Part shown: piece after piece, positions 1 through 64,000 of the stretch | Numbering within the stretch: position 1 is the stretch's first letter | How the letters are laid out: each line of letters starts with the position of its first letter | Virus record (IMG/VR): IMGVR_UViG_3300028025_006304 | Location: 1 to 64,000 of that record | Direction: 5' to 3' (one strand) | Source of the DNA: a virus | DNA length: 64,000 nt | Program-made: the position numbers and the translations under genes | Notes under the pieces: generated by a model | What the model was told of the DNA's origin: nothing | What the model saw: only the letters and a program-made list of their open reading frames with translations | Databases searched by the model: none

Positions 1-530
1 GTTACGTTTCTATTAACTTTATAAACCTGTTCTTGGGTACCAACTAATAACCATGGGAGGTTAAATGGTTGCCAAAGTGAGAATTGATATTGAGAATCCT
101 TAGCTATTAATTTATCATAAGTGTCTTTATCAATCTCTAAATATAATATCTCATTTCCCTTTTTACAAAAGTACCTTCTAAATTCTCCGATTTGATAATC
201 TTGTAAGGTTGGTTCTGGAGCATTGTAAGCTGGAGAAATTAAAACAGATGGTGGTGGAGAAATTAAATTATTATAAGTTAAATTATTGTTCAGATCAGTA
301 TTGATTATTACTGAGTAATCTGATTTAGTTGTATCTATAGTTGTTTCAGCTGTAGCTAGGTTTTGGGTGAGTTCAAAGTTAGGTCTATCATCAGCATTTT
401 TACCTGTGTAGTATTGACCTGTGGATGTTTTAAAGTAGTACCCTTGATAAGGTTGTTTATTTGAAATATAAACGAACTCATCACCATTAGTGTATAAATT
501 AGTTTTTATTTGGGATTTAGGATAATACAT
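1..530 (-). CDS. Partial baseplate-region protein (runs off the window start)
   Basis: Manual translation from ATG at 530 (MYYPKSQIKTNLYTNGDEFVY...) is open to base 1; lies directly downstream of the hub gene; not in the ORF track. Confidence 0.7.
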   Translation of the reverse strand, partial: MYYPKSQIKTNLYTNGDEFVYISNKQPYQGYYFKTSTGQYYTGKNADDRPNFELTQNLATAETTIDTTKSDYSVIINTDLNNNLTYNNLISPPPSVLISPAYNAPEPTLQDYQIGEFRRYFCKKGNEILYLEIDKDTYDKLIAKDSQYQFSLWQPFNLPWLLVGTQEQVYKVNRNV

Positions 531-532
531 AA

Positions 533-3505
533 TTAAGCTGTACGTTCACGTTCAGTTAAGAATTTTTGAGCATATGATATACGTTTATTAAGACTTTGAG
601 CTATTTCAGCAGCATTTGGTCTTTCAAATCCATTAACAAATGAAGTAGTAGCGTCTGCTACTGTATTTTGAGATATTAAATTTCTATAAGCGCCTCTTTC
701 AGTACTTTGAAGTTCATTCCAAGTAAATTCTAATTGAGTCTCTAAACTTATATTTCCTACAGATTCACCTCTACTAGAAGCAAATGCAAATAGGTTTTGT
801 TTTCTTGAACCTAACCATTGTGCTAAACCATAGGCACCAATTGAATTAACAATATTAAGTTGAAGACCAGACTCAGCAAAGAAGTTACCTGCTATACCAG
901 CTGCTTGTTCTGCGGTTAATCCTTTACCAATAAAGAAGTTTATAATTTGAACTCCTCTTCTATTTTGTTCAGCTGTTGTGATAGCTTCTCTTCCTGTTAC
1001 TTGACTAGGACCTGTACTTGTTCCTGAAAATCTTCTAGATTTAGGTTTGGGTGTATCACCGGGTTGAGATACATCGGTAGGAATCATTATTGTTTCTAAT
1101 TCTGTAGTCCATATGTTATTTTCAACTTTATGGGCTAATTTAGAAATAACAAATAACATAGTTTCTGGGTAGTTGGAAGGTAGATATGAGGTGTCTACTT
1201 TAATACCGTTTAATAATTTAAGACCAGATAAACCATCTAAAGTAAGCCCCACACTAACTGGAATAAAGCCCATTGTGCCAGAACTTTTTTTAGCTTTAAC
1301 CGCTGTTCTGGTTTCAATATATAGCATTATATTAGGTAATAATGTTTTATAGGCTAAAGTTTCTGGATCATTTATGGTAGGGGGTTTAGGATTGTTTTTT
1401 GGGTAACCTATACTTCCTAAATATTTTTCAAAATTAGTTAAGGATTCTTTAAATTGATCTTCAGGACTAGTATTTTCAATGTTTATAGTACTATTTGTAT
1501 TATAACCCGTAGATGCAAATATTTCAGGTTTAATTCTATCTTTTAATCCTCTATTTAAAGTAGTAAATGCTGTAGCATCTTCACCTATTATACCACCTTG
1601 GGGTGTGGCTCCAATAGAAATAATCGTAGCAAAGCTTGGATCTAATTTAGAGGCAAATCTAAAATCTCTAACGAAACCTGCTTCACCTAAAGTTAAAGGA
1701 TTATTATAACCATATATTTGAAATGTAGGATCTTTAGTTGTACTTCGACCTCCTAAAGATTCTATAATACTATTTCTATTAGGGAGAGTTGTTTCATCTA
1801 TAATTTTAAGGGTATTAGTAGTAGTATCTATAAAGGGTCTAAGAGTGTTTATACCACCTAAAGATACTGAGATTTTATTACATAAGGTTTCTATTAAAGT
1901 ATAAACACTGGTTGAATTTTTAGAATCTCCGTTAGAATTAATAATGTTAATTAAACACTCAAAATTTACATAAATATTCATTAATTGACCTACTTGGATG
2001 CCTGAGATAGTTGTCTTAAATGGACTTCCTTGGTTTGCAAATTTATATGTAATCGGAGAATTGGGGATTTGAGTAGTCTCAATAGGAGTAAATTCAGTAT
2101 TAATTAAGCATATATCAGGATCAACACTAACTTGATATGGATTAGTATACATTAAATTACTTTTTGTAGCATAATCTATTTTAAAGCTAGAATATAAAGA
2201 GTCACCTTGTTTTTCTTTAGGTATAAGATTAGCTTGAATAAACGCTAGCAATGATCCTAATCTAATATAGTATTTTTTATTTAAATTTGTTCCATTATCG
2301 GATTTTTTATTATCAGGATTGGGGCCTATATATACTTGAGTTATATAAGGGATAGCATCTTTAGAATCTGGTTGGAAGTATTCTTGGGATAAAGTTTTAT
2401 CATCAGTATAAACATTAGAGTTTCCACTACTGAATAAATTTCTAACATTATAATATAATCGAGCTATAGTATAAGCATCTTTAGTTGCATCTACTGATGG
2501 TTTGTCTTCAACTGTAGGGGGAATTGTGGTATTAGTAACATTTCGAGTGGCTAAATCTTTTAGTACATCTTCTAGTTCAGTAGTAGTAATACCTGCTACT
2601 ATAGTTGCGTCTTGAGGGTTAGCTTCATTAAGTTTAGCTGAAGCTAATGCTTGTAAGGTAATTAATGTAGATTCAGGGATTTCAAAAGTAGAAATGCTAT
2701 TATCCTGACTTATAAGGGTCATACTTTTGATACTTTCAATAATATCACCTTTACTTAGAAGTTTTACAGTAATATTATACCCCCCATCTTGATCAAAAGT
2801 CCAATTAAAATTAGTTACAATACCATATATAGCATCATAATTACCATTTGATTTTAATCTGTAATTTTGGATTTTAGTATAAATGTTATCTGGGTTGATA
2901 TTACCTATTAGAAATTCTGATTCTAAAGAGTAAGGATTTTCGGTAATGTAATCACCTTTATTGTCAAAATAACTTGTGTTACCCCATTCAACTAAAACAC
3001 TATATCCTAATCTTAAATAAAGTAAGTCAATTATTTCAAATTGAAGGCGATTCCAAGCTTTAATATTAAGTGTAGTTTCTTCAACTGAGCCATAAATGCC
3101 TTTACTAGTGGTTTGCATTGAAATAATTCCAGGCATAGGTCTTATACCATATTCTAAACCTCCTAAACCATAAGCCAGATTGTTTACATATTGATCGGCT
3201 CCAGTTAAAAGTTGTTGAGGTATACCTGCTCTTAAGGAACCACCTTCTTTAGAAGTACCATTAAATAGTATAAAATTTTTAGCTAATTCAGGACCACCAT
3301 AATTGGATAAAACAGTAGTTAATTCAGGTCTACCAGAGGTGTTAAAACTCTCAATATTAACTGAAGAAATGGCTTTTACAAAGGATGTACGGCTATTTAA
3401 ATAAAGAGTTTCTTCAGTAGTTCTATTTATAGAACCATATATTTTTTGTCGGGTTCCAACTTGTTTTCCTATTGCTTCAGGTAAGCCTTCTCCTACTATA
3501 TTCAT
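533..3505 (-). CDS. Baseplate hub-like protein with C-terminal phage tail lysozyme domain
   Basis: 990 aa; C-terminal GLTAEQAAGIAGNFFAES...GAYGLAQW...FERP matches the phage tail lysozyme pattern; follows the LysM gene and tape measure. Confidence 0.75.
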   Translation of the reverse strand: MNIVGEGLPEAIGKQVGTRQKIYGSINRTTEETLYLNSRTSFVKAISSVNIESFNTSGRPELTTVLSNYGGPELAKNFILFNGTSKEGGSLRAGIPQQLLTGADQYVNNLAYGLGGLEYGIRPMPGIISMQTTSKGIYGSVEETTLNIKAWNRLQFEIIDLLYLRLGYSVLVEWGNTSYFDNKGDYITENPYSLESEFLIGNINPDNIYTKIQNYRLKSNGNYDAIYGIVTNFNWTFDQDGGYNITVKLLSKGDIIESIKSMTLISQDNSISTFEIPESTLITLQALASAKLNEANPQDATIVAGITTTELEDVLKDLATRNVTNTTIPPTVEDKPSVDATKDAYTIARLYYNVRNLFSSGNSNVYTDDKTLSQEYFQPDSKDAIPYITQVYIGPNPDNKKSDNGTNLNKKYYIRLGSLLAFIQANLIPKEKQGDSLYSSFKIDYATKSNLMYTNPYQVSVDPDICLINTEFTPIETTQIPNSPITYKFANQGSPFKTTISGIQVGQLMNIYVNFECLINIINSNGDSKNSTSVYTLIETLCNKISVSLGGINTLRPFIDTTTNTLKIIDETTLPNRNSIIESLGGRSTTKDPTFQIYGYNNPLTLGEAGFVRDFRFASKLDPSFATIISIGATPQGGIIGEDATAFTTLNRGLKDRIKPEIFASTGYNTNSTINIENTSPEDQFKESLTNFEKYLGSIGYPKNNPKPPTINDPETLAYKTLLPNIMLYIETRTAVKAKKSSGTMGFIPVSVGLTLDGLSGLKLLNGIKVDTSYLPSNYPETMLFVISKLAHKVENNIWTTELETIMIPTDVSQPGDTPKPKSRRFSGTSTGPSQVTGREAITTAEQNRRGVQIINFFIGKGLTAEQAAGIAGNFFAESGLQLNIVNSIGAYGLAQWLGSRKQNLFAFASSRGESVGNISLETQLEFTWNELQSTERGAYRNLISQNTVADATTSFVNGFERPNAAEIAQSLNKRISYAQKFLTERERTA

Positions 3506-3810
3506 AACGTTAATTGATTAATTAACTTAAATTCATTTACAATTTGAGCAAAATTATTAGGTATTCTAATTTGAACACCTTCTGGGATTACTAATGAATT
3601 AAGTCCGATGTTGGGGTTGGCTATAGAGATAACCCACCATAAAGATGAATCACCGTAATAATTTAAAGCTAAAACATCATATCTATCTCCTTGGGTTGTA
3701 TAAACATAGATATCATTTTCAGACAAAGGTACTTCAGGATAACGTGAGGTAGCATAAGCTTGTTTTCCTGAGGTTTCTTTTAGTACTGGGATGCCTTGGT
3801 ATCTATTCAT
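3502..3810 (-). CDS. LysM-like baseplate protein (gp53/tail X-like)
   Basis: YTTQGDRYDVLALNYYGDSSLWWVISIANP...GVQIRIP. Confidence 0.8.
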   Translation of the reverse strand: MNRYQGIPVLKETSGKQAYATSRYPEVPLSENDIYVYTTQGDRYDVLALNYYGDSSLWWVISIANPNIGLNSLVIPEGVQIRIPNNFAQIVNEFKLINQLTL

Positions 3811-3816
3811 AAAAGA

Positions 3817-5679
3817 TTAAAATGCGTTCTGAGTTATAGATAGAGCTTGATTAATTAAATTTTGATCTTCTAATGAAGGGTCATAATTAGAGTTACCACT
3901 AGTGTTATTTAAAGATATATAACGTTGTGGACCATAAACATTGTTATCGATTAAAGTAGCCTCTGAGTTTACAAGTCTTGTTACTCCTTGAGCATCAATA
4001 TAGCCTAAACCTTGTTTACTTGGTACAAATGTATGAATTGGAATAAATGTAAACCCGGTTACTCTAACCATTTGAGATAATTGCTTAACTGTAGGATCAG
4101 ATTTACCGGTTTCATTTATAGCAATTTCCCAAGGAGCATCTGTGATTAAATCATAAGCTAGATCCTGAATAAATCCTGGTTGTTCATATAAATAGCCTCC
4201 TACTGTTAACTTAACTAAAGGACCTCTCATATAGCCATTAGGGCTATAATCTGGGGTAAGTTGAGAGGCTAGGTAGTTAAGCTTTTTATACATTGGAATT
4301 AGTTCCTGCTTTGATTGAGCAGCAACAGTGAAAGATAATGAAACGGTTCTAGTAAAACTATCGTAAGTGTAAAAGTTTTCACCTCTTCCTAAATACTTTG
4401 TAGCATTCCAATTAGCATTATATGAATCACTAAATGAATCCAATAATGCTCTAAAATGCATAAATGTACTGAATGCTGGATTATTGTTATCTATAGGGGC
4501 AATTACAAACTTTACAAAATCATTTGTAAGTTCGGTATCATCCATTGTTTCACTTCTATAGATAGGCAAAGCATTTATTTTATCTACAGCTCCTACTTCT
4601 TTATCATTAGATAAATTAATTACTCCTCTAGAGTAATTAGCATATGATTTACCTGATCTTTGACCTGGATCAGTAAAGTTAAAGTTTTTCTCATAGTTTT
4701 TGGCATCCGGACCTGAATATTCAGGGGTATTTGGAGTGGCTCCACTATTAGTTGCTTGTTTGTAATTTGAGGTATTAACACCTAAATTAGCTCTTAAAAT
4801 TTTTCTAAAATCCTGTAATTTGGGTTGTTGGATTTGGTTTTTGTTAGTTATAGGGACTTTAGGGTCAGCTATAGCTGTATTAGTTGAAACAGACTTAATT
4901 AAGTTAGCACTAAATGTCCAATCATTTTGACCTATTGACCTTATATTAGAGGTAAAATTGAATGACCCAGGGAATAAAGTTAAAGGAGTTTGAGAATCTT
5001 TACCAAATCTAATTGTAGTTTGACCTATTCCTCTAAATGAGCCTGGGCCTCCATTGTAACGCATTACATATGCGCTATTATTAGGACCCTGAGCGTTATT
5101 ACCTACTAATCTACCATTCATTAACTGCCATAGACGATTATCTTCAGCTTCTTGTTCGTTAGTAACTACAACTCCATATAAATTTCTATTACCATTAGCG
5201 TAAGCTCCAGTTTCAGCAAATGGGTTTATACCTTGTTTATTTAAATGAGTACCTTGAGATACAACCCCAGCTTGAGCTAATGTATTTAATGGACTATAAA
5301 GTTGACCATTTAAACCAAATACTGGACTAACTTGGGTTCTAACAGCAGTTGCTGATAGTTGTTGTTGTTTTAAGGTAAAAAATAAACCATTAGTAGACTT
5401 AGTGTCAGTAAACATTTGAGTTAGTCTACTAACATCTTGAGCTGAGGTTTCAAGATTAGTAAGTAAACCACCTCTTAAAATATAATCTGATGGATTAGCT
5501 GTTAAAGCATCAGGGATTGGAGATTTAATATAGGGTTGGTTACTTGAACCACCTCCTTTAGTATCATCACCATATGGAATACTTTTCTGACCAAAAGATC
5601 CGGCGTTAGAGACATGGCCTCTACCACCAGCATAAAACCTAAAGTTTTGCGGGTCAGTAAGTATCTGTAATAATGGCAT
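3817..5679 (-). CDS. Baseplate/tail-tube initiator-like protein
   Basis: 620 aa; C-terminal half has YLGRGENFYTY...RTVSLSF and GPLVKLTVG...PGFI motifs typical of tube initiators; sits between tape measure and LysM genes. Confidence 0.55.
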   Translation of the reverse strand: MPLLQILTDPQNFRFYAGGRGHVSNAGSFGQKSIPYGDDTKGGGSSNQPYIKSPIPDALTANPSDYILRGGLLTNLETSAQDVSRLTQMFTDTKSTNGLFFTLKQQQLSATAVRTQVSPVFGLNGQLYSPLNTLAQAGVVSQGTHLNKQGINPFAETGAYANGNRNLYGVVVTNEQEAEDNRLWQLMNGRLVGNNAQGPNNSAYVMRYNGGPGSFRGIGQTTIRFGKDSQTPLTLFPGSFNFTSNIRSIGQNDWTFSANLIKSVSTNTAIADPKVPITNKNQIQQPKLQDFRKILRANLGVNTSNYKQATNSGATPNTPEYSGPDAKNYEKNFNFTDPGQRSGKSYANYSRGVINLSNDKEVGAVDKINALPIYRSETMDDTELTNDFVKFVIAPIDNNNPAFSTFMHFRALLDSFSDSYNANWNATKYLGRGENFYTYDSFTRTVSLSFTVAAQSKQELIPMYKKLNYLASQLTPDYSPNGYMRGPLVKLTVGGYLYEQPGFIQDLAYDLITDAPWEIAINETGKSDPTVKQLSQMVRVTGFTFIPIHTFVPSKQGLGYIDAQGVTRLVNSEATLIDNNVYGPQRYISLNNTSGNSNYDPSLEDQNLINQALSITQNAF

Positions 5680-5963
5680 TACCCAGGAGGATTATCTAAA
5701 TACTTAGATGGAGTTTTTCCGTTAAGATCTAACTGTGATGGTTGTGGTAAAGCATTATTGTACCCATCATTATATGCTGTAAAATTATTACTTACAGTGT
5801 TTGCAAAATTACCATTTACTGAGTATCCAGCATCGTTTCCGAAAGCATGTAGTTTGGATTGCTTAGTAGCTAATGGATTGATTTGAGGTGTAGTTCCATG
5901 ATAAGCGGTAAGTAAAGTACCACCTACAGCATTTGGATCTAGCAATTTGTCTAATAGTCCCAT
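5679..5963 (-). CDS. Hypothetical tail-region protein
   Basis: 94-aa ORF with its own upstream motif; stop codon overlaps the next start. Confidence 0.6.
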   Translation of the reverse strand: MGLLDKLLDPNAVGGTLLTAYHGTTPQINPLATKQSKLHAFGNDAGYSVNGNFANTVSNNFTAYNDGYNNALPQPSQLDLNGKTPSKYLDNPPG

Positions 5964-5985
5964 TTTAATTAATTTAAGGTTTTAT

Positions 5986-5994
5986 TATAAATAT
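5986..5994 (-). promoter_or_regulatory. ATATTTATA late-promoter-like motif
   Basis: Exact motif 22 nt upstream of the start at 5963. Confidence 0.6.
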
Positions 5995-5998
5995 GTTA

Positions 5999-8341
5999 TT
6001 ATCTAGGCATGTATAAACTATTCATACTGCGACCTAAATTTTCACCATCTACATTTATAGTACTTTGTATAATAATAGGTTGATTTTGAGGATTAGCAGA
6101 ATTATTATTAGACATAGCTTCATTTCCATATCCTTTAATTCCTACTCTAGATGCTTCTAGACGAGCCTCTTCTAGTTGTCCTTCTTTATATCGGTCAACC
6201 ATACTAACTCCTAAAGCACTACTTAAACCTCCATAAAGACCTCCAATAATAGCTCCAGGTATGGCCCCAATTCCAGCGCCAAAAGCTCCAATTCCAGCAC
6301 CTACACCTGCACCTGCTAATATAGAACCCCCAATACCGACACCATAATCACCAGCAGTAACTTGATCAGAGGCAGATTCGGCAGCACTGAAATTTACATC
6401 TACTCCTTCTTTTTGTTTGGCTTCTAATTCTCTTTGTATTCTTCTAGCTTCACCTTGTTCTCTATAAGGAGCTATAAGTGAACTATCCATTAATGCTTCT
6501 AAAGCATCAGCTAAACTTTGTAAAACTCCCCCTTCAACTAAATCACTAAATATCTCTTTAGCTCTCTCTAATTGTATATTAAATCTTTCTTGGGCATCTA
6601 AAGCTTTATTAGATTGTTCAATTTGAGCATCATTAAGTTCACCTCGTAAGATGGCTTGGGCTTGACTTTCAAGGCCAGCTTCTTTTAATCTTTCATATTG
6701 TTTACCAGCTTCAGTACCTTGTAGTTTTTGTATTCTATAAGCATCTGCTAATTCATCTTTAGTTAATCCAGTTACTTCAGTTATAGCTTGAGCAGTGATA
6801 AAATTCATATCTTGAATTTCTTCAATCCCTTTAAAGTTTTTAAGAACTTCTTCAGTAGATCCAACAAAATCATTATTTAGAGCTAATAATCTAGCCCTGT
6901 CAAGATTAATTTGTTTACCTGTAAGTAATTCAGCTGTTATTTCAGCTTCAATTGATTGTTCAAAATTAAGCAAGTTTGCAGCTATCCCTTCAGTTTTACT
7001 TAATGCAACTCCTAATTGATTAGCTTTAGCTACAGCCTCAAATAATGCTTTACTACTACCTTTAAAAGTAGATAACATAAAACCACTTACTTTAGAAGCT
7101 TGTTGAAGAAGGTCACGTTGTCTAATTTGAAGACCAGTTTGTTTAAAAAATTCAGCACTAACTGTTTTAGCATTATCTATAGATTGACGTGATGATTCAC
7201 CATTACTAATAAAAATTTCATTTAATTTAGTAGCTTCATCAGTTGAAAGTTTATATTCTTTAGTTAATTGGATTTGGGCATCTATAGCGTCTAATGAGTA
7301 TAAATTAGCTACAGCACTCATTTCAGAGAGTTGAAGTTGAGCATCAACCAAATCTCCTGTTAACTTATACTGGGTTTCAAGAAGGTTTTTATTTTCAATA
7401 AAATAATTTCTTAACTGATTAGCTTCTTCATTACTTAATTGGAGATTTCTTTGTAAAGAAACAGCTTGTTTATCAGCTGCAAACATAGCATCTTTAAAAA
7501 AGTCAAATGCTTTTTTTACAGCTTCAACTGCTATTAGTAGTAAACCAATAGGTCCTAAAGCTGCTTTTAAAGAAGCACCAAATGCTTTAGCTCCTGTACT
7601 TAAAGTAGCAAAGGTACTAGCACCACCTGCTTTAGTAGCTTTCATAGCTTTAGTTACAGAGCCAAAATCTATTAATTTTCCTATACTAGTTTTTTGCAAT
7701 CCTGAAAATATAGTACCTGTTAAAGCTTCTACTTCTTGGGCTTGATCAGCCATTTCTTGGAAATTCTTAGCTATATCACCAGTAGTAGTTTTTGTATCAG
7801 TTAAATAATCATTAATAGTTTGTAAAGCTAATAATTTAGATTCTAAATTATCTTTATCTTCTCCATTAGCTGTTACTATTTCTTGAGTAACTACTTTAAT
7901 TTCACTACTTATATCACGAAGTCTTTGATCAATGGTAAATTGTAAATTTTTAGATTCAGCAACAGCTTTAGCAGCTTGATTATAATCTAATTCACCTGTT
8001 ATAAGATCTTCTTGATATCTAACTAATTTATCTAATAATTTATTTTCTTCTTTATAAATACTAACTAATTTTTGAGATAAATCTTTATTCTCTTTAATAT
8101 AAGGTAGTTGATTTTTTAAAGCTTCTCCAAATCCTTTAGCTTGAGACTTTATTTCAGAATAAAGATTTAGTTGTTTATTTAAGTCATTAGTTATTTGATC
8201 AAGAGATCTACCATATTCTTCTATAGAAGCAACTAATTCTTTAAAAGCTTTGTTAGTAATATCCCTCGCTATTTTTCCAGCGTTAGTAAGTCTGTCTTTT
8301 AAAGCTTTCTCTGCCCTAGATAAATCATCTTCTATAGCCAT
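5999..8341 (-). CDS. Tape measure protein
   Basis: 780 aa, Ala/Leu/Glu/Lys-rich helical, with Gly/Ala-rich hydrophobic segments; downstream of tube and chaperone genes. Confidence 0.8.
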   Translation of the reverse strand: MAIEDDLSRAEKALKDRLTNAGKIARDITNKAFKELVASIEEYGRSLDQITNDLNKQLNLYSEIKSQAKGFGEALKNQLPYIKENKDLSQKLVSIYKEENKLLDKLVRYQEDLITGELDYNQAAKAVAESKNLQFTIDQRLRDISSEIKVVTQEIVTANGEDKDNLESKLLALQTINDYLTDTKTTTGDIAKNFQEMADQAQEVEALTGTIFSGLQKTSIGKLIDFGSVTKAMKATKAGGASTFATLSTGAKAFGASLKAALGPIGLLLIAVEAVKKAFDFFKDAMFAADKQAVSLQRNLQLSNEEANQLRNYFIENKNLLETQYKLTGDLVDAQLQLSEMSAVANLYSLDAIDAQIQLTKEYKLSTDEATKLNEIFISNGESSRQSIDNAKTVSAEFFKQTGLQIRQRDLLQQASKVSGFMLSTFKGSSKALFEAVAKANQLGVALSKTEGIAANLLNFEQSIEAEITAELLTGKQINLDRARLLALNNDFVGSTEEVLKNFKGIEEIQDMNFITAQAITEVTGLTKDELADAYRIQKLQGTEAGKQYERLKEAGLESQAQAILRGELNDAQIEQSNKALDAQERFNIQLERAKEIFSDLVEGGVLQSLADALEALMDSSLIAPYREQGEARRIQRELEAKQKEGVDVNFSAAESASDQVTAGDYGVGIGGSILAGAGVGAGIGAFGAGIGAIPGAIIGGLYGGLSSALGVSMVDRYKEGQLEEARLEASRVGIKGYGNEAMSNNNSANPQNQPIIIQSTINVDGENLGRSMNSLYMPR

Positions 8342-8354
8342 AAGGATATTTTGT

Positions 8355-8363
8355 TATAAATAT
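8355..8363 (-). promoter_or_regulatory. ATATTTATA late-promoter-like motif
   Basis: Upstream of the tape measure gene. Confidence 0.6.
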
Positions 8364-8372
8364 CAGAAGGCA

Positions 8373-8696
8373 TCACTTTTTGGATGCCTTCGTAACATAA
8401 GTTGGTGGTTTTACTTTTTTATTTTTAGCTGCGTTTTCTTTAGCTTCACCTGATAGCCAACTATTTTCATTTTTATTAGAATTGGATTTATTATACCATT
8501 CAGTTATTTTAGTATAAGTAAATTTTCTTAACCAAATAGGCATGTTGTAAATAGTTTCATAGTCATACCCACCTTGCCCATGAAATACTATTTCATGAAT
8601 TTGGCTAAATAAAGCCATACGAACTTGAGGGATTATCTCAGATGTCAGGCCAAAAAAAGTTAAGATTAATTGGGATAGCGACCTCCTCACCGCCAT
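8373..8696 (-). CDS. Tail assembly chaperone second frame (probable frameshift extension)
   Basis: Overlaps the 3' end of the upstream gene across a T7 run; listed ATG lies inside the upstream CDS. Confidence 0.6.
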   Translation of the reverse strand: MAVRRSLSQLILTFFGLTSEIIPQVRMALFSQIHEIVFHGQGGYDYETIYNMPIWLRKFTYTKITEWYNKSNSNKNENSWLSGEAKENAAKNKKVKPPTYVTKASKK

Positions 8697-9360
8697 CTGT
8701 AGTAAAACTTAAGTTAATATCAGGAGCTACTTCTTTAATATAAAGTCTTAATGCTCTAGAGTCAGTCGCTAATAAATTAAATTCTACAAATTCTTTAATA
8801 ATATTTCTGTCTTGTGAACCATCAACTGAAGTTAATTGATATTTTAAACGAGTAGTAATTTCTGAAGAAGATTCTTTGTTAAGTTTCTTAAAACCCTGAA
8901 TTTCTTGATCAATTAATTCTTCATCTTTAGCTGTTAAGAGCTTAAATTCTACTTCGGTTTTAGAAACTGGGAGGTTAAATTTAAATGTGCCTCTTGAAGT
9001 GAGTAAAGAAGTATCAAATGGTTTATTATCAAGTGTTGTAAGATCTACAGTATATTCTTTACCATCATAAGTAAATGTATAATCTTTACCATAACCTAAA
9101 ATACGTGATGATATAATTAAAGCATTTTTATCCCCAGTAATCATATCCTTAAGAGAAAACTTATTCATAGTTAAAGCCTCTAAAAGCTTATCTAGAACAA
9201 TACCTTTTTGGATATAGTTTTGGTTGGTAAGGATATCTTCTTCCTTAGCGGTCATATACTTCATCTCAACCTTACCATTACGTAGGGGATGATCAACAGG
9301 ATAAATAAGACCTTGAGAAGGTAGATCTATAATTTCTGTTGGGAATTTTGTTTCGTTCAT
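8638..9360 (-). CDS. Tail assembly chaperone / T4 gp26-like baseplate assembly protein
   Basis: LPSQGLIYP...MKYMTAKEEDILT motif; lies between tube and tape measure genes. Confidence 0.7.
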   Translation of the reverse strand: MNETKFPTEIIDLPSQGLIYPVDHPLRNGKVEMKYMTAKEEDILTNQNYIQKGIVLDKLLEALTMNKFSLKDMITGDKNALIISSRILGYGKDYTFTYDGKEYTVDLTTLDNKPFDTSLLTSRGTFKFNLPVSKTEVEFKLLTAKDEELIDQEIQGFKKLNKESSSEITTRLKYQLTSVDGSQDRNIIKEFVEFNLLATDSRALRLYIKEVAPDINLSFTTDGGEEVAIPINLNFFWPDI

Positions 9361-9405
9361 AAATTATTTATTTGTAACTAGTTTTATTTATTATACATAT
9401 AATAT

Positions 9406-9433
9406 AAAAAAGAGCTTGGACAAAGCCAAGCTC
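9406..9433 (-). terminator. Intrinsic terminator after the tail tube gene
   Basis: GAGCTTGG-6nt-CCAAGCTC stem followed by TTTTTT on the minus strand. Confidence 0.75.
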
Positions 9434-9458
9434 AAATTTAATTTTATGTAAATTTCTA

Positions 9459-9947
9459 TTAGAAGTTCAATACACAGTAATCTGGTTGAACTGTCATTGT
9501 AATGTTAATAGCTTGGTCTGGAGAGTCCCATGAGTAGTCACCAAATTCAGCAGAAGTAATAAATGCTCCTTTAATTATCCATTCTGATACGATATCACCT
9601 ACTGGACCTAGTACATCGAAAGTTAAGTCTTTCTTGTAGAAGTCAGAGTAACCATCTCTACCTGTTACGGATTCGTGGTGTAAACGTACCCACTCCATTA
9701 CCGCCTGAGCACCCGAAGGTGTAATAGGATCGAATAATGTGAACTGGATTGGGTTCCAAACTGTTTTGCCTTTCACAAAACGTTGAACGTTAATGTGGTT
9801 TAAAGGTACAGTTCCTTGTGTTAAAGTTACAGCACCGATTGCCTTAATTGTATAAGATGGAATACCATCAATATACATGATGAAGCGGTTTGCTTGTTTT
9901 GGTTCAAACGCTGTGAAAAATATTTCGTTTGGATCTAATACTGCCAT
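9459..9947 (-). CDS. Tail tube protein (gp19-like)
   Basis: FEPKQANRF...YKKDLTFDVLGPVGDIVSEWIIKGAF; immediately follows the sheath gene. Confidence 0.9.
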   Translation of the reverse strand: MAVLDPNEIFFTAFEPKQANRFIMYIDGIPSYTIKAIGAVTLTQGTVPLNHINVQRFVKGKTVWNPIQFTLFDPITPSGAQAVMEWVRLHHESVTGRDGYSDFYKKDLTFDVLGPVGDIVSEWIIKGAFITSAEFGDYSWDSPDQAINITMTVQPDYCVLNF

Positions 9948-9969
9948 TTTGCTATATTATTTATTTTAT

Positions 9970-9978
9970 TATAAATAT
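9970..9978 (-). promoter_or_regulatory. ATATTTATA late-promoter-like motif
   Basis: Upstream of the tail tube gene. Confidence 0.65.
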
Positions 9979-9993
9979 TACTAATTACAACTC

Positions 9994-11706
9994 TTATGCT
10001 GGGAAAGTAGCTCCAGTTGGTAAGATGTTGAAGTCTAGATAGATGAATTCAGCAGTCTTAGTTGGTTGTAGATAGATTTGACCGATTAATTGGTTTCTAT
10101 CGATTACGTCTGGAGTGTTGTTGGAATCATCCATAATTACTCTAAACGCGTACAAACCTTGACGTTGTTGAACTGATTCTAGGTATGGATTAACTTGGCT
10201 TAAGAATTGGTTTCTTGTAGCAATTGTGTTTTGTTCAAACACTAAGTTATTAGCTACTTGAGAAATGTATGACTTAAGGGCGATTAACAATCTACGTACA
10301 TTTACACGATCGAGTGCAGATGCTTTTTTCTGTAATGTTTTCTGACCGTATACTACAACTCCAGTTCCTGGGAATGTTGCAATTGGGTTTACATTACCTA
10401 CATATAGATCATTGCGGTTGGTTTGGCTTAGTTTTCTTTCGGCTCTTACAACAGTATCTAATCCACCGCGATTGATTCCGGCAGGTGCAAACCAAGGCTC
10501 ACTTACACTGTCATTAAACGCGTATACTGCAGGAATCATTACTGAAGCTGGTACCCATACTAATTGACCAGTACCTGGATCAATTGTTTGTAACCAGGGC
10601 CAGTATGTTGCGGCATATGAGCTATTAATTGTTTGAGCAGAGGTTGTAGCTTCAGAAACTGTATCACCAAATGGTCTTGGATCTAGTACTGCGATTGCAT
10701 CACCTCTAGATTGAACATTATTTACTAAACCAGTAGTTTGAGAGGCGTTATCAGCAATAGTTAAACCAGGAATTGTAATTACATTAAATCTGTAGTCGTC
10801 TTGGTTAGCCATTAGTGCAATCATTTCGCTATAATCAGTAGCGTCAATACCTTGTATATTTGTAGTACCTGCACTAGCACTATAGAATTTAGCACCACCA
10901 CCATAGAATAAATCACCGGTTGCTGAGGTGAATGTACCACTAGCAGCTGTTGGAATTGAACCTGTAAATGCATTTTTAGCTGTACCGTTATTATCAAGAT
11001 AGTATGGTGTTGGTTGTTGAACCGCACTTACATACACATATCTAGATTGATTAGGATAATTACCAATTACTTCAACATAATTTTCAGTTGAGTTATATGT
11101 TTGGTAACTGTCACCAATTACTTTTGAAATGTAGTTTGGTTGAGTTGGATCAAGTGATAGATTTGTCCAAGTTTCTAGAACAATAGGTTCTGTGGTTGTA
11201 TCATTACCTTGTCTAATTAATAAGGTAAATGTACCTGAACCTGTGTCTGAATTAGCAATCTGCCATCTTACGTTATCAGCTGAACCGCTTGTAAGGATTC
11301 CATTAGTACCAAGTGAACCTGAGTTGTTCATGATAGTACCTTGAGAAATAGTCTTTAAAGTAAATGAACCAGAAGTATTACTACCACTAATAGCACCGCC
11401 TGTGATAGTAGCAGAAGTGAATGAACCAGAAGCTACTCTAGCTACTAGTAAACTTTGACCACCTTGTTGAAAATAATTGTAGGCTGCAATTGAAGTAAAG
11501 TAACTGTATTCCTGTCCACCACTTAAGAAAGTACCACCAAACTTACTTAAATAGTCTGAGTAGGTAGTTACTACAGTAGGGATTTCTTTAGGACCTTTTA
11601 CAGTTGGACCAATGATTGCAGCACCAACAGTTACTGGTTGTTGAGTGATAAACGATTGATCGTTCTCTCTTGCTAATACACCTGGAGATATAAGAGTTTC
11701 AGCCAT
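9994..11706 (-). CDS. Tail sheath protein (gp18-like)
   Basis: ISPGVLAREND N-terminus; WFAPAGINRG, VNPIATFPG, RVNVRRLL, YLQPTKTAEFI motifs. Confidence 0.95.
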   Translation of the reverse strand: MAETLISPGVLARENDQSFITQQPVTVGAAIIGPTVKGPKEIPTVVTTYSDYLSKFGGTFLSGGQEYSYFTSIAAYNYFQQGGQSLLVARVASGSFTSATITGGAISGSNTSGSFTLKTISQGTIMNNSGSLGTNGILTSGSADNVRWQIANSDTGSGTFTLLIRQGNDTTTEPIVLETWTNLSLDPTQPNYISKVIGDSYQTYNSTENYVEVIGNYPNQSRYVYVSAVQQPTPYYLDNNGTAKNAFTGSIPTAASGTFTSATGDLFYGGGAKFYSASAGTTNIQGIDATDYSEMIALMANQDDYRFNVITIPGLTIADNASQTTGLVNNVQSRGDAIAVLDPRPFGDTVSEATTSAQTINSSYAATYWPWLQTIDPGTGQLVWVPASVMIPAVYAFNDSVSEPWFAPAGINRGGLDTVVRAERKLSQTNRNDLYVGNVNPIATFPGTGVVVYGQKTLQKKASALDRVNVRRLLIALKSYISQVANNLVFEQNTIATRNQFLSQVNPYLESVQQRQGLYAFRVIMDDSNNTPDVIDRNQLIGQIYLQPTKTAEFIYLDFNILPTGATFPA

Positions 11707-11731
11707 TTTGGAGTTATATTTTTAGTTTTAT

Positions 11732-11740
11732 TATAAATAT
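11732..11740 (-). promoter_or_regulatory. ATATTTATA late-promoter-like motif
   Basis: Upstream of the tail sheath gene. Confidence 0.65.
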
Positions 11741-11800
11741 GTAGGGGTTTCCCCAAAAAATTATAACCAATTAAATATAACCCTAAGAGAAGATAAAGTA

Positions 11801-12049
11801 TTACTCTACAGTAATTTCTCCAGTTTCTAGATTAAGAACCCCATTACCATACTTTTCAGTTAATTGAGCTCCTAGTTGATTGTTTAATTTTTCAAGTTCT
11901 AGTACTTGAGACTTTAAATTACTTTTAGTTTGTTCTAATAATGACATTCTATATTCAATTGAACCTAGATCCATTAAAAGATTTTGTTGTTGTTCCTTAA
12001 GATTTCTTAATTGTGTAAGTTCATCTTGAGTTAAAACTTTTGTTTCCAT
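11801..12049 (-). CDS. Small coiled-coil hypothetical protein
   Basis: 82 aa heptad-rich; ends EKYGNGVLNLETGEI. Confidence 0.6.
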   Translation of the reverse strand: METKVLTQDELTQLRNLKEQQQNLLMDLGSIEYRMSLLEQTKSNLKSQVLELEKLNNQLGAQLTEKYGNGVLNLETGEITVE

Positions 12050-12053
12050 ATGA

Positions 12054-12062
12054 TATAAATAT
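12054..12062 (-). promoter_or_regulatory. ATATTTATA late-promoter-like motif
   Basis: Upstream of 11801..12049. Confidence 0.5.
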
Positions 12063-12065
12063 TAA

Positions 12066-13253
12066 TTAATTGTTTAAAATTTTGACTGTTTGTTGAGCTT
12101 CTATAATGTTGTCTTCAATTGAACAATAAGTCCATGAACCATATCTACCTATAGAATAAATTCCTTGTGGATTATACTCTTGACACCATTCATCATAAAT
12201 TTGTTTAGAATCTTTAGTTATATGAACGTATGCTGGATTCATAACTAGGAACTGGTAATCGACTAACTCATGTACTCCACCTTCAATAATACCTGAATCT
12301 TCTAGATCTGCTAAAACTTGCATCAAAAGCTCAGTTTCATCTAACTTTCTATCTGCTTGAGCTCCTATTTCAACGTACAAACTTAGTTTTTCCTGTCCTA
12401 GAATATTATTGTAAAATCCTACTCTGTAAAAAATTTCATTACCTGGGAAGTATCTCCAGTGAGTTTTGATTGGGGAGCCTGTGCTAAATCCTAAGTTAAA
12501 TACAGCTACTTTATTTGCTGAGAGTTTAGGATTGGGGTTAAACTTATTAAACGGTAGGGTACTGATTAATTGTTCAAATTTAATATCTCCTTTATTAGTT
12601 TTAGCTATTTTATTTTCTAAATCTAAACTAATTAATTCAGTGTTAAGAAGTATTTTGTTACTATCTAATCTCTTAAGAACAGACTTAATATATTCGTAAC
12701 TACCACCTTTAGGGTAAATAAACGTATCGTTATATGACTTAGCTTTACTCTTAGGAAAAAATCTTCCCATCGAATCATATTCTAACTCATCTAAGTCACA
12801 AGCATATAACTTTTCATTATATGGGATAATAAATTTATCACAAATACCTTTACCTAAAGTAGATCTTACAAATGATTTAAAAGTAGATAAGTCGGTTTCT
12901 CCTACATTATTTAAATCCTCTAAACATTCTTTATATTCTGCTTTAGGTAATTGATCGATGTTAAATTGAAAAGGAAAATCTATAATGTTTCTTTTATAAT
13001 CTATATCTGTTATTTTAGTAACCTGGAGCATTTCAGATTCCATATTTTCTAAGATATAGTTTTTAATTTCAGGATTATTAAAGTGGAAGAAATGTCCTGA
13101 ATAATCCCAAGTATAATCTCCTCTAGTAGTTGTTTTACAATAACCACCAGGTATAGAGTCTTTTTCTATAACTAAATAATCAGAATGAGGTAGGAAAGAG
13201 GCAGCTGATAATCCAGTTATGCCTCCTCCTATAATTAAAGTTTTAGTTTCCAT
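12066..13253 (-). CDS. FAD-dependent oxidoreductase, UDP-galactopyranose mutase-like
   Basis: GGGITG Rossmann motif; GGYCKT, DYSGH, FPFQFNI and GRYGSWTY motifs. Confidence 0.65.
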   Translation of the reverse strand: METKTLIIGGGITGLSAASFLPHSDYLVIEKDSIPGGYCKTTTRGDYTWDYSGHFFHFNNPEIKNYILENMESEMLQVTKITDIDYKRNIIDFPFQFNIDQLPKAEYKECLEDLNNVGETDLSTFKSFVRSTLGKGICDKFIIPYNEKLYACDLDELEYDSMGRFFPKSKAKSYNDTFIYPKGGSYEYIKSVLKRLDSNKILLNTELISLDLENKIAKTNKGDIKFEQLISTLPFNKFNPNPKLSANKVAVFNLGFSTGSPIKTHWRYFPGNEIFYRVGFYNNILGQEKLSLYVEIGAQADRKLDETELLMQVLADLEDSGIIEGGVHELVDYQFLVMNPAYVHITKDSKQIYDEWCQEYNPQGIYSIGRYGSWTYCSIEDNIIEAQQTVKILNN

Positions 13254-14388
13254 TTATTTTATCACTAAAATGCTGGAGGTTGGAGTTTAATCTTTCTTGT
13301 TGGGATTCAAATTCAGGATCATTAATAATCTGTTTTAGATAATTTAATCCTTCTTCAAATCTATCAGTCCAGTAACAAGCTACAGACAACTCATCGTTAA
13401 TATATTTACCGTAACACAACTGGTTAACAAATAAAACATATTTGCTTTTAATGTTAGCTATATTATTACGAGTAGCTTGTTTTAGATACTTATAAGCTAA
13501 TTCATGTTGTCCTTTTTGGTTTAAATATTTTCCTAAATGAACACACGGTTCAGATCTGTCAGGGAATATTGCTATGGCTTTGTCCATTTCAGCTATAATT
13601 TCATTCAAATCTGCTCCTAGAGCCATTAGACATTGAGATACTCTCATTTGTGCCTCAAATCTTTCTTCAATCCAGGTATCTTGTACTTTAAGGTATAAGC
13701 GATTCCATTGTAAACCTTCTTTATGCATTCCATAGTCCATATAACTTTGAGCTGTATAGAATATAGAGCGATTATTTAACCCATCAGGATCCGAAATTAA
13801 AGTGTCCCAGAATTGTTTTTGTAGACGTTCAGCATCATAAAGATATTTTTTAGGGTCAAATGCTCTTGAACCAATACCTTCGCCTGAAATGTAATATCCG
13901 TAGTGTGATAAGTCTCCTGTGCTATATGACGGAATTTCAAGTGCTTTAATTGTAGTATGAGCCACACCGCAGAATTTCCAAGTATAATCTGCTTTAAACA
14001 GGATTAATGCCTTCCATTCAGCACTACCTCGTCTTACAGGAATATGGTAAGCATCTTTACCTGATTCGTCAAGAAAAAATTTAAATTCTCCCACTAGCTG
14101 GTCATCAGCATCTAAATGCATTATATAATCTGCTTTACCTTTAGCTCTTTGAATCATTAAGGTTTTGTTGTGGTCAAAACCAACCCAAGAATCTTCATGT
14201 AATTCACCAGGTATACCTTTTTTAGCAAAAAAGTTTTTAACTAACTTTACAGTTTTATCAGTTGAACCTGTATCGCACACAATCCAGTAATCAATATAAG
14301 GAGCGACTGATTTTAGGGTTTCTAAAATACAATGCTCTTCATTTTTGCACATTGTAGCAAAAACAATAGTAGGTCTATTTTTATTCAT
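13243..14388 (-). CDS. Glycosyltransferase family 2 with C-terminal TPR repeats
   Basis: MCKNEEHCI...DTGSTD...HLDADD (DxD motif); helical TPR-like C-terminus. Confidence 0.85.
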   Translation of the reverse strand: MNKNRPTIVFATMCKNEEHCILETLKSVAPYIDYWIVCDTGSTDKTVKLVKNFFAKKGIPGELHEDSWVGFDHNKTLMIQRAKGKADYIMHLDADDQLVGEFKFFLDESGKDAYHIPVRRGSAEWKALILFKADYTWKFCGVAHTTIKALEIPSYSTGDLSHYGYYISGEGIGSRAFDPKKYLYDAERLQKQFWDTLISDPDGLNNRSIFYTAQSYMDYGMHKEGLQWNRLYLKVQDTWIEERFEAQMRVSQCLMALGADLNEIIAEMDKAIAIFPDRSEPCVHLGKYLNQKGQHELAYKYLKQATRNNIANIKSKYVLFVNQLCYGKYINDELSVACYWTDRFEEGLNYLKQIINDPEFESQQERLNSNLQHFSDKINGN

Positions 14389-15631
14389 ATATGTAGTTTA
14401 AAACTTGTTCTTCTTCAAAATATTTTCTTGTAGGTACATTATTTTGAAATTTTTGGGAATGTTTTAATTTATTGTCCCAATTCCAATCTTGCTTACCTAA
14501 CGATAATATACGATCATGGATTTGCTTATCATAATGATCTCGTATAAGTCTAGCTCTTCTGTTAATATCTTTAGCGTTATTGTCTACTGTACTGTTACCA
14601 TTATTCCATTGTAGGTAAAGCATTTTTTTAACATGAATCATTTTAGTGTGTAAAAATGTTCTAACTATAAGTTCATAATCATCAGCTACAGGAAAATATT
14701 TACTGTGGCCTCCTATTTGATTATACGTGTTTTTACACCACATCCTAACATGGTTCGGCATACTTATGTTAAACCGTATAGACAGCGGGTTAATATCGGG
14801 ATAATGGTGGTTTAAATACATATTACCGTCGGCCTCAACCCAAGTATGCCCAGCGTAACCAAAATCAAAGAAATTATCTGAACGAGCGTACCAATCACCT
14901 GACCAATCGTGGTCGTAGTGTCTCATAGTACCATCCTCATATAATTCACAAACGTCGCTGTATATAAAACCAGCGTCTGGGTATTGTAAAGATGCTTTAT
15001 AGCATTCTTCTAAACAGGTGCTTACTAAAGTATCATCGTGGTCTAGTTCTACTAACCAATCACCATTACATAAAGATGCTGCTCTGTTTTTAGCTAACCC
15101 TACATTACCTCCTGTTAAAGGATATAGTTTGTGTGGTTTAATTCTAAAATCGGTTTTGGCTAAATCTTGTAAAATGTTCCAAGTTGTATCATCTGGTGAA
15201 TCATCTAGTACAACCCATTCCCAATCAATAAAGGTTTGATTTTTTAAACTTTCATAAGTTCGTAAAATACGTTCATTGGTTTTATAGGTAGGAGTAAATA
15301 CAGAAAATACAGGTTGTACATTTTCACTGTTTCTAAAAGTAGATTGACATACAACATCATTAGCTAAAACATTATCAGCTGGGTATGTTGTGTATCTAAA
15401 TGATCTTGCTTGTAGAAAAGGATTAGTTATAGTTATATCTTCTTGAGTATAAATTATAAGATCAGGCCTATAAAGAGCAAAGTCACTCTCTATATCACCT
15501 GTATAAGGTAAAGAATAAACTACAACTTTTTCTTCTAAATTTTCTTGGAAATAAACATCTGAGGTAAGTTCAAAGGTACCCTGTTTATACCAGTTATATA
15601 AGATAGCTGTAGGTTTTTTTACAACTAACAT
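14381..15631 (-). CDS. Glycosyltransferase family 2
   Basis: SVFTPTY...EWVVLDD...ELDHDD...ADDYEL. Confidence 0.85.
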   Translation of the reverse strand: MLVVKKPTAILYNWYKQGTFELTSDVYFQENLEEKVVVYSLPYTGDIESDFALYRPDLIIYTQEDITITNPFLQARSFRYTTYPADNVLANDVVCQSTFRNSENVQPVFSVFTPTYKTNERILRTYESLKNQTFIDWEWVVLDDSPDDTTWNILQDLAKTDFRIKPHKLYPLTGGNVGLAKNRAASLCNGDWLVELDHDDTLVSTCLEECYKASLQYPDAGFIYSDVCELYEDGTMRHYDHDWSGDWYARSDNFFDFGYAGHTWVEADGNMYLNHHYPDINPLSIRFNISMPNHVRMWCKNTYNQIGGHSKYFPVADDYELIVRTFLHTKMIHVKKMLYLQWNNGNSTVDNNAKDINRRARLIRDHYDKQIHDRILSLGKQDWNWDNKLKHSQKFQNNVPTRKYFEEEQVLNYIYE

Positions 15632-15634
15632 AAA

Positions 15635-16219
15635 TTAAATCTCAGTGTCAAAGAAAAATGTTTGAAACAATCTAGCATCGTATAAGTTTTTTCCAAAGTA
15701 ATCCATAGACATATGAAAATGGTCACCCCTATAAAGTACTAAACGATTATATTTGTTACCTAATCTATCAACTAATTCCCATTTAGTCATATCTTGGGAA
15801 TCTTCATTGATAAGAGCTAAAAGTTCTGTATCATAACTTCCATCTTCCTTTCTAGGAGCCATTGATAAACCTGTAGATTTGTGTTTATATAAGGCAGTAC
15901 CAGCACTTAAAGGTGCATCTGGGGTTAGGTAACAAACACCTGCCCATTTAGTGGTTTGATCAGCATGAATCCAACTACGATCACGAGATGTAGTGTATTG
16001 AAAAGCACCTGTATATTGGTTTTCAGACCAATATGTTACTTTTCCGTAATGTGGGAATACTATTTTTTCAATAGTTTCTTTTATAGAATCATTTAAAAAG
16101 GAATGTGTTCTATTACCTGGATAATTGCCTTTGATCCCAAAATCTTGTTGGAGAGCAAATTCTCTTAATTCATCTACATCACTGTAGAAATCATCGATTA
16201 TAAAAGCTGATATTTGCAT
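15635..16219 (-). CDS. 2OG-Fe(II) oxygenase-like protein (DUF6445-like)
   Basis: IIDDFY...YPGNRT, WIHAD (HxD), distal H in FH, RLFQ; start placed at MQISAF because the longer ORF (to 16249) overlaps the upstream stop. Confidence 0.65.
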   Translation of the reverse strand: MQISAFIIDDFYSDVDELREFALQQDFGIKGNYPGNRTHSFLNDSIKETIEKIVFPHYGKVTYWSENQYTGAFQYTTSRDRSWIHADQTTKWAGVCYLTPDAPLSAGTALYKHKSTGLSMAPRKEDGSYDTELLALINEDSQDMTKWELVDRLGNKYNRLVLYRGDHFHMSMDYFGKNLYDARLFQTFFFDTEI

Positions 16220-16226
16220 GATTATA

Positions 16227-16817
16227 TTATTTGTAATGTTCACCTCCAACCCATAGAACTAAGCTTTTTCTTACACCCTTAGTAATTGGGGTTACACGAT
16301 GCATTGAAAAACTTGGGAATATAACTGTTAATCCTTTATTTTTTGGAATTTGTATTGTACTACCCCCATACCATAGTTCTAAATCTCCACCTTCATATTC
16401 ACTAGGATCTGAAAGTTGAATTGTAATAGAAACTTTTCTATGACTAATTGAACCAGGGCCAATATCCATATGCCAATCATAATGACCACCACCTTCAGAA
16501 TATTCAGTGTATTGAATTGAGTCTATTACTGAATATAGATTAAAATTCCACATAGTATTATTAGCTTCAACAACCATATTGATGATTTTATCATAAAGCC
16601 ATTGACTGTCATCATTTGGATGGATCCATTTAATTTTACTTTTTCTAACAGATTCTACAATTTCATCATTACCTACAATAGTTCCTTTAGTGTAAGGATA
16701 AGTAGCAGCTAATTTATATAGATTTGTTAGATCTTCTAAGTTTAAACCTTCTTGATACCAATAATAATTAGTTTGATTAATATTGGTAGGTACTGGGAAA
16801 ACTGGTTTTAATTCCAT
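16227..16817 (-). CDS. 2OG-Fe(II) oxygenase (prolyl-hydroxylase-like)
   Basis: YDWHMD (HxD), RKVS, YEGGDL, HRVTPIT.GVRKSLV.W. Confidence 0.9.
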   Translation of the reverse strand: MELKPVFPVPTNINQTNYYWYQEGLNLEDLTNLYKLAATYPYTKGTIVGNDEIVESVRKSKIKWIHPNDDSQWLYDKIINMVVEANNTMWNFNLYSVIDSIQYTEYSEGGGHYDWHMDIGPGSISHRKVSITIQLSDPSEYEGGDLELWYGGSTIQIPKNKGLTVIFPSFSMHRVTPITKGVRKSLVLWVGGEHYK

Positions 16818-16818
16818 T

Positions 16819-17724
16819 TTAAGTTCTATCTATAGTAGTAATTATTTCCTTAAAGTTAAATATTTCTTCTGCATCATCATAGGGACATTGATCCATAGAA
16901 CCATCAAATGAATAATCGAATAAATATGAATTGTATAGTTTTGGTTTTCTCTTAGGTGGTAAAGCTACCATATTACTATGAGTATCGTAACCAAATAATT
17001 TAGGAGAAGTACCCACCCATAATACTGTAGATTTTAAACCTATCCCAGCTGCTGCGTGTTGTAAACATGAGTCAATCAATACTCTTTTTTCAGATACAGC
17101 TAAAAGTGAGATAAGCTCAGTATTAGCAATCTTATCAAATATACCTACAGCACCTGGGATTACTTGAGATTCATTTCTACAAACCTGATATATATGGTAA
17201 TTAGGGAGATAATGATTTATTATCTGTAGAGCTATGTAAGGAGGCATATCTCTAGTCCAACTATAGGGTTTAGTATCTTCTAGAGGTCCCCCATTAGTTT
17301 GAATAACCATTATAGGTTTATCTTGTCTCCAAATATTAGGTACTCTTCTTTGAACTAAATTAAACCTTATTACTGGTTTTTGATTTTTATATTCTAAATC
17401 TAGTATTTGACACCAACTTTCTATAATATGTTGTTGTTTAGAAATGTGACCATTTTGAAAATATCCTTCCTGTTTAAAAACTAGTGTATCTTTATCTTCA
17501 ATATAATTTTGATAAAAGTAAGGGGTATTTCCTACTGGGTATACTCTTTCTATTTCTTCAAAATTTAAGAAAACTTCAGGGTAGGAAGCTACCATAATTA
17601 GTTTTCTGTCTGGGTATTTTTCTTTGATTGAAGAGATTAAAGCTGTAGCAGCTATGTTTTTACCTAATCCCCCTTCAATATGCCAAACTAGATATTTATC
17701 TTTTGTTTGATAACCTACTTTCAT
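16819..17724 (-). CDS. GT-B glycosyltransferase, GT9/heptosyltransferase-like
   Basis: GGLGKNI N-terminal motif; IDSCLQHAAA...LW C-terminal motif. Confidence 0.65.
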   Translation of the reverse strand: MKVGYQTKDKYLVWHIEGGLGKNIAATALISSIKEKYPDRKLIMVASYPEVFLNFEEIERVYPVGNTPYFYQNYIEDKDTLVFKQEGYFQNGHISKQQHIIESWCQILDLEYKNQKPVIRFNLVQRRVPNIWRQDKPIMVIQTNGGPLEDTKPYSWTRDMPPYIALQIINHYLPNYHIYQVCRNESQVIPGAVGIFDKIANTELISLLAVSEKRVLIDSCLQHAAAGIGLKSTVLWVGTSPKLFGYDTHSNMVALPPKRKPKLYNSYLFDYSFDGSMDQCPYDDAEEIFNFKEIITTIDRT

Positions 17725-18542
17725 ATTTTATAGTCAAAAGCTTCGTAAAACCATTGATAGTTATCTGTAATTAATTGACAACCAGATGGGCCTAATATTT
17801 CTCTAAAGTCTTCTTTAACAGGGGCAACTTTATTTTTAATAACATGATCTCCAAATACTCCCCAAATTTTATCATCTTCATAAGTGATTTGTTCTACATT
17901 ATTAAAATCATGTTTATAATAAGGTAGTTCTAGGTATTCGTAAATACGTCTTAACTCTTTATCTGGGGTAGTTGTTAAATTTTCAAATTTAATAAAAAGA
18001 ACATTTTCATGAATGCCTTCTAATAACACTTGATAAAGACGATCCATAGTAGGGCCAATTGGTACCGTATTAGACCAATGCATTATTCTTTTATCTGTTG
18101 TTGTTCCTGTAAGGTTTCCCCAATTAGCAACTCCTGTATCGAGTTGTGGGTTAGCTCTATATTTTTTCTCTAGAGAAGCATAAACTGCTCTAGGATCTCT
18201 AATCATAGAGATTATTTTAGGATTTTCTTCATAAAAGTTAATGAAATTATATTCACTAACCCATCCCCTACATTTATCTATTACATATGGTCTATCTGTG
18301 ATAGCATTAAAATATCCATAAATAGCTCCTTTACAATAGCCTTTCCAGGCTTTTTCCATAGTGTCAGCATCTTGTGCTTTAACTTCTGGGCTGTTTGAGT
18401 ATGTTGCTCTAGAGTTATAGAGAAACTCAAATACCCCTGATGTAGGGGTAACAAAGAGATTAGGGTTTTGACCCAAAATATTTTGAATAAGTGTAGAACC
18501 TGCTCTAGGCATAGAGCTGTTATACATAACTTTTTTTACCAT
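17721..18542 (-). CDS. Sulfotransferase family protein
   Basis: SMPRAGSTL (5'-PSB loop), RDPRAVYAS (3'-PB motif), FIKFENL. Confidence 0.85.
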   Translation of the reverse strand: MVKKVMYNSSMPRAGSTLIQNILGQNPNLFVTPTSGVFEFLYNSRATYSNSPEVKAQDADTMEKAWKGYCKGAIYGYFNAITDRPYVIDKCRGWVSEYNFINFYEENPKIISMIRDPRAVYASLEKKYRANPQLDTGVANWGNLTGTTTDKRIMHWSNTVPIGPTMDRLYQVLLEGIHENVLFIKFENLTTTPDKELRRIYEYLELPYYKHDFNNVEQITYEDDKIWGVFGDHVIKNKVAPVKEDFREILGPSGCQLITDNYQWFYEAFDYKI

Positions 18543-18546
18543 AATT

Positions 18547-18807
18547 TTATCCTGTATATTCTTCCCCAGCTACAATAGCGTCGTTAATTGTTGTAAATTG
18601 GTCAATGTTTAAAGCATTAGTGAACCATGTTTGAGACATAAGTCTTTTAAGATGGCTTATGTTTCTAACAACTTGAGTTTTTCTTTCAAAGATATTTCCA
18701 CTAGCTAATTTACTATTAGATTGATCGATCACACCTGTTACTAATTGATTAATTAGATTAGCAGCTGCGAGAGCGTTAGTTATAGAAGTTGCGATTTTAT
18801 CAGACAT
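18547..18807 (-). CDS. Hypothetical protein
   Basis: 86-aa ORF tightly packed in the operon. Confidence 0.55.
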   Translation of the reverse strand: MSDKIATSITNALAAANLINQLVTGVIDQSNSKLASGNIFERKTQVVRNISHLKRLMSQTWFTNALNIDQFTTINDAIVAGEEYTG

Positions 18808-18843
18808 GTGATTATGTTTTTGATTAATATACGAAATAAAATA

Positions 18844-19884
18844 TTAAATTCCAATTTTAAGTTTTAAAGCTTGTGTTCTTTCGTCTAATTCTTGAATAGC
18901 TTTTGTTAAAGGAGCTAAAAGAGAAGTATAAGCTAAACGATAAGCATCTTTGTCTTCATTATATTTTAAACCAGAAAAATCAGTAATGTTTAATTCTTCA
19001 AGGGCTTGTTTAAGTTCTTGAGCTATAAAACCATATTCTTTCTTTTCAACCGCTAATGTTCCGTCTTTTTGACCATATGTAAAATTACATTTATCAACAT
19101 AATTTTTTCGGTTATCTAAATTAAAGGATACAGGTCTTAGTTTTTTAATAAATTTTATTCCAGTATTACATGTTAAAGGTTCAATATCTGTTTTATCTCG
19201 GGCATCCGAGAAATATGACCAACCTCCCCAAACACAGTTATAAACATTATTATTAGAATTACCCCATACTATGTGATAATTATTTGTAACTGAGACATCT
19301 GTTCCAATGATTATAACATTATCATATGTGTTAGTGTAACCAGCACATCGTCCTATTATTACATTATTTGTACCTGTAGTACCATTTCTATTTGCTCTAT
19401 GACCTATAACAACCTCTCTATAACCTGAGTTACAACAGCTTGCTTCAACACCTATAATTACTGCATTATCTCTTGGGTTATCTTTAGCAGCACTTGAACC
19501 TAATACTACATTATTAACTTGTGAGGAACCCGTAGCAAATGCTGATGAACCTATAGCTATGTTTCTATTTCCAGTAGTAGCACAGTTAAAAGCATTAAAT
19601 CCTACAGCTACATTATAAATTCCACTACTAGGACTACCACTACAACCTTGCAATGCCCCAAAACCTGCAGCTGTATTACTACTTCCAGTAACATATTGTC
19701 CTGCTAAAGCTCCAATAAAAGTACTACCTGCTGAGTTGCATTGACCTACTTTATATCCTATACCCGTAGAATAGTTATTAGTACTGTTTAAAGCGCATCT
19801 ACCAAAGGCTGTTGAATTAACACAACCCCCAGATCCTCTACCTAAACGTAGCCCATTAACTTCAGATTGTTGTAAAATTGCCAT
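18844..19884 (-). CDS. Tail spike/fibre paralog 1 with peptidase S74 chaperone domain
   Basis: N(T/V)A(I/V)G repeats; SDARDKTDIEPL...YGFIAQEL...L..AIQEL C-terminus. Confidence 0.8.
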   Translation of the reverse strand: MAILQQSEVNGLRLGRGSGGCVNSTAFGRCALNSTNNYSTGIGYKVGQCNSAGSTFIGALAGQYVTGSSNTAAGFGALQGCSGSPSSGIYNVAVGFNAFNCATTGNRNIAIGSSAFATGSSQVNNVVLGSSAAKDNPRDNAVIIGVEASCCNSGYREVVIGHRANRNGTTGTNNVIIGRCAGYTNTYDNVIIIGTDVSVTNNYHIVWGNSNNNVYNCVWGGWSYFSDARDKTDIEPLTCNTGIKFIKKLRPVSFNLDNRKNYVDKCNFTYGQKDGTLAVEKKEYGFIAQELKQALEELNITDFSGLKYNEDKDAYRLAYTSLLAPLTKAIQELDERTQALKLKIGI

Positions 19885-19885
19885 A

Positions 19886-20953
19886 TTATCCTGCTAATGT
19901 TTCTAAGGTTTCTATTCTTTGAATGGTCTGTTGAATTGCCTTTACAAGTGGGGCTATCATATGAGCATATGTTACTCTATAAGCATCTTTATCTTCATTA
20001 TATTTTAAAGCATCAAAATCAGTATTTAAATTATCTAATACTTCTTTCATTTGTTGGGCTATAAATCCATATGATTTTTTAGGACTTGTTAAGGTACCGT
20101 CTTTTTGACCGTATTCAAACCCACATTTTTGAACGTAATTTTCTCTATTATCCCAATTAAAAGAAACAGTATCTAAAGATCTAATAAAATCTAAACCTAA
20201 TTTTTCATCTAAATCTTGTATATTGGTTTTATCTCTACAATCTGATATATCAGTCCATTCACAAGCTATACCATTATACGTGATAGCGCTATTTCCCCAA
20301 GCTGTATGGCCTGTAGTTTTTGAGGGACCACCATTATGTCCTATACCTATATGAAAGTTTGTAGTTGAAATACCTACTCCATTATAAAATCCTACAAAAA
20401 TATTACAAGCTCCGGTGGTAAGTTCTTGGGCGACTCGAGTTCCTATAGCTACATTATTATTACTAGTAGCTAAACACATAGCTCTATGTCCAACTGCTAC
20501 ATTACAAGATCCTCCTGACATACCAGAACCTGCAGCACACCCCATTATAACATTACATGTGCCCGTTGTTAAACCACATCCAGCTTTATATCCTATAGCT
20601 GTGTTGCAATTTCCAGTAGTACATTGAGCTGCTTTATATCCTACAGCTGTAAGATTATTACCTGTAGTCATACAATATCCAGCCTTATATCCTATAGCTG
20701 TATTACAAGATCCTGAAGTATTAAATCTTAAAGCGCAAACACCAGCAGCAGTGTTACGATTGCCTGTTGAATTAGATAGTAAAGCTGCGTTTCCTATAGC
20801 TGTATTACAGTAACCTGTTGTATTACCTGTTAAAGCTGTATTACCTAGGGCTGTATTATTAATACAATTCCCACCTCCTCTTGAAACACAAATATCACAA
20901 TTTGAATATGAGCTATTAGGTCTAATAATAATTGCATTCGCAAAACAAGCCAT
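19886..20953 (-). CDS. Tail spike/fibre paralog 2 with peptidase S74 chaperone domain
   Basis: CNTAIGYKAG repeats; SDCRDKTNIQDL...YGFIAQQM. Confidence 0.8.
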   Translation of the reverse strand: MACFANAIIIRPNSSYSNCDICVSRGGGNCINNTALGNTALTGNTTGYCNTAIGNAALLSNSTGNRNTAAGVCALRFNTSGSCNTAIGYKAGYCMTTGNNLTAVGYKAAQCTTGNCNTAIGYKAGCGLTTGTCNVIMGCAAGSGMSGGSCNVAVGHRAMCLATSNNNVAIGTRVAQELTTGACNIFVGFYNGVGISTTNFHIGIGHNGGPSKTTGHTAWGNSAITYNGIACEWTDISDCRDKTNIQDLDEKLGLDFIRSLDTVSFNWDNRENYVQKCGFEYGQKDGTLTSPKKSYGFIAQQMKEVLDNLNTDFDALKYNEDKDAYRVTYAHMIAPLVKAIQQTIQRIETLETLAG

Positions 20954-20955
20954 AA

Positions 20956-21981
20956 TTAACTATTTAATTGGGTTTCTATTAAATCTAAATCATTATTAAT
21001 TTCTTGTAAAGCTTTAATTAAACTTGCTAGTAAATTAAGATAATTTAAACTGTATTGGTCTATAAAAGTATCATGAGTTACAGCATCAAAATTTTCTCCT
21101 AAAGATTTAGCGGCAAATTCTATTTCTTGAGCTAAGAAACCATAATTAATTTGGTCTTGTTTTAAAGTACTATCTTTAATACCATATTCATACCCACATT
21201 TGTCTTCATATTTTTGTCTAAGATCCCATTTGTATTTTACAGGATTTAATTTACGTATAAAATTAAGACCTAAGTTATTTATAGGTTGTACATTTGTTTT
21301 ATCTCTACAGTCTGAAACGTCAGTCCAAGCTGTGTAGACACAGTTATAAACGTTATTATAGCCATTTCCTAAAACAGTTTGGTTATTACATCCAAATCCA
21401 TTTTGTTGGGTAGCATTATATCCTACAAGAATATTATTAACAGCACCTCCAATTGAATAACCTGCTTTATAACCAATTGCTATAGAACAATCTCCAACTG
21501 AACCATTAGTAAATCCTGCTTTAGCTCCTATAACAATACTACAATTACCTCCACTTCTAGTATAATCACCAATTGCTATTTTAGCGTTACCAGCATATAT
21601 ACCAGCTTTATAACCTACCGTTACAGAATTAGCATAAGCCGAGAGTCCAGAATTAAAACCTATTGCTACATTACCTGCATGGTATCCTGAATAATTACCA
21701 CCAACATCTTGTCCAATGGAGGTTGTACCATTCGACAGTCCTTTAGTACCAACTCCTAAACCTGTTCTATAACTATTAGTATCACTACTTAAACTAGAAA
21801 GCCCAATAGCGGTGTTTTTTATTCCTGTTGTATTATTAGATAAAGCAAAGTAACCAATACCTGTATTGCAACCACACCCTGTAGTATTACTTTGTAAAGA
21901 TCCCGAACCGAATGCTGTATTAAGTAAAGCATTAGAACATAAATTTAAACAATTAACTTTAGAATTTCGTAAATTAGCCAT
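20956..21981 (-). CDS. Tail spike/fibre paralog 3 with peptidase S74 chaperone domain
   Basis: AIGYKAG repeats; SDCRDKTNVQPI...YGFLAQEI. Confidence 0.8.
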   Translation of the reverse strand: MANLRNSKVNCLNLCSNALLNTAFGSGSLQSNTTGCGCNTGIGYFALSNNTTGIKNTAIGLSSLSSDTNSYRTGLGVGTKGLSNGTTSIGQDVGGNYSGYHAGNVAIGFNSGLSAYANSVTVGYKAGIYAGNAKIAIGDYTRSGGNCSIVIGAKAGFTNGSVGDCSIAIGYKAGYSIGGAVNNILVGYNATQQNGFGCNNQTVLGNGYNNVYNCVYTAWTDVSDCRDKTNVQPINNLGLNFIRKLNPVKYKWDLRQKYEDKCGYEYGIKDSTLKQDQINYGFLAQEIEFAAKSLGENFDAVTHDTFIDQYSLNYLNLLASLIKALQEINNDLDLIETQLNS

Positions 21982-21983
21982 AA

Positions 21984-24900
21984 TTAATTACCTTCTAATT
22001 TTTTCAAACGTTCATTTAATTCTTTTACAGCTTCTACTAGAATAGCAGTTATACGTTGGTATTGTAAACTGTCAATTTCTCCATCTTTTAATACAATTAA
22101 TTCTGGATATGTTTCGAAAATTTCATCGGCTATGAAACCAATTTGTCGAGCATTATCTTCTTTACGGGTAAAGTATACACCTTGCATTCCACGTAAACCT
22201 TCCAATGAACTAGTAATTGGGGTAATATCTTTCTTATATTTTAAGGCTGAAGATTCAGTTAAGGCGTTTACAGTTAATGTAGTTCCATTAAATGTCATGT
22301 TAGCACTACCTGCAGGATTGTTTGAACCATCCTTGTAAACTACCTGGTTGGCTGAACCTGCTACAGGACCTGTTGCACCTTGTGCACCTTGAGCACCAGT
22401 AGGACCTGCGGGACCTTGAGGACCAGTTGCACCTTGAGCACCTGTTGCTCCTTGTGCTCCTGTTGGTCCTGGAGGGCCTGTTGGACCTGCAGCGCCCTGT
22501 GCACCTTGTGGGCCTGTTGGACCTGCAGCTCCTTGAGCACCTTGTGGGCCTTGTGGGCCAGTTGCACCTTGTGCACCTGTTGCACCTTGTGCTCCTGTTG
22601 GTCCTGGAGGGCCTGTTGGACCAGTTACACCTTGTGCACCTTGAGCACCTTGTGGGCCTGTTGGACCTGTAGCACCTTGTGCACCTTGAGCACCTTGTGC
22701 ACCTCTTAAACCTTGAGCACCTTGAGCACCAGTTGGACCAGTTGGTCCTGTTGCGCCTTGAGCACCTGTTGGACCTGTTGGACCTACTGCACCTTGAGCA
22801 CCTTGAAGACCTTGAGGGCCTACAGCACCTTGAGCACCAGTTGGACCAGTTGGTCCTGTTGCGCCTTGAGCACCTGTTGGACCTGTTGGACCTACTGCAC
22901 CTTGAGCTCCTTGAGGACCAGTTGGACCTGTTGCTCCTTGAGCACCAGTAGCGCCTTGTGCACCTGCAGCTCCTTGTGCACCTTGTGGGCCAGTAGGTCC
23001 TGTTGGACCGGTTGCACCTTGTGCACCTGTTGCACCTTGTGCACCTGTTGCACCTTGAGCGCCTTGTGGGCCAGTTGGACCTGTAGCGCCTTGTGCACCT
23101 GTAGCTCCTTGTGCACCTACAGCTCCTTGAGCACCTTGTGGACCTTGTGGTCCTACTGCTCCTTGAGCGCCTGTTGCACCTTGAGCGCCTTGAGGACCAG
23201 TTGGACCTGTAGCACCTTGGGCGCCGGTTGCACCTTGAGCTCCGGTAGCACCTTGTGCACCTTGGGGACCTGTTGGACCAGTAGCTCCTTGAGCTCCTGT
23301 TGCACCTTGTGCACCTGCGGCTCCTTGAGCACCTTGTGGTCCTTGTGGACCTATTGCGCCTTGAGCACCTGTTGCACCCTGTGCACCAGTTGGACCAGTT
23401 GCACCTTGAGCTCCAGTAGCACCTTGGGCGCCTTGTAAACCTTGTGCTCCTTGTGCTCCTTGTGGACCTGTAGCTCCTTGGGCTCCAGTAGCACCTTGTG
23501 CTCCTTGGGGTCCAGTAGGTCCAGTAGCACCTTGGGCGCCGGTAGCACCTTGAGCACCTGTTACACCTTGTGCACCTTGTGCACCTTGAGGACCAGTTGG
23601 ACCTGTTGCGCCTTGAGCTCCTTGGGCGCCTTGTAGACCAGTAGGTCCGGTTGCGCCTTGGGCTCCAGTTGGACCAGTTGCGCCTTGAGCTCCTGTTGCA
23701 CCTTGAGCACCGGTTGCACCTTGAGCACCTGTAGCACCTTGTGGGCCTTGAGGACCTACTGCTCCTTGAGCTCCAGTTGGACCTGTTGGTCCTGTAGCAC
23801 CTTGAGCGCCTTGTGGACCTGTTGGTCCTGTAGCTCCTTGAGCACCTGTTGGACCTTGTGGACCGGTTGCACCTTGGGCACCTGTCGCACCTTGTGGTCC
23901 TGTTGCACCTTGAGCACCTTGTGGGCCAGTTGGACCTACTGCACCTTGAGCTCCTGTTGCACCTTGAGCGCCTTGAGGACCTGTTGGACCTGCTGGGCCG
24001 GTAGCTCCTTGTGCACCTTGAGGACCGGTAGCACCTTGTGCTCCAGTTGGGCCTGTTGCTCCTTGTGCTCCAGTTGCACCTTGAGCTCCTGTTGGACCTA
24101 CAGCGCCTTGAGCACCTGTTGGGCCTTGAGGACCTACTGCACCTTGTGCGCCAGTTGCGCCTTGAGCACCTGTAGCGCCTTGTGCGCCAGTTGCGCCTTG
24201 AGCACCTGTAGCGCCTTGGGCTCCTTGAGGACCAGTTGCGCCTTGAGCACCTGTAGCGCCTTGGGCTCCTTGTGGACCTGTAGGTCCAGTTGCACCTTGT
24301 GCGCCAGTTGCACCTTGTGCACCTTGAGGACCAGTTGCACCTTGAGCTCCTTGAGAACCTGTGGCACCTTGGGCACCAGTTGGACCGGTAGCACCTTGGG
24401 CGCCTGTTGCACCCTGTGCACCAGTTGCACCTTGTGCACCTTGAGGACCTACAGCACCTTGTGCTCCTTGTGGACCTGTTGCCCCTTGAGCTCCAGTTGC
24501 ACCTTGTGCACCAGTTGGACCTGTAGGTCCTTGAGCTCCTTGTGGACCAGTTGCACCCTGTGCTCCTGTAGCACCTTGGGCACCCGTTGGTCCTGTAGGT
24601 CCTTGAGCGCCTTGAGGACCTGTTGCTCCTTGAGCACCTTGTGCTCCTTGTGGACCAGTTGGCGCTGCAGTAAGAATAAACAACATTTGATGGTTATTAG
24701 GAAAAGAATACGTTGACGTATTTAAAGTAACTCCATAAGTCCAATATGTTGTATTATCAGTCTTACTAGTAATTGTCCATTCTTGATAATTTGTATGTAC
24801 ATCTTTATCTTGTAAAGTTATAACACTTCCAACATTAACATTTGATAAAAATAAGTCTAAGTTATCTCCATTTTGATCTAATTCACTTACACTAATAGAT

Positions 24901-25385
24901 GTTGCAGATGCTTGTGTTGCATTGTTCCATATAATGTGACCTGATAGTGGATCTCCAGTTGTTATAGTAGTTTTTGCTTGATAGTTAAAAAATGCATTAG
25001 AACTTCCTGCAGCACCTTGAGCACCTTGAGCACCTTGTGGGCCAGTAGCTCCTTGGGCACCCTGTGAACCTTGTGCCCCAGTGGCACCTTGAGCTCCGGT
25101 AGCACCTTGTGCACCAGTAGCGCCTTGTGCTCCTTGTGCTCCTGTGGCTCCTTGTGCGCCTTGAGCTCCTTGTGGACCTACAACTGTAGGTGTAGCTGCA
25201 AATTGGGCAAATGAAGCACTGAGAGCATATGAAGAAGATAATGCTTGATTAGCAAATGAAGCAGTTCCTAAAAATGAACCTACAAATGATCCTGTAAAGG
25301 AAGATGCGGTAACATTAGTTGTTACACTTAAAGAATTTAGGGAAGCATCTGACCCTGATAGTATGACTTTTTTCCAACTTGGCAT
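21984..25385 (-). CDS. Collagen-like fibre protein with C-terminal S74 chaperone domain
   Basis: 1133 aa; Gly-X-Y blocks of 19 and 255 triplets; [12 protein letters not shown]...GFIADEI. Confidence 0.9.
22362..24656 (-). repeat. Degenerate 9-nt tandem repeat encoding 255 Gly-X-Y triplets
   Basis: 2295 nt; mostly GAQ, GAT, GPT and GPQ codon triplets; locally GC-rich. Confidence 0.9.
25008..25178 (-). repeat. Short collagen block (19 triplets)
   Basis: 171 nt from GPQ to GAA. Confidence 0.85.
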
Positions 25386-25401
25386 ATTTCAATTTTATTA
25401 T

Positions 25402-25444
25402 GGTTGGTTACAGGTAGCGCCTGTCCACTTCTCTTGCGAGCCAA
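25402..25444 (-). ncRNA. Candidate structured 5' leader of the collagen fibre gene
   Basis: TTGG[CTC-GCAA-GAG]AAGTGG[ACAGG-CGCTA-CCTGT]AA-CCAA: two hairpins enclosed by a 4-bp stem. Confidence 0.35.
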
Positions 25445-25473
25445 TAATATGTCAATAAATATGGGTAAAGATA

Positions 25474-25650
25474 CTATTGATTTGTTATATCAACAAGTTC
25501 TTTGTCGCGTTTTTGTATTTCTTTTTGTAAAGCTATTTCTACTTTATCTTGTAAAGCGACCATTTTTCTTGCACTTGCTCCTGTAATTGTTAGGAGGTCA
25601 AGTCCTTGTCTTATAACTGATAGTTCTTCTATTGAAAACATTTTTTTCAT
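25474..25650 (-). CDS. Small hypothetical protein (58 aa, not in the ORF track)
   Basis: MKKMFSIEELSVIRQGLDLLTITGASARKMVALQDKVEIALQKEIQKRDKELVDITNQ; ATGA overlap with the upstream stop. Confidence 0.65.
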   Translation of the reverse strand: MKKMFSIEELSVIRQGLDLLTITGASARKMVALQDKVEIALQKEIQKRDKELVDITNQ

Positions 25651-25883
25651 TTGTTTATTTTAGTATAATGATCTTGAAGTTTATAAACTGTCTTATAAAC
25701 TATTTCAATCATATCTCCTTTAAATGTAGAATTTTTAACTATTGTTAAAAGAAATTCTATTTCTTGCTTTGAAAGCTCTACTCCTTTGTTTGAAACAGAA
25801 GCCCCTTCAGGTATTTCTCCTGAAGGGGTTTGTACGTTACCGGCTTGAAAACCCATAAGTATTTTTTTTATATATTTGCACAA
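25647..25883 (-). CDS. Hypothetical protein
   Basis: 78-aa ORF; true start may be the internal Met (MGFQAG). Confidence 0.55.
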   Translation of the reverse strand: MCKYIKKILMGFQAGNVQTPSGEIPEGASVSNKGVELSKQEIEFLLTIVKNSTFKGDMIEIVYKTVYKLQDHYTKINK

Positions 25884-25901
25884 AACTTTTTTTCAATAAT
25901 A

Positions 25902-26945
25902 TTAAGAGTAGATGTAAATACTTTCATCGGTACCTATAAATAAGTTACCAGCAGCATTATATCTAGCAGGAGCAGCGGTTGGATTAGTCCCAGCACCTAT
26001 TACTACAGCCGCCATAAATGCATCTGGGGTAAATGATGATTGGTTTGCACTAAATGAGCTTGTAAGACCCCATCTTGTTACTCCTGAGTCGTATCCGAAT
26101 AATTCACCTACGTTTTGAGTTGCTTGTTGGATTACAATACCACCATCACCTGTTGTATTGGAACCTGAGGCAAATAATACAAAACGGTCAGATACTTCTA
26201 AATTAGTTGTATTTTGGAATGACGCTGTACCTAGTACTGTTAAATTTCTATTAACAGTTAAGTCTTGAGTAATTGTTACATCATTTGGTAAACCAATAGT
26301 TAAGGTTTGCCCTGCTGCTGATGTTTCAATTTCATTGGTTGTACCAGTAACTGTAAATGTTTGAGTCTTAAGTGCTACAGTACCGTTACCTGTAGAACCT
26401 GAAAAATTTAAATTAGCAGCGATGCCTGTTAATCCTGAACCATCACCAGTAAATGAACCACTAAATGAACCTGTTAATCTTGAATTAGCACCTGTTAATT
26501 GTAAAGATGTAGTACCTGTGATTGTAGTACCATTATCTGTAAGACTAGAATTAATAAATTTACCATCATTTGAATCCCATTTAGTAATGACATCATCTGA
26601 TAAAGTAGCAGCACCTGAAATAGCTACAGTTTGAGCTGTTAAACCATTATAGGAAAAAGGTACAATACCTGTTCCTTGGCTAATAGAGTTAGGGTTAGTA
26701 GCTACAACACCAGTTAAACCTGAACCGTTACCTTGGAATGAACCAGAGAAAGAACCAGAAAATCCAGCGGCTTGAACTTGAGCAGAGCCTAAGCTTAAAG
26801 TAGAACCATTATAGGTAAGACCACTATTTTCAAGAGCTCCGCCTACTCCAGCTATTACTAAATTATCATTAGTTAGTACGGAAGAAGTTACTGATGTAAA
26901 TTCACCAGCTGATCCACTAACTATGACTTTTTTCCATGATGCCAT
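25902..26945 (-). CDS. Virion structural/fibre-like protein
   Basis: MASWKKVIVSGS N-terminus shared with the collagen fibre ([12 protein letters not shown]); SGSF repeats. Confidence 0.65.
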   Translation of the reverse strand: MASWKKVIVSGSAGEFTSVTSSVLTNDNLVIAGVGGALENSGLTYNGSTLSLGSAQVQAAGFSGSFSGSFQGNGSGLTGVVATNPNSISQGTGIVPFSYNGLTAQTVAISGAATLSDDVITKWDSNDGKFINSSLTDNGTTITGTTSLQLTGANSRLTGSFSGSFTGDGSGLTGIAANLNFSGSTGNGTVALKTQTFTVTGTTNEIETSAAGQTLTIGLPNDVTITQDLTVNRNLTVLGTASFQNTTNLEVSDRFVLFASGSNTTGDGGIVIQQATQNVGELFGYDSGVTRWGLTSSFSANQSSFTPDAFMAAVVIGAGTNPTAAPARYNAAGNLFIGTDESIYIYS

Positions 26946-26982
26946 ATCTTTTTTTGGTTTTTATTGTTAAGTTCTAGTCTAT

Positions 26983-26991
26983 TATAAATAT
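26983..26991 (-). promoter_or_regulatory. ATATTTATA late-promoter-like motif
   Basis: Upstream of 25902..26945. Confidence 0.6.
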
Positions 26992-26998
26992 GTTGTTT

Positions 26999-27391
26999 TT
27001 AAGCAAAACCAAGAAAAAATTCATTAGATGAGGAATAAAAAAAGCCACCACTAACTGCTGTAGGTGGGGTATTTAATTTACCTAAAACTACTGCTCCCCC
27101 ATTATTAACTTGAAATTTATTTATATCCCCATTACCATTATTTAACTTAACTAAAAATGGTCCTTCTAATTGCAACGATCCCGTAATAATAGCTGAGCCT
27201 GTATATGGGAATGGGTCAGAGGTAACTTCAACTGTAAAGGTATTACCGTTACCTCTAGTAAAAATAATTCCACCACCATTTGGATCTTCAACTGCATTTA
27301 TTAGAAAAGATCCAGTATTAATGACTTCACCACCACTTGTTTGGTAAGTACTAACTGAAACCTGATCTAAAAATCTAACATTACTGGCCAT
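26999..27391 (-). CDS. Putative virion structural protein
   Basis: 130 aa; PFPYTGSAIITGSL motif also present in 60874..61884. Confidence 0.55.
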   Translation of the reverse strand: MASNVRFLDQVSVSTYQTSGGEVINTGSFLINAVEDPNGGGIIFTRGNGNTFTVEVTSDPFPYTGSAIITGSLQLEGPFLVKLNNGNGDINKFQVNNGGAVVLGKLNTPPTAVSGGFFYSSSNEFFLGFA

Positions 27392-27418
27392 TATTCATAA
27401 ATATGTTAGATTAGTAAA

Positions 27419-28513
27419 TTAAGGATTTTCTAATTCATCTATTCTAGCGCTTAAAGCTGTTATTTGAGCTGTTAATGCTTGTAAAGTAGTATTTATAGAA
27501 GCTAAAGCTACATTCTGACCACTATTGTCAATATAAGTAGGTTTATTAACTTGAAATGGATTATTAGTATTATATTTGATAGCACCAAGAGATCTAGCAT
27601 TAGCTGCATTAGGTCTTCCTGATCCATCATCTACAATAGGTATATTTGGATCAAATACTAGTGGATCATCTGTTGTTTCTAAAGCAAATATTAATTTAGC
27701 TTTATTGCGATATTTTTGTAAAGATGAAACATCATTTTGTAAAGTGTTAGGTATAATATACCCATATATTTTAATATCAAATGTACTTTTAACTACTCGA
27801 ATGTTATCTTGTGGTAACTCAGTTATAGTATTGAATGAATCAATAGCTGCTTTAAATTGATAACGTTGGGGGTTACCCCAATATGAATCTGAAGCATATT
27901 CAATTGCTTCAACTATTTTATTTAATTGCTCAGCGTAGTAAGTATAAACAACACAAGAATAGGTTAGTGTAAGATAATCTGGGATAGTTACAGCGTAGAA
28001 TTGTTCTTCGGGAACACGATTAGTTAATACATTAAAGTTTGAATAGAAGTTTCTAGTATCATACTTTTTCTTCATTACCCCATATAAGTTAGGATAATTA
28101 GCATCTAATTTATTTCCTAAACTTCTATTTTTTTCAATAGAATTTCTTTTAAACATAATAAGAGGAGCCATTATAGCACCATTCTTATCTTTATAATATC
28201 CATCACGTTGAGTTGATTTCCATCTTTCAGGTGAACCATATATAACAGGTACTTCAATTCTAGTACCATTCTGCATTACAAATGGTTTAATTATATTTTG
28301 GAAATAGTACATTACAGCCTCATCTATATCCTGAATAGAGACGGTGAAGGGCTTAACAGTATCGTCTTCCCAACTATTTTGTAAAGAACGATTAGGTCCG
28401 TTAAAATTAGGATTAGCTAAGTTAGGATCCCCTAACAAAGAATTACTCGCCCCAGATAATTGATTACTGAGTTCTTGTTGAGTCTTAGGTACCGGTTTGC
28501 GAGATTGAGCCAT
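27419..28513 (-). CDS. Tail terminator/sheath stabiliser (gp15-like)
   Basis: VPVIYGSPERW motif; adjacent to the neck genes. Confidence 0.7.
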   Translation of the reverse strand: MAQSRKPVPKTQQELSNQLSGASNSLLGDPNLANPNFNGPNRSLQNSWEDDTVKPFTVSIQDIDEAVMYYFQNIIKPFVMQNGTRIEVPVIYGSPERWKSTQRDGYYKDKNGAIMAPLIMFKRNSIEKNRSLGNKLDANYPNLYGVMKKKYDTRNFYSNFNVLTNRVPEEQFYAVTIPDYLTLTYSCVVYTYYAEQLNKIVEAIEYASDSYWGNPQRYQFKAAIDSFNTITELPQDNIRVVKSTFDIKIYGYIIPNTLQNDVSSLQKYRNKAKLIFALETTDDPLVFDPNIPIVDDGSGRPNAANARSLGAIKYNTNNPFQVNKPTYIDNSGQNVALASINTTLQALTAQITALSARIDELENP

Positions 28514-28515
28514 AA

Positions 28516-29103
28516 TTACATTCTTTCAAGTGTTATACCTACCTTATCTGCTGGTACATAAGCAGTTTGACATATAATGGAAATATTATAACCAAACTCA
28601 TCTAAGCCTGGATTCCATAAAGGTGAAGGTAAAGGATAAGTAGCTCCTGCTGGGTTGGATGGTTGAGGTGAGTTAGGATAGTCTGGATCCTTACCTACAA
28701 AGTATTGGGCTGCATTTGTAGCTGTTACTTCATAGTAAGCGGTTTCCCATAAAATTATATCACCTATTTGAGGAACTAAATTAGCTCCGTAGATTGTATC
28801 CTCGTTGAAATCTTTTAATTTATCTAAAAGATCATCTCTTAAAAATTTAAATGTAGGTTTCCAGTCAAATGTTACACCCATGTCATCTGTGGGTTGAGAT
28901 TGGTCCGGAATATCAATTAAAGTATATAAAAGGATAGGACCATCATAAAACTTAGCTTCAGCAGCTTCACCATACATGTTAAAGTTTGTTTGAGTAAGTC
29001 TAAGTTTATAAAAAGCAGCTTGTTGAGAAATAATGTTACCCATCAACTCACGGTTAACGTATCTAAACATTGAAATGTCGCGAGACTGTCCAAAGAGAGC
29101 CAT
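28516..29103 (-). CDS. Neck/head-closure protein (gp14-like)
   Basis: NMYGEA...P.IGDIILW..YYEV; lies between gp13-like and gp15-like genes. Confidence 0.65.
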   Translation of the reverse strand: MALFGQSRDISMFRYVNRELMGNIISQQAAFYKLRLTQTNFNMYGEAAEAKFYDGPILLYTLIDIPDQSQPTDDMGVTFDWKPTFKFLRDDLLDKLKDFNEDTIYGANLVPQIGDIILWETAYYEVTATNAAQYFVGKDPDYPNSPQPSNPAGATYPLPSPLWNPGLDEFGYNISIICQTAYVPADKVGITLERM

Positions 29104-29444
29104 TATAAACGTTTTAAAGTGTTTATATCAAACCGAGCTCCTATAACCCCTAGTATTTTTAGATTATCGTTCTGACCTGAGGTTAGGATTTCTTGTTCAA
29201 ATTCTTTTATATCCTCTTCTGGTTTACCTGTTTTACTTAGAAATTTAATATTAACTAGAGTATATTCAATATTTTCTTTTTGTGGGTAATCTGGTGGGGT
29301 TATATTTCGTACAGTAGTAATTTTTCTTAAAGCACGGATTTGATCCAATATATCACTAATATTTTGGTTTTTATTAGATTTTATTACAACGTCTACCTCG
29401 TAGGTGTTTAATATCTCTGTTAGTATGTCTGTAAACTTTATCAT
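29103..29444 (-). CDS. Hypothetical protein with MIKFTDILTE leader
   Basis: 113-aa ORF coupled to both neighbours. Confidence 0.6.
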   Translation of the reverse strand: MIKFTDILTEILNTYEVDVVIKSNKNQNISDILDQIRALRKITTVRNITPPDYPQKENIEYTLVNIKFLSKTGKPEEDIKEFEQEILTSGQNDNLKILGVIGARFDINTLKRL

Positions 29445-30655
29445 CCTATAAATATTGTCATTGGGGTTTTATTCAATTCTGTTTGGGAAAAGTCTGCTTC
29501 TGCTGCTCTTCTTTCAAGCATGGATTGGCGAGATGTTTCATTAAAATATTCTCTTAACCTTACAATTAAAGCTTCTTTATCAGTAGCAGCAGATGAGGTT
29601 AAAGTATCTCCGTTTAAGGTAACTTCTGCACCTGGAATTGGGATTTGTGAATATTTGTTTCTAACATATCCTAGCATTTCTTTTGAAAGTGCTAAAGTAT
29701 ATTCAAAGATCCAGCTTCTACCTATTGAATTTATTTGAGAATAAACTGGGTTACCGTATGGAGCGTTTGAGACATTAGTGATTAATCCACTACCGCTAAC
29801 TCCACTTCCAGAAACTAATGAATTTTCTAAACGTTCGCTCTTAAGTAGATATTGGAACCAGTAATGGGTTCCTGTATCACCCTCTGTGGGACACGGAAAT
29901 ATTCTTAGCTTATTGTTTATAAGTTGAAAACTATAACCTGATAAAAGAATTTCATCAGCTAATTCTACTTGCTGGATGGCCGCCACGTTATATGCTAATG
30001 GGTTTTGTAAATAACCTATACCGCCAGCTCCTGCTACACCACCTAAAGCACCAAAGAAACCACCAAACCCAGATCCTAAACCAACAGCACCACCATAGTA
30101 GTAGGTAGCTGAAGCTGGAACACCATGATAAAATACATTTTGGATCTCTAAATTACTTCCTGAAATACCATTTTGTTGAGCCCAAACATCTAAATCATAA
30201 TCCTGAACTGAACCTGTTAATATAACCGAACCGGAATACCAATTGGTATTTCCTCCTACTCCTGCTGCCTCTCCATATTGTTCTGAGATGCGTATTACGT
30301 TAGCTAAGCTAGGGGTGATTTGGGTATTGTTTAATACGGGCGTAGATATAGGTAAACCCTCCAAGTTAAGCATGTTTTCTCTAACTTGGTAGGCATATAA
30401 TTCGTTACCATAGATAGTTGTTGCTTCTTCAAAGGCAGTCCAAAAGTTTAAGTCCTGTAGTTCTACGTTTTCAATAGGATATCCTAAACGTCTAGAACAG
30501 AAATTAGCTACCTTATTGGCATCTGTTTTAAAAGCAGAGTCATTATCATAAAATCCAAATGAAGTAGGTGAACTACCTGTTGATGGAGTATTATAATAGG
30601 AGGCTGATACTGCTGCAAATGAAGATGATCCAGGCCAAATAGGAATGTTTGCCAT
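29441..30655 (-). CDS. Neck protein (gp13-like adaptor)
   Basis: RRLGYPIENVEL; LSKEMLGYVRNKYSQIPIPGAEVTLNG. Confidence 0.8.
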   Translation of the reverse strand: MANIPIWPGSSSFAAVSASYYNTPSTGSSPTSFGFYDNDSAFKTDANKVANFCSRRLGYPIENVELQDLNFWTAFEEATTIYGNELYAYQVRENMLNLEGLPISTPVLNNTQITPSLANVIRISEQYGEAAGVGGNTNWYSGSVILTGSVQDYDLDVWAQQNGISGSNLEIQNVFYHGVPASATYYYGGAVGLGSGFGGFFGALGGVAGAGGIGYLQNPLAYNVAAIQQVELADEILLSGYSFQLINNKLRIFPCPTEGDTGTHYWFQYLLKSERLENSLVSGSGVSGSGLITNVSNAPYGNPVYSQINSIGRSWIFEYTLALSKEMLGYVRNKYSQIPIPGAEVTLNGDTLTSSAATDKEALIVRLREYFNETSRQSMLERRAAEADFSQTELNKTPMTIFIG

Positions 30656-30665
30656 ACGTTTTCGT

Positions 30666-30674
30666 TATAAATAT
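30666..30674 (-). promoter_or_regulatory. ATATTTATA late-promoter-like motif
   Basis: Upstream of the neck gene. Confidence 0.6.
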
Positions 30675-30684
30675 GTAGAAAGGT

Positions 30685-31416
30685 TTAGTTCTTCCTTCCG
30701 TTTGAACTAGATGTACCCAATGATATACCTTGGGATGCCGCCTCTTCATAATATGAGATAAGATCCTCTACAATTGGGTGGCGATGGTTTGTCTTAAGAG
30801 ATATAGCGCAAAGATCTTTTATCTTTTTAGCGCCGGTATATAAAAACCTAAAGCCTGATTCGCGCTTGGATTTTAAATCTACTTGATTATCGTCTCCACA
30901 AATAATCATTTTACTTCGTAAACCTAATCGGGTAACGATCATTTCCATTTGCTCGTGTGTTACGTTTTGAGCCTCGTCCACTATTACTACTGAATCCATA
31001 AATGTACGACCTCGCATAAACGATAAAGGTACTATCTCAATCTGCCCGGCTTGTATGAGTTGTTCCACTTTAACTTTGTCATATAACGCGTACATGTTTT
31101 GGTATATCGGCTGCACCCATGGGTCCATTTTCTCGCGTAAATCACCGGGTAGAAACCCTATTTCTTCTTTTGATACTGTAGGTCTGGTAATAATGACTTT
31201 TTCAGCTTCTTTCATAAATAGCTTCTCTAATGCTATTTGACATGCTAAAAATGTTTTACCTGATCCGGCCGAGCCGGCTAACAACGTAACTGTGTGTTGT
31301 AATATTTTTGCTTTGGCTTCTTTCTGTTCTGGGTTTAATTCTGTTTTAAACTTAATTGGAGTTTTTGGTTTGCGCTTTTCCTGGAAGATTGGATCTTCGT
31401 GATGGTGTGAAGCCAT
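30685..31416 (-). CDS. phoH: PhoH-like ATPase
   Basis: GSAGSGKT, ITRP, IGFLPGD, FMRGRTF, DEAQN, GDDNQVD. Confidence 0.95.
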   Translation of the reverse strand: MASHHHEDPIFQEKRKPKTPIKFKTELNPEQKEAKAKILQHTVTLLAGSAGSGKTFLACQIALEKLFMKEAEKVIITRPTVSKEEIGFLPGDLREKMDPWVQPIYQNMYALYDKVKVEQLIQAGQIEIVPLSFMRGRTFMDSVVIVDEAQNVTHEQMEMIVTRLGLRSKMIICGDDNQVDLKSKRESGFRFLYTGAKKIKDLCAISLKTNHRHPIVEDLISYYEEAASQGISLGTSSSNGRKN

Positions 31417-31451
31417 AAATTAATTAATAAGTGAAACAAATTATTATCGTG

Positions 31452-31460
31452 TATAAATAT
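31452..31460 (-). promoter_or_regulatory. ATATTTATA late-promoter-like motif
   Basis: Upstream of phoH. Confidence 0.6.
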
Positions 31461-31469
31461 TAAAAAATT

Positions 31470-32057
31470 TTATATTGAAAATTTATTACTTTTTTCTCTA
31501 TTATCTTCTTTCTTTAATGGTTGAGTGTTAGTATATTTAAAGGCCTCGTATAATTGTATCTCATCATTTAAATCAAAAGCATCTATTGGTTTGATATGGT
31601 CTATCTCCCAATACTCTCCATAATTGTCCCAATTTATATCCTGGTTAAACATTTGCTCAAGGTATTGAGTATATTCCTCCATTGTACATCCCAAATATTC
31701 TATAGTACGATCTTTTTTTAGGATTTGGTATGTTTTTAAAGCTTGTGAGATGCGTGCTGAGGTTATATGCTTTAATTTAAATCCTAAATCGGTGTGGTAT
31801 TTTGTTCTGTTCCATTCCCTGTATAACTCTTTTTTAGTGTGATAGTGGGTGGTACAATATTTGTTAAAATATTCTTTGTTTTGGTCGCGGTATACTTTGT
31901 AGTAGTCTGCTCTAGATTCTTTATTGTCTTGATACCATTGATCATTTAAGGGTTTAAGGCAAATTTTACAATATCTATGTTTACCGTCTTTACTATCTTT
32001 TCTATTAAAAAACTCTGTTAAGGGTTTTTTTATATTACATTTTTTACATTGTTTCAT
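31470..32057 (-). CDS. Free-standing HNH endonuclease
   Basis: CxxC...CxxC N-terminus; YLGC...NW.NYG..WEIDHI.P...NTQPL...N. Confidence 0.8.
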   Translation of the reverse strand: MKQCKKCNIKKPLTEFFNRKDSKDGKHRYCKICLKPLNDQWYQDNKESRADYYKVYRDQNKEYFNKYCTTHYHTKKELYREWNRTKYHTDLGFKLKHITSARISQALKTYQILKKDRTIEYLGCTMEEYTQYLEQMFNQDINWDNYGEYWEIDHIKPIDAFDLNDEIQLYEAFKYTNTQPLKKEDNREKSNKFSI

Positions 32058-32095
32058 AATCGCCCGGGGTATTCATGTCCGTTATACATATAAGA

Positions 32096-32118
32096 GAGAG
32101 CCGCAAAACGCGGCTCTC
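32096..32118 (-). terminator. GC-rich hairpin after the major capsid gene
   Basis: GAGAGCCGC-5nt-GCGGCTCTC; U-tract is weak. Confidence 0.6.
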
Positions 32119-32142
32119 AATGATTATTTTATGAAAAATCTA

Positions 32143-33903
32143 TTACAAGCTGTTAAGACCCGAAACAAAAATTTTCGCATAAAATTCTGGACGTAACATC
32201 TTCTTAGCGTAACGAGTCAAGAGACCTTTTCTTGGAGTGAAGGTTTCTGGATCGTAGATAAGAGGAGTCATGATCAACGGAATGTAAGGAGCAAACACAG
32301 CACCGGCTTCCAAGAACTGAGTACCACGGAATCCCATAAGGATTGTGTTTTCAGTCATGTAAGGATTTTTGTAAACTGTGTAGCGGCTATTCAATTGACC
32401 AGCTTTCTGTACACCAAACGCGTATTCCATTTTGTCTGCAGAGCCATCAGAGTTTGAAGCGAATCCTGGGATTGATTCAATTACTGTAGCTACAGTTGGA
32501 GAACATACTAAGAAGTTTGCACCACCACGAAGGGTTAACTGGTGAATCTTGTTAGAAAGTTTCTGCATCTTAGTACCAAGGGTTTGGAACCACTGGCCTT
32601 GAGTGTTGTAGAAACCTGTTTGGCTAGTAGAAGTTGGGAAAGCAAATCCGTCTGCACTACCGTTGTAAACACCGTTGTTCAATACAGTCCAGTACTCAGT
32701 ACCAGCAGCTGCGTCTTCGATCAACATGTCAAGAATTTCGAGGTCGATTTCAAGAGAAATGTACTCGCTCATGATGTTTGTTACTTCAGCTTCTGCGTCA
32801 AGTGCCTGATAGGCATTAAGATCTTGGGCGAATTCTGGAGTCCAAACAGCCTTTAACTTCTTGGTCTTGGCAACAATTGCTTGTGACTGAAGTTGGATGT
32901 TGATTTCTGGGATTACAATTTCAGTAGCGCTTTCAGCGTTAGGAACAGCGAATGCGTTTCCAGCTTCGAAATCACCTACGTTGTAAGGAGACATTTGAGT
33001 AGCCTTGTTGTAGAATACAGTTAATGAACCAGACAAGTTAGCAGCAGATACAGTTTGAGAAGCTGTTACGTAGAAACTGATAGTACCATTTGTGTAGTTG
33101 TAGGTAGTAAAGTTAGGCAACAATGAAGCATCGGTAAGAGCAAATCCACCTACAGAGTAAGTAGGAACGAATCCTCTAACTGCGTCGGGGTCAAATGCTG
33201 TTAATGAAGCTGTAGGAACTACAATCTCGTATACTTGACCAGCAACAATAGAAGCTGATAGATCAGAGTCATAGTTTAAGTCTGCCCATGAAGCATCAGC
33301 GAATGAAGCAGTACCGGCACCAACAGTTGGTAGAGCACCACCATCGGCTGAACCTGTCAAGAATACAGAAGCTGAGAATTGGTTAGTTGAATAGGTAAAT
33401 CTTCCAGCACCGTAAAGACCACCGTTATTATTCTCACCTAAGTTATTAGTGTTTGTAGAGAATGGGTAGTTACCATTGGCTGAACCAGTGTTACCATAGA
33501 GTGATTTTCCAGCAGTGAATGGATTCTTAGTAGTTCCGTATTGGAAATCTAAGAAGAATACAAGACCGGAAGGTAGGTTCATAGGCTGTACAGAAACGAA
33601 TTCTTTAGCAGCGATTTGACCGAATACCTTACGTACTAATGGAAGAGCAATACCAGCCCATTCGGCACCTGTGCCGACTGAGAAGTTACCGAAACCAGTA
33701 CCACCACCTACAGAAGATTGCTCTACTACTAGTTGCTTGGCTTGGTTTTCTAGGATTAAAGACATGTTGTTCTTGTCGGTCTCCGAGCGAAGTCCTTCAA
33801 GTAAACCTGTTCTATCCCATTTTGAGGCTAATTTAGCCGCGTCAGACTGCATATTCTTCCAACCGGAAGCTGCAGACTCGAGTAATTGTTGTACTTGTGA
33901 CAT
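32143..33903 (-). CDS. Major capsid protein (gp23-like)
   Basis: LPLVRKVF, VQPMNLPSGLVF, KLKAVWTPEFAQDL, FAPYIPL, P..GLLTRY. Confidence 0.95.
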   Translation of the reverse strand: MSQVQQLLESAASGWKNMQSDAAKLASKWDRTGLLEGLRSETDKNNMSLILENQAKQLVVEQSSVGGGTGFGNFSVGTGAEWAGIALPLVRKVFGQIAAKEFVSVQPMNLPSGLVFFLDFQYGTTKNPFTAGKSLYGNTGSANGNYPFSTNTNNLGENNNGGLYGAGRFTYSTNQFSASVFLTGSADGGALPTVGAGTASFADASWADLNYDSDLSASIVAGQVYEIVVPTASLTAFDPDAVRGFVPTYSVGGFALTDASLLPNFTTYNYTNGTISFYVTASQTVSAANLSGSLTVFYNKATQMSPYNVGDFEAGNAFAVPNAESATEIVIPEINIQLQSQAIVAKTKKLKAVWTPEFAQDLNAYQALDAEAEVTNIMSEYISLEIDLEILDMLIEDAAAGTEYWTVLNNGVYNGSADGFAFPTSTSQTGFYNTQGQWFQTLGTKMQKLSNKIHQLTLRGGANFLVCSPTVATVIESIPGFASNSDGSADKMEYAFGVQKAGQLNSRYTVYKNPYMTENTILMGFRGTQFLEAGAVFAPYIPLIMTPLIYDPETFTPRKGLLTRYAKKMLRPEFYAKIFVSGLNSL

Positions 33904-33927
33904 TTTATTACAGGGGTTTTATGTTAA

Positions 33928-35154
33928 TTAATTTCTTTTAATACCCGCTAAGATTTGCCATCTAGCGAATTGATCGTTTACCTCAAGGATTGGTTTCTTT
34001 TCTGGAGCCATACCTGCCGCTTTTGAGGCCATACCTCTCATTGATTCAGTAACAGCAGTTTTAGTTTCCTTAACTGTGGTTAATGTCTCATAGATAAGTT
34101 TAGCATCTCTTACGGAAGCAGCTTTATCAAAAGCTTCCAATACCTTTACTTTTTGTGTTTCGTTTAAATTCTTAGCTCTGAAGATTTTGTTAGTGTAAAG
34201 AAGTTTAGCGTTTAGAAGTTTTACTTCTGAAAGTGTTGAAGCGAGTTCTTGGATTGTGTTGTTCATTTCTTCTACTTCAGCGGCTTCTTCCATCTTTTTA
34301 CCAGCACTGACAGCACCGCCCAAAGCTGCTAGAAGTTCACCTACAGTTTTAACACCGAATAATTTCATTAACATCTCTTCAGACATGCCTTTGATTTTAC
34401 TCATAATGTTTTCATCAATTACTCCTTCTTCCATCTTTTTCTTAGATCTTTCATAGTCAGCAATACCTTCTTCTTCAGCGGTGTCTTTTTTAATTTTACC
34501 ACGCTTAGCAGAAGGAATATTATCTTTATTTCCACCGTAGTGCTTTCTTTCGGATACTATTTCCTCTTCATCTTCCATATCGATATCGATATCTTCTTCT
34601 TCGTCGTCTTCGAATTTTTCTCCGGCTTCGAGCTCACCAGCTCTAACCATGTCTTCAATTACGTCTTCGATTAAGTCTTTGAGCTCGTCTTCAGTCATGT
34701 CTTCAAGGTCGATTTCATCGTCCTCTTCACCTTCTTCTTCAGAATCCATTTCCATGTCATCCATGTCCATATCTTCTTCTTGTTCGTTTAGGGTTTCTTC
34801 CATTTTTTCTTCGTCGCTCATTTCCTCATCGAGTTCAGCTAAAAGTTCATCAAGATTCATCTCATCTACTTCAGGTTTTTCACGCATCTTTCCAGTACGT
34901 TTTTCTTCGGTATAGTTTGACATTTCTTCTACTTCTCCTTCGCTGTAGTTTTCTTCCATCTCTTTGTTGTCTTCTTCGTACATACCTTCTTCAGTTTCCA
35001 TTTCTGCTAATTTGGCAGAAAATCTTTCCTTTAGATATGGTGTAAAAGCTTCCTCAAGAGCGGCTTTAGCGTTTGCGATTGCTGCTTCTTTGACAGATTT
35101 AGCATCAGCAATAGCCTCTTTTAATAGGTTTCTATTTGCCATTGTTTTGTCCAC
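33928..35154 (-). CDS. Prohead scaffold/core protein (gp22-like)
   Basis: Very acidic, coiled-coil; directly upstream of the capsid gene; LLNAKLLY motif. Confidence 0.8.
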   Translation of the reverse strand: MDKTMANRNLLKEAIADAKSVKEAAIANAKAALEEAFTPYLKERFSAKLAEMETEEGMYEEDNKEMEENYSEGEVEEMSNYTEEKRTGKMREKPEVDEMNLDELLAELDEEMSDEEKMEETLNEQEEDMDMDDMEMDSEEEGEEDDEIDLEDMTEDELKDLIEDVIEDMVRAGELEAGEKFEDDEEEDIDIDMEDEEEIVSERKHYGGNKDNIPSAKRGKIKKDTAEEEGIADYERSKKKMEEGVIDENIMSKIKGMSEEMLMKLFGVKTVGELLAALGGAVSAGKKMEEAAEVEEMNNTIQELASTLSEVKLLNAKLLYTNKIFRAKNLNETQKVKVLEAFDKAASVRDAKLIYETLTTVKETKTAVTESMRGMASKAAGMAPEKKPILEVNDQFARWQILAGIKRN

Positions 35155-35272
35155 AAAATTTGATTTGGGGGGTACGGTTATTTATTCAACCGTAATCAAA
35201 ATTATACATTTACAAATGCTATATAAGGGATAGCATATTACGTCTATACATATGTATGGATTGTTCAAAGAT

Positions 35273-35306
35273 AAAAAAAATAAACCCCCACATTTCTGTG
35301 GGGGTT
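35273..35306 (-). terminator. Intrinsic terminator after the prohead protease gene
   Basis: AACCCCCAC-6nt-GTGGGGGTT followed by TATTTTTTTT. Confidence 0.8.
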
Positions 35307-35349
35307 GGGCCAACGATTCTATCCTTTGGCGGGTTTCTAAGGTAGCAAC

Positions 35350-35958
35350 TTAGATGATTGGGCAGGTACCTTTTGCACAGAGAATTTCTGTTAAAATTCC
35401 ACTTGCTTTACTGTAATGGTTAATTGTGTTGTATTCTTTTCCTTCTTTTACTAGATGCATAAATGAACCTGGGTTGGATGGGGTTGATACAAAATCCCAA
35501 CATAGTAGTTCAAAATCGTCTTGTACTTCCATCATGCCTTCTCCCATTGGTTTAAGTGAGCCCATACCACGGGAAGAAACACCTACCATTACTCCACTGT
35601 CGATAAGTGCTTTAAGGATATTCCCGGAGACAGTCGGTAAAATTTCGATTTTACCTACAACGTGATCACCATCCCACCATATGTCGCGGATGATGTGGCA
35701 AACGTTTTTTAAATTGATTATTGACGAATCTGGGTGGTCTAATTCACCTGTGGCTCTGCTTTGTTTAACCACATCCATGTATTTGTCTATTTCACGCTGC
35801 CAAAGGTCTTTAGCGTAATATCTACCGTTACCATTTTTAACTTGAGCAGTAGCTAAGATACCTTCAACAAGGGGATTACCAGCTGGAGATTTGGTACCTT
35901 CAGTTAATTGAACAGGGTTAACCTGAAACGCTTGGGTTTCAATTAATACTTGTTTCAT
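35350..35958 (-). CDS. Prohead maturation protease (gp21-like)
   Basis: NGNGRYY, GELDHP, GVSSRGMGS, DFVSTPS. Confidence 0.92.
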   Translation of the reverse strand: MKQVLIETQAFQVNPVQLTEGTKSPAGNPLVEGILATAQVKNGNGRYYAKDLWQREIDKYMDVVKQSRATGELDHPDSSIINLKNVCHIIRDIWWDGDHVVGKIEILPTVSGNILKALIDSGVMVGVSSRGMGSLKPMGEGMMEVQDDFELLCWDFVSTPSNPGSFMHLVKEGKEYNTINHYSKASGILTEILCAKGTCPII

Positions 35959-36632
35959 TATTTTTTCTTAGGTAGGTCACCATATCCGCTTGCTTTGTGT
36001 TTGCCTTTAGCGGGTTCTCCTTCACCTAAACCAGGTGATGTTTTTGTATAGCCAATTCCTTTAATACCAAATGCAGCATTTTCTACATAGTATGAAGAGT
36101 TTTTAGCTAAATTTTTTCTAACAATTTCTTTTAATTCATCTATTGTTTTATCAACATTTTTAGGATCTTTCATCTCTGCGTAGTATCCCTCTAAAAATTC
36201 TTGACCATACAAATTGTCAATATTTTTATCATTAGAATATTCAAATCCAGTCATTTCTTGACTGTCTATAACTTCTTTAGATAAACTTTTTTCAACAGCT
36301 TTAGTACTTTGAATACCCATTGATTTAGGAGCAGAAATTGGATTTTCTTGTTGTGATGCGTATGTTTTACCAACGCCACCAGCTACTGTATATTCCTCGT
36401 TTACGTAGGAATCAAATGCTTTAAATGGATCAAAAGTACGTTGAGTAACAATACCACCACCTACTTTAATTTCGCTTAGAACACCTCTTTGTTTTAGAAT
36501 AGTAGTAACCTCATTATATGAGGCATAGTTTGTTACGTATTCTGGGAATAGTCTACGAGCAGATTTTAAGAACATATCTTTATGTCCTTTTCCTTCCTGG
36601 ATTAGATTAAATTGTTCTTGTAGGGTTTTCAT
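35958..36632 (-). CDS. Hypothetical head-region protein
   Basis: 224-aa ORF in the head operon. Confidence 0.6.
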   Translation of the reverse strand: MKTLQEQFNLIQEGKGHKDMFLKSARRLFPEYVTNYASYNEVTTILKQRGVLSEIKVGGGIVTQRTFDPFKAFDSYVNEEYTVAGGVGKTYASQQENPISAPKSMGIQSTKAVEKSLSKEVIDSQEMTGFEYSNDKNIDNLYGQEFLEGYYAEMKDPKNVDKTIDELKEIVRKNLAKNSSYYVENAAFGIKGIGYTKTSPGLGEGEPAKGKHKASGYGDLPKKK

Positions 36633-36633
36633 A

Positions 36634-36897
36634 TTATTTTTGTGGGATTACAGTTGAAACTGGGTAAAATACTACAGCTCCTGCTGATAAAGATGCACTT
36701 GTTATATATAAAGGAATTGTTGTGCCTACTGGGATGTTTGTCCATAAGGCTACACTAGAGGTAGATACATTATTACCTGCATAGTCTCTAAGACCTGCAA
36801 AAGTTGCTGAACCTGATACTACAGTAAAACCAGCAAATGAACCAGTAACACTAGTAGTAGAAATAGTTCCGTTTGTATTAAAAGCAGTATTTGCCAT
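36634..36897 (-). CDS. Small beta-rich protein, possible capsid decoration
   Basis: 87 aa, Ser/Thr/Gly/Ala-rich with TGS/SGS motifs. Confidence 0.5.
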   Translation of the reverse strand: MANTAFNTNGTISTTSVTGSFAGFTVVSGSATFAGLRDYAGNNVSTSSVALWTNIPVGTTIPLYITSASLSAGAVVFYPVSTVIPQK

Positions 36898-36900
36898 TTT

Positions 36901-37149
36901 TTATTGATTTAATAATTTTTCAATATCGTTTAAATAATCCATAATTAGATCTGTGGGTTTTACCACGGCAAATGATTCTGGTTTTTCTTTATAGAATGCT
37001 ATTGTTTCGTCTTTTGCTCTATCAATTGCTGGGTATAAACTGTTTAATCTAGATTCAATGGCTTTGAATGCATCAATGCGTTGATTTTGGAACTCTATTC
37101 TTTTAGGATCAGCCTCGTTGATTCTAGTCTTTAGTTTATACTTATACAT
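36901..37149 (-). CDS. Hypothetical protein
   Basis: 82-aa ORF with upstream motif. Confidence 0.6.
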   Translation of the reverse strand: MYKYKLKTRINEADPKRIEFQNQRIDAFKAIESRLNSLYPAIDRAKDETIAFYKEKPESFAVVKPTDLIMDYLNDIEKLLNQ

Positions 37150-37152
37150 ACC

Positions 37153-37161
37153 TATAAATAT
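37153..37161 (-). promoter_or_regulatory. ATATTTATA late-promoter-like motif
   Basis: Upstream of 36901..37149 and the downstream protease operon. Confidence 0.55.
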
Positions 37162-37736
37162 TAAGGTTTTCCCCAGAGGTATTTAGTGTCTATTGCCTTA
37201 GATTGGGCAGCTAATTTTACGGGATTAACTAGTTTATACTTAAAGTTTTTAGTATAGTAGTTATTCGTTACTCCTTTAGGACCTGCTTTGGGTCCCTTAC
37301 CTAATGATGCACCTGGAGATGCTTCGGGTAATTCTTGTTTTCCCATCTTTTTAAAGGCAAATGGAGTAGCATATTGACTACCTGCTCCAGGAGAGAATGA
37401 TCCGGCTCCAGAACCACCACCAGTACCAGTCATTTCAAACATACCTTTAATTTTTTGGTATTCTGAAGGGTATTTGGTACGCATGTGGGTTCTAAGATTA
37501 TTTCTTAAAACTCTAAATTGGTTATATATTTCTCCAAATTTAGGGTCGTTTATTACCTGGGGATCAGTAACGATTGTCCTAAGGGTTTCTAAAGCGCGGT
37601 TAATGTCTAATAAAAGGATTTCAAAATCAGGAACGTATGTTACGTCTGATTCATTTTCTTCGCCTCCGGGTGTGGGTACAAGGATAAACTTTTTACCTCT
37701 GGCTATTTCCTGAATTTTATTAGATAGAGAGTCCAT
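37161..37736 (-). CDS. Hypothetical protein
   Basis: 191 aa; Gly-rich linker followed by YATPFAF. Confidence 0.6.
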   Translation of the reverse strand: MDSLSNKIQEIARGKKFILVPTPGGEENESDVTYVPDFEILLLDINRALETLRTIVTDPQVINDPKFGEIYNQFRVLRNNLRTHMRTKYPSEYQKIKGMFEMTGTGGGSGAGSFSPGAGSQYATPFAFKKMGKQELPEASPGASLGKGPKAGPKGVTNNYYTKNFKYKLVNPVKLAAQSKAIDTKYLWGKP

Positions 37737-38589
37737 GGGCTGATTTAAGTTCTTCTACAAGTTCACAGTATTGGAGTAAATCAACTATATTTTCGTTTTT
37801 AATAGGTTGATTTTTTTCTATCTCAACTATAAGAGGTAACACTTCATTTAACTTAATTTGAACAGCTTTATCTAATATAGTATTGCTAATAATAGCTAAC
37901 TCTTCTTTAAGTTGTTGGATTCTATTATTATAGAATGTTCTTAATTTAGGGGTAGAATCAACTGATGTAATAAATTCTTTTAATATTTCTTTTTGTGAAG
38001 GATATAAATCAGAATATTTACCATTAAATTTCTCTAATAGAATTTTATAAGTTAACATTCTTACATCCTTATCGTATGTTTGAAATTCTTCTAAAACCTC
38101 GTCTTTTACTTTTTCTGGGTTAACTGGTCCAAGTGTAAGGTGTTCTAAAATGCTATACTTATTAGCTACAATTTGATCAGGGTTGATCATCTCTATTGAG
38201 CTTTGTGCCTCAATTAGTGTATAAAAAGCAGCTTGTGTTTTATAGTTAGGAAGTTTTGTTTTAAAAAACTCATCTAAATTATAGTGCTTTTTAATCTCAT
38301 TGATAAGATTATATTTTTCTCTTTTAAGAGTTTTTTTATTAAGCTTTTTAGATGACTCTAATAGAGTTTGGATAAGTAAATTAGAACGAGATTCGTTTAT
38401 TTTTTTACTCTTAGTTAAGGTCTCGTATAATTTAAGTTCTTTACCTAATTCGCTTTTAACAAAAAATTTCTTAATAATATTTAATGCGGGTGATTGATTA
38501 CCATTGAGGGTGTCAGCTGTTACTTGGCGTACCAGTAATTCAAATAGAATACCAGTATTTTTATACTTTGAATGTTTTATTAAAGACAT
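37720..38589 (-). CDS. Hypothetical helical head-assembly protein (possible prohead core)
   Basis: 289 aa between portal and protease; KHSKYKNTGILFELL N-terminus. Confidence 0.55.
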   Translation of the reverse strand: MSLIKHSKYKNTGILFELLVRQVTADTLNGNQSPALNIIKKFFVKSELGKELKLYETLTKSKKINESRSNLLIQTLLESSKKLNKKTLKREKYNLINEIKKHYNLDEFFKTKLPNYKTQAAFYTLIEAQSSIEMINPDQIVANKYSILEHLTLGPVNPEKVKDEVLEEFQTYDKDVRMLTYKILLEKFNGKYSDLYPSQKEILKEFITSVDSTPKLRTFYNNRIQQLKEELAIISNTILDKAVQIKLNEVLPLIVEIEKNQPIKNENIVDLLQYCELVEELKSAHGLSI

Positions 38590-38595
38590 ATTAAT

Positions 38596-39246
38596 TTATT
38601 TATATTGCCATTTATATCCGTATGCTGTTTTCCTTTTACCACTACAACACTCACATATAGCTCCACTATGTTTACTTAAAGATAAACTTGCTGAAAGCAT
38701 TGAATCAAATTCGGTTATAAAATTATTATTAAGGTCTAATTGAATTATTTTTTTTCTTTTAGGTGAGGGTTTACCAATTTTTGAAAGACGTATTTTTTCA
38801 TTTCTTTCTTTGTTATTAATTAACCAAGGTAAAGTTCCTCTTTTTTTTCCTTTTCTACTCAAAGATTGGGAAATTTTCCACTTTAAACTTTTGGGTTGTT
38901 TTGCGGATGCACTTTTTTTAGATTTTGTTTCTAATGTGTCTTTAACTCCTTTTTTCCCTTCACCTCCATTAGTTAAGTTAACTAAACTCCCTTCATGTAA
39001 ATCTTTTCTACCATAAAGTAATATAAATTCAATTTCTTTTTGACATGCTTCATTCCAAGAAAGATCATTTAAAATTATATCAACTTTATAAGAAGTTTTA
39101 TTAGTAACATTATACCAATATTGATTTCGATTAACCACTTCATTAGCTCTTTTATATAAACCTATTTTAGAGGGTAAATCTTCTCCTATCCCTACATAAA
39201 ATGGAGAGTTAGTATCTAATCTAATATGTCTGTAAATATAAGCCAT
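38596..39246 (-). CDS. GIY-YIG-like homing endonuclease with NUMOD-type DNA-binding tail
   Basis: YIY...FYVGIG...RA; C-terminal IIQLDL...EFDS...AS...ICECCSGKRKTAYGYKW (NUMOD1-like). Confidence 0.8.
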   Translation of the reverse strand: MAYIYRHIRLDTNSPFYVGIGEDLPSKIGLYKRANEVVNRNQYWYNVTNKTSYKVDIILNDLSWNEACQKEIEFILLYGRKDLHEGSLVNLTNGGEGKKGVKDTLETKSKKSASAKQPKSLKWKISQSLSRKGKKRGTLPWLINNKERNEKIRLSKIGKPSPKRKKIIQLDLNNNFITEFDSMLSASLSLSKHSGAICECCSGKRKTAYGYKWQYK

Positions 39247-39250
39247 TTAT

Positions 39251-39259
39251 TATAAATAT
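39251..39259 (-). promoter_or_regulatory. ATATTTATA late-promoter-like motif
   Basis: Upstream of the GIY-YIG endonuclease gene. Confidence 0.55.
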
Positions 39260-39269
39260 ATTAAGATAT

Positions 39270-41159
39270 TTAATCAGTCAAATTAGACTCATCTAATAAC
39301 GATTCTTTAGCTTTATCGCTTTGAAATACTAGTTTCTTGTGAAGACCCTCTAATAATGTTCTATTTTTAGATAATTCGATTTTAGTAGTCTCTAATGCTA
39401 GAGGTGAACCACCTTTAAATTGAGTTCTACCTGTACTTTCTTGGTCGTCGTTTTTCATATCTTTTCTACCTAAACGATCTCTACCCAATGCGTTATCCTG
39501 AGTGTTTATGTTAGATGCTTTTTCTTTAGGGCGACCTAATTCAGCTTTTTCATCATATCCATCAGGTAATGAATTATCAGCATACCTTTCTCTTCCATAT
39601 AAGGAAGCTAGATCGTGTGGTGTTCCGTATGAACGTCCTGTCTCAAGGGGATCATTACCTTCTTCAGCTATTTGAGTATTACGGAATGCGCGTTTTTGGT
39701 CTTGGATGATCAAATCTCGATATTCATCGTATTGGTCCTGGCTGAATTGGAATACGTTATCATAAATCCAATCGGATGGGATGATTTTAGTATCCAACAT
39801 ATCTTTAGCTAGGGCTACTTTTTCTTTTAGTAGTGCAACTTTTTCTTGCTCTGCAATAATTGAAGGAGTAGTTAACTTAAGTTCAAAGTTTGTTAATTGC
39901 TCACCGTCATACCCCTGTGAGTATAGGTGTACTAAAGCAATCTTGTATAGCTCAGATAATAAGATTCGTTGAATACGATCAATAGTGCGAGCAAAACGAA
40001 TATCTTCAGCAGCTAACGTAGCTTTACCAGTTAAGTCTTTTTCATAGCCCATGAACGCTTTAGGTACTTTAAGGGCAGCAAATAGTTTATCTCTTAGGTA
40101 AGCTACGTCTTCGATACCATTGTATTCTAGACCTTTTGTAGTGTCGATTTTAGTTGCAGTATCATTACCTCTTACTGGGATGTAGAAATCCTCAAGTAGG
40201 TTCTGCATGTTGTATTTTAAGTTATATTCACCTGTTTTCTCATCCATCAATGGAGTTTTCTTCATTGTGTTGATAGTTTTCTGCATAAATGCATCAACCT
40301 CTTGTGGTGGGATATTACCTACGTTAATGTAGAAAATACGTTTTTCTGGAGCGCGAGCAATTCTGTGGATAAGCATCGCATCTTCCATTAACACGTATTG
40401 CTTAAATAAGCGACGTCCTGGCTCAAGATATGAACGACCATAAGGAAGATAGTTTACATCTGTTAATAAGCGGAAGTGAGCTACCTCGTAGTTATCAAAT
40501 ACAATCTGATTTTCGGATGGTTTGGTATTTGGAGTAGCATAGTAACCTGAACCACCTGTATAGTAACCATCGGGAGAATAAAGGAACTGAACCTTTGCTG
40601 GGTTTTCCATATCAAAGTTTTCGCGTCTTTGAATATGGTATGCTGTGTATGGGATTACGTTATATACACCAAACTTTTCTGCGATCTCTAGCTTTAAGAA
40701 GAAATCACCATATTTACACATTTGACGAACCCAAGACCAGAGGTTGAATTCAATGTTAAGTACATCGTAGAATAGATTGTAAAGGATTTTTTGAATATCA
40801 TCGTCGCTACTTCTAATTTGAAGTACCTCTCCCATATCGTTTTTTAATGTACATTCATCCGAGATAATATCAAGGGCAGAAGCTACAATAGCGTCTGTAT
40901 CCATCACATCATAATCACTATAAAGATAAGTTCTTAGATACTGGTATTGTATATTAAATTGTGAACCTAAAAGAGATGTAGAGGCTGGGTTAGTGTAGAT
41001 TTTTCCAAATCTGTCTACCAGAGAATTTGTTTGAAATTCACCACTGGTTTGAATATGATCAGTATCAACTACTTTTAGCTGATTGCCTCCTTCATTCCTG
41101 ATGACAACATCAGTTGAAAAGAGTCTTCTTAATCTTGAAAATAAACTAGTATCAGCCAT
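39270..41159 (-). CDS. Portal protein (gp20-like)
   Basis: YGRSYLE, LMEDAMLIHRIARAPEKRIFYINVG, EDFYIP, LKVPKAFM. Confidence 0.95.
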   Translation of the reverse strand: MADTSLFSRLRRLFSTDVVIRNEGGNQLKVVDTDHIQTSGEFQTNSLVDRFGKIYTNPASTSLLGSQFNIQYQYLRTYLYSDYDVMDTDAIVASALDIISDECTLKNDMGEVLQIRSSDDDIQKILYNLFYDVLNIEFNLWSWVRQMCKYGDFFLKLEIAEKFGVYNVIPYTAYHIQRRENFDMENPAKVQFLYSPDGYYTGGSGYYATPNTKPSENQIVFDNYEVAHFRLLTDVNYLPYGRSYLEPGRRLFKQYVLMEDAMLIHRIARAPEKRIFYINVGNIPPQEVDAFMQKTINTMKKTPLMDEKTGEYNLKYNMQNLLEDFYIPVRGNDTATKIDTTKGLEYNGIEDVAYLRDKLFAALKVPKAFMGYEKDLTGKATLAAEDIRFARTIDRIQRILLSELYKIALVHLYSQGYDGEQLTNFELKLTTPSIIAEQEKVALLKEKVALAKDMLDTKIIPSDWIYDNVFQFSQDQYDEYRDLIIQDQKRAFRNTQIAEEGNDPLETGRSYGTPHDLASLYGRERYADNSLPDGYDEKAELGRPKEKASNINTQDNALGRDRLGRKDMKNDDQESTGRTQFKGGSPLALETTKIELSKNRTLLEGLHKKLVFQSDKAKESLLDESNLTD

Positions 41160-41174
41160 TTTTTACTTTATTAT

Positions 41175-41183
41175 TATAAATAT
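41175..41183 (-). promoter_or_regulatory. ATATTTATA late-promoter-like motif
   Basis: Upstream of the portal gene. Confidence 0.6.
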
Positions 41184-42748
41184 TAAAGGAGCCAACGGAG
41201 GTCTTCCTGTTGATTACCTATTTTTTGTGTATAGGGATTTTGGACAGCATTACCTGAATATGCCCCTCCGTGTGATTTTGTCATTCCGTTTAAAGCAGCT
41301 CTAGTCATATCAAGCCCTTGCTGTTGGAATTTAAGTGAGGTATCTCTTAAAAGCATTCCGATACCAAACGACATTACTAAATCATCGTTATATCCACTTT
41401 GTGCCTCTGGTCTACCATTTTTCCAAATGAATACTTTCATTTCCTCTAGTAAACGTTTTGAGTGAATCGTTACAGAACGATCACCAACATATTCTCTAAA
41501 CTTATTTACCACAAGTGGTCTGGTTTTTAGTGACATTGTAAAACCAGGAGTTAAATTGTTACCATTTTCATATCGGTTAAAATACGACTCGGCTGTCACT
41601 AAGTCACTCTTAGGTGACTGGTAGAAGTTCTGATAACCGCGTTCTATAACAGTCTCTATTGTTGCCCAACCTATTGAAGCATTTTCTATTACTAATAAAG
41701 CATTATTGTATTCGGAGGCTAACCCTACTAGAAAATGTCCAAATTCTTTTGGCGATAATTGCCCCTTATATTCTGCAACTTGAGTGTTTGTTTCGATATC
41801 GAGTATGTGGGCAGCAGAAAAGTCTCTACCATCACCTCGAGCCACGTCGGCTACAACCATGTAATCTCGCGAATAATCAGCGGGTTGCCAAACCCATAGG
41901 TTCTTATCTGCCCCGCGTCTTTCAACCGGTTCTTTAACGGTAGTTTGGGCTATAAATTCGATCCATTCGGAATAGAATACCGTTTCTCCTGAGGTACTAA
42001 AATCACAGTCACATTCCTGTGCTGCCATTCTAGGATCACCTAATAATTCATCTTGTTTCTTTCTCCAAGCTTCATCCCTCTCTGGGTGGACATACCATGG
42101 TAACTTGATAGGTAAAAAGTCGTTCTCTGCTGCTTCCGCTTTCACCCACGTCTGGTGAAACCAGTTTCCAGTTCCATAAGGTGTTGAAAGTACTATTGCT
42201 CCACCACCCGTGGCAAGTGTTTGTTGTGCTGATGCCCATGTTTCTGCTACGTTATCGATAAAAGCAGCCTCGTCAATTACTAGCAGAGATACTGCTTCTG
42301 AACGTGCTGCGTCGGTATTAGAGGATTTTGCTTTAACTTGTGATCCGTTTGCTAGTTTTAAACTCAAACGGTTGTTTTCTATTTCTTTTACTTTAAGCCA
42401 GGAAGGTAAGTTATCGTACATGAAACGAACCTTGGTAACCATGTTTTTAGCTGTCTCCTGAGTGGTTGCAAGACACAACACGTTTTTGTCTTTATGGAAG
42501 GTCATTAACCACAAAGAATAGCTAGCAGCTAGAGTTGATATACCTAGCTGCCTGGATTTTAAAACAATAGAGTATGGGTTATCTCTCCATAAATGGAGTA
42601 CCTTTTCCTGGAATGGGAATAGGTTAAAAGTGATCCTACCGCGTTGTGGGTGTTGGATATAACAGTATTTACGCATGAAGTGGCCCGGGTCTTGGGCGCA
42701 CTTAATGTATTCCTGTTGAATTATTTGTCTTAAATCTTGATCACTCAT
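41183..42748 (-). CDS. terL: Terminase large subunit
   Basis: LKSRQLGIST (Walker A), VIDEAAF (Walker B), STPYG, ADVARGDG.D, DDLVMS. Confidence 0.95.
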   Translation of the reverse strand: MSDQDLRQIIQQEYIKCAQDPGHFMRKYCYIQHPQRGRITFNLFPFQEKVLHLWRDNPYSIVLKSRQLGISTLAASYSLWLMTFHKDKNVLCLATTQETAKNMVTKVRFMYDNLPSWLKVKEIENNRLSLKLANGSQVKAKSSNTDAARSEAVSLLVIDEAAFIDNVAETWASAQQTLATGGGAIVLSTPYGTGNWFHQTWVKAEAAENDFLPIKLPWYVHPERDEAWRKKQDELLGDPRMAAQECDCDFSTSGETVFYSEWIEFIAQTTVKEPVERRGADKNLWVWQPADYSRDYMVVADVARGDGRDFSAAHILDIETNTQVAEYKGQLSPKEFGHFLVGLASEYNNALLVIENASIGWATIETVIERGYQNFYQSPKSDLVTAESYFNRYENGNNLTPGFTMSLKTRPLVVNKFREYVGDRSVTIHSKRLLEEMKVFIWKNGRPEAQSGYNDDLVMSFGIGMLLRDTSLKFQQQGLDMTRAALNGMTKSHGGAYSGNAVQNPYTQKIGNQQEDLRWLL

Positions 42749-42752
42749 AACT

Positions 42753-43172
42753 TTATAGTAGGAATATTAGGGTTACCCCTACAATCCCGGTTCCTAAACC
42801 TAACGCTGCCCCTTTCCAGAAATTGGATCCTTTTTCTCGTTTAAGGGCTTGTATTTCATCGTTTTTTAATCGTATTTGTAAATCTTTTTCTTTAACAATT
42901 CCTTTGCAATCATTTAGACGACCAACATTATTTTCATACTCTTGCTCTCTAATGGCCATCAATTTACGAAGGTTTTCAATGTCACGCAAGTAACTTTGCT
43001 TTTCTTGTTGACAAAAATCACCTGTTTCTAGATCAACCATAATCTGGCGAACTATAGATTCAGGAAAGCATATTAACGTATCGCCATTAATGACTGTAAC
43101 GCTTTGAGAAATAGCCGGGAAGCTCATCAGTAGAAAGCTTGCCAAGCTCAGCCATTTTTTTATCGTATTCAT
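42753..43172 (-). CDS. Membrane protein, possible spanin component
   Basis: N-terminal signal-like segment, central coiled coil, hydrophobic C-terminus. Confidence 0.45.
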   Translation of the reverse strand: MNTIKKWLSLASFLLMSFPAISQSVTVINGDTLICFPESIVRQIMVDLETGDFCQQEKQSYLRDIENLRKLMAIREQEYENNVGRLNDCKGIVKEKDLQIRLKNDEIQALKREKGSNFWKGAALGLGTGIVGVTLIFLL

Positions 43173-43443
43173 TTTTTGCTCTTTTACGTCGTTTTTCTTC
43201 TTTGTGAAGTTCTACTAAAACAGAATCTGCTTGTAAACGTAGTTTTACGTTTACTGTTTCTAGAGAGTCGGAATGGTCCTCTAGTTTTTTAATTCTAGTC
43301 TCGCTTTCGATTCGTTGCTGTTTCAATTGTTGTTGAAATGCCTTTTTATATGTGTTGGGCATCATGAACATTTGAAAAAGGATAACCCCCAGCAAAGTGA
43401 TTATCACCAATAGCTGGGGGTTCTTTTTAATTAAAGATAGCAT
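43087..43443 (-). CDS. i-spanin-like protein
   Basis: N-terminal transmembrane segment (LLVIITLLGVILFQMFMM) then a charged coiled coil; overlaps the next gene by 86 nt. Confidence 0.5.
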   Translation of the reverse strand: MLSLIKKNPQLLVIITLLGVILFQMFMMPNTYKKAFQQQLKQQRIESETRIKKLEDHSDSLETVNVKLRLQADSVLVELHKEEKRRKRAKNEYDKKMAELGKLSTDELPGYFSKRYSH

Positions 43444-44252
43444 TATTTTAACTTAGCTATAGCTGCATCAATAGCAGGCTTAGCTTTTGCCCATTCAGCA
43501 GCGTATTGTTCTTGGTCTAATACACGGTTAGCAGCATCTACAATACCTTTGTCTCTTAAACCTTTTAAGAATGCTTTAACCATTTTGGTTTTTTCTTGTT
43601 GGCGTAGTTGAGAGATTTTGCTTTTCTCTACTTTACCACCTGAGCTAGCAAGTGATCTTAGTTCAGCATCAGATGGGCCTTCTTTATCGTCAGCGTAGTA
43701 TTTTCTCTCGTCACCCATTTTGAATGTCTTTTGTGATGCTTTTTTAGCAGCAGCAGACATTTTTGGAGTAGCTGATTTTGGACGACCACGCATTCCTGGT
43801 TCTTTTGGTTCTGCTGCTGGTTTATTTGGGTCTGCTTTTCTACCACGTTGCCCAACTTCTCTTTCGCCTTTTACTAGGTCGATAAATTTATTAAGTTGGT
43901 TATCGAATAGATCATCGTCTGGTCCTAAAGCAGCTTGAACGTCATCGTCGGCTTTAATAGCCTTACGAATATCTTTCTTTTCAGCTTCTTTGTTTTTTTC
44001 AATTACTTTTTCAATTGCGGCTTTTAATTCACCAGCAATTTTAGCCATCTCGTTAAGAGCTTCCTCTTCTTCTAAAGGTTGAATCTTAGCTCCTGCTTTT
44101 GTAAGATCAACTTTTTCTTGACGAGAAAGAGCTTGCACTGCTGTTCCGCCTTTGGGTCCAGTTATTGTGCTTACCTCTTCAGCCTCGTTAAGCTCACTTA
44201 CAATCATTTCACGAATAGCTCTTTTTAATTCAGATATTTTCATCTCTAACAA
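43443..44252 (-). CDS. Hypothetical Lys/Ala-rich protein with leader and LNE sites
   Basis: 269 aa; SELNEA, ALNEMA; RGRK/RGRP basic motifs. Confidence 0.6.
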   Translation of the reverse strand: MLEMKISELKRAIREMIVSELNEAEEVSTITGPKGGTAVQALSRQEKVDLTKAGAKIQPLEEEEALNEMAKIAGELKAAIEKVIEKNKEAEKKDIRKAIKADDDVQAALGPDDDLFDNQLNKFIDLVKGEREVGQRGRKADPNKPAAEPKEPGMRGRPKSATPKMSAAAKKASQKTFKMGDERKYYADDKEGPSDAELRSLASSGGKVEKSKISQLRQQEKTKMVKAFLKGLRDKGIVDAANRVLDQEQYAAEWAKAKPAIDAAIAKLK

Positions 44253-44265
44253 ATTATGATTTTCT

Positions 44266-44274
44266 TATAAATAT
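44266..44274 (-). promoter_or_regulatory. ATATTTATA late-promoter-like motif
   Basis: Upstream of 43443..44252, which leads into the spanin-like and terminase genes. Confidence 0.6.
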
Positions 44275-44807
44275 CACAAAGAAAGTGCCTCTTTAACCTG
44301 TTTAATACGATTTTCAGTAGTTCCTGAGATGCTATGAAAATTTTGCATTCGATGTTTGTTTGACTTAATAAGGTTATTAATTGTAAAATCAATCAAGTTA
44401 CGATATTCAAGATCTGTCTCACGTACACCATTATTTTCCATCTCTACACCTTCAGGAGATACATAGAAAATATGATCATATTCTGAGATAAGATTGCGAG
44501 CAAAATCAGTAAATGCCTCTTTATCAATATAGTTCATTGTTTTAGATGCCATAGCAAACGCCATTACATCAATCACAGTGCGGTCTGTGATAATATTTTC
44601 TTGCATTAGCTCGCCAGAACGTTCAGCCAAAAACACAATTTGACCTTTTAATGTTGAATCAGTATTCAATGGAATACCTAACCCCATCAAATACTTTGAA
44701 CGTTCTGTTCTAAAAGTATAGTTTTTAAATTCAGGCAATTTTTTCAATGCATTTACAAGTGTAGTTTTGCCTACTGATTGGGTACCACAAAGTCCGATAC
44801 GGGCCAT
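44274..44807 (-). CDS. P-loop nucleoside/nucleotide kinase (AAA_28/NadR-kinase-like)
   Basis: GTQSVGKTTL; TDRTVIDVMAF. Confidence 0.7.
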   Translation of the reverse strand: MARIGLCGTQSVGKTTLVNALKKLPEFKNYTFRTERSKYLMGLGIPLNTDSTLKGQIVFLAERSGELMQENIITDRTVIDVMAFAMASKTMNYIDKEAFTDFARNLISEYDHIFYVSPEGVEMENNGVRETDLEYRNLIDFTINNLIKSNKHRMQNFHSISGTTENRIKQVKEALSL

Positions 44808-44813
44808 ATTTTT

Positions 44814-45488
44814 TTAGTTTTTATTTTTATTTCTATTTCCTATTTGATTATTATATCCAAAGGATTTTGCTATTTCTGAGGTTTTGAATAAGGGTTGGGT
44901 GTTGGTGTAATGGAAAGCTTTTTTTTGTTCTTTTTCTTGTGTCAAATCAAATTTAGTACATGCTATAATATGATCAATTTCCCATACTAATCCATAATTC
45001 TCCCAATTCATCTCAGGTAAAAAAAGTTGTTCAAGGTATTGTTTATAAAAATCTAATTCACAACCTAAATATTCTAAGGTTTTTTGGGATTTTTTTCCTT
45101 TTCCTTTTCGTAAAGCTTGATATATTCTATTTCTCATATTAGAGAAGGAAGCATAAAATATATCATTTTTCTTTTTATTGGATATCCAACGATTTATAGA
45201 TAATTGAATTTTTTCTTTATTATTTTTTCTATACTCTACATGATAGTTTGATACTTTATCTTTATTTTGGGTATACCATTGTTTTTGATATTCCAATACT
45301 TGGGTTTTATTTTTTTCTTGATATTGTTTAGTTTTATCTAACAAAATCTCTCTATTATTTTTATACCTTTCAGTATCATAGGATTTTTTACATTCTTTAC
45401 ATTCAAAAACAAAACCATCCTTAGAGTTTTTATTCTTAGAAAATTTAGATAATTCTTTTGTTTCTTTACATTTTTTACATAATTTCAT
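44814..45488 (-). CDS. Free-standing HNH endonuclease (paralog of 31470..32057)
   Basis: CKKC...CKEC; YLGC...NWENYG..WEIDHI...YTNTQPL. Confidence 0.8.
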   Translation of the reverse strand: MKLCKKCKETKELSKFSKNKNSKDGFVFECKECKKSYDTERYKNNREILLDKTKQYQEKNKTQVLEYQKQWYTQNKDKVSNYHVEYRKNNKEKIQLSINRWISNKKKNDIFYASFSNMRNRIYQALRKGKGKKSQKTLEYLGCELDFYKQYLEQLFLPEMNWENYGLVWEIDHIIACTKFDLTQEKEQKKAFHYTNTQPLFKTSEIAKSFGYNNQIGNRNKNKN

Positions 45489-45504
45489 AATAATGTCTTT
45501 TTAT

Positions 45505-45513
45505 TATAAATAT
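45505..45513 (-). promoter_or_regulatory. ATATTTATA late-promoter-like motif
   Basis: Upstream of HNH 44814..45488. Confidence 0.55.
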
Positions 45514-45530
45514 TGTAAAAAAACCTATTT

Positions 45531-45875
45531 TCATACTCTTCCGTAATTATCTTCTAGTCTTACAATATCGTCCTCTCCAAAGTAAGTGCCGGTTTGGACC
45601 TCGATAAAGATACAATCTTCATCACCTGTGTTCCAAATTCGATGTTTAGCTCCTTTTGGAATATATATAGCCTCTCCAGCCTCTCTATTAAAATCATAGT
45701 CGTCAATAGTGATGGTTACTTCACCTTGAATGATTACCCAACGCTCAGAACGGTGGTAATGATATTGGTAAGATAATTTTTCTCCAGGTTTTACAACTAT
45801 CTCCTTGACTTTACATATAGGGGTCTCGTGTAGTACTGTAAATTGACCCCAAGGACGTTCTTCAGTATACTTCAT
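45531..45875 (-). CDS. Cupin, mannose-6-phosphate isomerase type II C-terminal-like
   Basis: ERPWG, LSYQYHYHRSERW, EVQTG.YFGEDDIVRLED.YGR; start moved to MKYTEE. Confidence 0.85.
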   Translation of the reverse strand: MKYTEERPWGQFTVLHETPICKVKEIVVKPGEKLSYQYHYHRSERWVIIQGEVTITIDDYDFNREAGEAIYIPKGAKHRIWNTGDEDCIFIEVQTGTYFGEDDIVRLEDNYGRV

Positions 45876-45876
45876 A

Positions 45877-46149
45877 TTAGAAACGAGTTGTTCCACGCAT
45901 TGATGGGTTCTTGTACCATGGCAAACCTTCACGATCTTTCAATGTTTCTTTCCATTGATCTTTTGTCAGTTTATTACCATACAAGTAATATTCTTCTTTG
46001 TGTTCTGAATCTACCTCGAATGGTTGGATTGCTGGGCCATCCCAGTTATGGTATTTCCAAGCCTCACTACCATTTTCTTGAAACAAGTAGTGTTTAGCAC
46101 CTTTGTTGGTCATAACTCGTTCCTCGTAGATTCGTTGCTTTTTAGACAT
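45877..46149 (-). CDS. Hypothetical protein
   Basis: 90 aa; HNWDGPA...EYYLYG motif. Confidence 0.6.
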   Translation of the reverse strand: MSKKQRIYEERVMTNKGAKHYLFQENGSEAWKYHNWDGPAIQPFEVDSEHKEEYYLYGNKLTKDQWKETLKDREGLPWYKNPSMRGTTRF

Positions 46150-46167
46150 ATATTTTATTTTTCGTGT

Positions 46168-46196
46168 AATATAATAAAAAGAATTAGATAAGTCAA
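46168..46196 (-). promoter_or_regulatory. Host-type promoter candidate
   Basis: TTGACT-17nt-TATATT upstream of 45877..46149. Confidence 0.6.
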
Positions 46197-46199
46197 ATT

Positions 46200-47564
46200 T
46201 TATTTAAAGTGAACATTCTCGTGGAAATCTGGGTAGAGATCTGGGTGGTGATAGTAGTTGAGCATATCCTCTGCTACATAAATTGCTTGGGCACCTGAAA
46301 CTGTTATACCACGAGCACTCAATGCATCACCTACAAAGTGTACATTTGGGAACTTGGTAAGAGACAAGTTGCGGTAGTTTACAAGTGGTTCGGGTGATAG
46401 ATATTTTACCTCGGGAACGTAAATACCCCAATCGTCTTTTAATGTTGGGAATATTTTTTTCATGTCCTGGATAAAATCATCGATGTATTCAAAGTAGCCG
46501 CCAAATGCTTGAACTACTTCTTGTAACCCCATCCAATCAATTTGATGAGCAGATACTTCATTACCTTCAGATGTAGTTGATGGTTTACGAGATGGACTGT
46601 AATACAAACCAGTACTGTTTGCTTGTACTTTAGAAACCAATTCGCGCGACCAAGCAAATGGATCTTCGATACCATTGATCTCCATCAAAATGCCAAAATT
46701 GGTCATATCGTTTCGGTAACGCATATCTTTTTTAGCGTGACCATTGTAACTGTGATCACCATATGTTTCTTCTACAGCAACATAAGCAGCATTGTTATTT
46801 GTACAAAATGAGCGAAGTGAAACACCTTTATCTTCAAATTTGCGATACAACTTAAAGTCGTATGAAACATCGATTAGTTTCTGGAAGTGTTTTTGTGGTG
46901 CTTCAAATCGAACTCCAATTTGTACTGATTTTGGTTCGTCTGGGAGTTCATATTGGTTGGCTAATTCTTGAGCGAAATCGATACCTGATTTACCTACTGC
47001 AAAAATGAGTTCATCATATTTGAAATATCCATCAGGTTGCCCTTCCATTTCTATAAAAACTTGTTGAGTATCAAAGTTAATATCCTCTACTTTAGTTTCC
47101 CACACAAATTTAACACCTTTAGATACTAGATAATTATACCAATTCTTTCCAATCTCAGATAGGTAATCTGTACCTACGTGCCATACAGGAAATAATCGTA
47201 AACCAAAGTATGGTTTAATAAATTCTGGTTCTGTATCTGGATTTGAACATTGTACTTCCTCTGGTTTAGGGTGGAAACGCTTGAAATTAGTGATGACTTG
47301 ATCCATTAATTGCATTGCTTTTTCCTCACCACAATACTTAGATAACTGACCACCAATGGCTGTGTGGTATGTTAATTTACCATCTGACCATCCTCCAGCA
47401 CCTAAAAAACCTGTCATTACCTCTTCAGGTAAGCGGTTATATGGGTCTTTACCCATATCAATGATTGTGATTAGTTCACCAGGATATCCGCTATCAACAA
47501 GTTTAGTTGCAGCGTTAACTCCTGCTACACCTGCACCTACAATTACGATTTTCTTTTCCTTCAT
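46200..47564 (-). CDS. FAD-dependent dehydrogenase (uncharacterised bacterial family)
   Basis: GAGVAG; GFLGAGGWSDGKLT; VGD...ARGITVSG. Confidence 0.8.
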   Translation of the reverse strand: MKEKKIVIVGAGVAGVNAATKLVDSGYPGELITIIDMGKDPYNRLPEEVMTGFLGAGGWSDGKLTYHTAIGGQLSKYCGEEKAMQLMDQVITNFKRFHPKPEEVQCSNPDTEPEFIKPYFGLRLFPVWHVGTDYLSEIGKNWYNYLVSKGVKFVWETKVEDINFDTQQVFIEMEGQPDGYFKYDELIFAVGKSGIDFAQELANQYELPDEPKSVQIGVRFEAPQKHFQKLIDVSYDFKLYRKFEDKGVSLRSFCTNNNAAYVAVEETYGDHSYNGHAKKDMRYRNDMTNFGILMEINGIEDPFAWSRELVSKVQANSTGLYYSPSRKPSTTSEGNEVSAHQIDWMGLQEVVQAFGGYFEYIDDFIQDMKKIFPTLKDDWGIYVPEVKYLSPEPLVNYRNLSLTKFPNVHFVGDALSARGITVSGAQAIYVAEDMLNYYHHPDLYPDFHENVHFK

Positions 47565-47584
47565 ATTTTTATTTGTTACGCGTT

Positions 47585-47631
47585 AAGATAATTAAAGAGA
47601 GCCGGGACTCAAAATTGAGGCCACAGCTCTC
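47585..47631 (-). promoter_or_regulatory. Hairpin/terminator overlapping a promoter candidate
   Basis: GAGAGC...CTCAA-TT-TTGAG...GCTCTC-TTT; TTGAGT-16nt-TATCTT. Confidence 0.5.
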
Positions 47632-47661
47632 TGTAAATTGTTCTAAGCGACTGGCTATGAA

Positions 47662-47934
47662 TCAGTCTAAATGTATTTTGACTTTTAAGGTGTCTTCACC
47701 TTTCCAAGCCCTGTGCCATTTGTGACGCATCATAAATATACGCATTTCGGGTTCAAGGTCAAAAGGTAACTGATCATCAAATTGCAGTTTCCAACCTTTT
47801 CCTACCTCTAGAATCTCTATTGTACGATTCTCATCATCGCGGTGCCAGAGTAGTTCAATCGGATCTATATTATCGTCGAACTCTCTAATAATGTATTGTT
47901 CTGTAACCTCTAAATCTTTATACGGTTTTGTCAT
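47662..47934 (-). CDS. Hypothetical cupin-like protein
   Basis: WHRD...HKWHR; start moved to MTKPY, overlapping the upstream stop. Confidence 0.55.
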   Translation of the reverse strand: MTKPYKDLEVTEQYIIREFDDNIDPIELLWHRDDENRTIEILEVGKGWKLQFDDQLPFDLEPEMRIFMMRHKWHRAWKGEDTLKVKIHLD

Positions 47935-48343
47935 CTGTAAGGGGACCTCCAACAACCCAAGCATCACAAGTCCGAGCTGCTGCACATTTAAATTTTAAGA
48001 ATCTACAATATCCTAATTTACCGGCTTTAATTACATCAAATGGATCTTCGGTACCTTCATCATTACCTATTCCTTTAGCTATACAATCTAATGTTTTAGT
48101 TGTAATATCAAATGCAGCACAGTTACCACAGAGTGATGTTTTAGCTTCTTCTACAGAATCAAGCTTCCACATGTCTACTTTAGCTTGCCAGAATTTGTTA
48201 TTTGGTTCATTAGGATTTAATGGACCATAACCATATTCATTGATTGCCTTTTGTCTGTTTTGAAGGTTAAGTTCAATGTTTTGAGTTGGAGCTGGACATT
48301 TGTTTAGTTCAGCTTCACTTAGTATGTTGACTAGTTTTATCAT
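47918..48343 (-). CDS. Cys-rich hypothetical protein with MIKLVNILSE leader
   Basis: CGNCAAF, GYCRFLKFKC...TCDAW. Confidence 0.65.
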   Translation of the reverse strand: MIKLVNILSEAELNKCPAPTQNIELNLQNRQKAINEYGYGPLNPNEPNNKFWQAKVDMWKLDSVEEAKTSLCGNCAAFDITTKTLDCIAKGIGNDEGTEDPFDVIKAGKLGYCRFLKFKCAAARTCDAWVVGGPLTDDKTV

Positions 48344-48657
48344 TTTTCTCTGATAAGTAATTCACCTAATACCTCTAAACGTCCAACTTCACGTTGAAAT
48401 TCGGTTTGAGTCATTCCTAGTGATATTTTCTTTAGGGTTTGATCAAATTCTTTTTTGGCTGCTTCTTTGTCAAATTTACCTTCAGCTGCTTTTTTATAAT
48501 ATGGGGCTTTTACTTTAAAGTGATGCCATGTTAATAGAGATAAACCGCCTTTTTCTTCAGCGTTTTCAGCAATTTTAGCTGCTCCTTTACCTCGTGTTAC
48601 AGCAAAATCCTCAAATGATTCTTTTGCTTCTTGTAGTATATCTAATAGATTAATCAT
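48340..48657 (-). CDS. Hypothetical protein with MINLLDILQE leader
   Basis: Start moved to the Met just after the upstream stop (48659). Confidence 0.6.
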   Translation of the reverse strand: MINLLDILQEAKESFEDFAVTRGKGAAKIAENAEEKGGLSLLTWHHFKVKAPYYKKAAEGKFDKEAAKKEFDQTLKKISLGMTQTEFQREVGRLEVLGELLIREK

Positions 48658-48658
48658 A

Positions 48659-49495
48659 TCACCAAAATCCTGTAAAATTTGATTTAAGACCCAATAACTT
48701 TGCGTATCTTGGGAGCCTACATGACCAGAATGATGCTTTTGTTTTGTCTTTTTTATTTTTACAATCGTGGCGGGCCGCAAATGCTCTACGTGCCTCTGGA
48801 TTGTTTATCTTAGCTGATAAACCTGAAGTATCACCAAATGATACTTTTTTAATCTTTTTAGTGCGTGGGTCGCGAACGTAAACATAGAATTTTTTAGAGC
48901 CACCGCGTTTTGGTTTGCCAATTGGGGGTGTTTTCTTTTTTTTATCTGCTTCTTCTAATTTTTTAGAGATTTTGTATAATCCCATTGACTCCATTCGCTC
49001 TAAACCATTTAAAGATACATTATTTACAGTTAAATTATTGTTTCCTACATTTAGACTTTTCATTTGATTAGGAGCTAACATTTTAGAAAAGGTTGGAATT
49101 GCTTTAAACCTATCTAAAAGTTTATTATTTTCAAAAGTAAGCGTAATTTCGTGGGTATTTTTTTTATCTGCTTCTTCTAATTCAATTTCTTCCATTATGA
49201 AATCTAATGGAACTTTTTTACCTTCGTATAAACCAAAATGACCTAAATCTGTTTCAGTTAGTATCTCTAAATCATCTCCTTGTACCTCAATGATGTTGCG
49301 GCTGTATAAAGCGCGTGCTTCTGCCCATAAATTGAAATAGCTTTCCGAGCCTGCACGATATACGTGCTCTGTAAGAGGTCGTGCGTTATCTAAGTGATAT
49401 TTCAACCCCTCGGAAAGGATTGCTTTTGGGGCTACACTTTCGTTTAGCACCACTGGTCTTTTTGAATCGCAAGTATTGCAGCCGCAGTCACACAT
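48659..49495 (-). CDS. Modular hypothetical protein (DUF6321-like C-terminus)
   Basis: KKFYVYV...KVSFGD...F.ARH.C...FWSCR; internal module bounded by LEEADKK twice. Confidence 0.65.
   Translation of the reverse strand: MCDCGCNTCDSKRPVVLNESVAPKAILSEGLKYHLDNARPLTEHVYRAGSESYFNLWAEARALYSRNIIEVQGDDLEILTETDLGHFGLYEGKKVPLDFIMEEIELEEADKKNTHEITLTFENNKLLDRFKAIPTFSKMLAPNQMKSLNVGNNNLTVNNVSLNGLERMESMGLYKISKKLEEADKKKKTPPIGKPKRGGSKKFYVYVRDPRTKKIKKVSFGDTSGLSAKINNPEARRAFAARHDCKNKKDKTKASFWSCRLPRYAKLLGLKSNFTGFW
48936..49182. repeat. Perfect 25-bp direct repeat pair
   Basis: ttttttttatctgcttcttctaatt at 48936-48960 and 49158-49182 (222 bp apart, in frame). Confidence 0.85.
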
Positions 49496-49496
49496 A

Positions 49497-50471
49497 TTAT
49501 TTAAATAATCTAGGGAAGTTCATACCTAATTCAGAAGAAGAAACATAAACACCGTTTAATATTCTTTCACTATCTATATTATCTACTACAGTATCATTCA
49601 TAACATAGAATTTACCTTGTCCGTTTTCGCTTACGTTAAGTACATATCCTACGTCTTTACCCATTCTAGGTTTTTTTAGCAATTTAGTTTTTAAAATTTG
49701 CTTAAGCAATTTACCTGCACCTTCTTGGGGGCTGGCAGTTGGTGCTAAATCTAATCTAGAATATAAAGAATCAATACGCTTGTATAAAGGTTCAAACGCA
49801 TCTATGTCTCTTAATTGTTTGTTTTTCTCAAACATAGACATAATTTCGAAAGCTGGAAGTATATCGTTTCCTTTAAAGTTACCTGCGTTGATTGTAACAT
49901 CAGATTCTTCATCGAATTTGCTAAATAAAGTTAAAATTGCTATTACACTATTTAGTAATGCTATATTTGCTTTATCGCCTGCAAATTTACCTAAGGTAAT
50001 ATTAGAGGTATCGTATGATTTAATTTCGCATCCAAAACCATCAATGGTTAAATCCGGATCTTCTCCTTTTCTAGAATCGGTAACGTTGTGTTTATTAACG
50101 TTAAATTCAAAAGCCCAGTAAGTAGCAATTTCTCCTTTACCAGCACCTGCTGTTGGGATATCGCTGTCTTTTTTAAGTGGGAGGATTGGATATAAAATTT
50201 TCCAAATTTCTTCGTCTTTACCACCTAAATTAAAATCTTCACCTAGTTCTAAAGGAGTATTACAATCCGGAATTTTTTCACCTTCTTTTAAACCTAAAGC
50301 TTTACGAATCCTAACATTATAGTCTACTTGTGCCTCGTTAATAATAATTTCACCCATAAAATCTTCGGCTAGTTCAAATAACATAGCTTTATCTTTTGGG
50401 TCATTAATATCAGGGTATCCTTTTGGGAACTTCCAAGCTACACTTTTGATGAATTTATCTAATTGATTCAT
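49497..50471 (-). CDS. Hypothetical protein, possible PD-(D/E)xK fold
   Basis: GKGEIA...PDLTIDG...EIKSY. Confidence 0.55.
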   Translation of the reverse strand: MNQLDKFIKSVAWKFPKGYPDINDPKDKAMLFELAEDFMGEIIINEAQVDYNVRIRKALGLKEGEKIPDCNTPLELGEDFNLGGKDEEIWKILYPILPLKKDSDIPTAGAGKGEIATYWAFEFNVNKHNVTDSRKGEDPDLTIDGFGCEIKSYDTSNITLGKFAGDKANIALLNSVIAILTLFSKFDEESDVTINAGNFKGNDILPAFEIMSMFEKNKQLRDIDAFEPLYKRIDSLYSRLDLAPTASPQEGAGKLLKQILKTKLLKKPRMGKDVGYVLNVSENGQGKFYVMNDTVVDNIDSERILNGVYVSSSELGMNFPRLFK

Positions 50472-50914
50472 TATACTTCGGGTTCTGCTGCTGGTTCTTC
50501 TACTGGTGTTTCTGGAGTTGCTGTTTCAGCTCCTTCCGCCGGTGCTTCTGCTTTGCTTCCGTAACGTAATATACGAGAGATAGATTCGCAAGCCGACTCT
50601 TCTTCGTTCAAATTAAGTAGATAGTATTTTTTACCTTCTACTTGAGCAATCCAGCTTTTGGGTGTGTAAATAAGATAAAAATCTTGTCCGTTTTTTAGAT
50701 TGATACGGAATGTTGTAGGACGAGGAGCAACCCAATCAATTGAGGCTAAAAAGTAGTCAAAATCTGGAGATAATAGATCTACTATAACCGCTTTAAGTTC
50801 TGGGAATTTTGTTAGCTCATCGTATTCGGCAGCAGCAACGTTAGCCTTGAGTCTGCCTCTATAGACATCCTTGGTTAACGTTCTGATTTTGGCTACGAGT
50901 TCTTCACGAGTCAT
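50471..50914 (-). CDS. Hypothetical protein
   Basis: 147 aa with Pro/Glu/Ala-rich tail. Confidence 0.6.
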   Translation of the reverse strand: MTREELVAKIRTLTKDVYRGRLKANVAAAEYDELTKFPELKAVIVDLLSPDFDYFLASIDWVAPRPTTFRINLKNGQDFYLIYTPKSWIAQVEGKKYYLLNLNEEESACESISRILRYGSKAEAPAEGAETATPETPVEEPAAEPEV

Positions 50915-52083
50915 TATCCTCTAGCTTTTTGTTTTGCGGTTGGACCTTTACCACCACCTTTTGCTTTATATGAAGCTACAGCGCCAGCAATTGCTTTAGC
51001 GGCTTTTTCTGATTTGCCTCCTTTTTTAAGTTTACCAACAAGTTTTTCGAATGATTCGTCTAATTCAGCTGTTGCTTTTTTAAAGTAGCCTTTTGGTAAA
51101 CCTTCTGATACAGTACCCATAAATGCTCTAGCTTCGTCTTCGTCTGTAAATATTTTTTCTTTTTTACCGTCCATAGTACGGTAAGTAACAATCCAAAAAC
51201 GACCTTCTGGTTCTAGACTAGCGAGTTCGTTATGTCCTAAGTTACCTTCTTCGATTTCGTCTTCTAGAGGTTCAGAAGGAATATTTGGGATAATATCTTC
51301 ACCCGTAGCAACACCTACCATTGCATCGATTTCTGGTTCTTTTAATTCGAACTCAAGATAATGCTTAGCGCTAGAAACCATATTTTTAGCTGTGGTAATT
51401 TTTGCTTGCCACCATGCTGGGAAATCTACTTCACCTTCACCTTCAAATTGATCTACCATCTGGTAAAGTTCCATAGCGTATTTTCCAATACGATATAGTT
51501 CGCTTTTGATCATGTGTGGTTCGTCGTCTTCGTGGCCTAAGTCTAAATCCTCACCCAAACCTAAAGGTTTTCCTTCGTCATCATATGACATAGGAATTTC
51601 ATCTTCATCATCTAATTGAGCTTGGTCTGGGTTATAATCTTCGCCTACCATTTTACCACCAATATACTCTTCGTAATCAACAATAAAATCATCTTCACTG
51701 TAATCAACATATCCTTCTACCCCATTGAGGCGAATATCGTTAACTAATGATTTAACATAAGTAGCCCAATCTCTATCTTCAGGACCCTCCTTTAATTCAA
51801 TGCCTCTACCCTTAAGGATATCTGCTTTGGTCACTTTGCCATCGCCAGTTAAATCAGGAAATGATTTTTTCTTTTCGTTCATTAAGGCTGCTCTAACTAG
51901 TTCTTTTAGATTTGATTTTTCCATTTCAGATTCTGCTACTTTTTTTGCTATGTTTGTGGCGCGACCATACATTACTTTCTCAGCGTCTGGACCATAACGC
52001 TTAACAAGACTATGCTTGTTTTTTTTCATCTTTTGGATGACGTCTTCGCGTTTGGCGAGTTCGGCTGAAGAAAGTTTTGCCAT
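50914..52083 (-). CDS. Modular acidic protein with a dockerin/EF-hand-like loop
   Basis: PDLTGDGKVTKAD; many [ILV]-x-E sites between segments. Confidence 0.6.
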   Translation of the reverse strand: MAKLSSAELAKREDVIQKMKKNKHSLVKRYGPDAEKVMYGRATNIAKKVAESEMEKSNLKELVRAALMNEKKKSFPDLTGDGKVTKADILKGRGIELKEGPEDRDWATYVKSLVNDIRLNGVEGYVDYSEDDFIVDYEEYIGGKMVGEDYNPDQAQLDDEDEIPMSYDDEGKPLGLGEDLDLGHEDDEPHMIKSELYRIGKYAMELYQMVDQFEGEGEVDFPAWWQAKITTAKNMVSSAKHYLEFELKEPEIDAMVGVATGEDIIPNIPSEPLEDEIEEGNLGHNELASLEPEGRFWIVTYRTMDGKKEKIFTDEDEARAFMGTVSEGLPKGYFKKATAELDESFEKLVGKLKKGGKSEKAAKAIAGAVASYKAKGGGKGPTAKQKARG

Positions 52084-52084
52084 T

Positions 52085-52258
52085 TTACTTTTGCTTGTCT
52101 TCTGCAGTAGATGCCTTGCGGTATTCTGTTGCTAGTTTTTTAAGCTCACCTGCTGCTTTACGAGCACGTCCGTGTGCTGCTTTAGCTGTTTTGTGGTGTT
52201 CGATAGTTAGGGTTTCTAAAACCGCTACCATTTTGTCGTGTAGTTCTTGTGATGTCAT
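52085..52258 (-). CDS. Histone H1-like (Hc1-type) small basic protein, 57 aa (not in the ORF track)
   Basis: MTSQELHDKMVAVLETLTIEHHKTAKAAHGRARKAAGELKKLATEYRKASTAEDKQK; KAA..RARK...ELKK...EYRK.S pattern. Confidence 0.7.
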   Translation of the reverse strand: MTSQELHDKMVAVLETLTIEHHKTAKAAHGRARKAAGELKKLATEYRKASTAEDKQK

Positions 52259-52267
52259 ATCTTTTAT

Positions 52268-52906
52268 TTATTTAATTTTATTCCAAAGTGGGAAAGCTAA
52301 ACCTTCGTTTAATTTTTCTCCGGCTTTTTTTCCTTTTTCGTATTCGTATCTTTCGTCGTCGCCAACGTATTTTTCTTCTTGATCTTCAACCTCGTCTACT
52401 TTTGCTCTTGTTGGCTCGTCTCCTGCAACTACAAAGTCGCGAGTAAAGAATGTGATTGTATTACCAACCTGAGTGATAAATTTTTGATCACCAAATTCTT
52501 CTGCTTGTGCTCTTAGAGTTTCAAGTGTGTCAAGAATTTTTCTTGTTTCGTTTGGAAGTGAAGATAAAGAAACGATTTTCTTGTCTACTACGATCGAGTC
52601 ATTTTTTTCTTCTCCACCGTCTGTAGTTTCTGCTTCAGCGTCTACTTCAATATCTGTTTCTTCTTCGTCTCCTTTAGCTTCTGCTAGATAAGGATCAACT
52701 GCAGTTCCAGTGATACGAGCTAAGATTTCTTCAGCTGATTCTTCTTCGTCGGCTTCGTCTAGATTAGCGATCATTTCGTCTAGATCTTCTTCGTATAGAT
52801 CATCGTACATACCACCTAAAGCAGCATCGTCGTCTTGAGCATTAGTAAAGTCTGCTTCTGATAGGTAAGCAGCCTTGATCATTTCTTTTAAGTCGGATTT
52901 TTTCAT
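52268..52906 (-). CDS. Acidic hypothetical protein with MKKSDLKEMIK leader
   Basis: 212 aa; LSEA, LDEA, LAEA, LNEG. Confidence 0.6.
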   Translation of the reverse strand: MKKSDLKEMIKAAYLSEADFTNAQDDDAALGGMYDDLYEEDLDEMIANLDEADEEESAEEILARITGTAVDPYLAEAKGDEEETDIEVDAEAETTDGGEEKNDSIVVDKKIVSLSSLPNETRKILDTLETLRAQAEEFGDQKFITQVGNTITFFTRDFVVAGDEPTRAKVDEVEDQEEKYVGDDERYEYEKGKKAGEKLNEGLAFPLWNKIK

Positions 52907-52928
52907 TGCAATGAATTTGAGTATATGT

Positions 52929-52937
52929 TATAAATAT
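52929..52937 (-). promoter_or_regulatory. ATATTTATA late-promoter-like motif
   Basis: Upstream of 52268..52906. Confidence 0.6.
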
Positions 52938-52941
52938 GTGT

Positions 52942-53223
52942 TTATTTCCTAAAGCGTACTTTGGCCTTAGGTGTGTTCGATACAAACTGTTTACCTTTTT
53001 TACTACCAGCTACTTTTTTTCTTGCGGTAGCTGCTCTTTGTGCTTTAGTTAAGCGTTGTGCTTTTGCTTTTGGTAAGCAACGTGTTGTTGCTTGACCTTT
53101 TTTCATCGTACCACAAGGACCTGTTATATTACCTGCAGTATCAATACGCACCCAGTTCTCTTTTTTGAACCAATCGCGTAGCGATTCTGTGATTATCTCT
53201 TGTAGACGTTCTTGGGTTATCAT
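52942..53223 (-). CDS. Small basic protein (DUF5872-like)
   Basis: LRDWFKKENW...RCLPKAKA. Confidence 0.6.
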   Translation of the reverse strand: MITQERLQEIITESLRDWFKKENWVRIDTAGNITGPCGTMKKGQATTRCLPKAKAQRLTKAQRAATARKKVAGSKKGKQFVSNTPKAKVRFRK

Positions 53224-53906
53224 CCCTTCATTTGCCCTTTACATACTTTAACAGCACGGCCTGAAAGATAGGCGGATGATTTCTCACCAGCAGCCATTCT
53301 TTTCTTAATATATGCTTTACCTTTTGGGCAAAGTTCCTCGTAGATAACACTTTCACCTAAACGTGATGTTTTTGCTTCATCTAAATCCTGGATGATTTTA
53401 TTTAGGATTCTACTCATTGTATCCGGAGTAAGACCAGGTGTTTCACCTTTTGGATTTTCGGGTGATACTAGTTGTGGAGAGTAACCTACTTCTTCTTTAA
53501 TTTCGACGTTTGGGTCAAGAGCTCTATAGGCGTCTTCAAGGGCTTTTTTTAAGATATTAATAGCAGGTGTATTATCTCTATTTTTAGAAAAAATTTGAGC
53601 TGCTAATTTAGCCGCTAAAGTTTCAATTTGCTTTTTTGGAACTAGAAGAGTCTCATCTACTTGCTCACCTCCACCAACTAAATCGTTGTAATCTTCCATT
53701 GAAAGAAGACCTCTCAATTTAACTGCCTCAATAGCGCGTTCAGTTACATTGTGAAGGTCCATATCTGTTTTAGCATCTTCTCTAGCGTATTCTAACATAC
53801 GAATAAAGAGAGGAACATCCATAGCGATTATATCGGTTGGATCTTCTTGTTGAGCTTCTCCCATTGGTTTAGAGAAAAACTCTTGTACTCTTTTTAGGTC
53901 TTCCAT
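53220..53906 (-). CDS. Modular hypothetical protein
   Basis: MDVPLFIRMLEYAREDA module; C-terminal LCPKG...SAYLSG.AVKVCKG module. Confidence 0.6.
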   Translation of the reverse strand: MEDLKRVQEFFSKPMGEAQQEDPTDIIAMDVPLFIRMLEYAREDAKTDMDLHNVTERAIEAVKLRGLLSMEDYNDLVGGGEQVDETLLVPKKQIETLAAKLAAQIFSKNRDNTPAINILKKALEDAYRALDPNVEIKEEVGYSPQLVSPENPKGETPGLTPDTMSRILNKIIQDLDEAKTSRLGESVIYEELCPKGKAYIKKRMAAGEKSSAYLSGRAVKVCKGQMKG

Positions 53907-54361
53907 TATTTGGCAAATTTAATACGTGGGTAGTAATCTCTTTCTCCTGGATCGTAATCGTATCCAGAATCGGATTGATCTCGGTCTACTTTGTAACCTT
54001 TACTTTCAGCCCATTTGATCATTTCTTCAAATGTATCATCGCTAATATCATCTTTACGGTAGATGGTTATACCATACATGTTAATAGCTGCTCTGTCTCC
54101 AAATTTTTTTTTAAATTCTTTTTCAAGAGAACTATTATCTACAGATTCACCTAATGTTGAATCAACTTTACTCATGCTATTAGTGATGAAATTACGCATT
54201 TTATCGAGGTACGCGGCTGCATCAGCACCGTTGGCGTCTTTTAAATAACCAATGATTATATCCAAATATTCATCGTATTTAGATCTATTTTCTTCAATAC
54301 CGGCCTCGGCTAGATATCGTTTTTTGTTCCATTTGGCTACGTCAAAGCTCATAATATGCAA
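53906..54361 (-). CDS. Hypothetical protein
   Basis: 151 aa; FDVAKWNKKRYLAE leader. Confidence 0.55.
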   Translation of the reverse strand: MHIMSFDVAKWNKKRYLAEAGIEENRSKYDEYLDIIIGYLKDANGADAAAYLDKMRNFITNSMSKVDSTLGESVDNSSLEKEFKKKFGDRAAINMYGITIYRKDDISDDTFEEMIKWAESKGYKVDRDQSDSGYDYDPGERDYYPRIKFAK

Positions 54362-54380
54362 ATTTATATGGTGATAAATA

Positions 54381-54962
54381 TTAGGTTTTCTTTAAACTTT
54401 GCAAATATTTAATAGTTTCCTCTTTTGACTCAAGGAGTTTATTTTTGACTGAACCTGTCCATTTTTCTACGTCACCTGCCTCCGTAATATACGACTGGAT
54501 AGCATTGTGTTTGATTTCCTCGTTCATCCATAGCTCAAACGTTTCTATAATACCTTCAATATCTGAATTGTAGATTGTTTTTTCATATTCTTCCCAAAGT
54601 CCTTCTCTACGGATAGCTGCTTCAAAATCTATTTGGCAGTTAAAACAGCGTTTATACATGCTAAACCACTTTTTATCCAAATGTGGTTTCATTGTTTTCT
54701 TACAGGAAGGACAAAAAATGGGGAAATTAACCGCTTCACGAGCTTTATCAAGTTTTGTAACATTTTGTTTAATGCCATCCTTAATAGTCCACGTCTTATC
54801 TTCTTGATCCCATATATCTCCTTCGATATGTGGACCTTCTTGTTCTTTTGTAAAACCGACTGAAGTTGAGGATTTATCTGCATATTTTCCTTTTACTAGG
54901 TTTCTTAGACGTTGTACATCTTTTTCCTGGAATTGTTTTTTTAGAACATTTTCTTTACTCAT
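54381..54962 (-). CDS. Zn-ribbon-containing hypothetical protein
   Basis: CPSC...CFNC. Confidence 0.6.
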   Translation of the reverse strand: MSKENVLKKQFQEKDVQRLRNLVKGKYADKSSTSVGFTKEQEGPHIEGDIWDQEDKTWTIKDGIKQNVTKLDKAREAVNFPIFCPSCKKTMKPHLDKKWFSMYKRCFNCQIDFEAAIRREGLWEEYEKTIYNSDIEGIIETFELWMNEEIKHNAIQSYITEAGDVEKWTGSVKNKLLESKEETIKYLQSLKKT

Positions 54963-57493
54963 AAACCTAAGTCTTGTAACTGTTTGATTGTGTTAGCTGC
55001 TGAAGTGTGTAATATACCAATTCCACCATTAGCATTCCATGAATCGATAGTATCTTTTCTATCGTCTATTAAAATTTTATTTTGCCCAGCAAAATCGGCT
55101 TTCCTTTTAGCGGAACGAAAATATAATTTACGCATGTTAGGTAAACGTTGAACCCACTCGGTTTTACCTTGCATTGATTCGTTATTGTCTAACTTATAGC
55201 GTTCCTCAAATGGGATATCGAAATTAACAGAGGGGGCAGTTAAAACGTATGGGTTATATTCTTTGATATAGTCCCAAAGTTGTTTTCCATCGGGCATCCA
55301 ATCTAGGTTAGCCCAATATGAACGTTCGGGGATGTCTTTTTCTTTTAGACTGTTTCTAAATAAACTCCAAAATTCGTTTTTACCTTGTGAATCGGCGTGT
55401 TGAGTACTTACACCTGTTAGTTCTTTATACCCCTCATCGAAGTCCACTAACACACCATCCATATCACAAAATATCACATATTTCTTCTCTCTCATTTCCC
55501 CATCATTTTCATTAACACCCGTATTATGAAGGTACGAGATCTCTTCTAGGGGGGCAAGTTTAGCTACGAGTGCTGAGCCTTCTTTTTCAAATTTTGCTTT
55601 AGGGTATACTTTTTTGATGAATGCTTGGTAGAGATTATCGCGTTGGTTTCCCAAAACATCTTCACCTTTTTTAGGTGCTGGGTTATAAATTAACGCGTTA
55701 GTGTTTTTAAAGTCGGGGATGAGTTTGATTCCGGTTTGGATTATGTCTACTATTGTAGCCATCACTCGGAATACCTCTCCTCTGTTTATTACAGCACTAT
55801 CTGATTTACTTACACCCTTCTCTCCAGCTCCAAATCCGACCTCCATTCCATTTATATCCTCTCCTGTCTCATCATCCTCGTAATTGAGGGTTGTCAATTC
55901 AACCTCATATTCGATTCCACTGTCTGTAGTAAAACCAAACTCATAATCGCCTGGGTTAGTATTGGTAATTTCCCATTCATAGGGTTTTGAGGTGGCTTCT
56001 CCAACCTCTTGTAAACCCATAGCCAATTCACGAGCGTATTGGTTTAAACCGAATGGGTCTTTTACAGTTTTAAGTTTAATATCTGAGTTTTGAAGAAATT
56101 GTCCTTTAGGTGCTTTTTTAGGTTCAGAAGAAACCAACGAACCCTCATTTTGTAAACTATCAGTCCAGTTACGGAATGTCATAGTACCCTTTAGGTTAGC
56201 TTCAGCTTCAATATCGTTTAGATGATCGTCCTCTTGAGTATTTGTAGTTGTAATATCTCCCAATCTACCCTCCAGATTTTGGATATGGTGAATCATCTCA
56301 TGCGCGTAAGAACGCACAATATCTTTGGGATGACGCCCGTAAGTGTATAGGGTGATAGACTTATTGATCGGATCATAGTACGCGGTTTTACCCAAGAATT
56401 CTTCGGCATTAACCATATCATCACCTACTAGCTCAATGCTGGGAACAGGATCAATATTATATCCTTTCCCACGCATGTAATTAGTTAACTCGGCTATTTT
56501 TTCGAGTATGTCAATAGATGGGATAGTGTTTTCTTTTAACGGTTTATACCCTGAACCAAATGGAGCTGATTTACCATCATGGTTAGGTGCTACGTTTTCT
56601 TTTTTTAGACGTTGGGTTTTTTCTTTAGATGCTTCTTTTCTTTGTTCAGCATAATCTAAAGCTGTTTTTAAACGTCTTTTAACCTCAGGATCTTTTGCTC
56701 TTTCGTAAGCTGCTCTAACACGCTGGTGAATTAAATTAATAATTTGAGATTGGCGAGCGTGTGATTTTGATTTAAAAGATTCTTTAGATAGTGTGTCTAT
56801 AATATCTTGTTTAGTAGAGAATTTAACACCTACAGTATCGCTTGGATCTTCGTCTGTGTATAATCTACGAGATGATCCTTTTGGTTTTTTACCTGTACCT
56901 GTTTTAGGATCTCCTTCTTTTAAAACGTTTGGTTCTAAAATATTGTAAATATCTTCCTTTTCGTTAGCTGGAATCTCAGTAGGGAGATAAGTAAAGAATT
57001 TTTCTTTATCCCCTTTTTGAAGTGCTTTACGAGCGTTTGTTCCACTCATATCACCAGCTGGGGTTTTAATTACTCGAACCTCTATGTTAGGGTATTTTTC
57101 TTCTACCCCCTTGGTGCGAGAGATAATATCTTGTAAATCATCTTCTCTACCTTCACGGTAACCCAAAACAAAATATACTTTCTCGTCTGGGTGGTTTTTA
57201 GCATAACGTAAGATATCTCCGATTGGGGAAGCTGATGGTTCTATTTGAACTTTAGATGGGAGCAATTCCTTGTAAATATCCCATATTTGCATAGATTGTT
57301 CTTGTTCGATTCCATCTCTAACACCCCCACCAACATAGATTAAAAATTTGTCTATGTCTTTAAAATCTTTTAAAGCTGTTTTAACTAAGTCAAAGTGACC
57401 TTTGGTGGGTGGTTTAAAACCACCCCCATAGATTGCTGTAACGGATTTTCCGTCTATTAGCTCGTTAACTAAAAACTTAGTTAATTCGTCCAT
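54959..57493 (-). CDS. Multidomain protein: HxGH nucleotidyltransferase + zincin-like domain + HAD 5'(3')-nucleotidase
   Basis: GGFKPPTKGH and MSGTNARK; RSYAHEMIHH; CDMDGVLVDF...LIDD. Confidence 0.75.
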   Translation of the reverse strand: MDELTKFLVNELIDGKSVTAIYGGGFKPPTKGHFDLVKTALKDFKDIDKFLIYVGGGVRDGIEQEQSMQIWDIYKELLPSKVQIEPSASPIGDILRYAKNHPDEKVYFVLGYREGREDDLQDIISRTKGVEEKYPNIEVRVIKTPAGDMSGTNARKALQKGDKEKFFTYLPTEIPANEKEDIYNILEPNVLKEGDPKTGTGKKPKGSSRRLYTDEDPSDTVGVKFSTKQDIIDTLSKESFKSKSHARQSQIINLIHQRVRAAYERAKDPEVKRRLKTALDYAEQRKEASKEKTQRLKKENVAPNHDGKSAPFGSGYKPLKENTIPSIDILEKIAELTNYMRGKGYNIDPVPSIELVGDDMVNAEEFLGKTAYYDPINKSITLYTYGRHPKDIVRSYAHEMIHHIQNLEGRLGDITTTNTQEDDHLNDIEAEANLKGTMTFRNWTDSLQNEGSLVSSEPKKAPKGQFLQNSDIKLKTVKDPFGLNQYARELAMGLQEVGEATSKPYEWEITNTNPGDYEFGFTTDSGIEYEVELTTLNYEDDETGEDINGMEVGFGAGEKGVSKSDSAVINRGEVFRVMATIVDIIQTGIKLIPDFKNTNALIYNPAPKKGEDVLGNQRDNLYQAFIKKVYPKAKFEKEGSALVAKLAPLEEISYLHNTGVNENDGEMREKKYVIFCDMDGVLVDFDEGYKELTGVSTQHADSQGKNEFWSLFRNSLKEKDIPERSYWANLDWMPDGKQLWDYIKEYNPYVLTAPSVNFDIPFEERYKLDNNESMQGKTEWVQRLPNMRKLYFRSAKRKADFAGQNKILIDDRKDTIDSWNANGGIGILHTSAANTIKQLQDLGL

Positions 57494-57856
57494 TTACTGA
57501 AGCTTCATGATAAGCTCTTTTGCCTTAGCTTTCTTATCAGCGATTGCTGTTTTAGCTGCTCTATACTCTTCCATTTCGCGCTTAAGAGCTTCTTTCTGCA
57601 TTTCGTACTCTTTCATAGCTGTTTTAGCATGTTTGCGAGCCGCTGATTTATTAGTACCTGCATAAGCAGCTGCAATCTCGTTCATGTCAATAGTATCGTA
57701 GATTGAAGCAGGACGGATCATATCATCCATAGACATACCTCTCATTGGTTTCATTACAAGAATGATTTCGCCAATCTCGTTATATGGCTCTTTCATTTCC
57801 ATTGTTTCTGCTTCAAGGGCTTCCTTAATAAGGGATTTTAATACTGATTTTTTCAT
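57494..57856 (-). CDS. Hypothetical protein with MKKSVLKSLIKE leader
   Basis: 120 aa, basic helical C-terminus. Confidence 0.6.
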   Translation of the reverse strand: MKKSVLKSLIKEALEAETMEMKEPYNEIGEIILVMKPMRGMSMDDMIRPASIYDTIDMNEIAAAYAGTNKSAARKHAKTAMKEYEMQKEALKREMEEYRAAKTAIADKKAKAKELIMKLQ

Positions 57857-58656
57857 GAGTTAAGGAATTGTTTTATTTTAGACTGAGCCTCTGGGATAGA
57901 GACTGTTTGTTGAATAATATTTTGTACGTTTTCTTTGTTGCGTAATGATAGAATTTCCTGTTCTAGTTTTTCTTTATCAGCTCTGGATTTAGCTGCTTCT
58001 TTTTCTGTTTTTGGTTTGGTATCTTGTGGTTTGAAAGGATCAATATAACGTTTAATTATATCTTCTAAACTTCTTTTACCAAACGGATCCTTGTCTTTTG
58101 TAGTAGCTACAAAGTTTTGACCAAATAAGTTAAGGTACGGGATAAAGTTTTTTGTTACGTTTGCCCATGTTTGCATTACAATACCTGGCATCAAACTTCT
58201 ATCCTCACCAGCTGAACGCTCGAATCTATCTTCGTTTTTCTTAAGTGATTTTTCAAGTGAAGAGTATACAAATACCATCATTACATCATATCCAGCTTCC
58301 TCTAATGTTTCCTTTAATTTAACGGTTTCATTATATGATGCTGCTGTACCGTCAATGACAATATTCCCACGCTTTTCAATTTCTTGTTTTAACTCAGCCT
58401 TATAAGGTTCTTTAGCTGATGCCATTGCTATAGCTGCTCCACTTCTACCAGCAGCATCTGCTCTTTTTAGATCAAGTGAGATGCCAGCGTTGCGGAGATT
58501 TTTAATAAAATAATCATCAATATTTAGTACCGTTAAACCAAGATCACGGATTATCTCATCTGTAACAGATGATTTTCCAGCACCGGGAGCCCCAGCAAGT
58601 ATAATAGCTTTAGGAGAACCTTGTACCTCCTTTAGTAATCTTATCAGTGAAATCAT
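57853..58656 (-). CDS. Zeta-toxin-like/AAA_33 P-loop kinase
   Basis: AIILAGAPGAGKS, NIDD, VIDGT, GYDVMMVFV. Confidence 0.75.
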   Translation of the reverse strand: MISLIRLLKEVQGSPKAIILAGAPGAGKSSVTDEIIRDLGLTVLNIDDYFIKNLRNAGISLDLKRADAAGRSGAAIAMASAKEPYKAELKQEIEKRGNIVIDGTAASYNETVKLKETLEEAGYDVMMVFVYSSLEKSLKKNEDRFERSAGEDRSLMPGIVMQTWANVTKNFIPYLNLFGQNFVATTKDKDPFGKRSLEDIIKRYIDPFKPQDTKPKTEKEAAKSRADKEKLEQEILSLRNKENVQNIIQQTVSIPEAQSKIKQFLNS

Positions 58657-58671
58657 ATACGCGCGTTTACG

Positions 58672-58680
58672 TATAAATAT
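58672..58680 (-). promoter_or_regulatory. ATATTTATA late-promoter-like motif
   Basis: Upstream of the zeta-like kinase gene. Confidence 0.6.
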
Positions 58681-59453
58681 CAGAGTTCTCTCTTAACTAC
58701 AGTCTTGAACTCAGTAAAGATAGGTGAGTGATTTGGATTTTCTAGATCAAACAATTTCTTAACTGTTTTGAATATATCCATGTTTTCCTCTGTAGTGCGT
58801 TTAGATTCATATATTTCCCATCCCTTACCTTGCATAAATCCAGTTTTTGACCCACGCTTAGATGATTTGAGCCACAAAATAGCTGTGCGGTTAACTTGCT
58901 TACCGTAGCATTCCTCGTAACACGTAGCGTAGGCGGCTGTTTGTAGATCGTATGTAGTTTGTAGATGGTTGGATGTTTTGAAGTCTATAATCCATAACTC
59001 GTCCTCGATTTCGCAAACCAAGTCACAGGTGCCCGCAATCTCATATACATCGGAGAACAAATGAACTTCGGTCTCAATCAATTTAGGTTTGTATGTCTCC
59101 CAAAAATCTACAAAACGAAGAAACATCTGCCACACATCTGGATTGTGTTGTGGGTTGCCCCCCTCGTTTAGAAAATGGAGCTCTTTACCGTTTAGATATT
59201 CCTCGATTAGCTCGTGAGTGGCTGTACCTTCTTCACCTGCTTTTTTAACAATATATTCTGATGAATAGCCTACTTTTTTTAACCAATCCTCGAAGAATTT
59301 TCCTTTTGGATAAGCTGACAACACGTAAGTGATTGATGGGTAATATTTTCCGTTACGTCTATAGTAACGAGAGTCTGGCATAGTAATCTGTTTAGCATCT
59401 TCTGAAACCTCTAAAATGCGATTGTAAGATTGCTTGATGTTTCTTTTACTCAT
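58680..59453 (-). CDS. PD-(D/E)xK exonuclease (Cas4-like)
   Basis: PSIT.VL, GTATH, AGTCD, IIDFKTS, Q...Y. Confidence 0.85.
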   Translation of the reverse strand: MSKRNIKQSYNRILEVSEDAKQITMPDSRYYRRNGKYYPSITYVLSAYPKGKFFEDWLKKVGYSSEYIVKKAGEEGTATHELIEEYLNGKELHFLNEGGNPQHNPDVWQMFLRFVDFWETYKPKLIETEVHLFSDVYEIAGTCDLVCEIEDELWIIDFKTSNHLQTTYDLQTAAYATCYEECYGKQVNRTAILWLKSSKRGSKTGFMQGKGWEIYESKRTTEENMDIFKTVKKLFDLENPNHSPIFTEFKTVVKREL

Positions 59454-60382
59454 ATTAATTCGAGTTTTTTAGCCATTAAATCGTATTGAGTTAACGGGTA
59501 AGTATTTTGAATGAGGGATGTGAACTTTTCAAATCCCATTTCACCTGGATCCTTATCCTCCAGGTTTACTAAATAAACTTCCTTTCCTTCCCCTAGTAAC
59601 ATCTCGGCGTGTTTTAAAGCATCTTTCATCGCATCCTTATCCAGGGCAATATAGATTTGCTTTACAGTTGATGTTACGATCTGCTTCATTAAGTTATCTT
59701 GAATGTGTTTTCCCAAAAGTGGGATAGCGTTGCGTTTGATAGCCAAAGCATCAAATGGCCCCTCACACAATACGAGTGGAGAGGACCAGTTTACGAATAG
59801 CTCAAACGGTACTATATTTTTACTGAGTGGTGGGTTCTTGTATTTGACTGGAGAGTTCGAGTCAAAGTTGCGAGCTACAAAGTAGTTTAGTTTACCCTCG
59901 GTAGAATACGATGGTATAATGATCATCTTGTTATAGACACCACCCTCGCAATATCCTATATTGTATTTGAGTATATCGTGTTTTGAAATGCCTCGTTTTT
60001 TAAGGTAGATTAAAGCATGTCTCCCTACAATATCGTTTTCTGTTATCTCGGATAGTGGTTTAAACTCATCTGGGAGTTTGATATCGAAATGGGCTTGGTT
60101 AGTGGTAATGTGGTGTCCCGATCCTACAAGTGAGCGGAGCTCTGTTATCTTATCTTGTGGGGCATCTATAGCTTTGAATAGGCTAAGTAGTTTGGATCCT
60201 TTTTTACCACACACCCAACAATGCCATTTTTGATAAAAAGTAGCATTCTCATCGTAATTGATCTCGAGTTTGGGTTTGTGGTGATTGCAGAACGGGCACG
60301 TGTGGGCTTGATTGCCGCGTGCTGTTTGTTTGCCGGCTCCTATAACAGAGTTAACTAAGTTGACTACTAGTTGATTTACCAT
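59450..60382 (-). CDS. DNA primase (Zn finger + TOPRIM)
   Basis: CPFC.H...HCWVC; CEGPFDA; IALDKDA. Confidence 0.9.
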   Translation of the reverse strand: MVNQLVVNLVNSVIGAGKQTARGNQAHTCPFCNHHKPKLEINYDENATFYQKWHCWVCGKKGSKLLSLFKAIDAPQDKITELRSLVGSGHHITTNQAHFDIKLPDEFKPLSEITENDIVGRHALIYLKKRGISKHDILKYNIGYCEGGVYNKMIIIPSYSTEGKLNYFVARNFDSNSPVKYKNPPLSKNIVPFELFVNWSSPLVLCEGPFDALAIKRNAIPLLGKHIQDNLMKQIVTSTVKQIYIALDKDAMKDALKHAEMLLGEGKEVYLVNLEDKDPGEMGFEKFTSLIQNTYPLTQYDLMAKKLELI

Positions 60383-60388
60383 GTAGAC

Positions 60389-60421
60389 AAGATAATAAAG
60401 AAAGCTTGGATAACCAAGCTT
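60389..60421 (-). promoter_or_regulatory. Hairpin overlapping a promoter candidate upstream of primase
   Basis: AAGCTTGG-4nt-CCAAGCTT; TTGGTT-17nt-TATCTT ending 6 nt before the ATG. Confidence 0.55.
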
Positions 60422-60863
60422 ACTCTATAAAGTCTTTTCTGAAGAATTTCCCGAGCACATTATCGTTGTACCATTTTTCCGGTTCCTCCAATACCCCCAT
60501 TGTAAATAAATATTTGCACTCGTAATAGGTAAGTAGCTTTTTACTGGGAACCAACTTTAAGATGACTCTCTCGAACTCGTCTTGTCTACCTTGCTTGAGT
60601 AACTCTAAGATTGGTTTAGCTGAACCATAGTATGTTTTCCAATCGCTTTCCTTTTGGATTACCTCGGTGGTTGATTTTCTACCCCTACCAGATTGCTCAG
60701 CGAGTTGTTTTTTGGTGAGTTTTTTCTTCACGTTGTGGTATAGTACTTTCTTACCAATGTAAGAAAATCCACTTGGAACGTGAGTAACCTGATAAATAAA
60801 ACCATAGGTATCTGCTGGGAAATCTTCTAAGCTAGATACCTCTTTATTATTATATAACCACAT
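60420..60863 (-). CDS. GIY-YIG-like (Seg-type) protein
   Basis: YGFIY...YIGKK...WKTYYGS...E...YN.N. Confidence 0.7.
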   Translation of the reverse strand: MWLYNNKEVSSLEDFPADTYGFIYQVTHVPSGFSYIGKKVLYHNVKKKLTKKQLAEQSGRGRKSTTEVIQKESDWKTYYGSAKPILELLKQGRQDEFERVILKLVPSKKLLTYYECKYLFTMGVLEEPEKWYNDNVLGKFFRKDFIE

Positions 60864-60873
60864 AAATTATTAT

Positions 60874-61884
60874 TTATAATGCATACCAAGATGATCCATC
60901 CCACATATATGGTCTAGGAGGGGTACTTGCGGATACAGCAAATGACCCAGTAGCTACACCTGAAGGTAGTGGGTGGATTGGTTGCAATGTTAGAACTTGT
61001 GAGGCAGAAACTATTAAGTCCCCATTTATAGTTAAATCTCTAGTTGAAAAATCACCTAAGATAAGAGGACTAGTAGTATTAGATACTGAGCTATGTATTT
61101 TAAGTTTATTAGACTCCCCGGCTACTCCTAAAACTTCATTACCTATGTAAACATTATAATTACCTGTATTATTATTATATCCACTATTTGTGCCTACTGC
61201 AGTATTACCTGCACCTGTAGTTATATTATATAATGAATAAAATCCTAAAGCAGTATTATTATCAGCTGATGTTGCTTGTAACAAAGCTGAATCTCCAACT
61301 ATAGTATTAACTCCTCCACCTTGAAGATTAAATCCAGCTTGGTACCCTACAGCAGTATTACCATCACCTGAGGTTAAAGATAATAAAGCAGCGCTACCTA
61401 CTTGAGTGCTTGAGACATTTTTAAGTCCTACATTTACTCCATTTATCCGAGATGATCCATAAGTTTCAAATGAACCTGATATTATAGCTGATCCGGTGTA
61501 AGGGAATACTCTAACAAAAGAAGCAGTTGTAGCGAAAGATGAACTAGTACTAAAAGAAGCAGTTGTAGCAAATGATGAACTAGCAATACTACTAATGTAG
61601 GAAGCTGTTAAGGCAAATGAAGCACTTGTAGCATTAGCTGCTGTTGAAGCAAATGAAGCTGATGTGGCTAATAAAGCAGTACCATTCAAATTACCCCCAA
61701 ATGAACCAGTAAATGAACCTGACATTCCTTGAGTAGAAACTACAGAGCCTGTAATCCTAAGACTACCACTTATAGAAATATTATAAGCTGCGGTCCCTGT
61801 TAAAGCATCTACAGATTGAGTAACATGCCATGCTTCAACAGTGTTTGAAGTTGTTATCCCGGTTTTTGATAGTACTAGAGCCAT
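60874..61884 (-). CDS. Virion fibre-like protein with SASF and NTAVG repeats
   Basis: TSASF/SSSFATTASF repeats then NTA(V/L)G repeats. Confidence 0.6.
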   Translation of the reverse strand: MALVLSKTGITTSNTVEAWHVTQSVDALTGTAAYNISISGSLRITGSVVSTQGMSGSFTGSFGGNLNGTALLATSASFASTAANATSASFALTASYISSIASSSFATTASFSTSSSFATTASFVRVFPYTGSAIISGSFETYGSSRINGVNVGLKNVSSTQVGSAALLSLTSGDGNTAVGYQAGFNLQGGGVNTIVGDSALLQATSADNNTALGFYSLYNITTGAGNTAVGTNSGYNNNTGNYNVYIGNEVLGVAGESNKLKIHSSVSNTTSPLILGDFSTRDLTINGDLIVSASQVLTLQPIHPLPSGVATGSFAVSASTPPRPYMWDGSSWYAL

Positions 61885-61885
61885 T

Positions 61886-62881
61886 TTATTTATCTATATT
61901 TACTAAAATTGTTAAATCAGTGGTGTTAGATGTAGGTAAAGGTTGAGCTAATTTCCCCACGGCTAATAAGTTTTGTGCATTATCATATAACCCTACTGTT
62001 GTAACATATGGTGAGAAAAATGAACCAGTAACATTACTACTTAAATTCCCATCACTATCTCTAGCTGATGTATTTAAAGTAAAATTAAATTCATTTTCTC
62101 TAATAGTACATTTGTACTGTGTTTCATAAATAATAATTGAGCTGGAGAAAGAACATGTCACATTAGTGGATGTCATAAAACTATTAATAGAAGGAACAGC
62201 ATCTCCAGCCCCATAAACACCTACACCATAATCATCATATCCATATCCTTCAAAAGTAGCACCACCACCCCCTCCATCTGAGTATGATGATGAGTTTGTT
62301 AATATAATTAGACCTTGGGTGTATATAATATTTCCAAAATTAGCACCATTTGATTCAACTATAATATTACCCTCACCATCATCTACTAATGATACACTAG
62401 CTGAGGTAAATCTAAAAGAATTAGGTACTATATAATCACCATAAATTTTAGATGGGATAGAGATAACTCCTATAGTATTTCCTGATCCTGTAGGAATAAA
62501 TCTAGTAGGAACTAGTGTACTCTGTAAAAAATTATCATATAATGGACTTTGAATAGCCCCTATTAAAACATCTCCACTCGTATTAGAACCAGGGAATAGT
62601 ACAGGCTGAGATACATTATCTCCAGCACTAGAAGATAAATAATTGCTGTAATAAAGTTGTTTAATTGATTGGTAAATTAAAGCTTGGTATTGGGTAGACA
62701 ATGTACCTGTAGTTGATTGATCATCAAACCAATCAACATTTGTACCTAAAAACCTATCAATACCAACTAATTGACCGTCAGATCCAGTTGCCCATTGTGA
62801 ATAAGGAAAATCAAAATTTTTGTTAACCGTAAACGGTGTAACAATTATATCAGAGGCTAAAAATTGTTTCCAAGCACTCAT
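61886..62881 (-). CDS. Putative baseplate/structural protein
   Basis: C-terminal YVTTVGLYD...LLAVGKLAQP shared with the neighbour. Confidence 0.55.
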   Translation of the reverse strand: MSAWKQFLASDIIVTPFTVNKNFDFPYSQWATGSDGQLVGIDRFLGTNVDWFDDQSTTGTLSTQYQALIYQSIKQLYYSNYLSSSAGDNVSQPVLFPGSNTSGDVLIGAIQSPLYDNFLQSTLVPTRFIPTGSGNTIGVISIPSKIYGDYIVPNSFRFTSASVSLVDDGEGNIIVESNGANFGNIIYTQGLIILTNSSSYSDGGGGGATFEGYGYDDYGVGVYGAGDAVPSINSFMTSTNVTCSFSSSIIIYETQYKCTIRENEFNFTLNTSARDSDGNLSSNVTGSFFSPYVTTVGLYDNAQNLLAVGKLAQPLPTSNTTDLTILVNIDK

Positions 62882-62885
62882 TCAT

Positions 62886-63899
62886 TTAAAAATCTAACTT
62901 TATTCTAATAAGGGCTTCCTTAGTGAAATCCTTAACCAATGGTCTAGACAATTTAGCTACGGCTAATAACTCATTAGCATCGTTGTATAAACCAACTGTT
63001 GTAATATATGTTTGTGGGTTATTAATAAAGCTTGAATAAAGTACCTCACCAGTTGAACCTGAGATAAATGATGGGTTAGTTGTATAGTTAAACTCAGCGT
63101 TCTGTGGTCTTACATAAACATAATCTGAGGTAATATTTTCTTGAGAGTTTAGAGTAAATGAAGCACCAGTTTTAATAGCATCAAATAAAGCTGTATAGTT
63201 GACTGTATTGCTTGTGTTAGTAGAGGTAATTGTTAAACCTATACCACCCCCAGCTCCTCCGGCTACAGCTAAAGCTGCAGAGTTCAATAAAATAGTTCCC
63301 ATATCCGGAATAAACCAACCATATGAACCTGAGTTGGTAGAATATCCTGTTCCTGAATAAGCTGATCCATTAGATCCAGATACAATTTGGTATACTCTAG
63401 TTCCATTAATATAAGGTACTACAGAAATATCATTACTGTTATCTGTTAATTTAAGAGTAGCTCCACTCTTAGTTAATGTAAGATTTAAAGAACCTGGGAA
63501 AAGAGATTGTTTATAATTTGATCTCTCAACTGAGATAATATGGAATTGAGATTGAGTTACATTACCAAATATAAAAGCTGAGTTCTCATCCTCTAGGATA
63601 AGATTTCTATACTGACCATATAAGGTTTTGGATGGAGAATATCCTACGACATTTGTGTCATATGGTACTGAACCTGAACCTACAGCATTAGCATACCCAA
63701 CATAGAATTGGATAGCGGCTGTATCTAAAGTAGAGGCAGTTTGGTAAGTAGCTAATACATATGAACCTTGTGAGCTATTTACTTGGGTTGAGGAAGTAAA
63801 AAATGTAGTTAAGTTATATACATTATTAGTCCAACAAGGTGCTGTAACCGAATCAGCTGAGACTAAGAAATCGGATGGGGTTAATCTTTTAAATGACAT
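62886..63899 (-). CDS. Putative baseplate/structural protein
   Basis: C-terminal YITTVGLYND...LLAVAKLSRP. Confidence 0.55.
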   Translation of the reverse strand: MSFKRLTPSDFLVSADSVTAPCWTNNVYNLTTFFTSSTQVNSSQGSYVLATYQTASTLDTAAIQFYVGYANAVGSGSVPYDTNVVGYSPSKTLYGQYRNLILEDENSAFIFGNVTQSQFHIISVERSNYKQSLFPGSLNLTLTKSGATLKLTDNSNDISVVPYINGTRVYQIVSGSNGSAYSGTGYSTNSGSYGWFIPDMGTILLNSAALAVAGGAGGGIGLTITSTNTSNTVNYTALFDAIKTGASFTLNSQENITSDYVYVRPQNAEFNYTTNPSFISGSTGEVLYSSFINNPQTYITTVGLYNDANELLAVAKLSRPLVKDFTKEALIRIKLDF

Positions 63900-63908
63900 A
63901 TCTTAATC

Positions 63909-64000
63909 TTATTGTTTTGTAATAGTTACTGGGATTGTAATACGAGCACCTGAATCTCTACCTACTACTGTTAAAGTGGCTTGTAAGATTGAATTTGAAC
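63909..64000 (-). CDS. 3' end of a gene entering from outside the window
   Basis: ...SILQATLTVVGRDSGARITIPVTITKQ then TAA at 63909-63911. Confidence 0.65.
   Translation of the reverse strand, partial: SNSILQATLTVVGRDSGARITIPVTITKQ

Follow-up and report, generated by a model that had tools for sequence, protein, structure and literature searches.

The capsid-targeting sequence (CTS) of bacteriophage T4 has been studied for decades and is in use as an engineering tool. It comprises 10 residues, of which residues 4 and 7 serve targeting and residues 8 and 10 processing, and gp21 cuts after L/I-x-E (PMC9026906). It is present on IPI, IPII, IPIII and Alt, from which it is removed by the prohead protease gp21 (PMC9026906, PMC3012670; Mullaney & Black 1996). 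The T4 vertex protein gp24 has a propeptide of 10 residues that is also cut by gp21. The ejection and inner-body proteins of the jumbo phages phiKZ, 201phi2-1 and SPN3US also have propeptides; in these phages a gp21-related protease processes many head proteins, cutting behind Glu, and the N-terminal propeptides are believed to address their proteins to the prohead (PMC5694885, PMC9026906). In phage P1, anti-defence cargo, the Dar antirestriction proteins, is sent to the head by an N-terminal region (PMC9024508).

The window analysed here, a stretch of 64,000 nucleotides, is part of a 118.6-kb IMG/VR record (IMGVR_UViG_3300028025_006304), about 69% complete, from a distant T4-like phage of Flavobacterium-type bacteria. 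The head genes found include those for a gp23-type capsid protein, a gp21-family (S77) prohead protease and a T4-type portal (Portal_T4 9.4e-70, Pfam); one S77 protease gene was present in each of five large related contigs. Megablast of 25 kb against GenBank phages gave no match, and relatives were obtained via protein searches. Counted with the 48340-48657 protein, IMG/VR holds 364 relatives, and the lineage is abundant in the environment. The immuto phages (vB_FspM_immuto) and their host, Flavobacterium sp. LMO8, are both in culture, and relatives encode GroEL/GroES. For comparison we used 80 related IMG/VR loci with 1636 N-termini. PSSMs were built solely from the leaders of other phages and then run on the N-termini and internal windows of the phage studied here.

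A preliminary description of this DNA had proposed that unrelated proteins encoded between 29103 and 58656 begin with similar leaders ending in [ILV]-x-E, and quoted nine such N-termini. All nine are present, on the minus strand, and the similarity is real, but the list pools at least two leader classes with some chance matches to [ILV]-x-E. Type A, M-I-K-L-x-D-I-L-x-E with Glu at position 10, is found on four genes here. Type B, M-K-x-S-x-L-K-x-x-I-K-E, exceeds Type A in length (12-20 residues) and is also found on four genes, one of them beyond the window. The four Type A N-termini score 15-21 with the Type A PSSM, against 8.9 for the best internal window; the four Type B N-termini score 23-32 with theirs, against 15.2 (Table 1). 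When the first 22 residues were cut off, the eight leader-bearing bodies showed no BLAST similarity to one another. One quoted leader, supposed to end in A-L-E, has no [ILV]-x-E end there, and I-K-E at residue 12 fits instead; those of 52942-53223 and 35958-36632 belong to neither Type A nor Type B. The N-terminus quoted at 48657 is an internal ATG within a longer TTG ORF, directly after the stop of the upstream gene.

Table 1. Leader-bearing genes and head genes discussed in the text (window positions, except where the genome is named; PSSM, score of the N-terminus).
Feature	Coordinates	Strand	Remarks
Type A protein	29103..29444	-	113 aa; leader (codons 1-10) 29415-29444; PSSM 20.1 against an internal maximum of 8.9
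Major capsid protein, gp23 family	32143..33903	-	Pfam Gp23 1.4e-72
Scaffold, gp22-like, acidic	33928..35142	-	between protease and capsid genes; 25 [ILV]-x-E sites
Prohead serine protease, T4 gp21 family	35350..35958	-	Pfam Peptidase_S77 2.1e-28; 5JBL (T4 gp21) 1e-16
Candidate prohead core protein	35958..36632	-	224 aa; directly upstream of the protease; 13-residue leader ending in I-Q-E
Type B protein	43443..44243	-	266 aa, Lys/Glu/Ala-rich, basic; PSSM 31.8 against an internal maximum of 15.2
Type A protein	47918..48343	-	141 aa, Cys-rich body; leader 48314-48343; PSSM 21.4
Type A protein	48340..48657	-	105 aa; leader 48628-48657; PSSM 20.8
Type B protein	52268..52906	-	212 aa, very acidic, pI 4.1; PSSM 23.2
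Small very basic protein	52942..53223	-	93 aa, pI 11.6; divergent 13-residue leader ending in I-T-E
Protein with family-level leader evidence only	53220..53906	-	own N-terminus non-canonical
Multi-module enzyme	54959..57493	-	844 aa
Type B protein	57494..57856	-	120 aa; PSSM 23.4
Type A leader and zeta-toxin-like P-loop kinase	57853..58656	-	267 aa; leader 58627-58656
Type B gene outside the window	genome 77777-78184		among baseplate genes here and in immuto

Motif discovery on N-termini across related phages, a check that the preliminary description had suggested, bore the leaders out. Type A occurs at 188 of the 1636 N-termini of the 80 loci, where 0.26 would be expected from its internal frequency (about 700-fold enrichment), and heads 54 strict body clusters; with leaders of any type, the number of body clusters in the lineage is 123. 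When positions 1-8 only were constrained, residue 10 was Glu in 186/201 cases (93%), against a background of 7.9%, and Lys3 and Asp6 are kept in Type A though unconstrained. In all 55 representatives, positions 7 and 8 are each filled by Leu or Ile; 51 of them have Leu4, and conservation collapses right after position 10. For Lys, Asp and Glu the synonymous codon entropy of the leaders equals or exceeds that of the bodies, and the DNA upstream is unconserved; the leaders are evidently selected at the peptide level. The same blind procedure recovered the known CTS proteins of T4. Terminase, portal, primase, exonuclease and other negative controls gave zero leaders in 19-53 homologs each. In RM378, a more distant phage bearing gp21, the procedure found no shared-leader family, and thus the leader system is not universal among gp21 phages. 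The 49497-50471 family was considered as a carrier of a shortened Type A and rejected as a false positive of the loose pattern, because the family's own conserved N-terminus looks like shortened A.

The strong signal lies in these two specific leader classes and not in the bare [ILV]-x-E tripeptide, which occurs in about one-third of random 21-residue windows. With Glu at residues 5-25, [ILV]-x-E is present in 25/39 N-termini in 29103-58656, against 34% of the internal windows of the same proteins (binomial p = 1.5e-4). Outside this block the figure is 32/117, not significantly different from 24% internally, and the two sets of N-termini differ (Fisher test, p = 8.6e-5). Without the seven canonical leader genes and the four head genes, the motif remains in 14/28 N-termini, which is a weak signal (p = 0.064). 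It is a low-information motif, and further copies in the bodies would need protection from cutting.

Leaders and bodies are combined differently in different phages. Within one body family the leader may be A, B-like, C or M-K-I-R-I-K-E, or may be missing, depending on the phage, and body homology begins just past the leader Glu. Synteny with immuto holds for the flanking genes, whereas the tagged genes that they enclose differ between the two phages, forming hypervariable slots. One such gene, 29103-29444, is located among neck and head-completion genes and matched no family in Pfam or PHROG; the immuto gene in its slot has neither BLAST homology to it nor a Type A leader. Homologs of 47918-48343 have Type A or shortened A in 20 of 24 cases, and in one the same body is preceded by a longer leader of another kind. 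The 48340-48657 protein is the most conserved candidate for cargo, and 73/80 of its homologs have a leader. Its mature form would be of 10.7 kDa, with a pI of 9.1; in its AlphaFold model the pLDDT is 65 for the leader and about 98 for the body, and Foldseek of the model against the PDB gave no match at E <= 0.001.

The body of 57853-58656 matches Pfam Zeta_toxin (1e-15; 58.2 bits, cut-off 22.3) with a domain that begins at residue 12. The best Foldseek matches of its model are zeta, PezT and polynucleotide kinases, with 1GVN and 3Q8X at the top, and G-x-x-G-x-G-K is invariant across the 14 members of this kinase family, while in sequence the body is only marginally similar to zeta toxins of known structure. 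On the strength of the Pfam match, the P-loop and the fold, the body is predicted to be a P-loop kinase of the Zeta toxin / AAA_33 type. A Type A or M-K-I-R-I-K-E leader is present on 14 of its 15 homologs. In the model, the leader has a pLDDT of 53 and is joined to strand 1 by coil. Both of the modelled proteins, which are unrelated, have residues 1-10 as a detached low-confidence helix before a confident body.

The Type B protein 43443-44243 has nested [ILV]-x-E motifs at residues 12, 17 and 20, and both of the homologs found for it carry Type B. Relatives with bodies homologous to 52268-52906 have a Type C leader in its place. No homolog of 57494-57856 was found in immuto or the 80 loci. 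For the Type B gene at 77777-78184, the setting among baseplate genes would be compatible with a function outside the head, too. The sequence ATATTTAT lies 11 nt upstream of 29103-29444, 31 nt upstream of 43443-44243 and also upstream of 52268-52906. Overall, 23 of its 24 copies are on the coding strand, where about 12 copies would be expected on both strands, and it is found ahead of structural genes and of five of the eight leader genes. We count this placement, as a sign of co-regulation of the leader genes with the structural genes, in favour of the capsid-targeting reading given below.

The head proteins have T4-like Glu positions of their own. By position, the [ILV]-x-E sites that end in E61 of the capsid protein, E9 of the scaffold and E7 of the protease correspond to E65 of T4 gp23, E9 of gp22 and E9 of gp21. 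The protease has L-I-E at residue 7, and T4 gp21 itself has L-I-E at residue 9 (PMC9026906). For the capsid protein, the preliminary description had quoted L-L-E, at residue 9; V-V-E61 (33721-33729), which is conserved in immuto as V-S-E59 and aligns no more than one residue from T4 gp23 E65/A66, is the likely maturation site. The candidate core protein 35958-36632 sits where T4 has genes 67 and 68. Its leader is kept in the immuto ortholog, the body of which is just 27% identical, and is the most T4-like in sequence, sharing M-K-T-x-Q-E and a terminal I-x-E with the T4 CTS, a match too short for statistics.

The scaffold N-terminus parallels that of T4 gp22. Type B as a mimic of this N-terminus was rejected, because the scaffold N-terminus is not among the top matches of the Type B core PSSM. 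At the other end, the scaffold has a conserved C-terminal tail (33931-33978), conserved also in Mel-JY01, which reappears as an N-terminal leader in relatives. The motif was found three times at scaffold C-termini and 19 times at the N-termini of 16 bodies; there it is followed by I-x-E, and homologous bodies may have a B-like or C leader in its place. T4 gp22 lacks the motif, and a leader of this type is seen in the relatives but is absent from this genome. A predicted complex of the scaffold with the 48340-48657 protein scored 0.01, which speaks neither for nor against binding.

For some genes leaders are evident at the level of the family. Homologs of 52942-53223, whose match to PHROG 23735 begins only at residue 14, have Type A or shortened A in 14/30 cases, and those of 53220-53906 have A, B or shortened A in 17/35. 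The 54959-57493 enzyme consists of a HIGH-motif nucleotidyltransferase, a basic domain, a middle domain, a domain of unknown function and a HAD 5'-nucleotidase (residues 667-843, PHROG deoxyribonucleotidase, 6.7e-27). At its module joints it has leader relics, at residues 181-193 (56915-56953) and 492-499 (55997-56020). Relatives have stand-alone proteins, headed by Type A leaders, to which residues 189-322 and 494-646 are 30-80% identical, and I-L-E187 / L-K-E193 and L-Q-E496 align to the terminal Glu of these leaders. The nucleotidyltransferase and nucleotidase modules bear leaders in relatives.

Much of the block at 43-58 kb had been regarded as internal head cargo, enzymes included. This is too broad, because only 6 of its 24 genes have canonical leaders, and at most 13 of 24 when those with leader-bearing homologs are included. 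A leader was never seen on the AAA_28 ATPase, the FAD oxidoreductase, 45877-46149 or 47662-47934, with 19-47 homologs each, nor on either of the only two homologs of the cupin (45531-45875). The tagged zeta-like kinase and the leader-bearing nucleotidyltransferase and nucleotidase modules of relatives favour enzymes among the cargo, but the enzymes at 43-47.9 kb lack leaders.

The likeness to the T4 CTS is one of pattern and setting. Type A is a 10-residue N-terminal tag, hydrophobic at positions 4, 7 and 8 and with Glu at 10; the protease is homologous, a conserved tag is joined to unrelated bodies that vary between related phages, and the cargo candidates include basic small proteins and at least one enzyme. 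The gp24 propeptide has the same length and the same 4/7/8/10 pattern, but is part of a capsid shell protein and not of exchangeable cargo. Types A and B resemble the CTS in pattern only, M-I-K-L-x-D-I-L-x-E standing against M-K-T-Y-Q-E-F-I-A-E in T4. Whereas T4 has one leader class and a handful of tagged proteins, here there are at least 4-5 interchangeable classes, one of which copies the scaffold tail, with about eight tagged genes per genome, at least 54 Type A body families and 123 any-leader clusters in the lineage. Further differences from T4 are the joining of modules into long proteins, which keep leader relics where the modules meet, and hosts that belong to the Bacteroidota. The phiKZ-type propeptides differ in that most exceed 100 residues and have an S/A-x-E motif, and their cleavage and packaging were shown by mass spectrometry. 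The Dar proteins lack a gp21-type motif and have no short consensus leader in common, and their loading is hierarchical and dependent on other Dar proteins.

The leaders are probably T4-style capsid-targeting propeptides that would be removed by the head protease. As had been proposed, shared and portable N-terminal leaders end in the cutting motif of the T4 gp21-family protease, and such a protease is encoded here. During head assembly, the short N-terminal amphipathic helix would dock a tagged protein on the inner face of the capsid or on the scaffolding core. After closure of the shell, the gp21-family protease would cut after the leader Glu: after Glu10 in Type A, with Leu8 at P3, and at one or more nested sites at residues 12, 16 and 20 in Type B. 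The mature protein would stay within the head. The tag is a portable module, so that related phages put it on different bodies and exchange leader types on one body. Docking, cleavage, virion residence and ejection with the DNA are all steps that we infer; the literature searched contained no virion proteomics, N-terminomics or cleavage data for the phage or its relatives.

It is possible, though on balance doubtful, that tagged proteins enter proheads but are no delivered payload of host-takeover or anti-defence effectors, being auxiliary parts for the core, the scaffold or DNA condensation, or degraded and expelled like gp22, gp67 and gp68 of T4. Several bodies are of low complexity and highly charged (pI 4.1, 9.2 and 11.6), with many internal [ILV]-x-E motifs, like T4 core proteins; 35958-36632, upstream of the protease, is in the gp67/gp68 position; and no body matches a known anti-defence family. 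Scaffolding hardly explains folded enzymes, however, such as the zeta-like kinase with its intact P-loop, a GNAT, a ParB_N domain and the nucleotidyltransferase and nucleotidase modules, and the repertoire, hypervariable among close relatives, is similar to arms-race cargo such as the T-even internal proteins (PMC3012670).

We consider it improbable that the leader serves not as a capsid address but as a recognition tag for some other partner that the proteins share, for example a modifying enzyme or a chaperone. A common N-terminal tag on many unrelated proteins does also mark systems with one maturase and many substrates, and relatives do encode GroEL/GroES. But no radical-SAM enzyme was found in this genome (in a record about 69% complete), the tag ends in a protease motif with Glu in 93%, one leader type copies the scaffold tail, and the pattern is that of the T4 CTS and the gp24 propeptide. 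Slightly less probable still is that the leaders are pro-sequences for inactivity or timed destruction in the cytoplasm, removed by the protease without encapsidation. A zeta-toxin-like kinase active too early could harm the infected cell, and in the model the leader lies right next to strand 1 of the P-loop fold; yet T4 gp21 is active solely inside proheads (PMC9026906), most tagged bodies are small non-enzymes, and the mimicry of the scaffold tail suggests that leaders serve binding within the head. Finally, AT-rich genomes favour M-K-K and M-I-K starts, and the bare tripeptide is frequent in random windows, but chance, composition or translation-initiation bias as the source of the similarity is refuted by the N-terminal enrichment of about 700-fold, the fixed Glu position, the free synonymous sites and the clean PSSM separation.

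If the leaders are capsid-targeting propeptides, a bolder and unlikely extension is a plug-and-play loading of the capsid with several interchangeable tags, one of them copying the capsid-binding tail of the scaffold, in which folded enzymes would be pre-loaded and injected with the DNA to act before phage gene expression. If so, the scaffold-tail copy would identify the docking site of CTS-type tags. The cargo would then be the zeta-like kinase and a nucleotidyltransferase-nucleotidase chain cut apart by the head protease at the relic leaders, and the injected enzymes might counter, for example, nucleotide- or NAD-targeting host defences.

These findings bear on the generality of the CTS outside the T-evens, on its binding partner and on the size of the 'injected proteomes' of phages. 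A distant lineage would follow the logic of the T4 CTS with a far greater range of exchangeable cargo and several kinds of tag, and the copy of the scaffold tail offers a concrete hypothesis for what capsid tags bind. The tagged set would provide a catalogue of candidate first-strike effectors, most of them without a known family.

The window covers the first 64 kb of one phage contig of 118,602 bp, and essentially all of its genes lie on the minus strand. Among annotated phages, the Flavobacterium phages vB_FspM_immuto (hereafter immuto; 53% identity in the capsid protein) are closest, followed by Microcystis phage Mel-JY01 and then by RM378, a Rhodothermus phage; a nucleotide search gave no DNA-level match to GenBank phages. 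The head genes recognized by Pfam are listed in the table. One S77 protease was found in each of five large related contigs, three of which are complete genomes. GC content rises to 54% at 22000-25400, inside gene 21984-25385, against about 33% elsewhere. Overlapping spurious ORFs on the plus strand are numerous in this stretch, which is probably a repetitive fibre domain; 221 residues of the gene product are 69% identical to part of a 1297-aa protein (genome 64627-68520). Two Cys-rich paralogues (41% identity over 152 aa), one adjoining the capsid gene (31470-32057) and the other in the cargo block (44814-45488, with no Pfam match), lack an immuto homolog and are possibly mobile endonuclease-like genes.

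The preliminary description proposed that N-terminal leaders ending in [ILV]-x-E mark proteins of the region 29103-58656 as cargo, loaded into the capsid. All the N-termini that it quoted were found in the sequence, and the region is indeed enriched relative to other genes: [ILV]-x-E lies near the N-terminus in 25 of 39 proteins against an internal background of 34% (p = 1.5e-4), and no enrichment was found outside the region (32 of 117 N-termini, against 24%). The contrast between gene classes that the description itself had called for is thus present. With the canonical leader and head genes taken out, the residual signal is marginal (14/28, p = 0.064). The bare tripeptide is low in information, and the true signal comes from two well-defined classes of leader, Type A (M-I-x-[FL]-x-x-[IL]-L-x-E, its Glu fixed at position 10) and Type B (M-K-x-S-x-L-K-x-x-I-[KR]-[EA]). 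Without their first 22 residues, the eight leader proteins showed no detectable similarity to one another. Position-specific matrices trained only on foreign leaders selected exactly these eight proteins, four for Type A and four for Type B; all other N-termini and all internal windows of the genome scored far lower. The Type B gene at genome 77777-78184, which adjoins baseplate genes both here and in immuto, has a composite leader in which a Type B start is followed by a Type A-like core at residues 20-28 ending in L-L-E. The best internal Type B match in the genome (score 15.2), at residue 55 of the 50914-52083 protein, may come from a module fusion or mark an alternative start.

Features of the head module and leader genes, with the corresponding T4 sites and the proportion of homologs that bear a leader (window positions unless stated)
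Position	Strand	Feature	Detail
32143-33903	-	Major capsid protein, Gp23 family (Pfam)	V-V-E61; immuto V-S-E59; T4 gp23 cut at L-T-E65
33931-33978	-	Scaffold C-terminal tail	R-[WM]-[QK]-x-L-A-G-I-x-K; also Mel-JY01 scaffold, record 23855-24970
		Scaffold N-terminal site	L-K-E9 then Ala; T4 gp22 I-A-E9 then Ala
35350-35958	-	Prohead protease Peptidase_S77, T4 gp21 family (Pfam)	Match to solved T4 gp21 structure 5JBL, 1e-16; L-I-E at residue 7; T4 gp21 L-I-E at residue 9
39270-41159	-	T4-type portal (Pfam)	
41183-42748	-	Large terminase (Pfam)	
		gp24 propeptide	T4, 10 residues, 4/7/8/10 pattern; same pattern in Type A
29103-29444	-	Type A leader gene	
47918-48343	-	Type A leader gene	
48340-48657	-	Type A leader gene	
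57853-58656	-	Type A leader gene	
43443-44243	-	Type B leader gene	
52268-52906	-	Type B leader gene	
57494-57856	-	Type B leader gene	
Genome 77777-78184		Type B leader gene	Beyond the window
48659-49495		Leader-bearing homologs	14/63
50914-52083		Leader-bearing homologs	9/25
52942-53223		Leader-bearing homologs	14/30
53220-53906		Leader-bearing homologs	17/35

The immuto genome carries the same leader classes on other proteins, together with a third recurrent leader, Type C (M-E-N-F-D-L-K-K-F-L-V-E-N). With the conserved 48340-48657 protein as anchor, 364 IMG/VR relatives were found, and 80 of these loci (1.2 Mb, 1636 ORFs) were analysed. Type A occurs at 188 N-termini in this sample, against 0.26 expected from its internal frequency, and it heads 54 strictly defined clusters of bodies (proteins minus their leaders); the clusters number 27-34 for Type B and 9 for Type C. 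A chance origin of the leaders was excluded. The profile built from one representative per body family reads M-I-K-L-[ITL]-D-I-L-[KN]-E; Lys3 and Asp6 are conserved although the search pattern left both free, and conservation collapses past residue 10. With a pattern constraining only positions 1-8, Glu stands at residue 10 in 186 of 201 cases (background 7.9%). Synonymous sites vary at least as much in the leaders as in the bodies, and the DNA upstream of the leaders shows no conservation; thus, selection acts on the peptide and not on a DNA or RNA element. Codon 7 of Type A leaders in these loci is ATA in 44 of 45 Ile cases, against about half of Ile codons elsewhere; at Ile2, by contrast, ATT, ATA and ATC are used freely. 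Position 7 is thus constrained at the level of the codon.

Synteny with immuto around the tagged genes takes in the primase, the exonuclease, a large nucleotidyltransferase protein, the terminase and the portal; most tagged genes have no immuto homolog, and other tagged genes fill the same slots there. Across the 80 loci, homologous bodies bear differing leaders, and in their alignments similarity starts within a few residues past the terminal Glu of the leader. The 47918-48343 family has Type A, a shortened Type A or another, longer leader; the kinase family (57853-58656) has Type A or M-K-I-R-I-K-E; and other families mix Type A, B-like and M-R-I-R-I-K-E-E leaders with leaderless members. 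These comparisons show the leader to be a portable module. In the 48659-49495 family, many proteins open with a Cys-rich extension (C-x-C-G-C-N-x-C), after which come L-L-T-E and a Gly; other members have Type A or B leaders in its place. This extension may represent one more class of leader, or a class that binds metal.

In T4, gp21 cleaves after L/I-x-E, and the capsid-targeting sequence (CTS) of the internal proteins is the first 10 residues of IPIII, with residues 4 and 7 serving targeting and residues 8 and 10 processing (PMC9026906); the CTS sequence is confirmed in PMC8442874. Type A leaders likewise have hydrophobic residues at positions 4, 7 and 8 and Glu at position 10, a likeness to the T4 tag that is at the level of pattern only. 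Head protein sites, taken for T4 directly from its genome, are compared in the table; the V-V-E61 site of the capsid protein aligns within one residue of the gp23 site, just ahead of the Gly-rich stretch with which the conserved shell domain begins. As a positive control, a blind search for proteins whose N-termini are similar but whose bodies are not homologous recovered the known CTS proteins in T4; the same search found no such leaders in RM378. A 54-codon ORF in the T4 record (NC_000866, 18966-19130) starts with a CTS-like decapeptide, M-K-T-F-K-E-F-I-K-E. The leaders appear to work like the T4 CTS with gp21, and every sequence-level feature of such a system that could be tested was found, likeness to the sequence of the T4 tag itself being limited to the pattern. 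In the literature searched, no description of this leader system and no proteomics for the lineage were found.

The suggestion that much of the 43-58 kb block is cargo is too broad. By a per-gene audit, in which leader presence was counted among the homologs of each gene, canonical leaders head 6 of the 24 genes at 42.7-58.7 kb, and the number rises to 13 at most when support from the gene family is counted. Leaders are frequent in the gene families between about 47.9 and 58.7 kb (table). The enzymes at 43-47.9 kb are never tagged and, on this audit, are not cargo candidates. The audit also gave clean negative controls, in which all homologs were leaderless: the terminase (35/35), portal (24/24), primase (32/32), exonuclease (35/35), FAD oxidoreductase (39/39), AAA_28 ATPase (29/29), 47662-47934 (47/47) and 54381-54962 (53/53).

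Only about 9 of the 54 Type A body representatives match Pfam, among them a zeta-like kinase, ParB_N, GNAT and several DUFs, and the predicted mature forms in the present genome range from very basic to very acidic. The 267-aa protein 57853-58656 is closest to zeta and PezT toxins and polynucleotide kinases, with an invariant P-loop; the AlphaFold model of the small conserved protein 48340-48657 had no fold match in the PDB. In AlphaFold models built from family alignments of two unrelated tagged proteins, residues 1-10 form a short low-confidence helix (pLDDT 65 and 53), joined by a coil to a confident body (pLDDT about 98 and 90). The 844-aa protein 54959-57493 is a fusion of modules that in relatives are separate genes, each with its own Type A leader. 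Leader relics with [ILV]-x-E lie at its joints (residues 181-193 and 492-499), and in alignments with the stand-alone homologs the relic Glu (I-L-E187 / L-K-E193, L-Q-E496) falls on the Glu of their leaders. This arrangement fits, but does not prove, a cargo polyprotein that the head protease may cut.

In the window there are 24 copies of the octamer ATATTTAT, where about 12 would be expected with both strands counted, and 23 of the copies are on the coding strand. Genes for the sheath, tube, portal, neck, fibre and baseplate have the octamer 11-46 nt upstream, and of the eight canonical leader genes five are also preceded by it; 23 of its 24 start-proximal copies in the genome fall in the structural 0-81 kb part. 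This placement suggests that the leader genes are co-expressed with the virion genes. The small-gene region at 82-106 kb has a different enriched upstream word, T-T-C-G-T-A-T-A-T-T, which suggests two promoter classes. For the tagged proteins, packaging, cleavage and ejection are predicted. Possibly, though at lower odds, they are core components that are packaged and not delivered, the leader is a tag for another partner, or the leaders are cytoplasmic pro-sequences.

Compared with T4, the present lineage, whose hosts are Bacteroidota, has a far larger cargo pan-repertoire, contains fused modules that keep relic tags where they join, and uses several interchangeable tag classes, one of which is a copy of the scaffold tail. 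Of the 23 copies of the motif Q-x-x-R-[WM]-Q-x-L-A-G-[IL] in the data set, three are at the extreme C-terminus of scaffold proteins (the present phage, immuto and one IMG/VR contig), 19 are among the N-terminal 20 residues of 16 bodies that are unrelated, and one is at a mis-called start. As a leader, the motif is followed by I-x-E. In other phages, homologs of the bodies that carry it have a B-like or a Type C leader instead, and the two members of one such pair share 79% identity. Because the present genome has no leader of this type, the evidence is at the level of the lineage. The scaffold tail is conserved across phages, Mel-JY01 included, whose capsid proteins are only 46-55% identical; T4 gp22 lacks the motif. 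In well-studied phages the scaffold binds the coat protein through its C-terminus. If this is also true for the present clade, the scaffold-tail leader would address cargo to the scaffold's own docking site.

What the first reader, a model, noticed from the sequence alone, without database searches (positions are those of the whole stretch)
54959..57493. 844-aa enzyme polyprotein: nucleotidyltransferase, metallopeptidase-like and nucleotidase domains with cleavage-like joints
Seen: N-terminal HxGH transferase; VLKEG joint; a basic RRLYTDED module; LKKEN/PLKEN; an HEMIH zincin-like domain; LQNEG/LQEVGEA; an uncharacterised beta-rich domain; LEEI/VNEN; a C-terminal DxDGV HAD domain. The functions have no obvious shared pathway. 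Inference: fused for co-packaging and released by the prohead protease, not for channelling.
Basis: partly seen in the sequence, partly recalled or inferred. Interest (0 to 1): 0.75.

Follow-up and report, generated by a model that had tools for sequence, protein, structure and literature searches.

The report
Protease-jointed phage enzyme cargo polyprotein
A T4-like phage of aquatic Bacteroidota strings five unrelated enzyme-like domains into one 844-residue protein whose joints carry the cutting motif of the phage's own head-maturation protease, so it is probably loaded into the capsid, cut apart and injected with the DNA, though neither cutting nor packaging has been measured.

Summary

Over 6000 cluster representatives share these modules in shuffled order, alongside ART, GNAT, Zeta-kinase, SOD and DUF6934 modules.

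Seven hydrophobic-x-Glu sites are kept in 50-89% of divergent homologues, against 3-19% for the motif inside domains. All seven lie in AF2 linkers with pLDDT below 50. Insertions and deletions between relatives start and end at these sites. The motif is depleted inside folded modules.

When the NT5C module is a separate gene (about 23 of 80 loci), it carries its own 13-aa leader ending in the same motif.

The phage encodes a gp21-type protease (35% identical to T4 gp21). T4 gp23's known cut site aligns with a matching site in this phage's capsid protein. The operon follows the promoter-like motif used by the structural genes.

Some relatives lack the leader.

The scan has flagged similar polyproteins in about 100 notes on other genomes.

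The parts
57461..57493 (-). N-terminal leader, residues 1-11 (MDELTKFLVNE), amphipathic and ending in V-N-E; candidate capsid-targeting sequence
   Evidence: 85 of 110 divergent relatives have hydrophobic-x-Glu at residues 7-16. The site is conserved in 56% of representatives. pLDDT is below 50 at residues 10-14.
56915..57460 (-). Module A, residues 12-193: HIGH-motif (TKGH) nucleotidyltransferase with a PPAT/NadD fold; SGTxxR second motif present
   Evidence: Foldseek matches PPAT and NadD with TM up to 0.82 and E 1e-7. Pfam and NCBIfam give only sub-threshold N-terminal-motif hits. pLDDT is about 85-92.
56531..56914 (-). Module B, residues 194-321: basic (pI 9.9) helical module plus a conserved 22-aa spacer (q300-321), bounded by sites LKE193 and LKE321; optional in relatives
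   Evidence: Absent from many close homologues, with the deletion running exactly from site to site. Helices at 228-299. No Pfam or NCBIfam family. Charge.
56144..56530 (-). Module C, residues 322-450: minimal zincin with invariant HExxH (H398, E399, H402) and conserved E429/E431
   Evidence: VIA-align: Wss1 5xbn Z 8.2, SPRTN 6mdx Z 7.5, ArdC 6sna Z 6.7. Near-invariant residues. The ESM Atlas gives a lead to IrrE/M78.
56006..56143 (-). Segment c, residues 451-496: disordered stretch plus one conserved helix (q476-496), ending at site LQE496
   Evidence: pLDDT below 50 at 449-478 and 484-501. Site q496 is conserved in 87% of representatives. Function unexplained.
55541..56005 (-). Module D, residues 497-651: GNAT-fold domain occupying the variable slot
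   Evidence: Dozens of GNAT hits at Z 6.5-7.8, including EctA and the TacT/AtaT toxins; Foldseek E 8e-6 to the ICL2 GNAT-like domain. Replaced by other modules in most relatives.
55508..55540 (-). Spacer, residues 652-662, between sites LEE651 and VNE662
   Evidence: pLDDT below 50 at 648-670. Both sites are conserved in about 50-55% of representatives.
54962..55507 (-). Module E, residues 663-844: NT5C-type HAD phosphatase (DMDGV motif I, DD motif IV)
   Evidence: phrog_2643, 5'-3' deoxyribonucleotidase, E 7e-27. Pfam NT5C scores 19 bits, below the 24.8 cut-off. pLDDT 82-96. A separate gene in phage immuto and in about 23 of 80 loci.
58657..58679 (-). Intergenic gap holding the promoter-like motif TATTTATA (sense strand) that heads the kinase / 120-aa / polyprotein operon
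   Evidence: ATATTTATA occurs 23 times on the sense strand and 0 times on the antisense strand in the genome. It precedes the sheath, portal and other structural genes. The exact 8-mer is present in this gap in 33 of 60 related loci, against a background of 0.00026 per nt.
57853..58656 (-). Zeta-toxin-like P-loop kinase gene with a 10-aa leader (MISLIRLLKE); first gene of the operon
   Evidence: Pfam Zeta_toxin E 1e-15. The leader is nearly universal in homologues from 76 loci. The same kinase is fused inside polyproteins P0225 and P0258.
57494..57856 (-). 120-aa gene with a 12-aa leader ending in I-K-E; second gene of the operon
   Evidence: No family hits.
35350..35958 (-). Prohead protease, Peptidase_S77 (T4 gp21 family); the proposed processing enzyme
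   Evidence: PF03420 E 1e-29, above the cut-off. 35% identity to T4 gp21, E 4e-23.
32143..33903 (-). gp23-like major capsid protein; its propeptide serves as a positive control for site type
   Evidence: phrog_138. T4 gp23's cut site LTE65|A aligns with VVE61|Q here.

Best explanation
The 844-aa protein is a capsid-cargo polyprotein of a T4-like phage.

Proposed mechanism:
1. It is transcribed with the kinase and the 120-aa gene from a late-type promoter.
2. Its 11-residue amphipathic leader targets it to the scaffolding core of the assembling prohead, as the T4 capsid-targeting sequence does.
3. The gp21-type prohead protease cuts after Glu in hydrophobic-x-Glu at the leader and in the disordered inter-domain linkers.
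4. This releases separate small proteins of about 14-21 kDa that stay in the head and enter the next host cell with the DNA: a nucleotidyltransferase, a basic helical protein, a zincin, a GNAT-fold protein and an NT5C-type phosphatase.
5. There they act before any phage gene is expressed, probably in host takeover or counter-defence.

Fusion serves co-packaging, because one leader carries all modules.

Shown here: the domains, the conserved sites in the linkers, module shuffling and gene fission at these sites, leaders on split-off modules, the presence of the protease, and the shared promoter-like motif.

Inferred: targeting, cleavage, retention in the head, injection, and every enzymatic activity.
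For: - **Site conservation.** Seven hydrophobic-x-Glu sites (q11, 193, 321, 450, 496, 651, 662) are kept in 50-89% of 150 representatives taken from 50%-identity clusters. The query's intradomain copies are kept in 3-19%.
- **Linker placement.** All seven sites lie in AF2 segments with pLDDT below 50, and pTM is 0.33.
- **Breakpoints.** Indel breakpoints among 120 close homologues fall directly after such sites. Among divergent representatives the motif is about 2-fold enriched at alignment boundaries. Controls with Asp, Lys or a polar residue at P3 show no enrichment.
- **Site logo.** Pooled over 346 sites, P3 is L/V/I (62/21/16%) and P2 is N/K/E/Q.
- **Depletion.** The motif is depleted inside folded modules (observed/expected 0.71, 0.42, 0.81), while the Asp version is not.
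- **Shuffling.** Module order is shuffled and slots are swapped. Partner modules include ART-PolyVal, Tox-ART-HYD1, GNAT, Zeta kinase, Pol-beta NTase, SOD and DUF6934.
- **Split genes.** The NT5C module split off as its own gene carries a 13-aa leader ending in the motif in 20 of 22 distinct cases, and in phage immuto.
- **Kinase.** As a separate gene it has a conserved 10-aa leader. Where it is fused it is flanked by IKE sites.
- **Protease.** A gp21-family protease is present here and in immuto.
- **Positive control.** T4 gp23's cut site aligns with VVE61 of this phage's capsid protein.
- **Promoter.** The promoter-like motif is shared with structural genes and conserved upstream of the operon.
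- **Literature.** The T4 CTS is 10-19 aa, with processing determinants at P3 and P1 (Glu). T4 internal proteins are diverse defence proteins that share only the CTS (PMC9026906, PMC3012670).
Against: - There is no direct evidence of packaging, cleavage or injection, and no virion proteome exists for any relative.
- About 14% of representatives and 7 of about 68 loci have leaderless polyproteins with no in-frame upstream extension.
- The gene sits beside the primase and exonuclease genes, not in the head module.
- Two of the query's joints (LKKE, LQNE) are not canonical sites.
- The homologues are related to one another, so the conservation and enrichment statistics are not independent events.
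- Two hydrophobic-x-Glu positions inside module A are kept in about half of the relatives (q48-50, q71-73).
- That the motif marks a 'late' promoter is inferred only from its association with structural genes.
Confidence: 0.6

Rival explanations
1. It is a polyvalent protein in the sense of Iyer et al. 2017 that is processed by its own embedded zincin (module C), in cis or trans, before packaging or after injection. The prohead protease plays no part.
For: - The zincin module is the most constant partner: one HExxH in 133 of 150 representatives.
- Its fold matches ArdC, Wss1 and SprT-type peptidases.
- Iyer et al. propose autoproteolysis by embedded metallopeptidases (PMC5512222).
Against: - The site motif is that of gp21-type proteases.
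- It also ends the leaders of proteins that have no zincin in cis (kinase, 120-aa protein, split NT5C, scaffold, capsid protein).
- It aligns with the known T4 gp23 site.
- 15 of 150 representatives lack HExxH.
Confidence: 0.12
2. It is an uncleaved beads-on-a-string multidomain protein, whether packaged or cytoplasmic. The hydrophobic-x-Glu tripeptides are conserved for another reason, such as helix capping, linker composition in an AT-rich genome, or microhomology that favours recombination.
For: - The total motif count is at chance.
- The linkers are K/E-rich.
- Short junction elements are duplicated beside inserted modules, which suggests recombination at linkers.
- Phage N4 vRNAP and ArdC are delivered unprocessed (PMC5512222).
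Against: - Specificity for Glu over Asp and for L/V/I at P3.
- Depletion of the motif inside the domains.
- Leaders appear on split-off modules.
Confidence: 0.15
3. It is an ordinary cytoplasmic nucleotide or NAD-metabolism enzyme (NadR/NMNAT-like, as the immuto homologue is annotated). Its fused domains would serve one pathway and it would be expressed with the replication genes.
For: - It lies next to the primase and exonuclease genes in conserved synteny.
- NTase, kinase and phosphatase could belong to one nucleotide pathway.
- Immuto gp088 is annotated as NMNAT.
Against: - Module order and content are not fixed.
- Partner modules include ARTs, SOD and a RegB-like RNase.
- No inter-domain interface is predicted.
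- A separate promoter-like motif, shared with structural genes, lies between the exonuclease gene and the operon.
- NMNAT and PPAT equivalog cut-offs are far from met.
Confidence: 0.08

Closest known systems
Phage T4 internal proteins IPI, IPII, IPIII and Alt (capsid-targeting sequence plus gp21 processing)
   Same: - Short N-terminal amphipathic leader of 10-15 aa ending in hydrophobic-x-Glu.
- A gp21-family protease is encoded in the same phage.
- The cargo set is diverse and fast-evolving, sharing only the leader or site.
- Relatives carry ADP-ribosyltransferase modules, as Alt does (PMC9026906, PMC3012670).
   Different: - T4 cargo proteins are single-function proteins that lose terminal propeptides.
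- Here five or more unrelated domains sit in one chain with internal sites at every joint, and the same modules occur fused or split among relatives.
- No sequence homology to the T4 IPs or Alt was found or sought.
- Packaging is unproven here.
Polyvalent proteins of phages and conjugative elements (Iyer, Burroughs, Anand, de Souza, Aravind 2017, PMC5512222)
   Same: - Several disparate catalytic domains in one polypeptide.
- Highly variable architectures.
- A repertoire of zincin, ART-PolyVal, GNAT, kinase and Pol-beta NTase domains.
- Predicted delivery with the DNA.
   Different: - That work proposes release by embedded peptidases and describes no defined linker sites. A text search of the paper found no mention of linkers, HxGH transferases or superoxide dismutase, and only an unrelated mention of nucleotidases.
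- Here the joints carry the prohead-protease motif together with a CTS-like leader.
- Pfam MPTase-PolyVal did not match module C.
Prohead-protease-processed head and ejection proteins of giant phages phiKZ, 201phi2-1 and SPN3US
   Same: - gp21-related proteases cut many head proteins after Glu in a short motif.
- Multiple sites per substrate are common (PMC5694885, PMC9026906).
   Different: - Those substrates lose long propeptides or are cut into fragments of structural or ejection proteins.
- Chains of recognisable, unrelated enzymes delimited by sites were not described in the papers read.

Membership tests
T4-type capsid-targeted, gp21-processed head cargo (functional class) | The phage encodes a gp21-family (Peptidase_S77) prohead protease | tested here: met
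   PF03420 E 1e-29, above the cut-off. 35% identity to T4 gp21.
T4-type capsid-targeted, gp21-processed head cargo (functional class) | N-terminal leader of about 10-19 aa ending in hydrophobic-x-Glu | tested here: met
   Residues 1-11 end in V-N-E. 85 of 110 relatives have the same. About 14% lack it.
T4-type capsid-targeted, gp21-processed head cargo (functional class) | Late expression together with the head genes | tested here: inconclusive
   The operon shares its promoter-like motif with the sheath, portal and other structural genes. No expression data exist.
T4-type capsid-targeted, gp21-processed head cargo (functional class) | Present in virions and cleaved at the sites | not testable with these tools
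   Needs virion mass spectrometry or in vitro cleavage.
Polyvalent proteins (Iyer et al. 2017) | Two or more disparate domains in one polypeptide, with variable architecture among homologues | tested here: met
   Five modules here. Order and content are shuffled in 150 representatives and 80 loci.
Polyvalent proteins (Iyer et al. 2017) | Characteristic domain repertoire (metallopeptidase, ART, GNAT, kinase, NTase) | tested here: met
   Relatives carry ART-PolyVal, Tox-ART-HYD1, GNAT, Zeta_toxin and NTP_transf_2. The query itself has a zincin fold and a GNAT fold.
NMNAT / NadD and PPAT (HIGH-motif adenylyltransferases) | (T/H)xGH and ISSTxxR-type motifs, and the fold | tested here: met
   TKGH at residue 30 and SGTxxR at 150-155, read directly and nearly invariant. 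Foldseek TM up to 0.82.
NMNAT / NadD and PPAT (HIGH-motif adenylyltransferases) | Score above the equivalog model cut-off (substrate-level assignment) | tested here: not met
   TIGR00482 scores 23 bits against a cut-off of 112. TIGR01510 scores 23 against 103. This allows a superfamily assignment only.
NT5C 5'(3')-deoxyribonucleotidase (PF06941) | HAD motif I DxDGV, and a family profile match | tested here: inconclusive
   DMDGV is present and phrog_2643 matches at E 7e-27. Pfam scores 19 bits, below the 24.8 gathering score.
Minimal zincins (Wss1/SprT-like, ArdC MPTase) | HExxH motif and zincin fold | tested here: inconclusive
   HExxH is invariant. The best Z is 8.2 to Wss1, which the tool's own note treats as marginal. 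No Pfam peptidase family matched.
GNAT acetyltransferases | GNAT fold plus an acetyl-CoA pyrophosphate-binding loop | tested here: inconclusive
   The fold matches consistently (Z 6.5-7.8; Foldseek E 8e-6). No clear Q/RxxGxG/A loop was seen on reading, and there is no Pfam hit.

The most novel reading that the evidence does not exclude
A widespread group of T4-like aquatic phages owns a plug-in cargo system. Any enzyme module flanked by prohead-protease sites can be fused to, or split from, a leader-bearing carrier chain, so one leader loads a changeable cocktail of ready-made enzymes into the capsid for injection. The cocktail draws on nucleotidyltransferase, zincin, GNAT, NT5C, kinase, ART and SOD modules. 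This would be a true polyprotein strategy in a dsDNA phage, processed in trans by the head protease and evolving by cassette exchange at the site-coding linkers.
Probability: 0.5. Interest if true: 0.8.

Novelty: new variant of a known kind. Interest (0 to 1): 0.7.

Why it matters
If confirmed, this extends the T4 internal-protein paradigm from single small proteins to multi-enzyme polyproteins cut in trans by the prohead protease. It would also give the 'polyvalent protein' class a concrete, testable release mechanism with defined sites.

The family is large (more than 6000 cluster representatives). Its modules are a catalogue of candidate pre-injected takeover or counter-defence enzymes in abundant aquatic phages.

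A cultured relative exists (Flavobacterium phage immuto), so the prediction can be tested directly by virion mass spectrometry.

The natural leader-plus-linker grammar could also inform the engineering of phage capsids as carriers of protein cargo.

Tried and rejected
- Translating the plus strand gave only stops; the gene is on the minus strand.
- Pfam and NCBIfam gave no family for modules B, C or D, even at E up to 10.
- Sequence search of solved structures gave nothing useful for module E and only N-terminal-motif hits for module A.
- Foldseek on the whole model was dominated by module A, so residues 322-648 were folded separately.
- My first reading that the zincin occurs in 2-4 copies per protein was wrong. 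Nearly all the extra hits are short junction elements (q299-321 spacer, q431-447 helix); only 2 of 150 representatives have two full copies.
- Most 'short standalone' relatives of module C look like fragments or frameshift products that start at an internal Met. Only four look genuine, and all four have a hydrophobic-x-Glu at residues 6-12, which is too few to count for much.
- The genome-wide leader regex is only modestly enriched (35 of 158 ORFs against 23 +/- 4.3), so it is not diagnostic on its own.
- Apart from the kinase, no neighbouring gene of the operon was found as a module inside the 270 family proteins held.
- DNA-level conservation of the linker-coding sequence was not tested.
Full report
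**Observation.** Window 54959-57493 holds a single 844-codon ORF on the minus strand. The window is the first 64 kb of a 118.6-kb IMG/VR virus record, estimated 69% complete. GC is 31-38% and nearly all genes are on one strand.

**Anatomy.** An AF2 model built from a 44-sequence alignment gives confident domains but pTM 0.33. The segments with pLDDT below 50 are 10-14, 191-215, 299-325, 449-501, 605-615 and 648-670.
- **Module A (12-193)** has a PPAT/NadD fold (Foldseek TM up to 0.82). It carries TKGH and SGTxxR motifs. It scores far below the NMNAT and PPAT equivalog cut-offs, so it is a HIGH-motif nucleotidyltransferase of unknown substrate.
- **Module B (194-321)** is basic (pI 9.9), helical and matches no family.
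- **Module C (322-450)** is a minimal zincin with an invariant HExxH. Its best structural matches are Wss1 (Z 8.2), SPRTN (Z 7.5) and the ArdC protease domain (Z 6.7). These Z values are marginal on their own.
- **Module E (663-844)** is an NT5C-type HAD phosphatase (phrog_2643 E 7e-27).

**Family and shuffling.** The word-index search gave 4609 hits among the candidates scored. The exhaustive search gave 6129 cluster representatives at E <= 1e-3.
- Among 120 close homologues, A, C and E are conserved, B is optional, and the D slot holds different inserts.
- One relative carries a complete Fe/Mn superoxide dismutase between B and C.
- Among 150 representatives of 50%-identity clusters, the order is shuffled: ABCcDE, ADBCE, AC[x]E, A[x]C[x]B[x]E, E..C..DB. 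A is almost always first and E is usually last.
- Partner modules include ART-PolyVal, Tox-ART-HYD1, GNAT, Zeta_toxin, NTP_transf_2, a RegB-like RNase, SOD, DUF6934 and DUF5661.
- Extra 'C' hits are mostly short junction elements duplicated next to inserts, not whole zincins.

**The joints.**
- Between close homologues, insertions and deletions begin right after hydrophobic-x-Glu and end with one.
- Among divergent representatives the motif lies within 2 residues of alignment boundaries in 20-23% of cases, against 9.7% for random positions. Controls with Asp or Lys at P1, or a polar residue at P3, show no enrichment.
- Mapped onto the query, sites at q11, 193, 321, 450, 496, 651 and 662 are kept in 50-89% of representatives. 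The query's nine intradomain copies are kept in 3-19%.
- All seven conserved sites lie in the low-confidence linkers.
- The pooled logo is L/V/I at P3, N/K/E/Q at P2 and Glu at P1.
- The motif is depleted inside modules A, C and E (observed/expected 0.71, 0.42, 0.81). The Asp version is not depleted.
- The total count in the query is at chance, so the signal lies in placement.

**Leaders and gene fission.**
- The N-terminus is a conserved amphipathic leader ending in the motif in 85 of 110 representatives.
- In Flavobacterium phage immuto the NT5C module is a separate gene, and it starts with a 15-aa leader ending L-L-E-E.
- In 80 related viral loci about 23 have NT5C split off as an overlapping downstream ORF.
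- 20 of 22 distinct split forms start with a 13-aa leader of the type MYKLTDLYKQIKE. This leader is absent from the fused form, where only bare sites remain.
- The upstream Zeta-like kinase gene has a nearly universal 10-aa leader. In two polyproteins it is fused as a module, and in P0225 it is flanked there by IKE sites.
- So one leader per polypeptide appears to be the rule, which is what co-packaging predicts.

**Protease, control and promoter.**
- The genome has a T4-like head module: portal, core proteins, a Peptidase_S77 protease, an acidic scaffold and a gp23-like capsid protein.
- The protease is 35% identical to T4 gp21.
- T4 gp23's known cut after Glu65 (65-residue propeptide, PMC9026906) aligns with VVE61 of this phage's capsid protein.
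- Immuto also encodes the protease.
- The motif ATATTTATA occurs 23 times on the sense strand and never on the antisense strand. It precedes the sheath, portal and other structural genes, and also the kinase / 120-aa / polyprotein operon.
- The 8-mer is present in the same short gap in 33 of 60 related loci.

**Mechanism and rivals.** The best reading is a capsid-targeted polyprotein cut by the prohead protease into separate injected proteins (confidence 0.6). The rivals are self-processing by the embedded zincin (0.12), an uncleaved beads-on-a-string protein (0.15) and an ordinary cytoplasmic nucleotide enzyme (0.08). Packaging, cleavage, injection and all activities are inferred.

[quoted passage not shown] It differs in having defined prohead-protease-type sites at every joint of a multi-enzyme chain. 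A text search of that paper found no mention of linkers, HxGH transferases or superoxide dismutase, and only an unrelated mention of nucleotidases. A literature search for prohead-protease polyproteins found no description of such chains. The scan itself has flagged similar objects in about 100 notes on other genomes. Those are unchecked AI notes and were not used as evidence.

**Caveats.**
- Leaderless relatives exist, and each overlaps the leader-bearing kinase gene.
- The conserved spacer (q300-321) and helix (q476-496) are unexplained.
- The statistics rest on related sequences.
- The gene lies beside replication genes.

Noticed in passing
window 21984-25385 (-): A 1133-aa collagen-like tail-fibre ORF with many repeat matches to PHROG tail-fibre families. 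It lies in a block of 43-54% GC, against about 33% elsewhere in the window.
   Followed up: no
window 47918-54962 (-): A run of ORFs with no family hits, most starting with short leaders that end in hydrophobic-x-Glu. Homologues are present in 4-64 of the 80 related loci. In some loci, proteins of 387-479 aa that share the leader of the 228-aa ORF contain a zincin module. One 110-aa ORF (L053) starts with the polyprotein's own q300-321 spacer. The whole block may therefore be one shuffling pool of cargo genes.
   Followed up: partly
window 58657-58679: The TATTTATA motif upstream of the kinase gene overlaps a TATACG...CGTATA inverted repeat just before the ATG.
   Followed up: no
window 60420-60863 (-) and 38596-39246 (-): A SegE-type GIY-YIG homing-endonuclease gene lies next to the primase gene (Pfam E 5e-26). 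The ORF beside the portal gene also reads like a GIY-YIG protein, but this was not tested.
   Followed up: no
L001 5173-7896 (phage immuto gp088): The immuto homologue is annotated as NMNAT/NadR. It has about 290 extra N-terminal residues with a Pol-beta-type GDLD motif. Its D-slot module carries a second HExxH-like motif (HEIEH), which is also in the consensus of the commonest D-slot variant.
   Followed up: no
G000 about 91-105 kb (outside the window): Several small ORFs are preceded by a different motif (CGTATATTTA-like). These may be promoters of another class.
   Followed up: no
L014, L020, L021, L024, L040, L046, L055: In these loci a leaderless polyprotein ORF overlaps the stop of the upstream kinase gene by 4-8 nt. 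That gene bears the leader in six of the seven; in L040 the called ORF is shorter and starts without it. P0258 is a true kinase-A-C fusion. This raises the possibility of piggy-back packaging or a frameshift fusion.
   Followed up: partly
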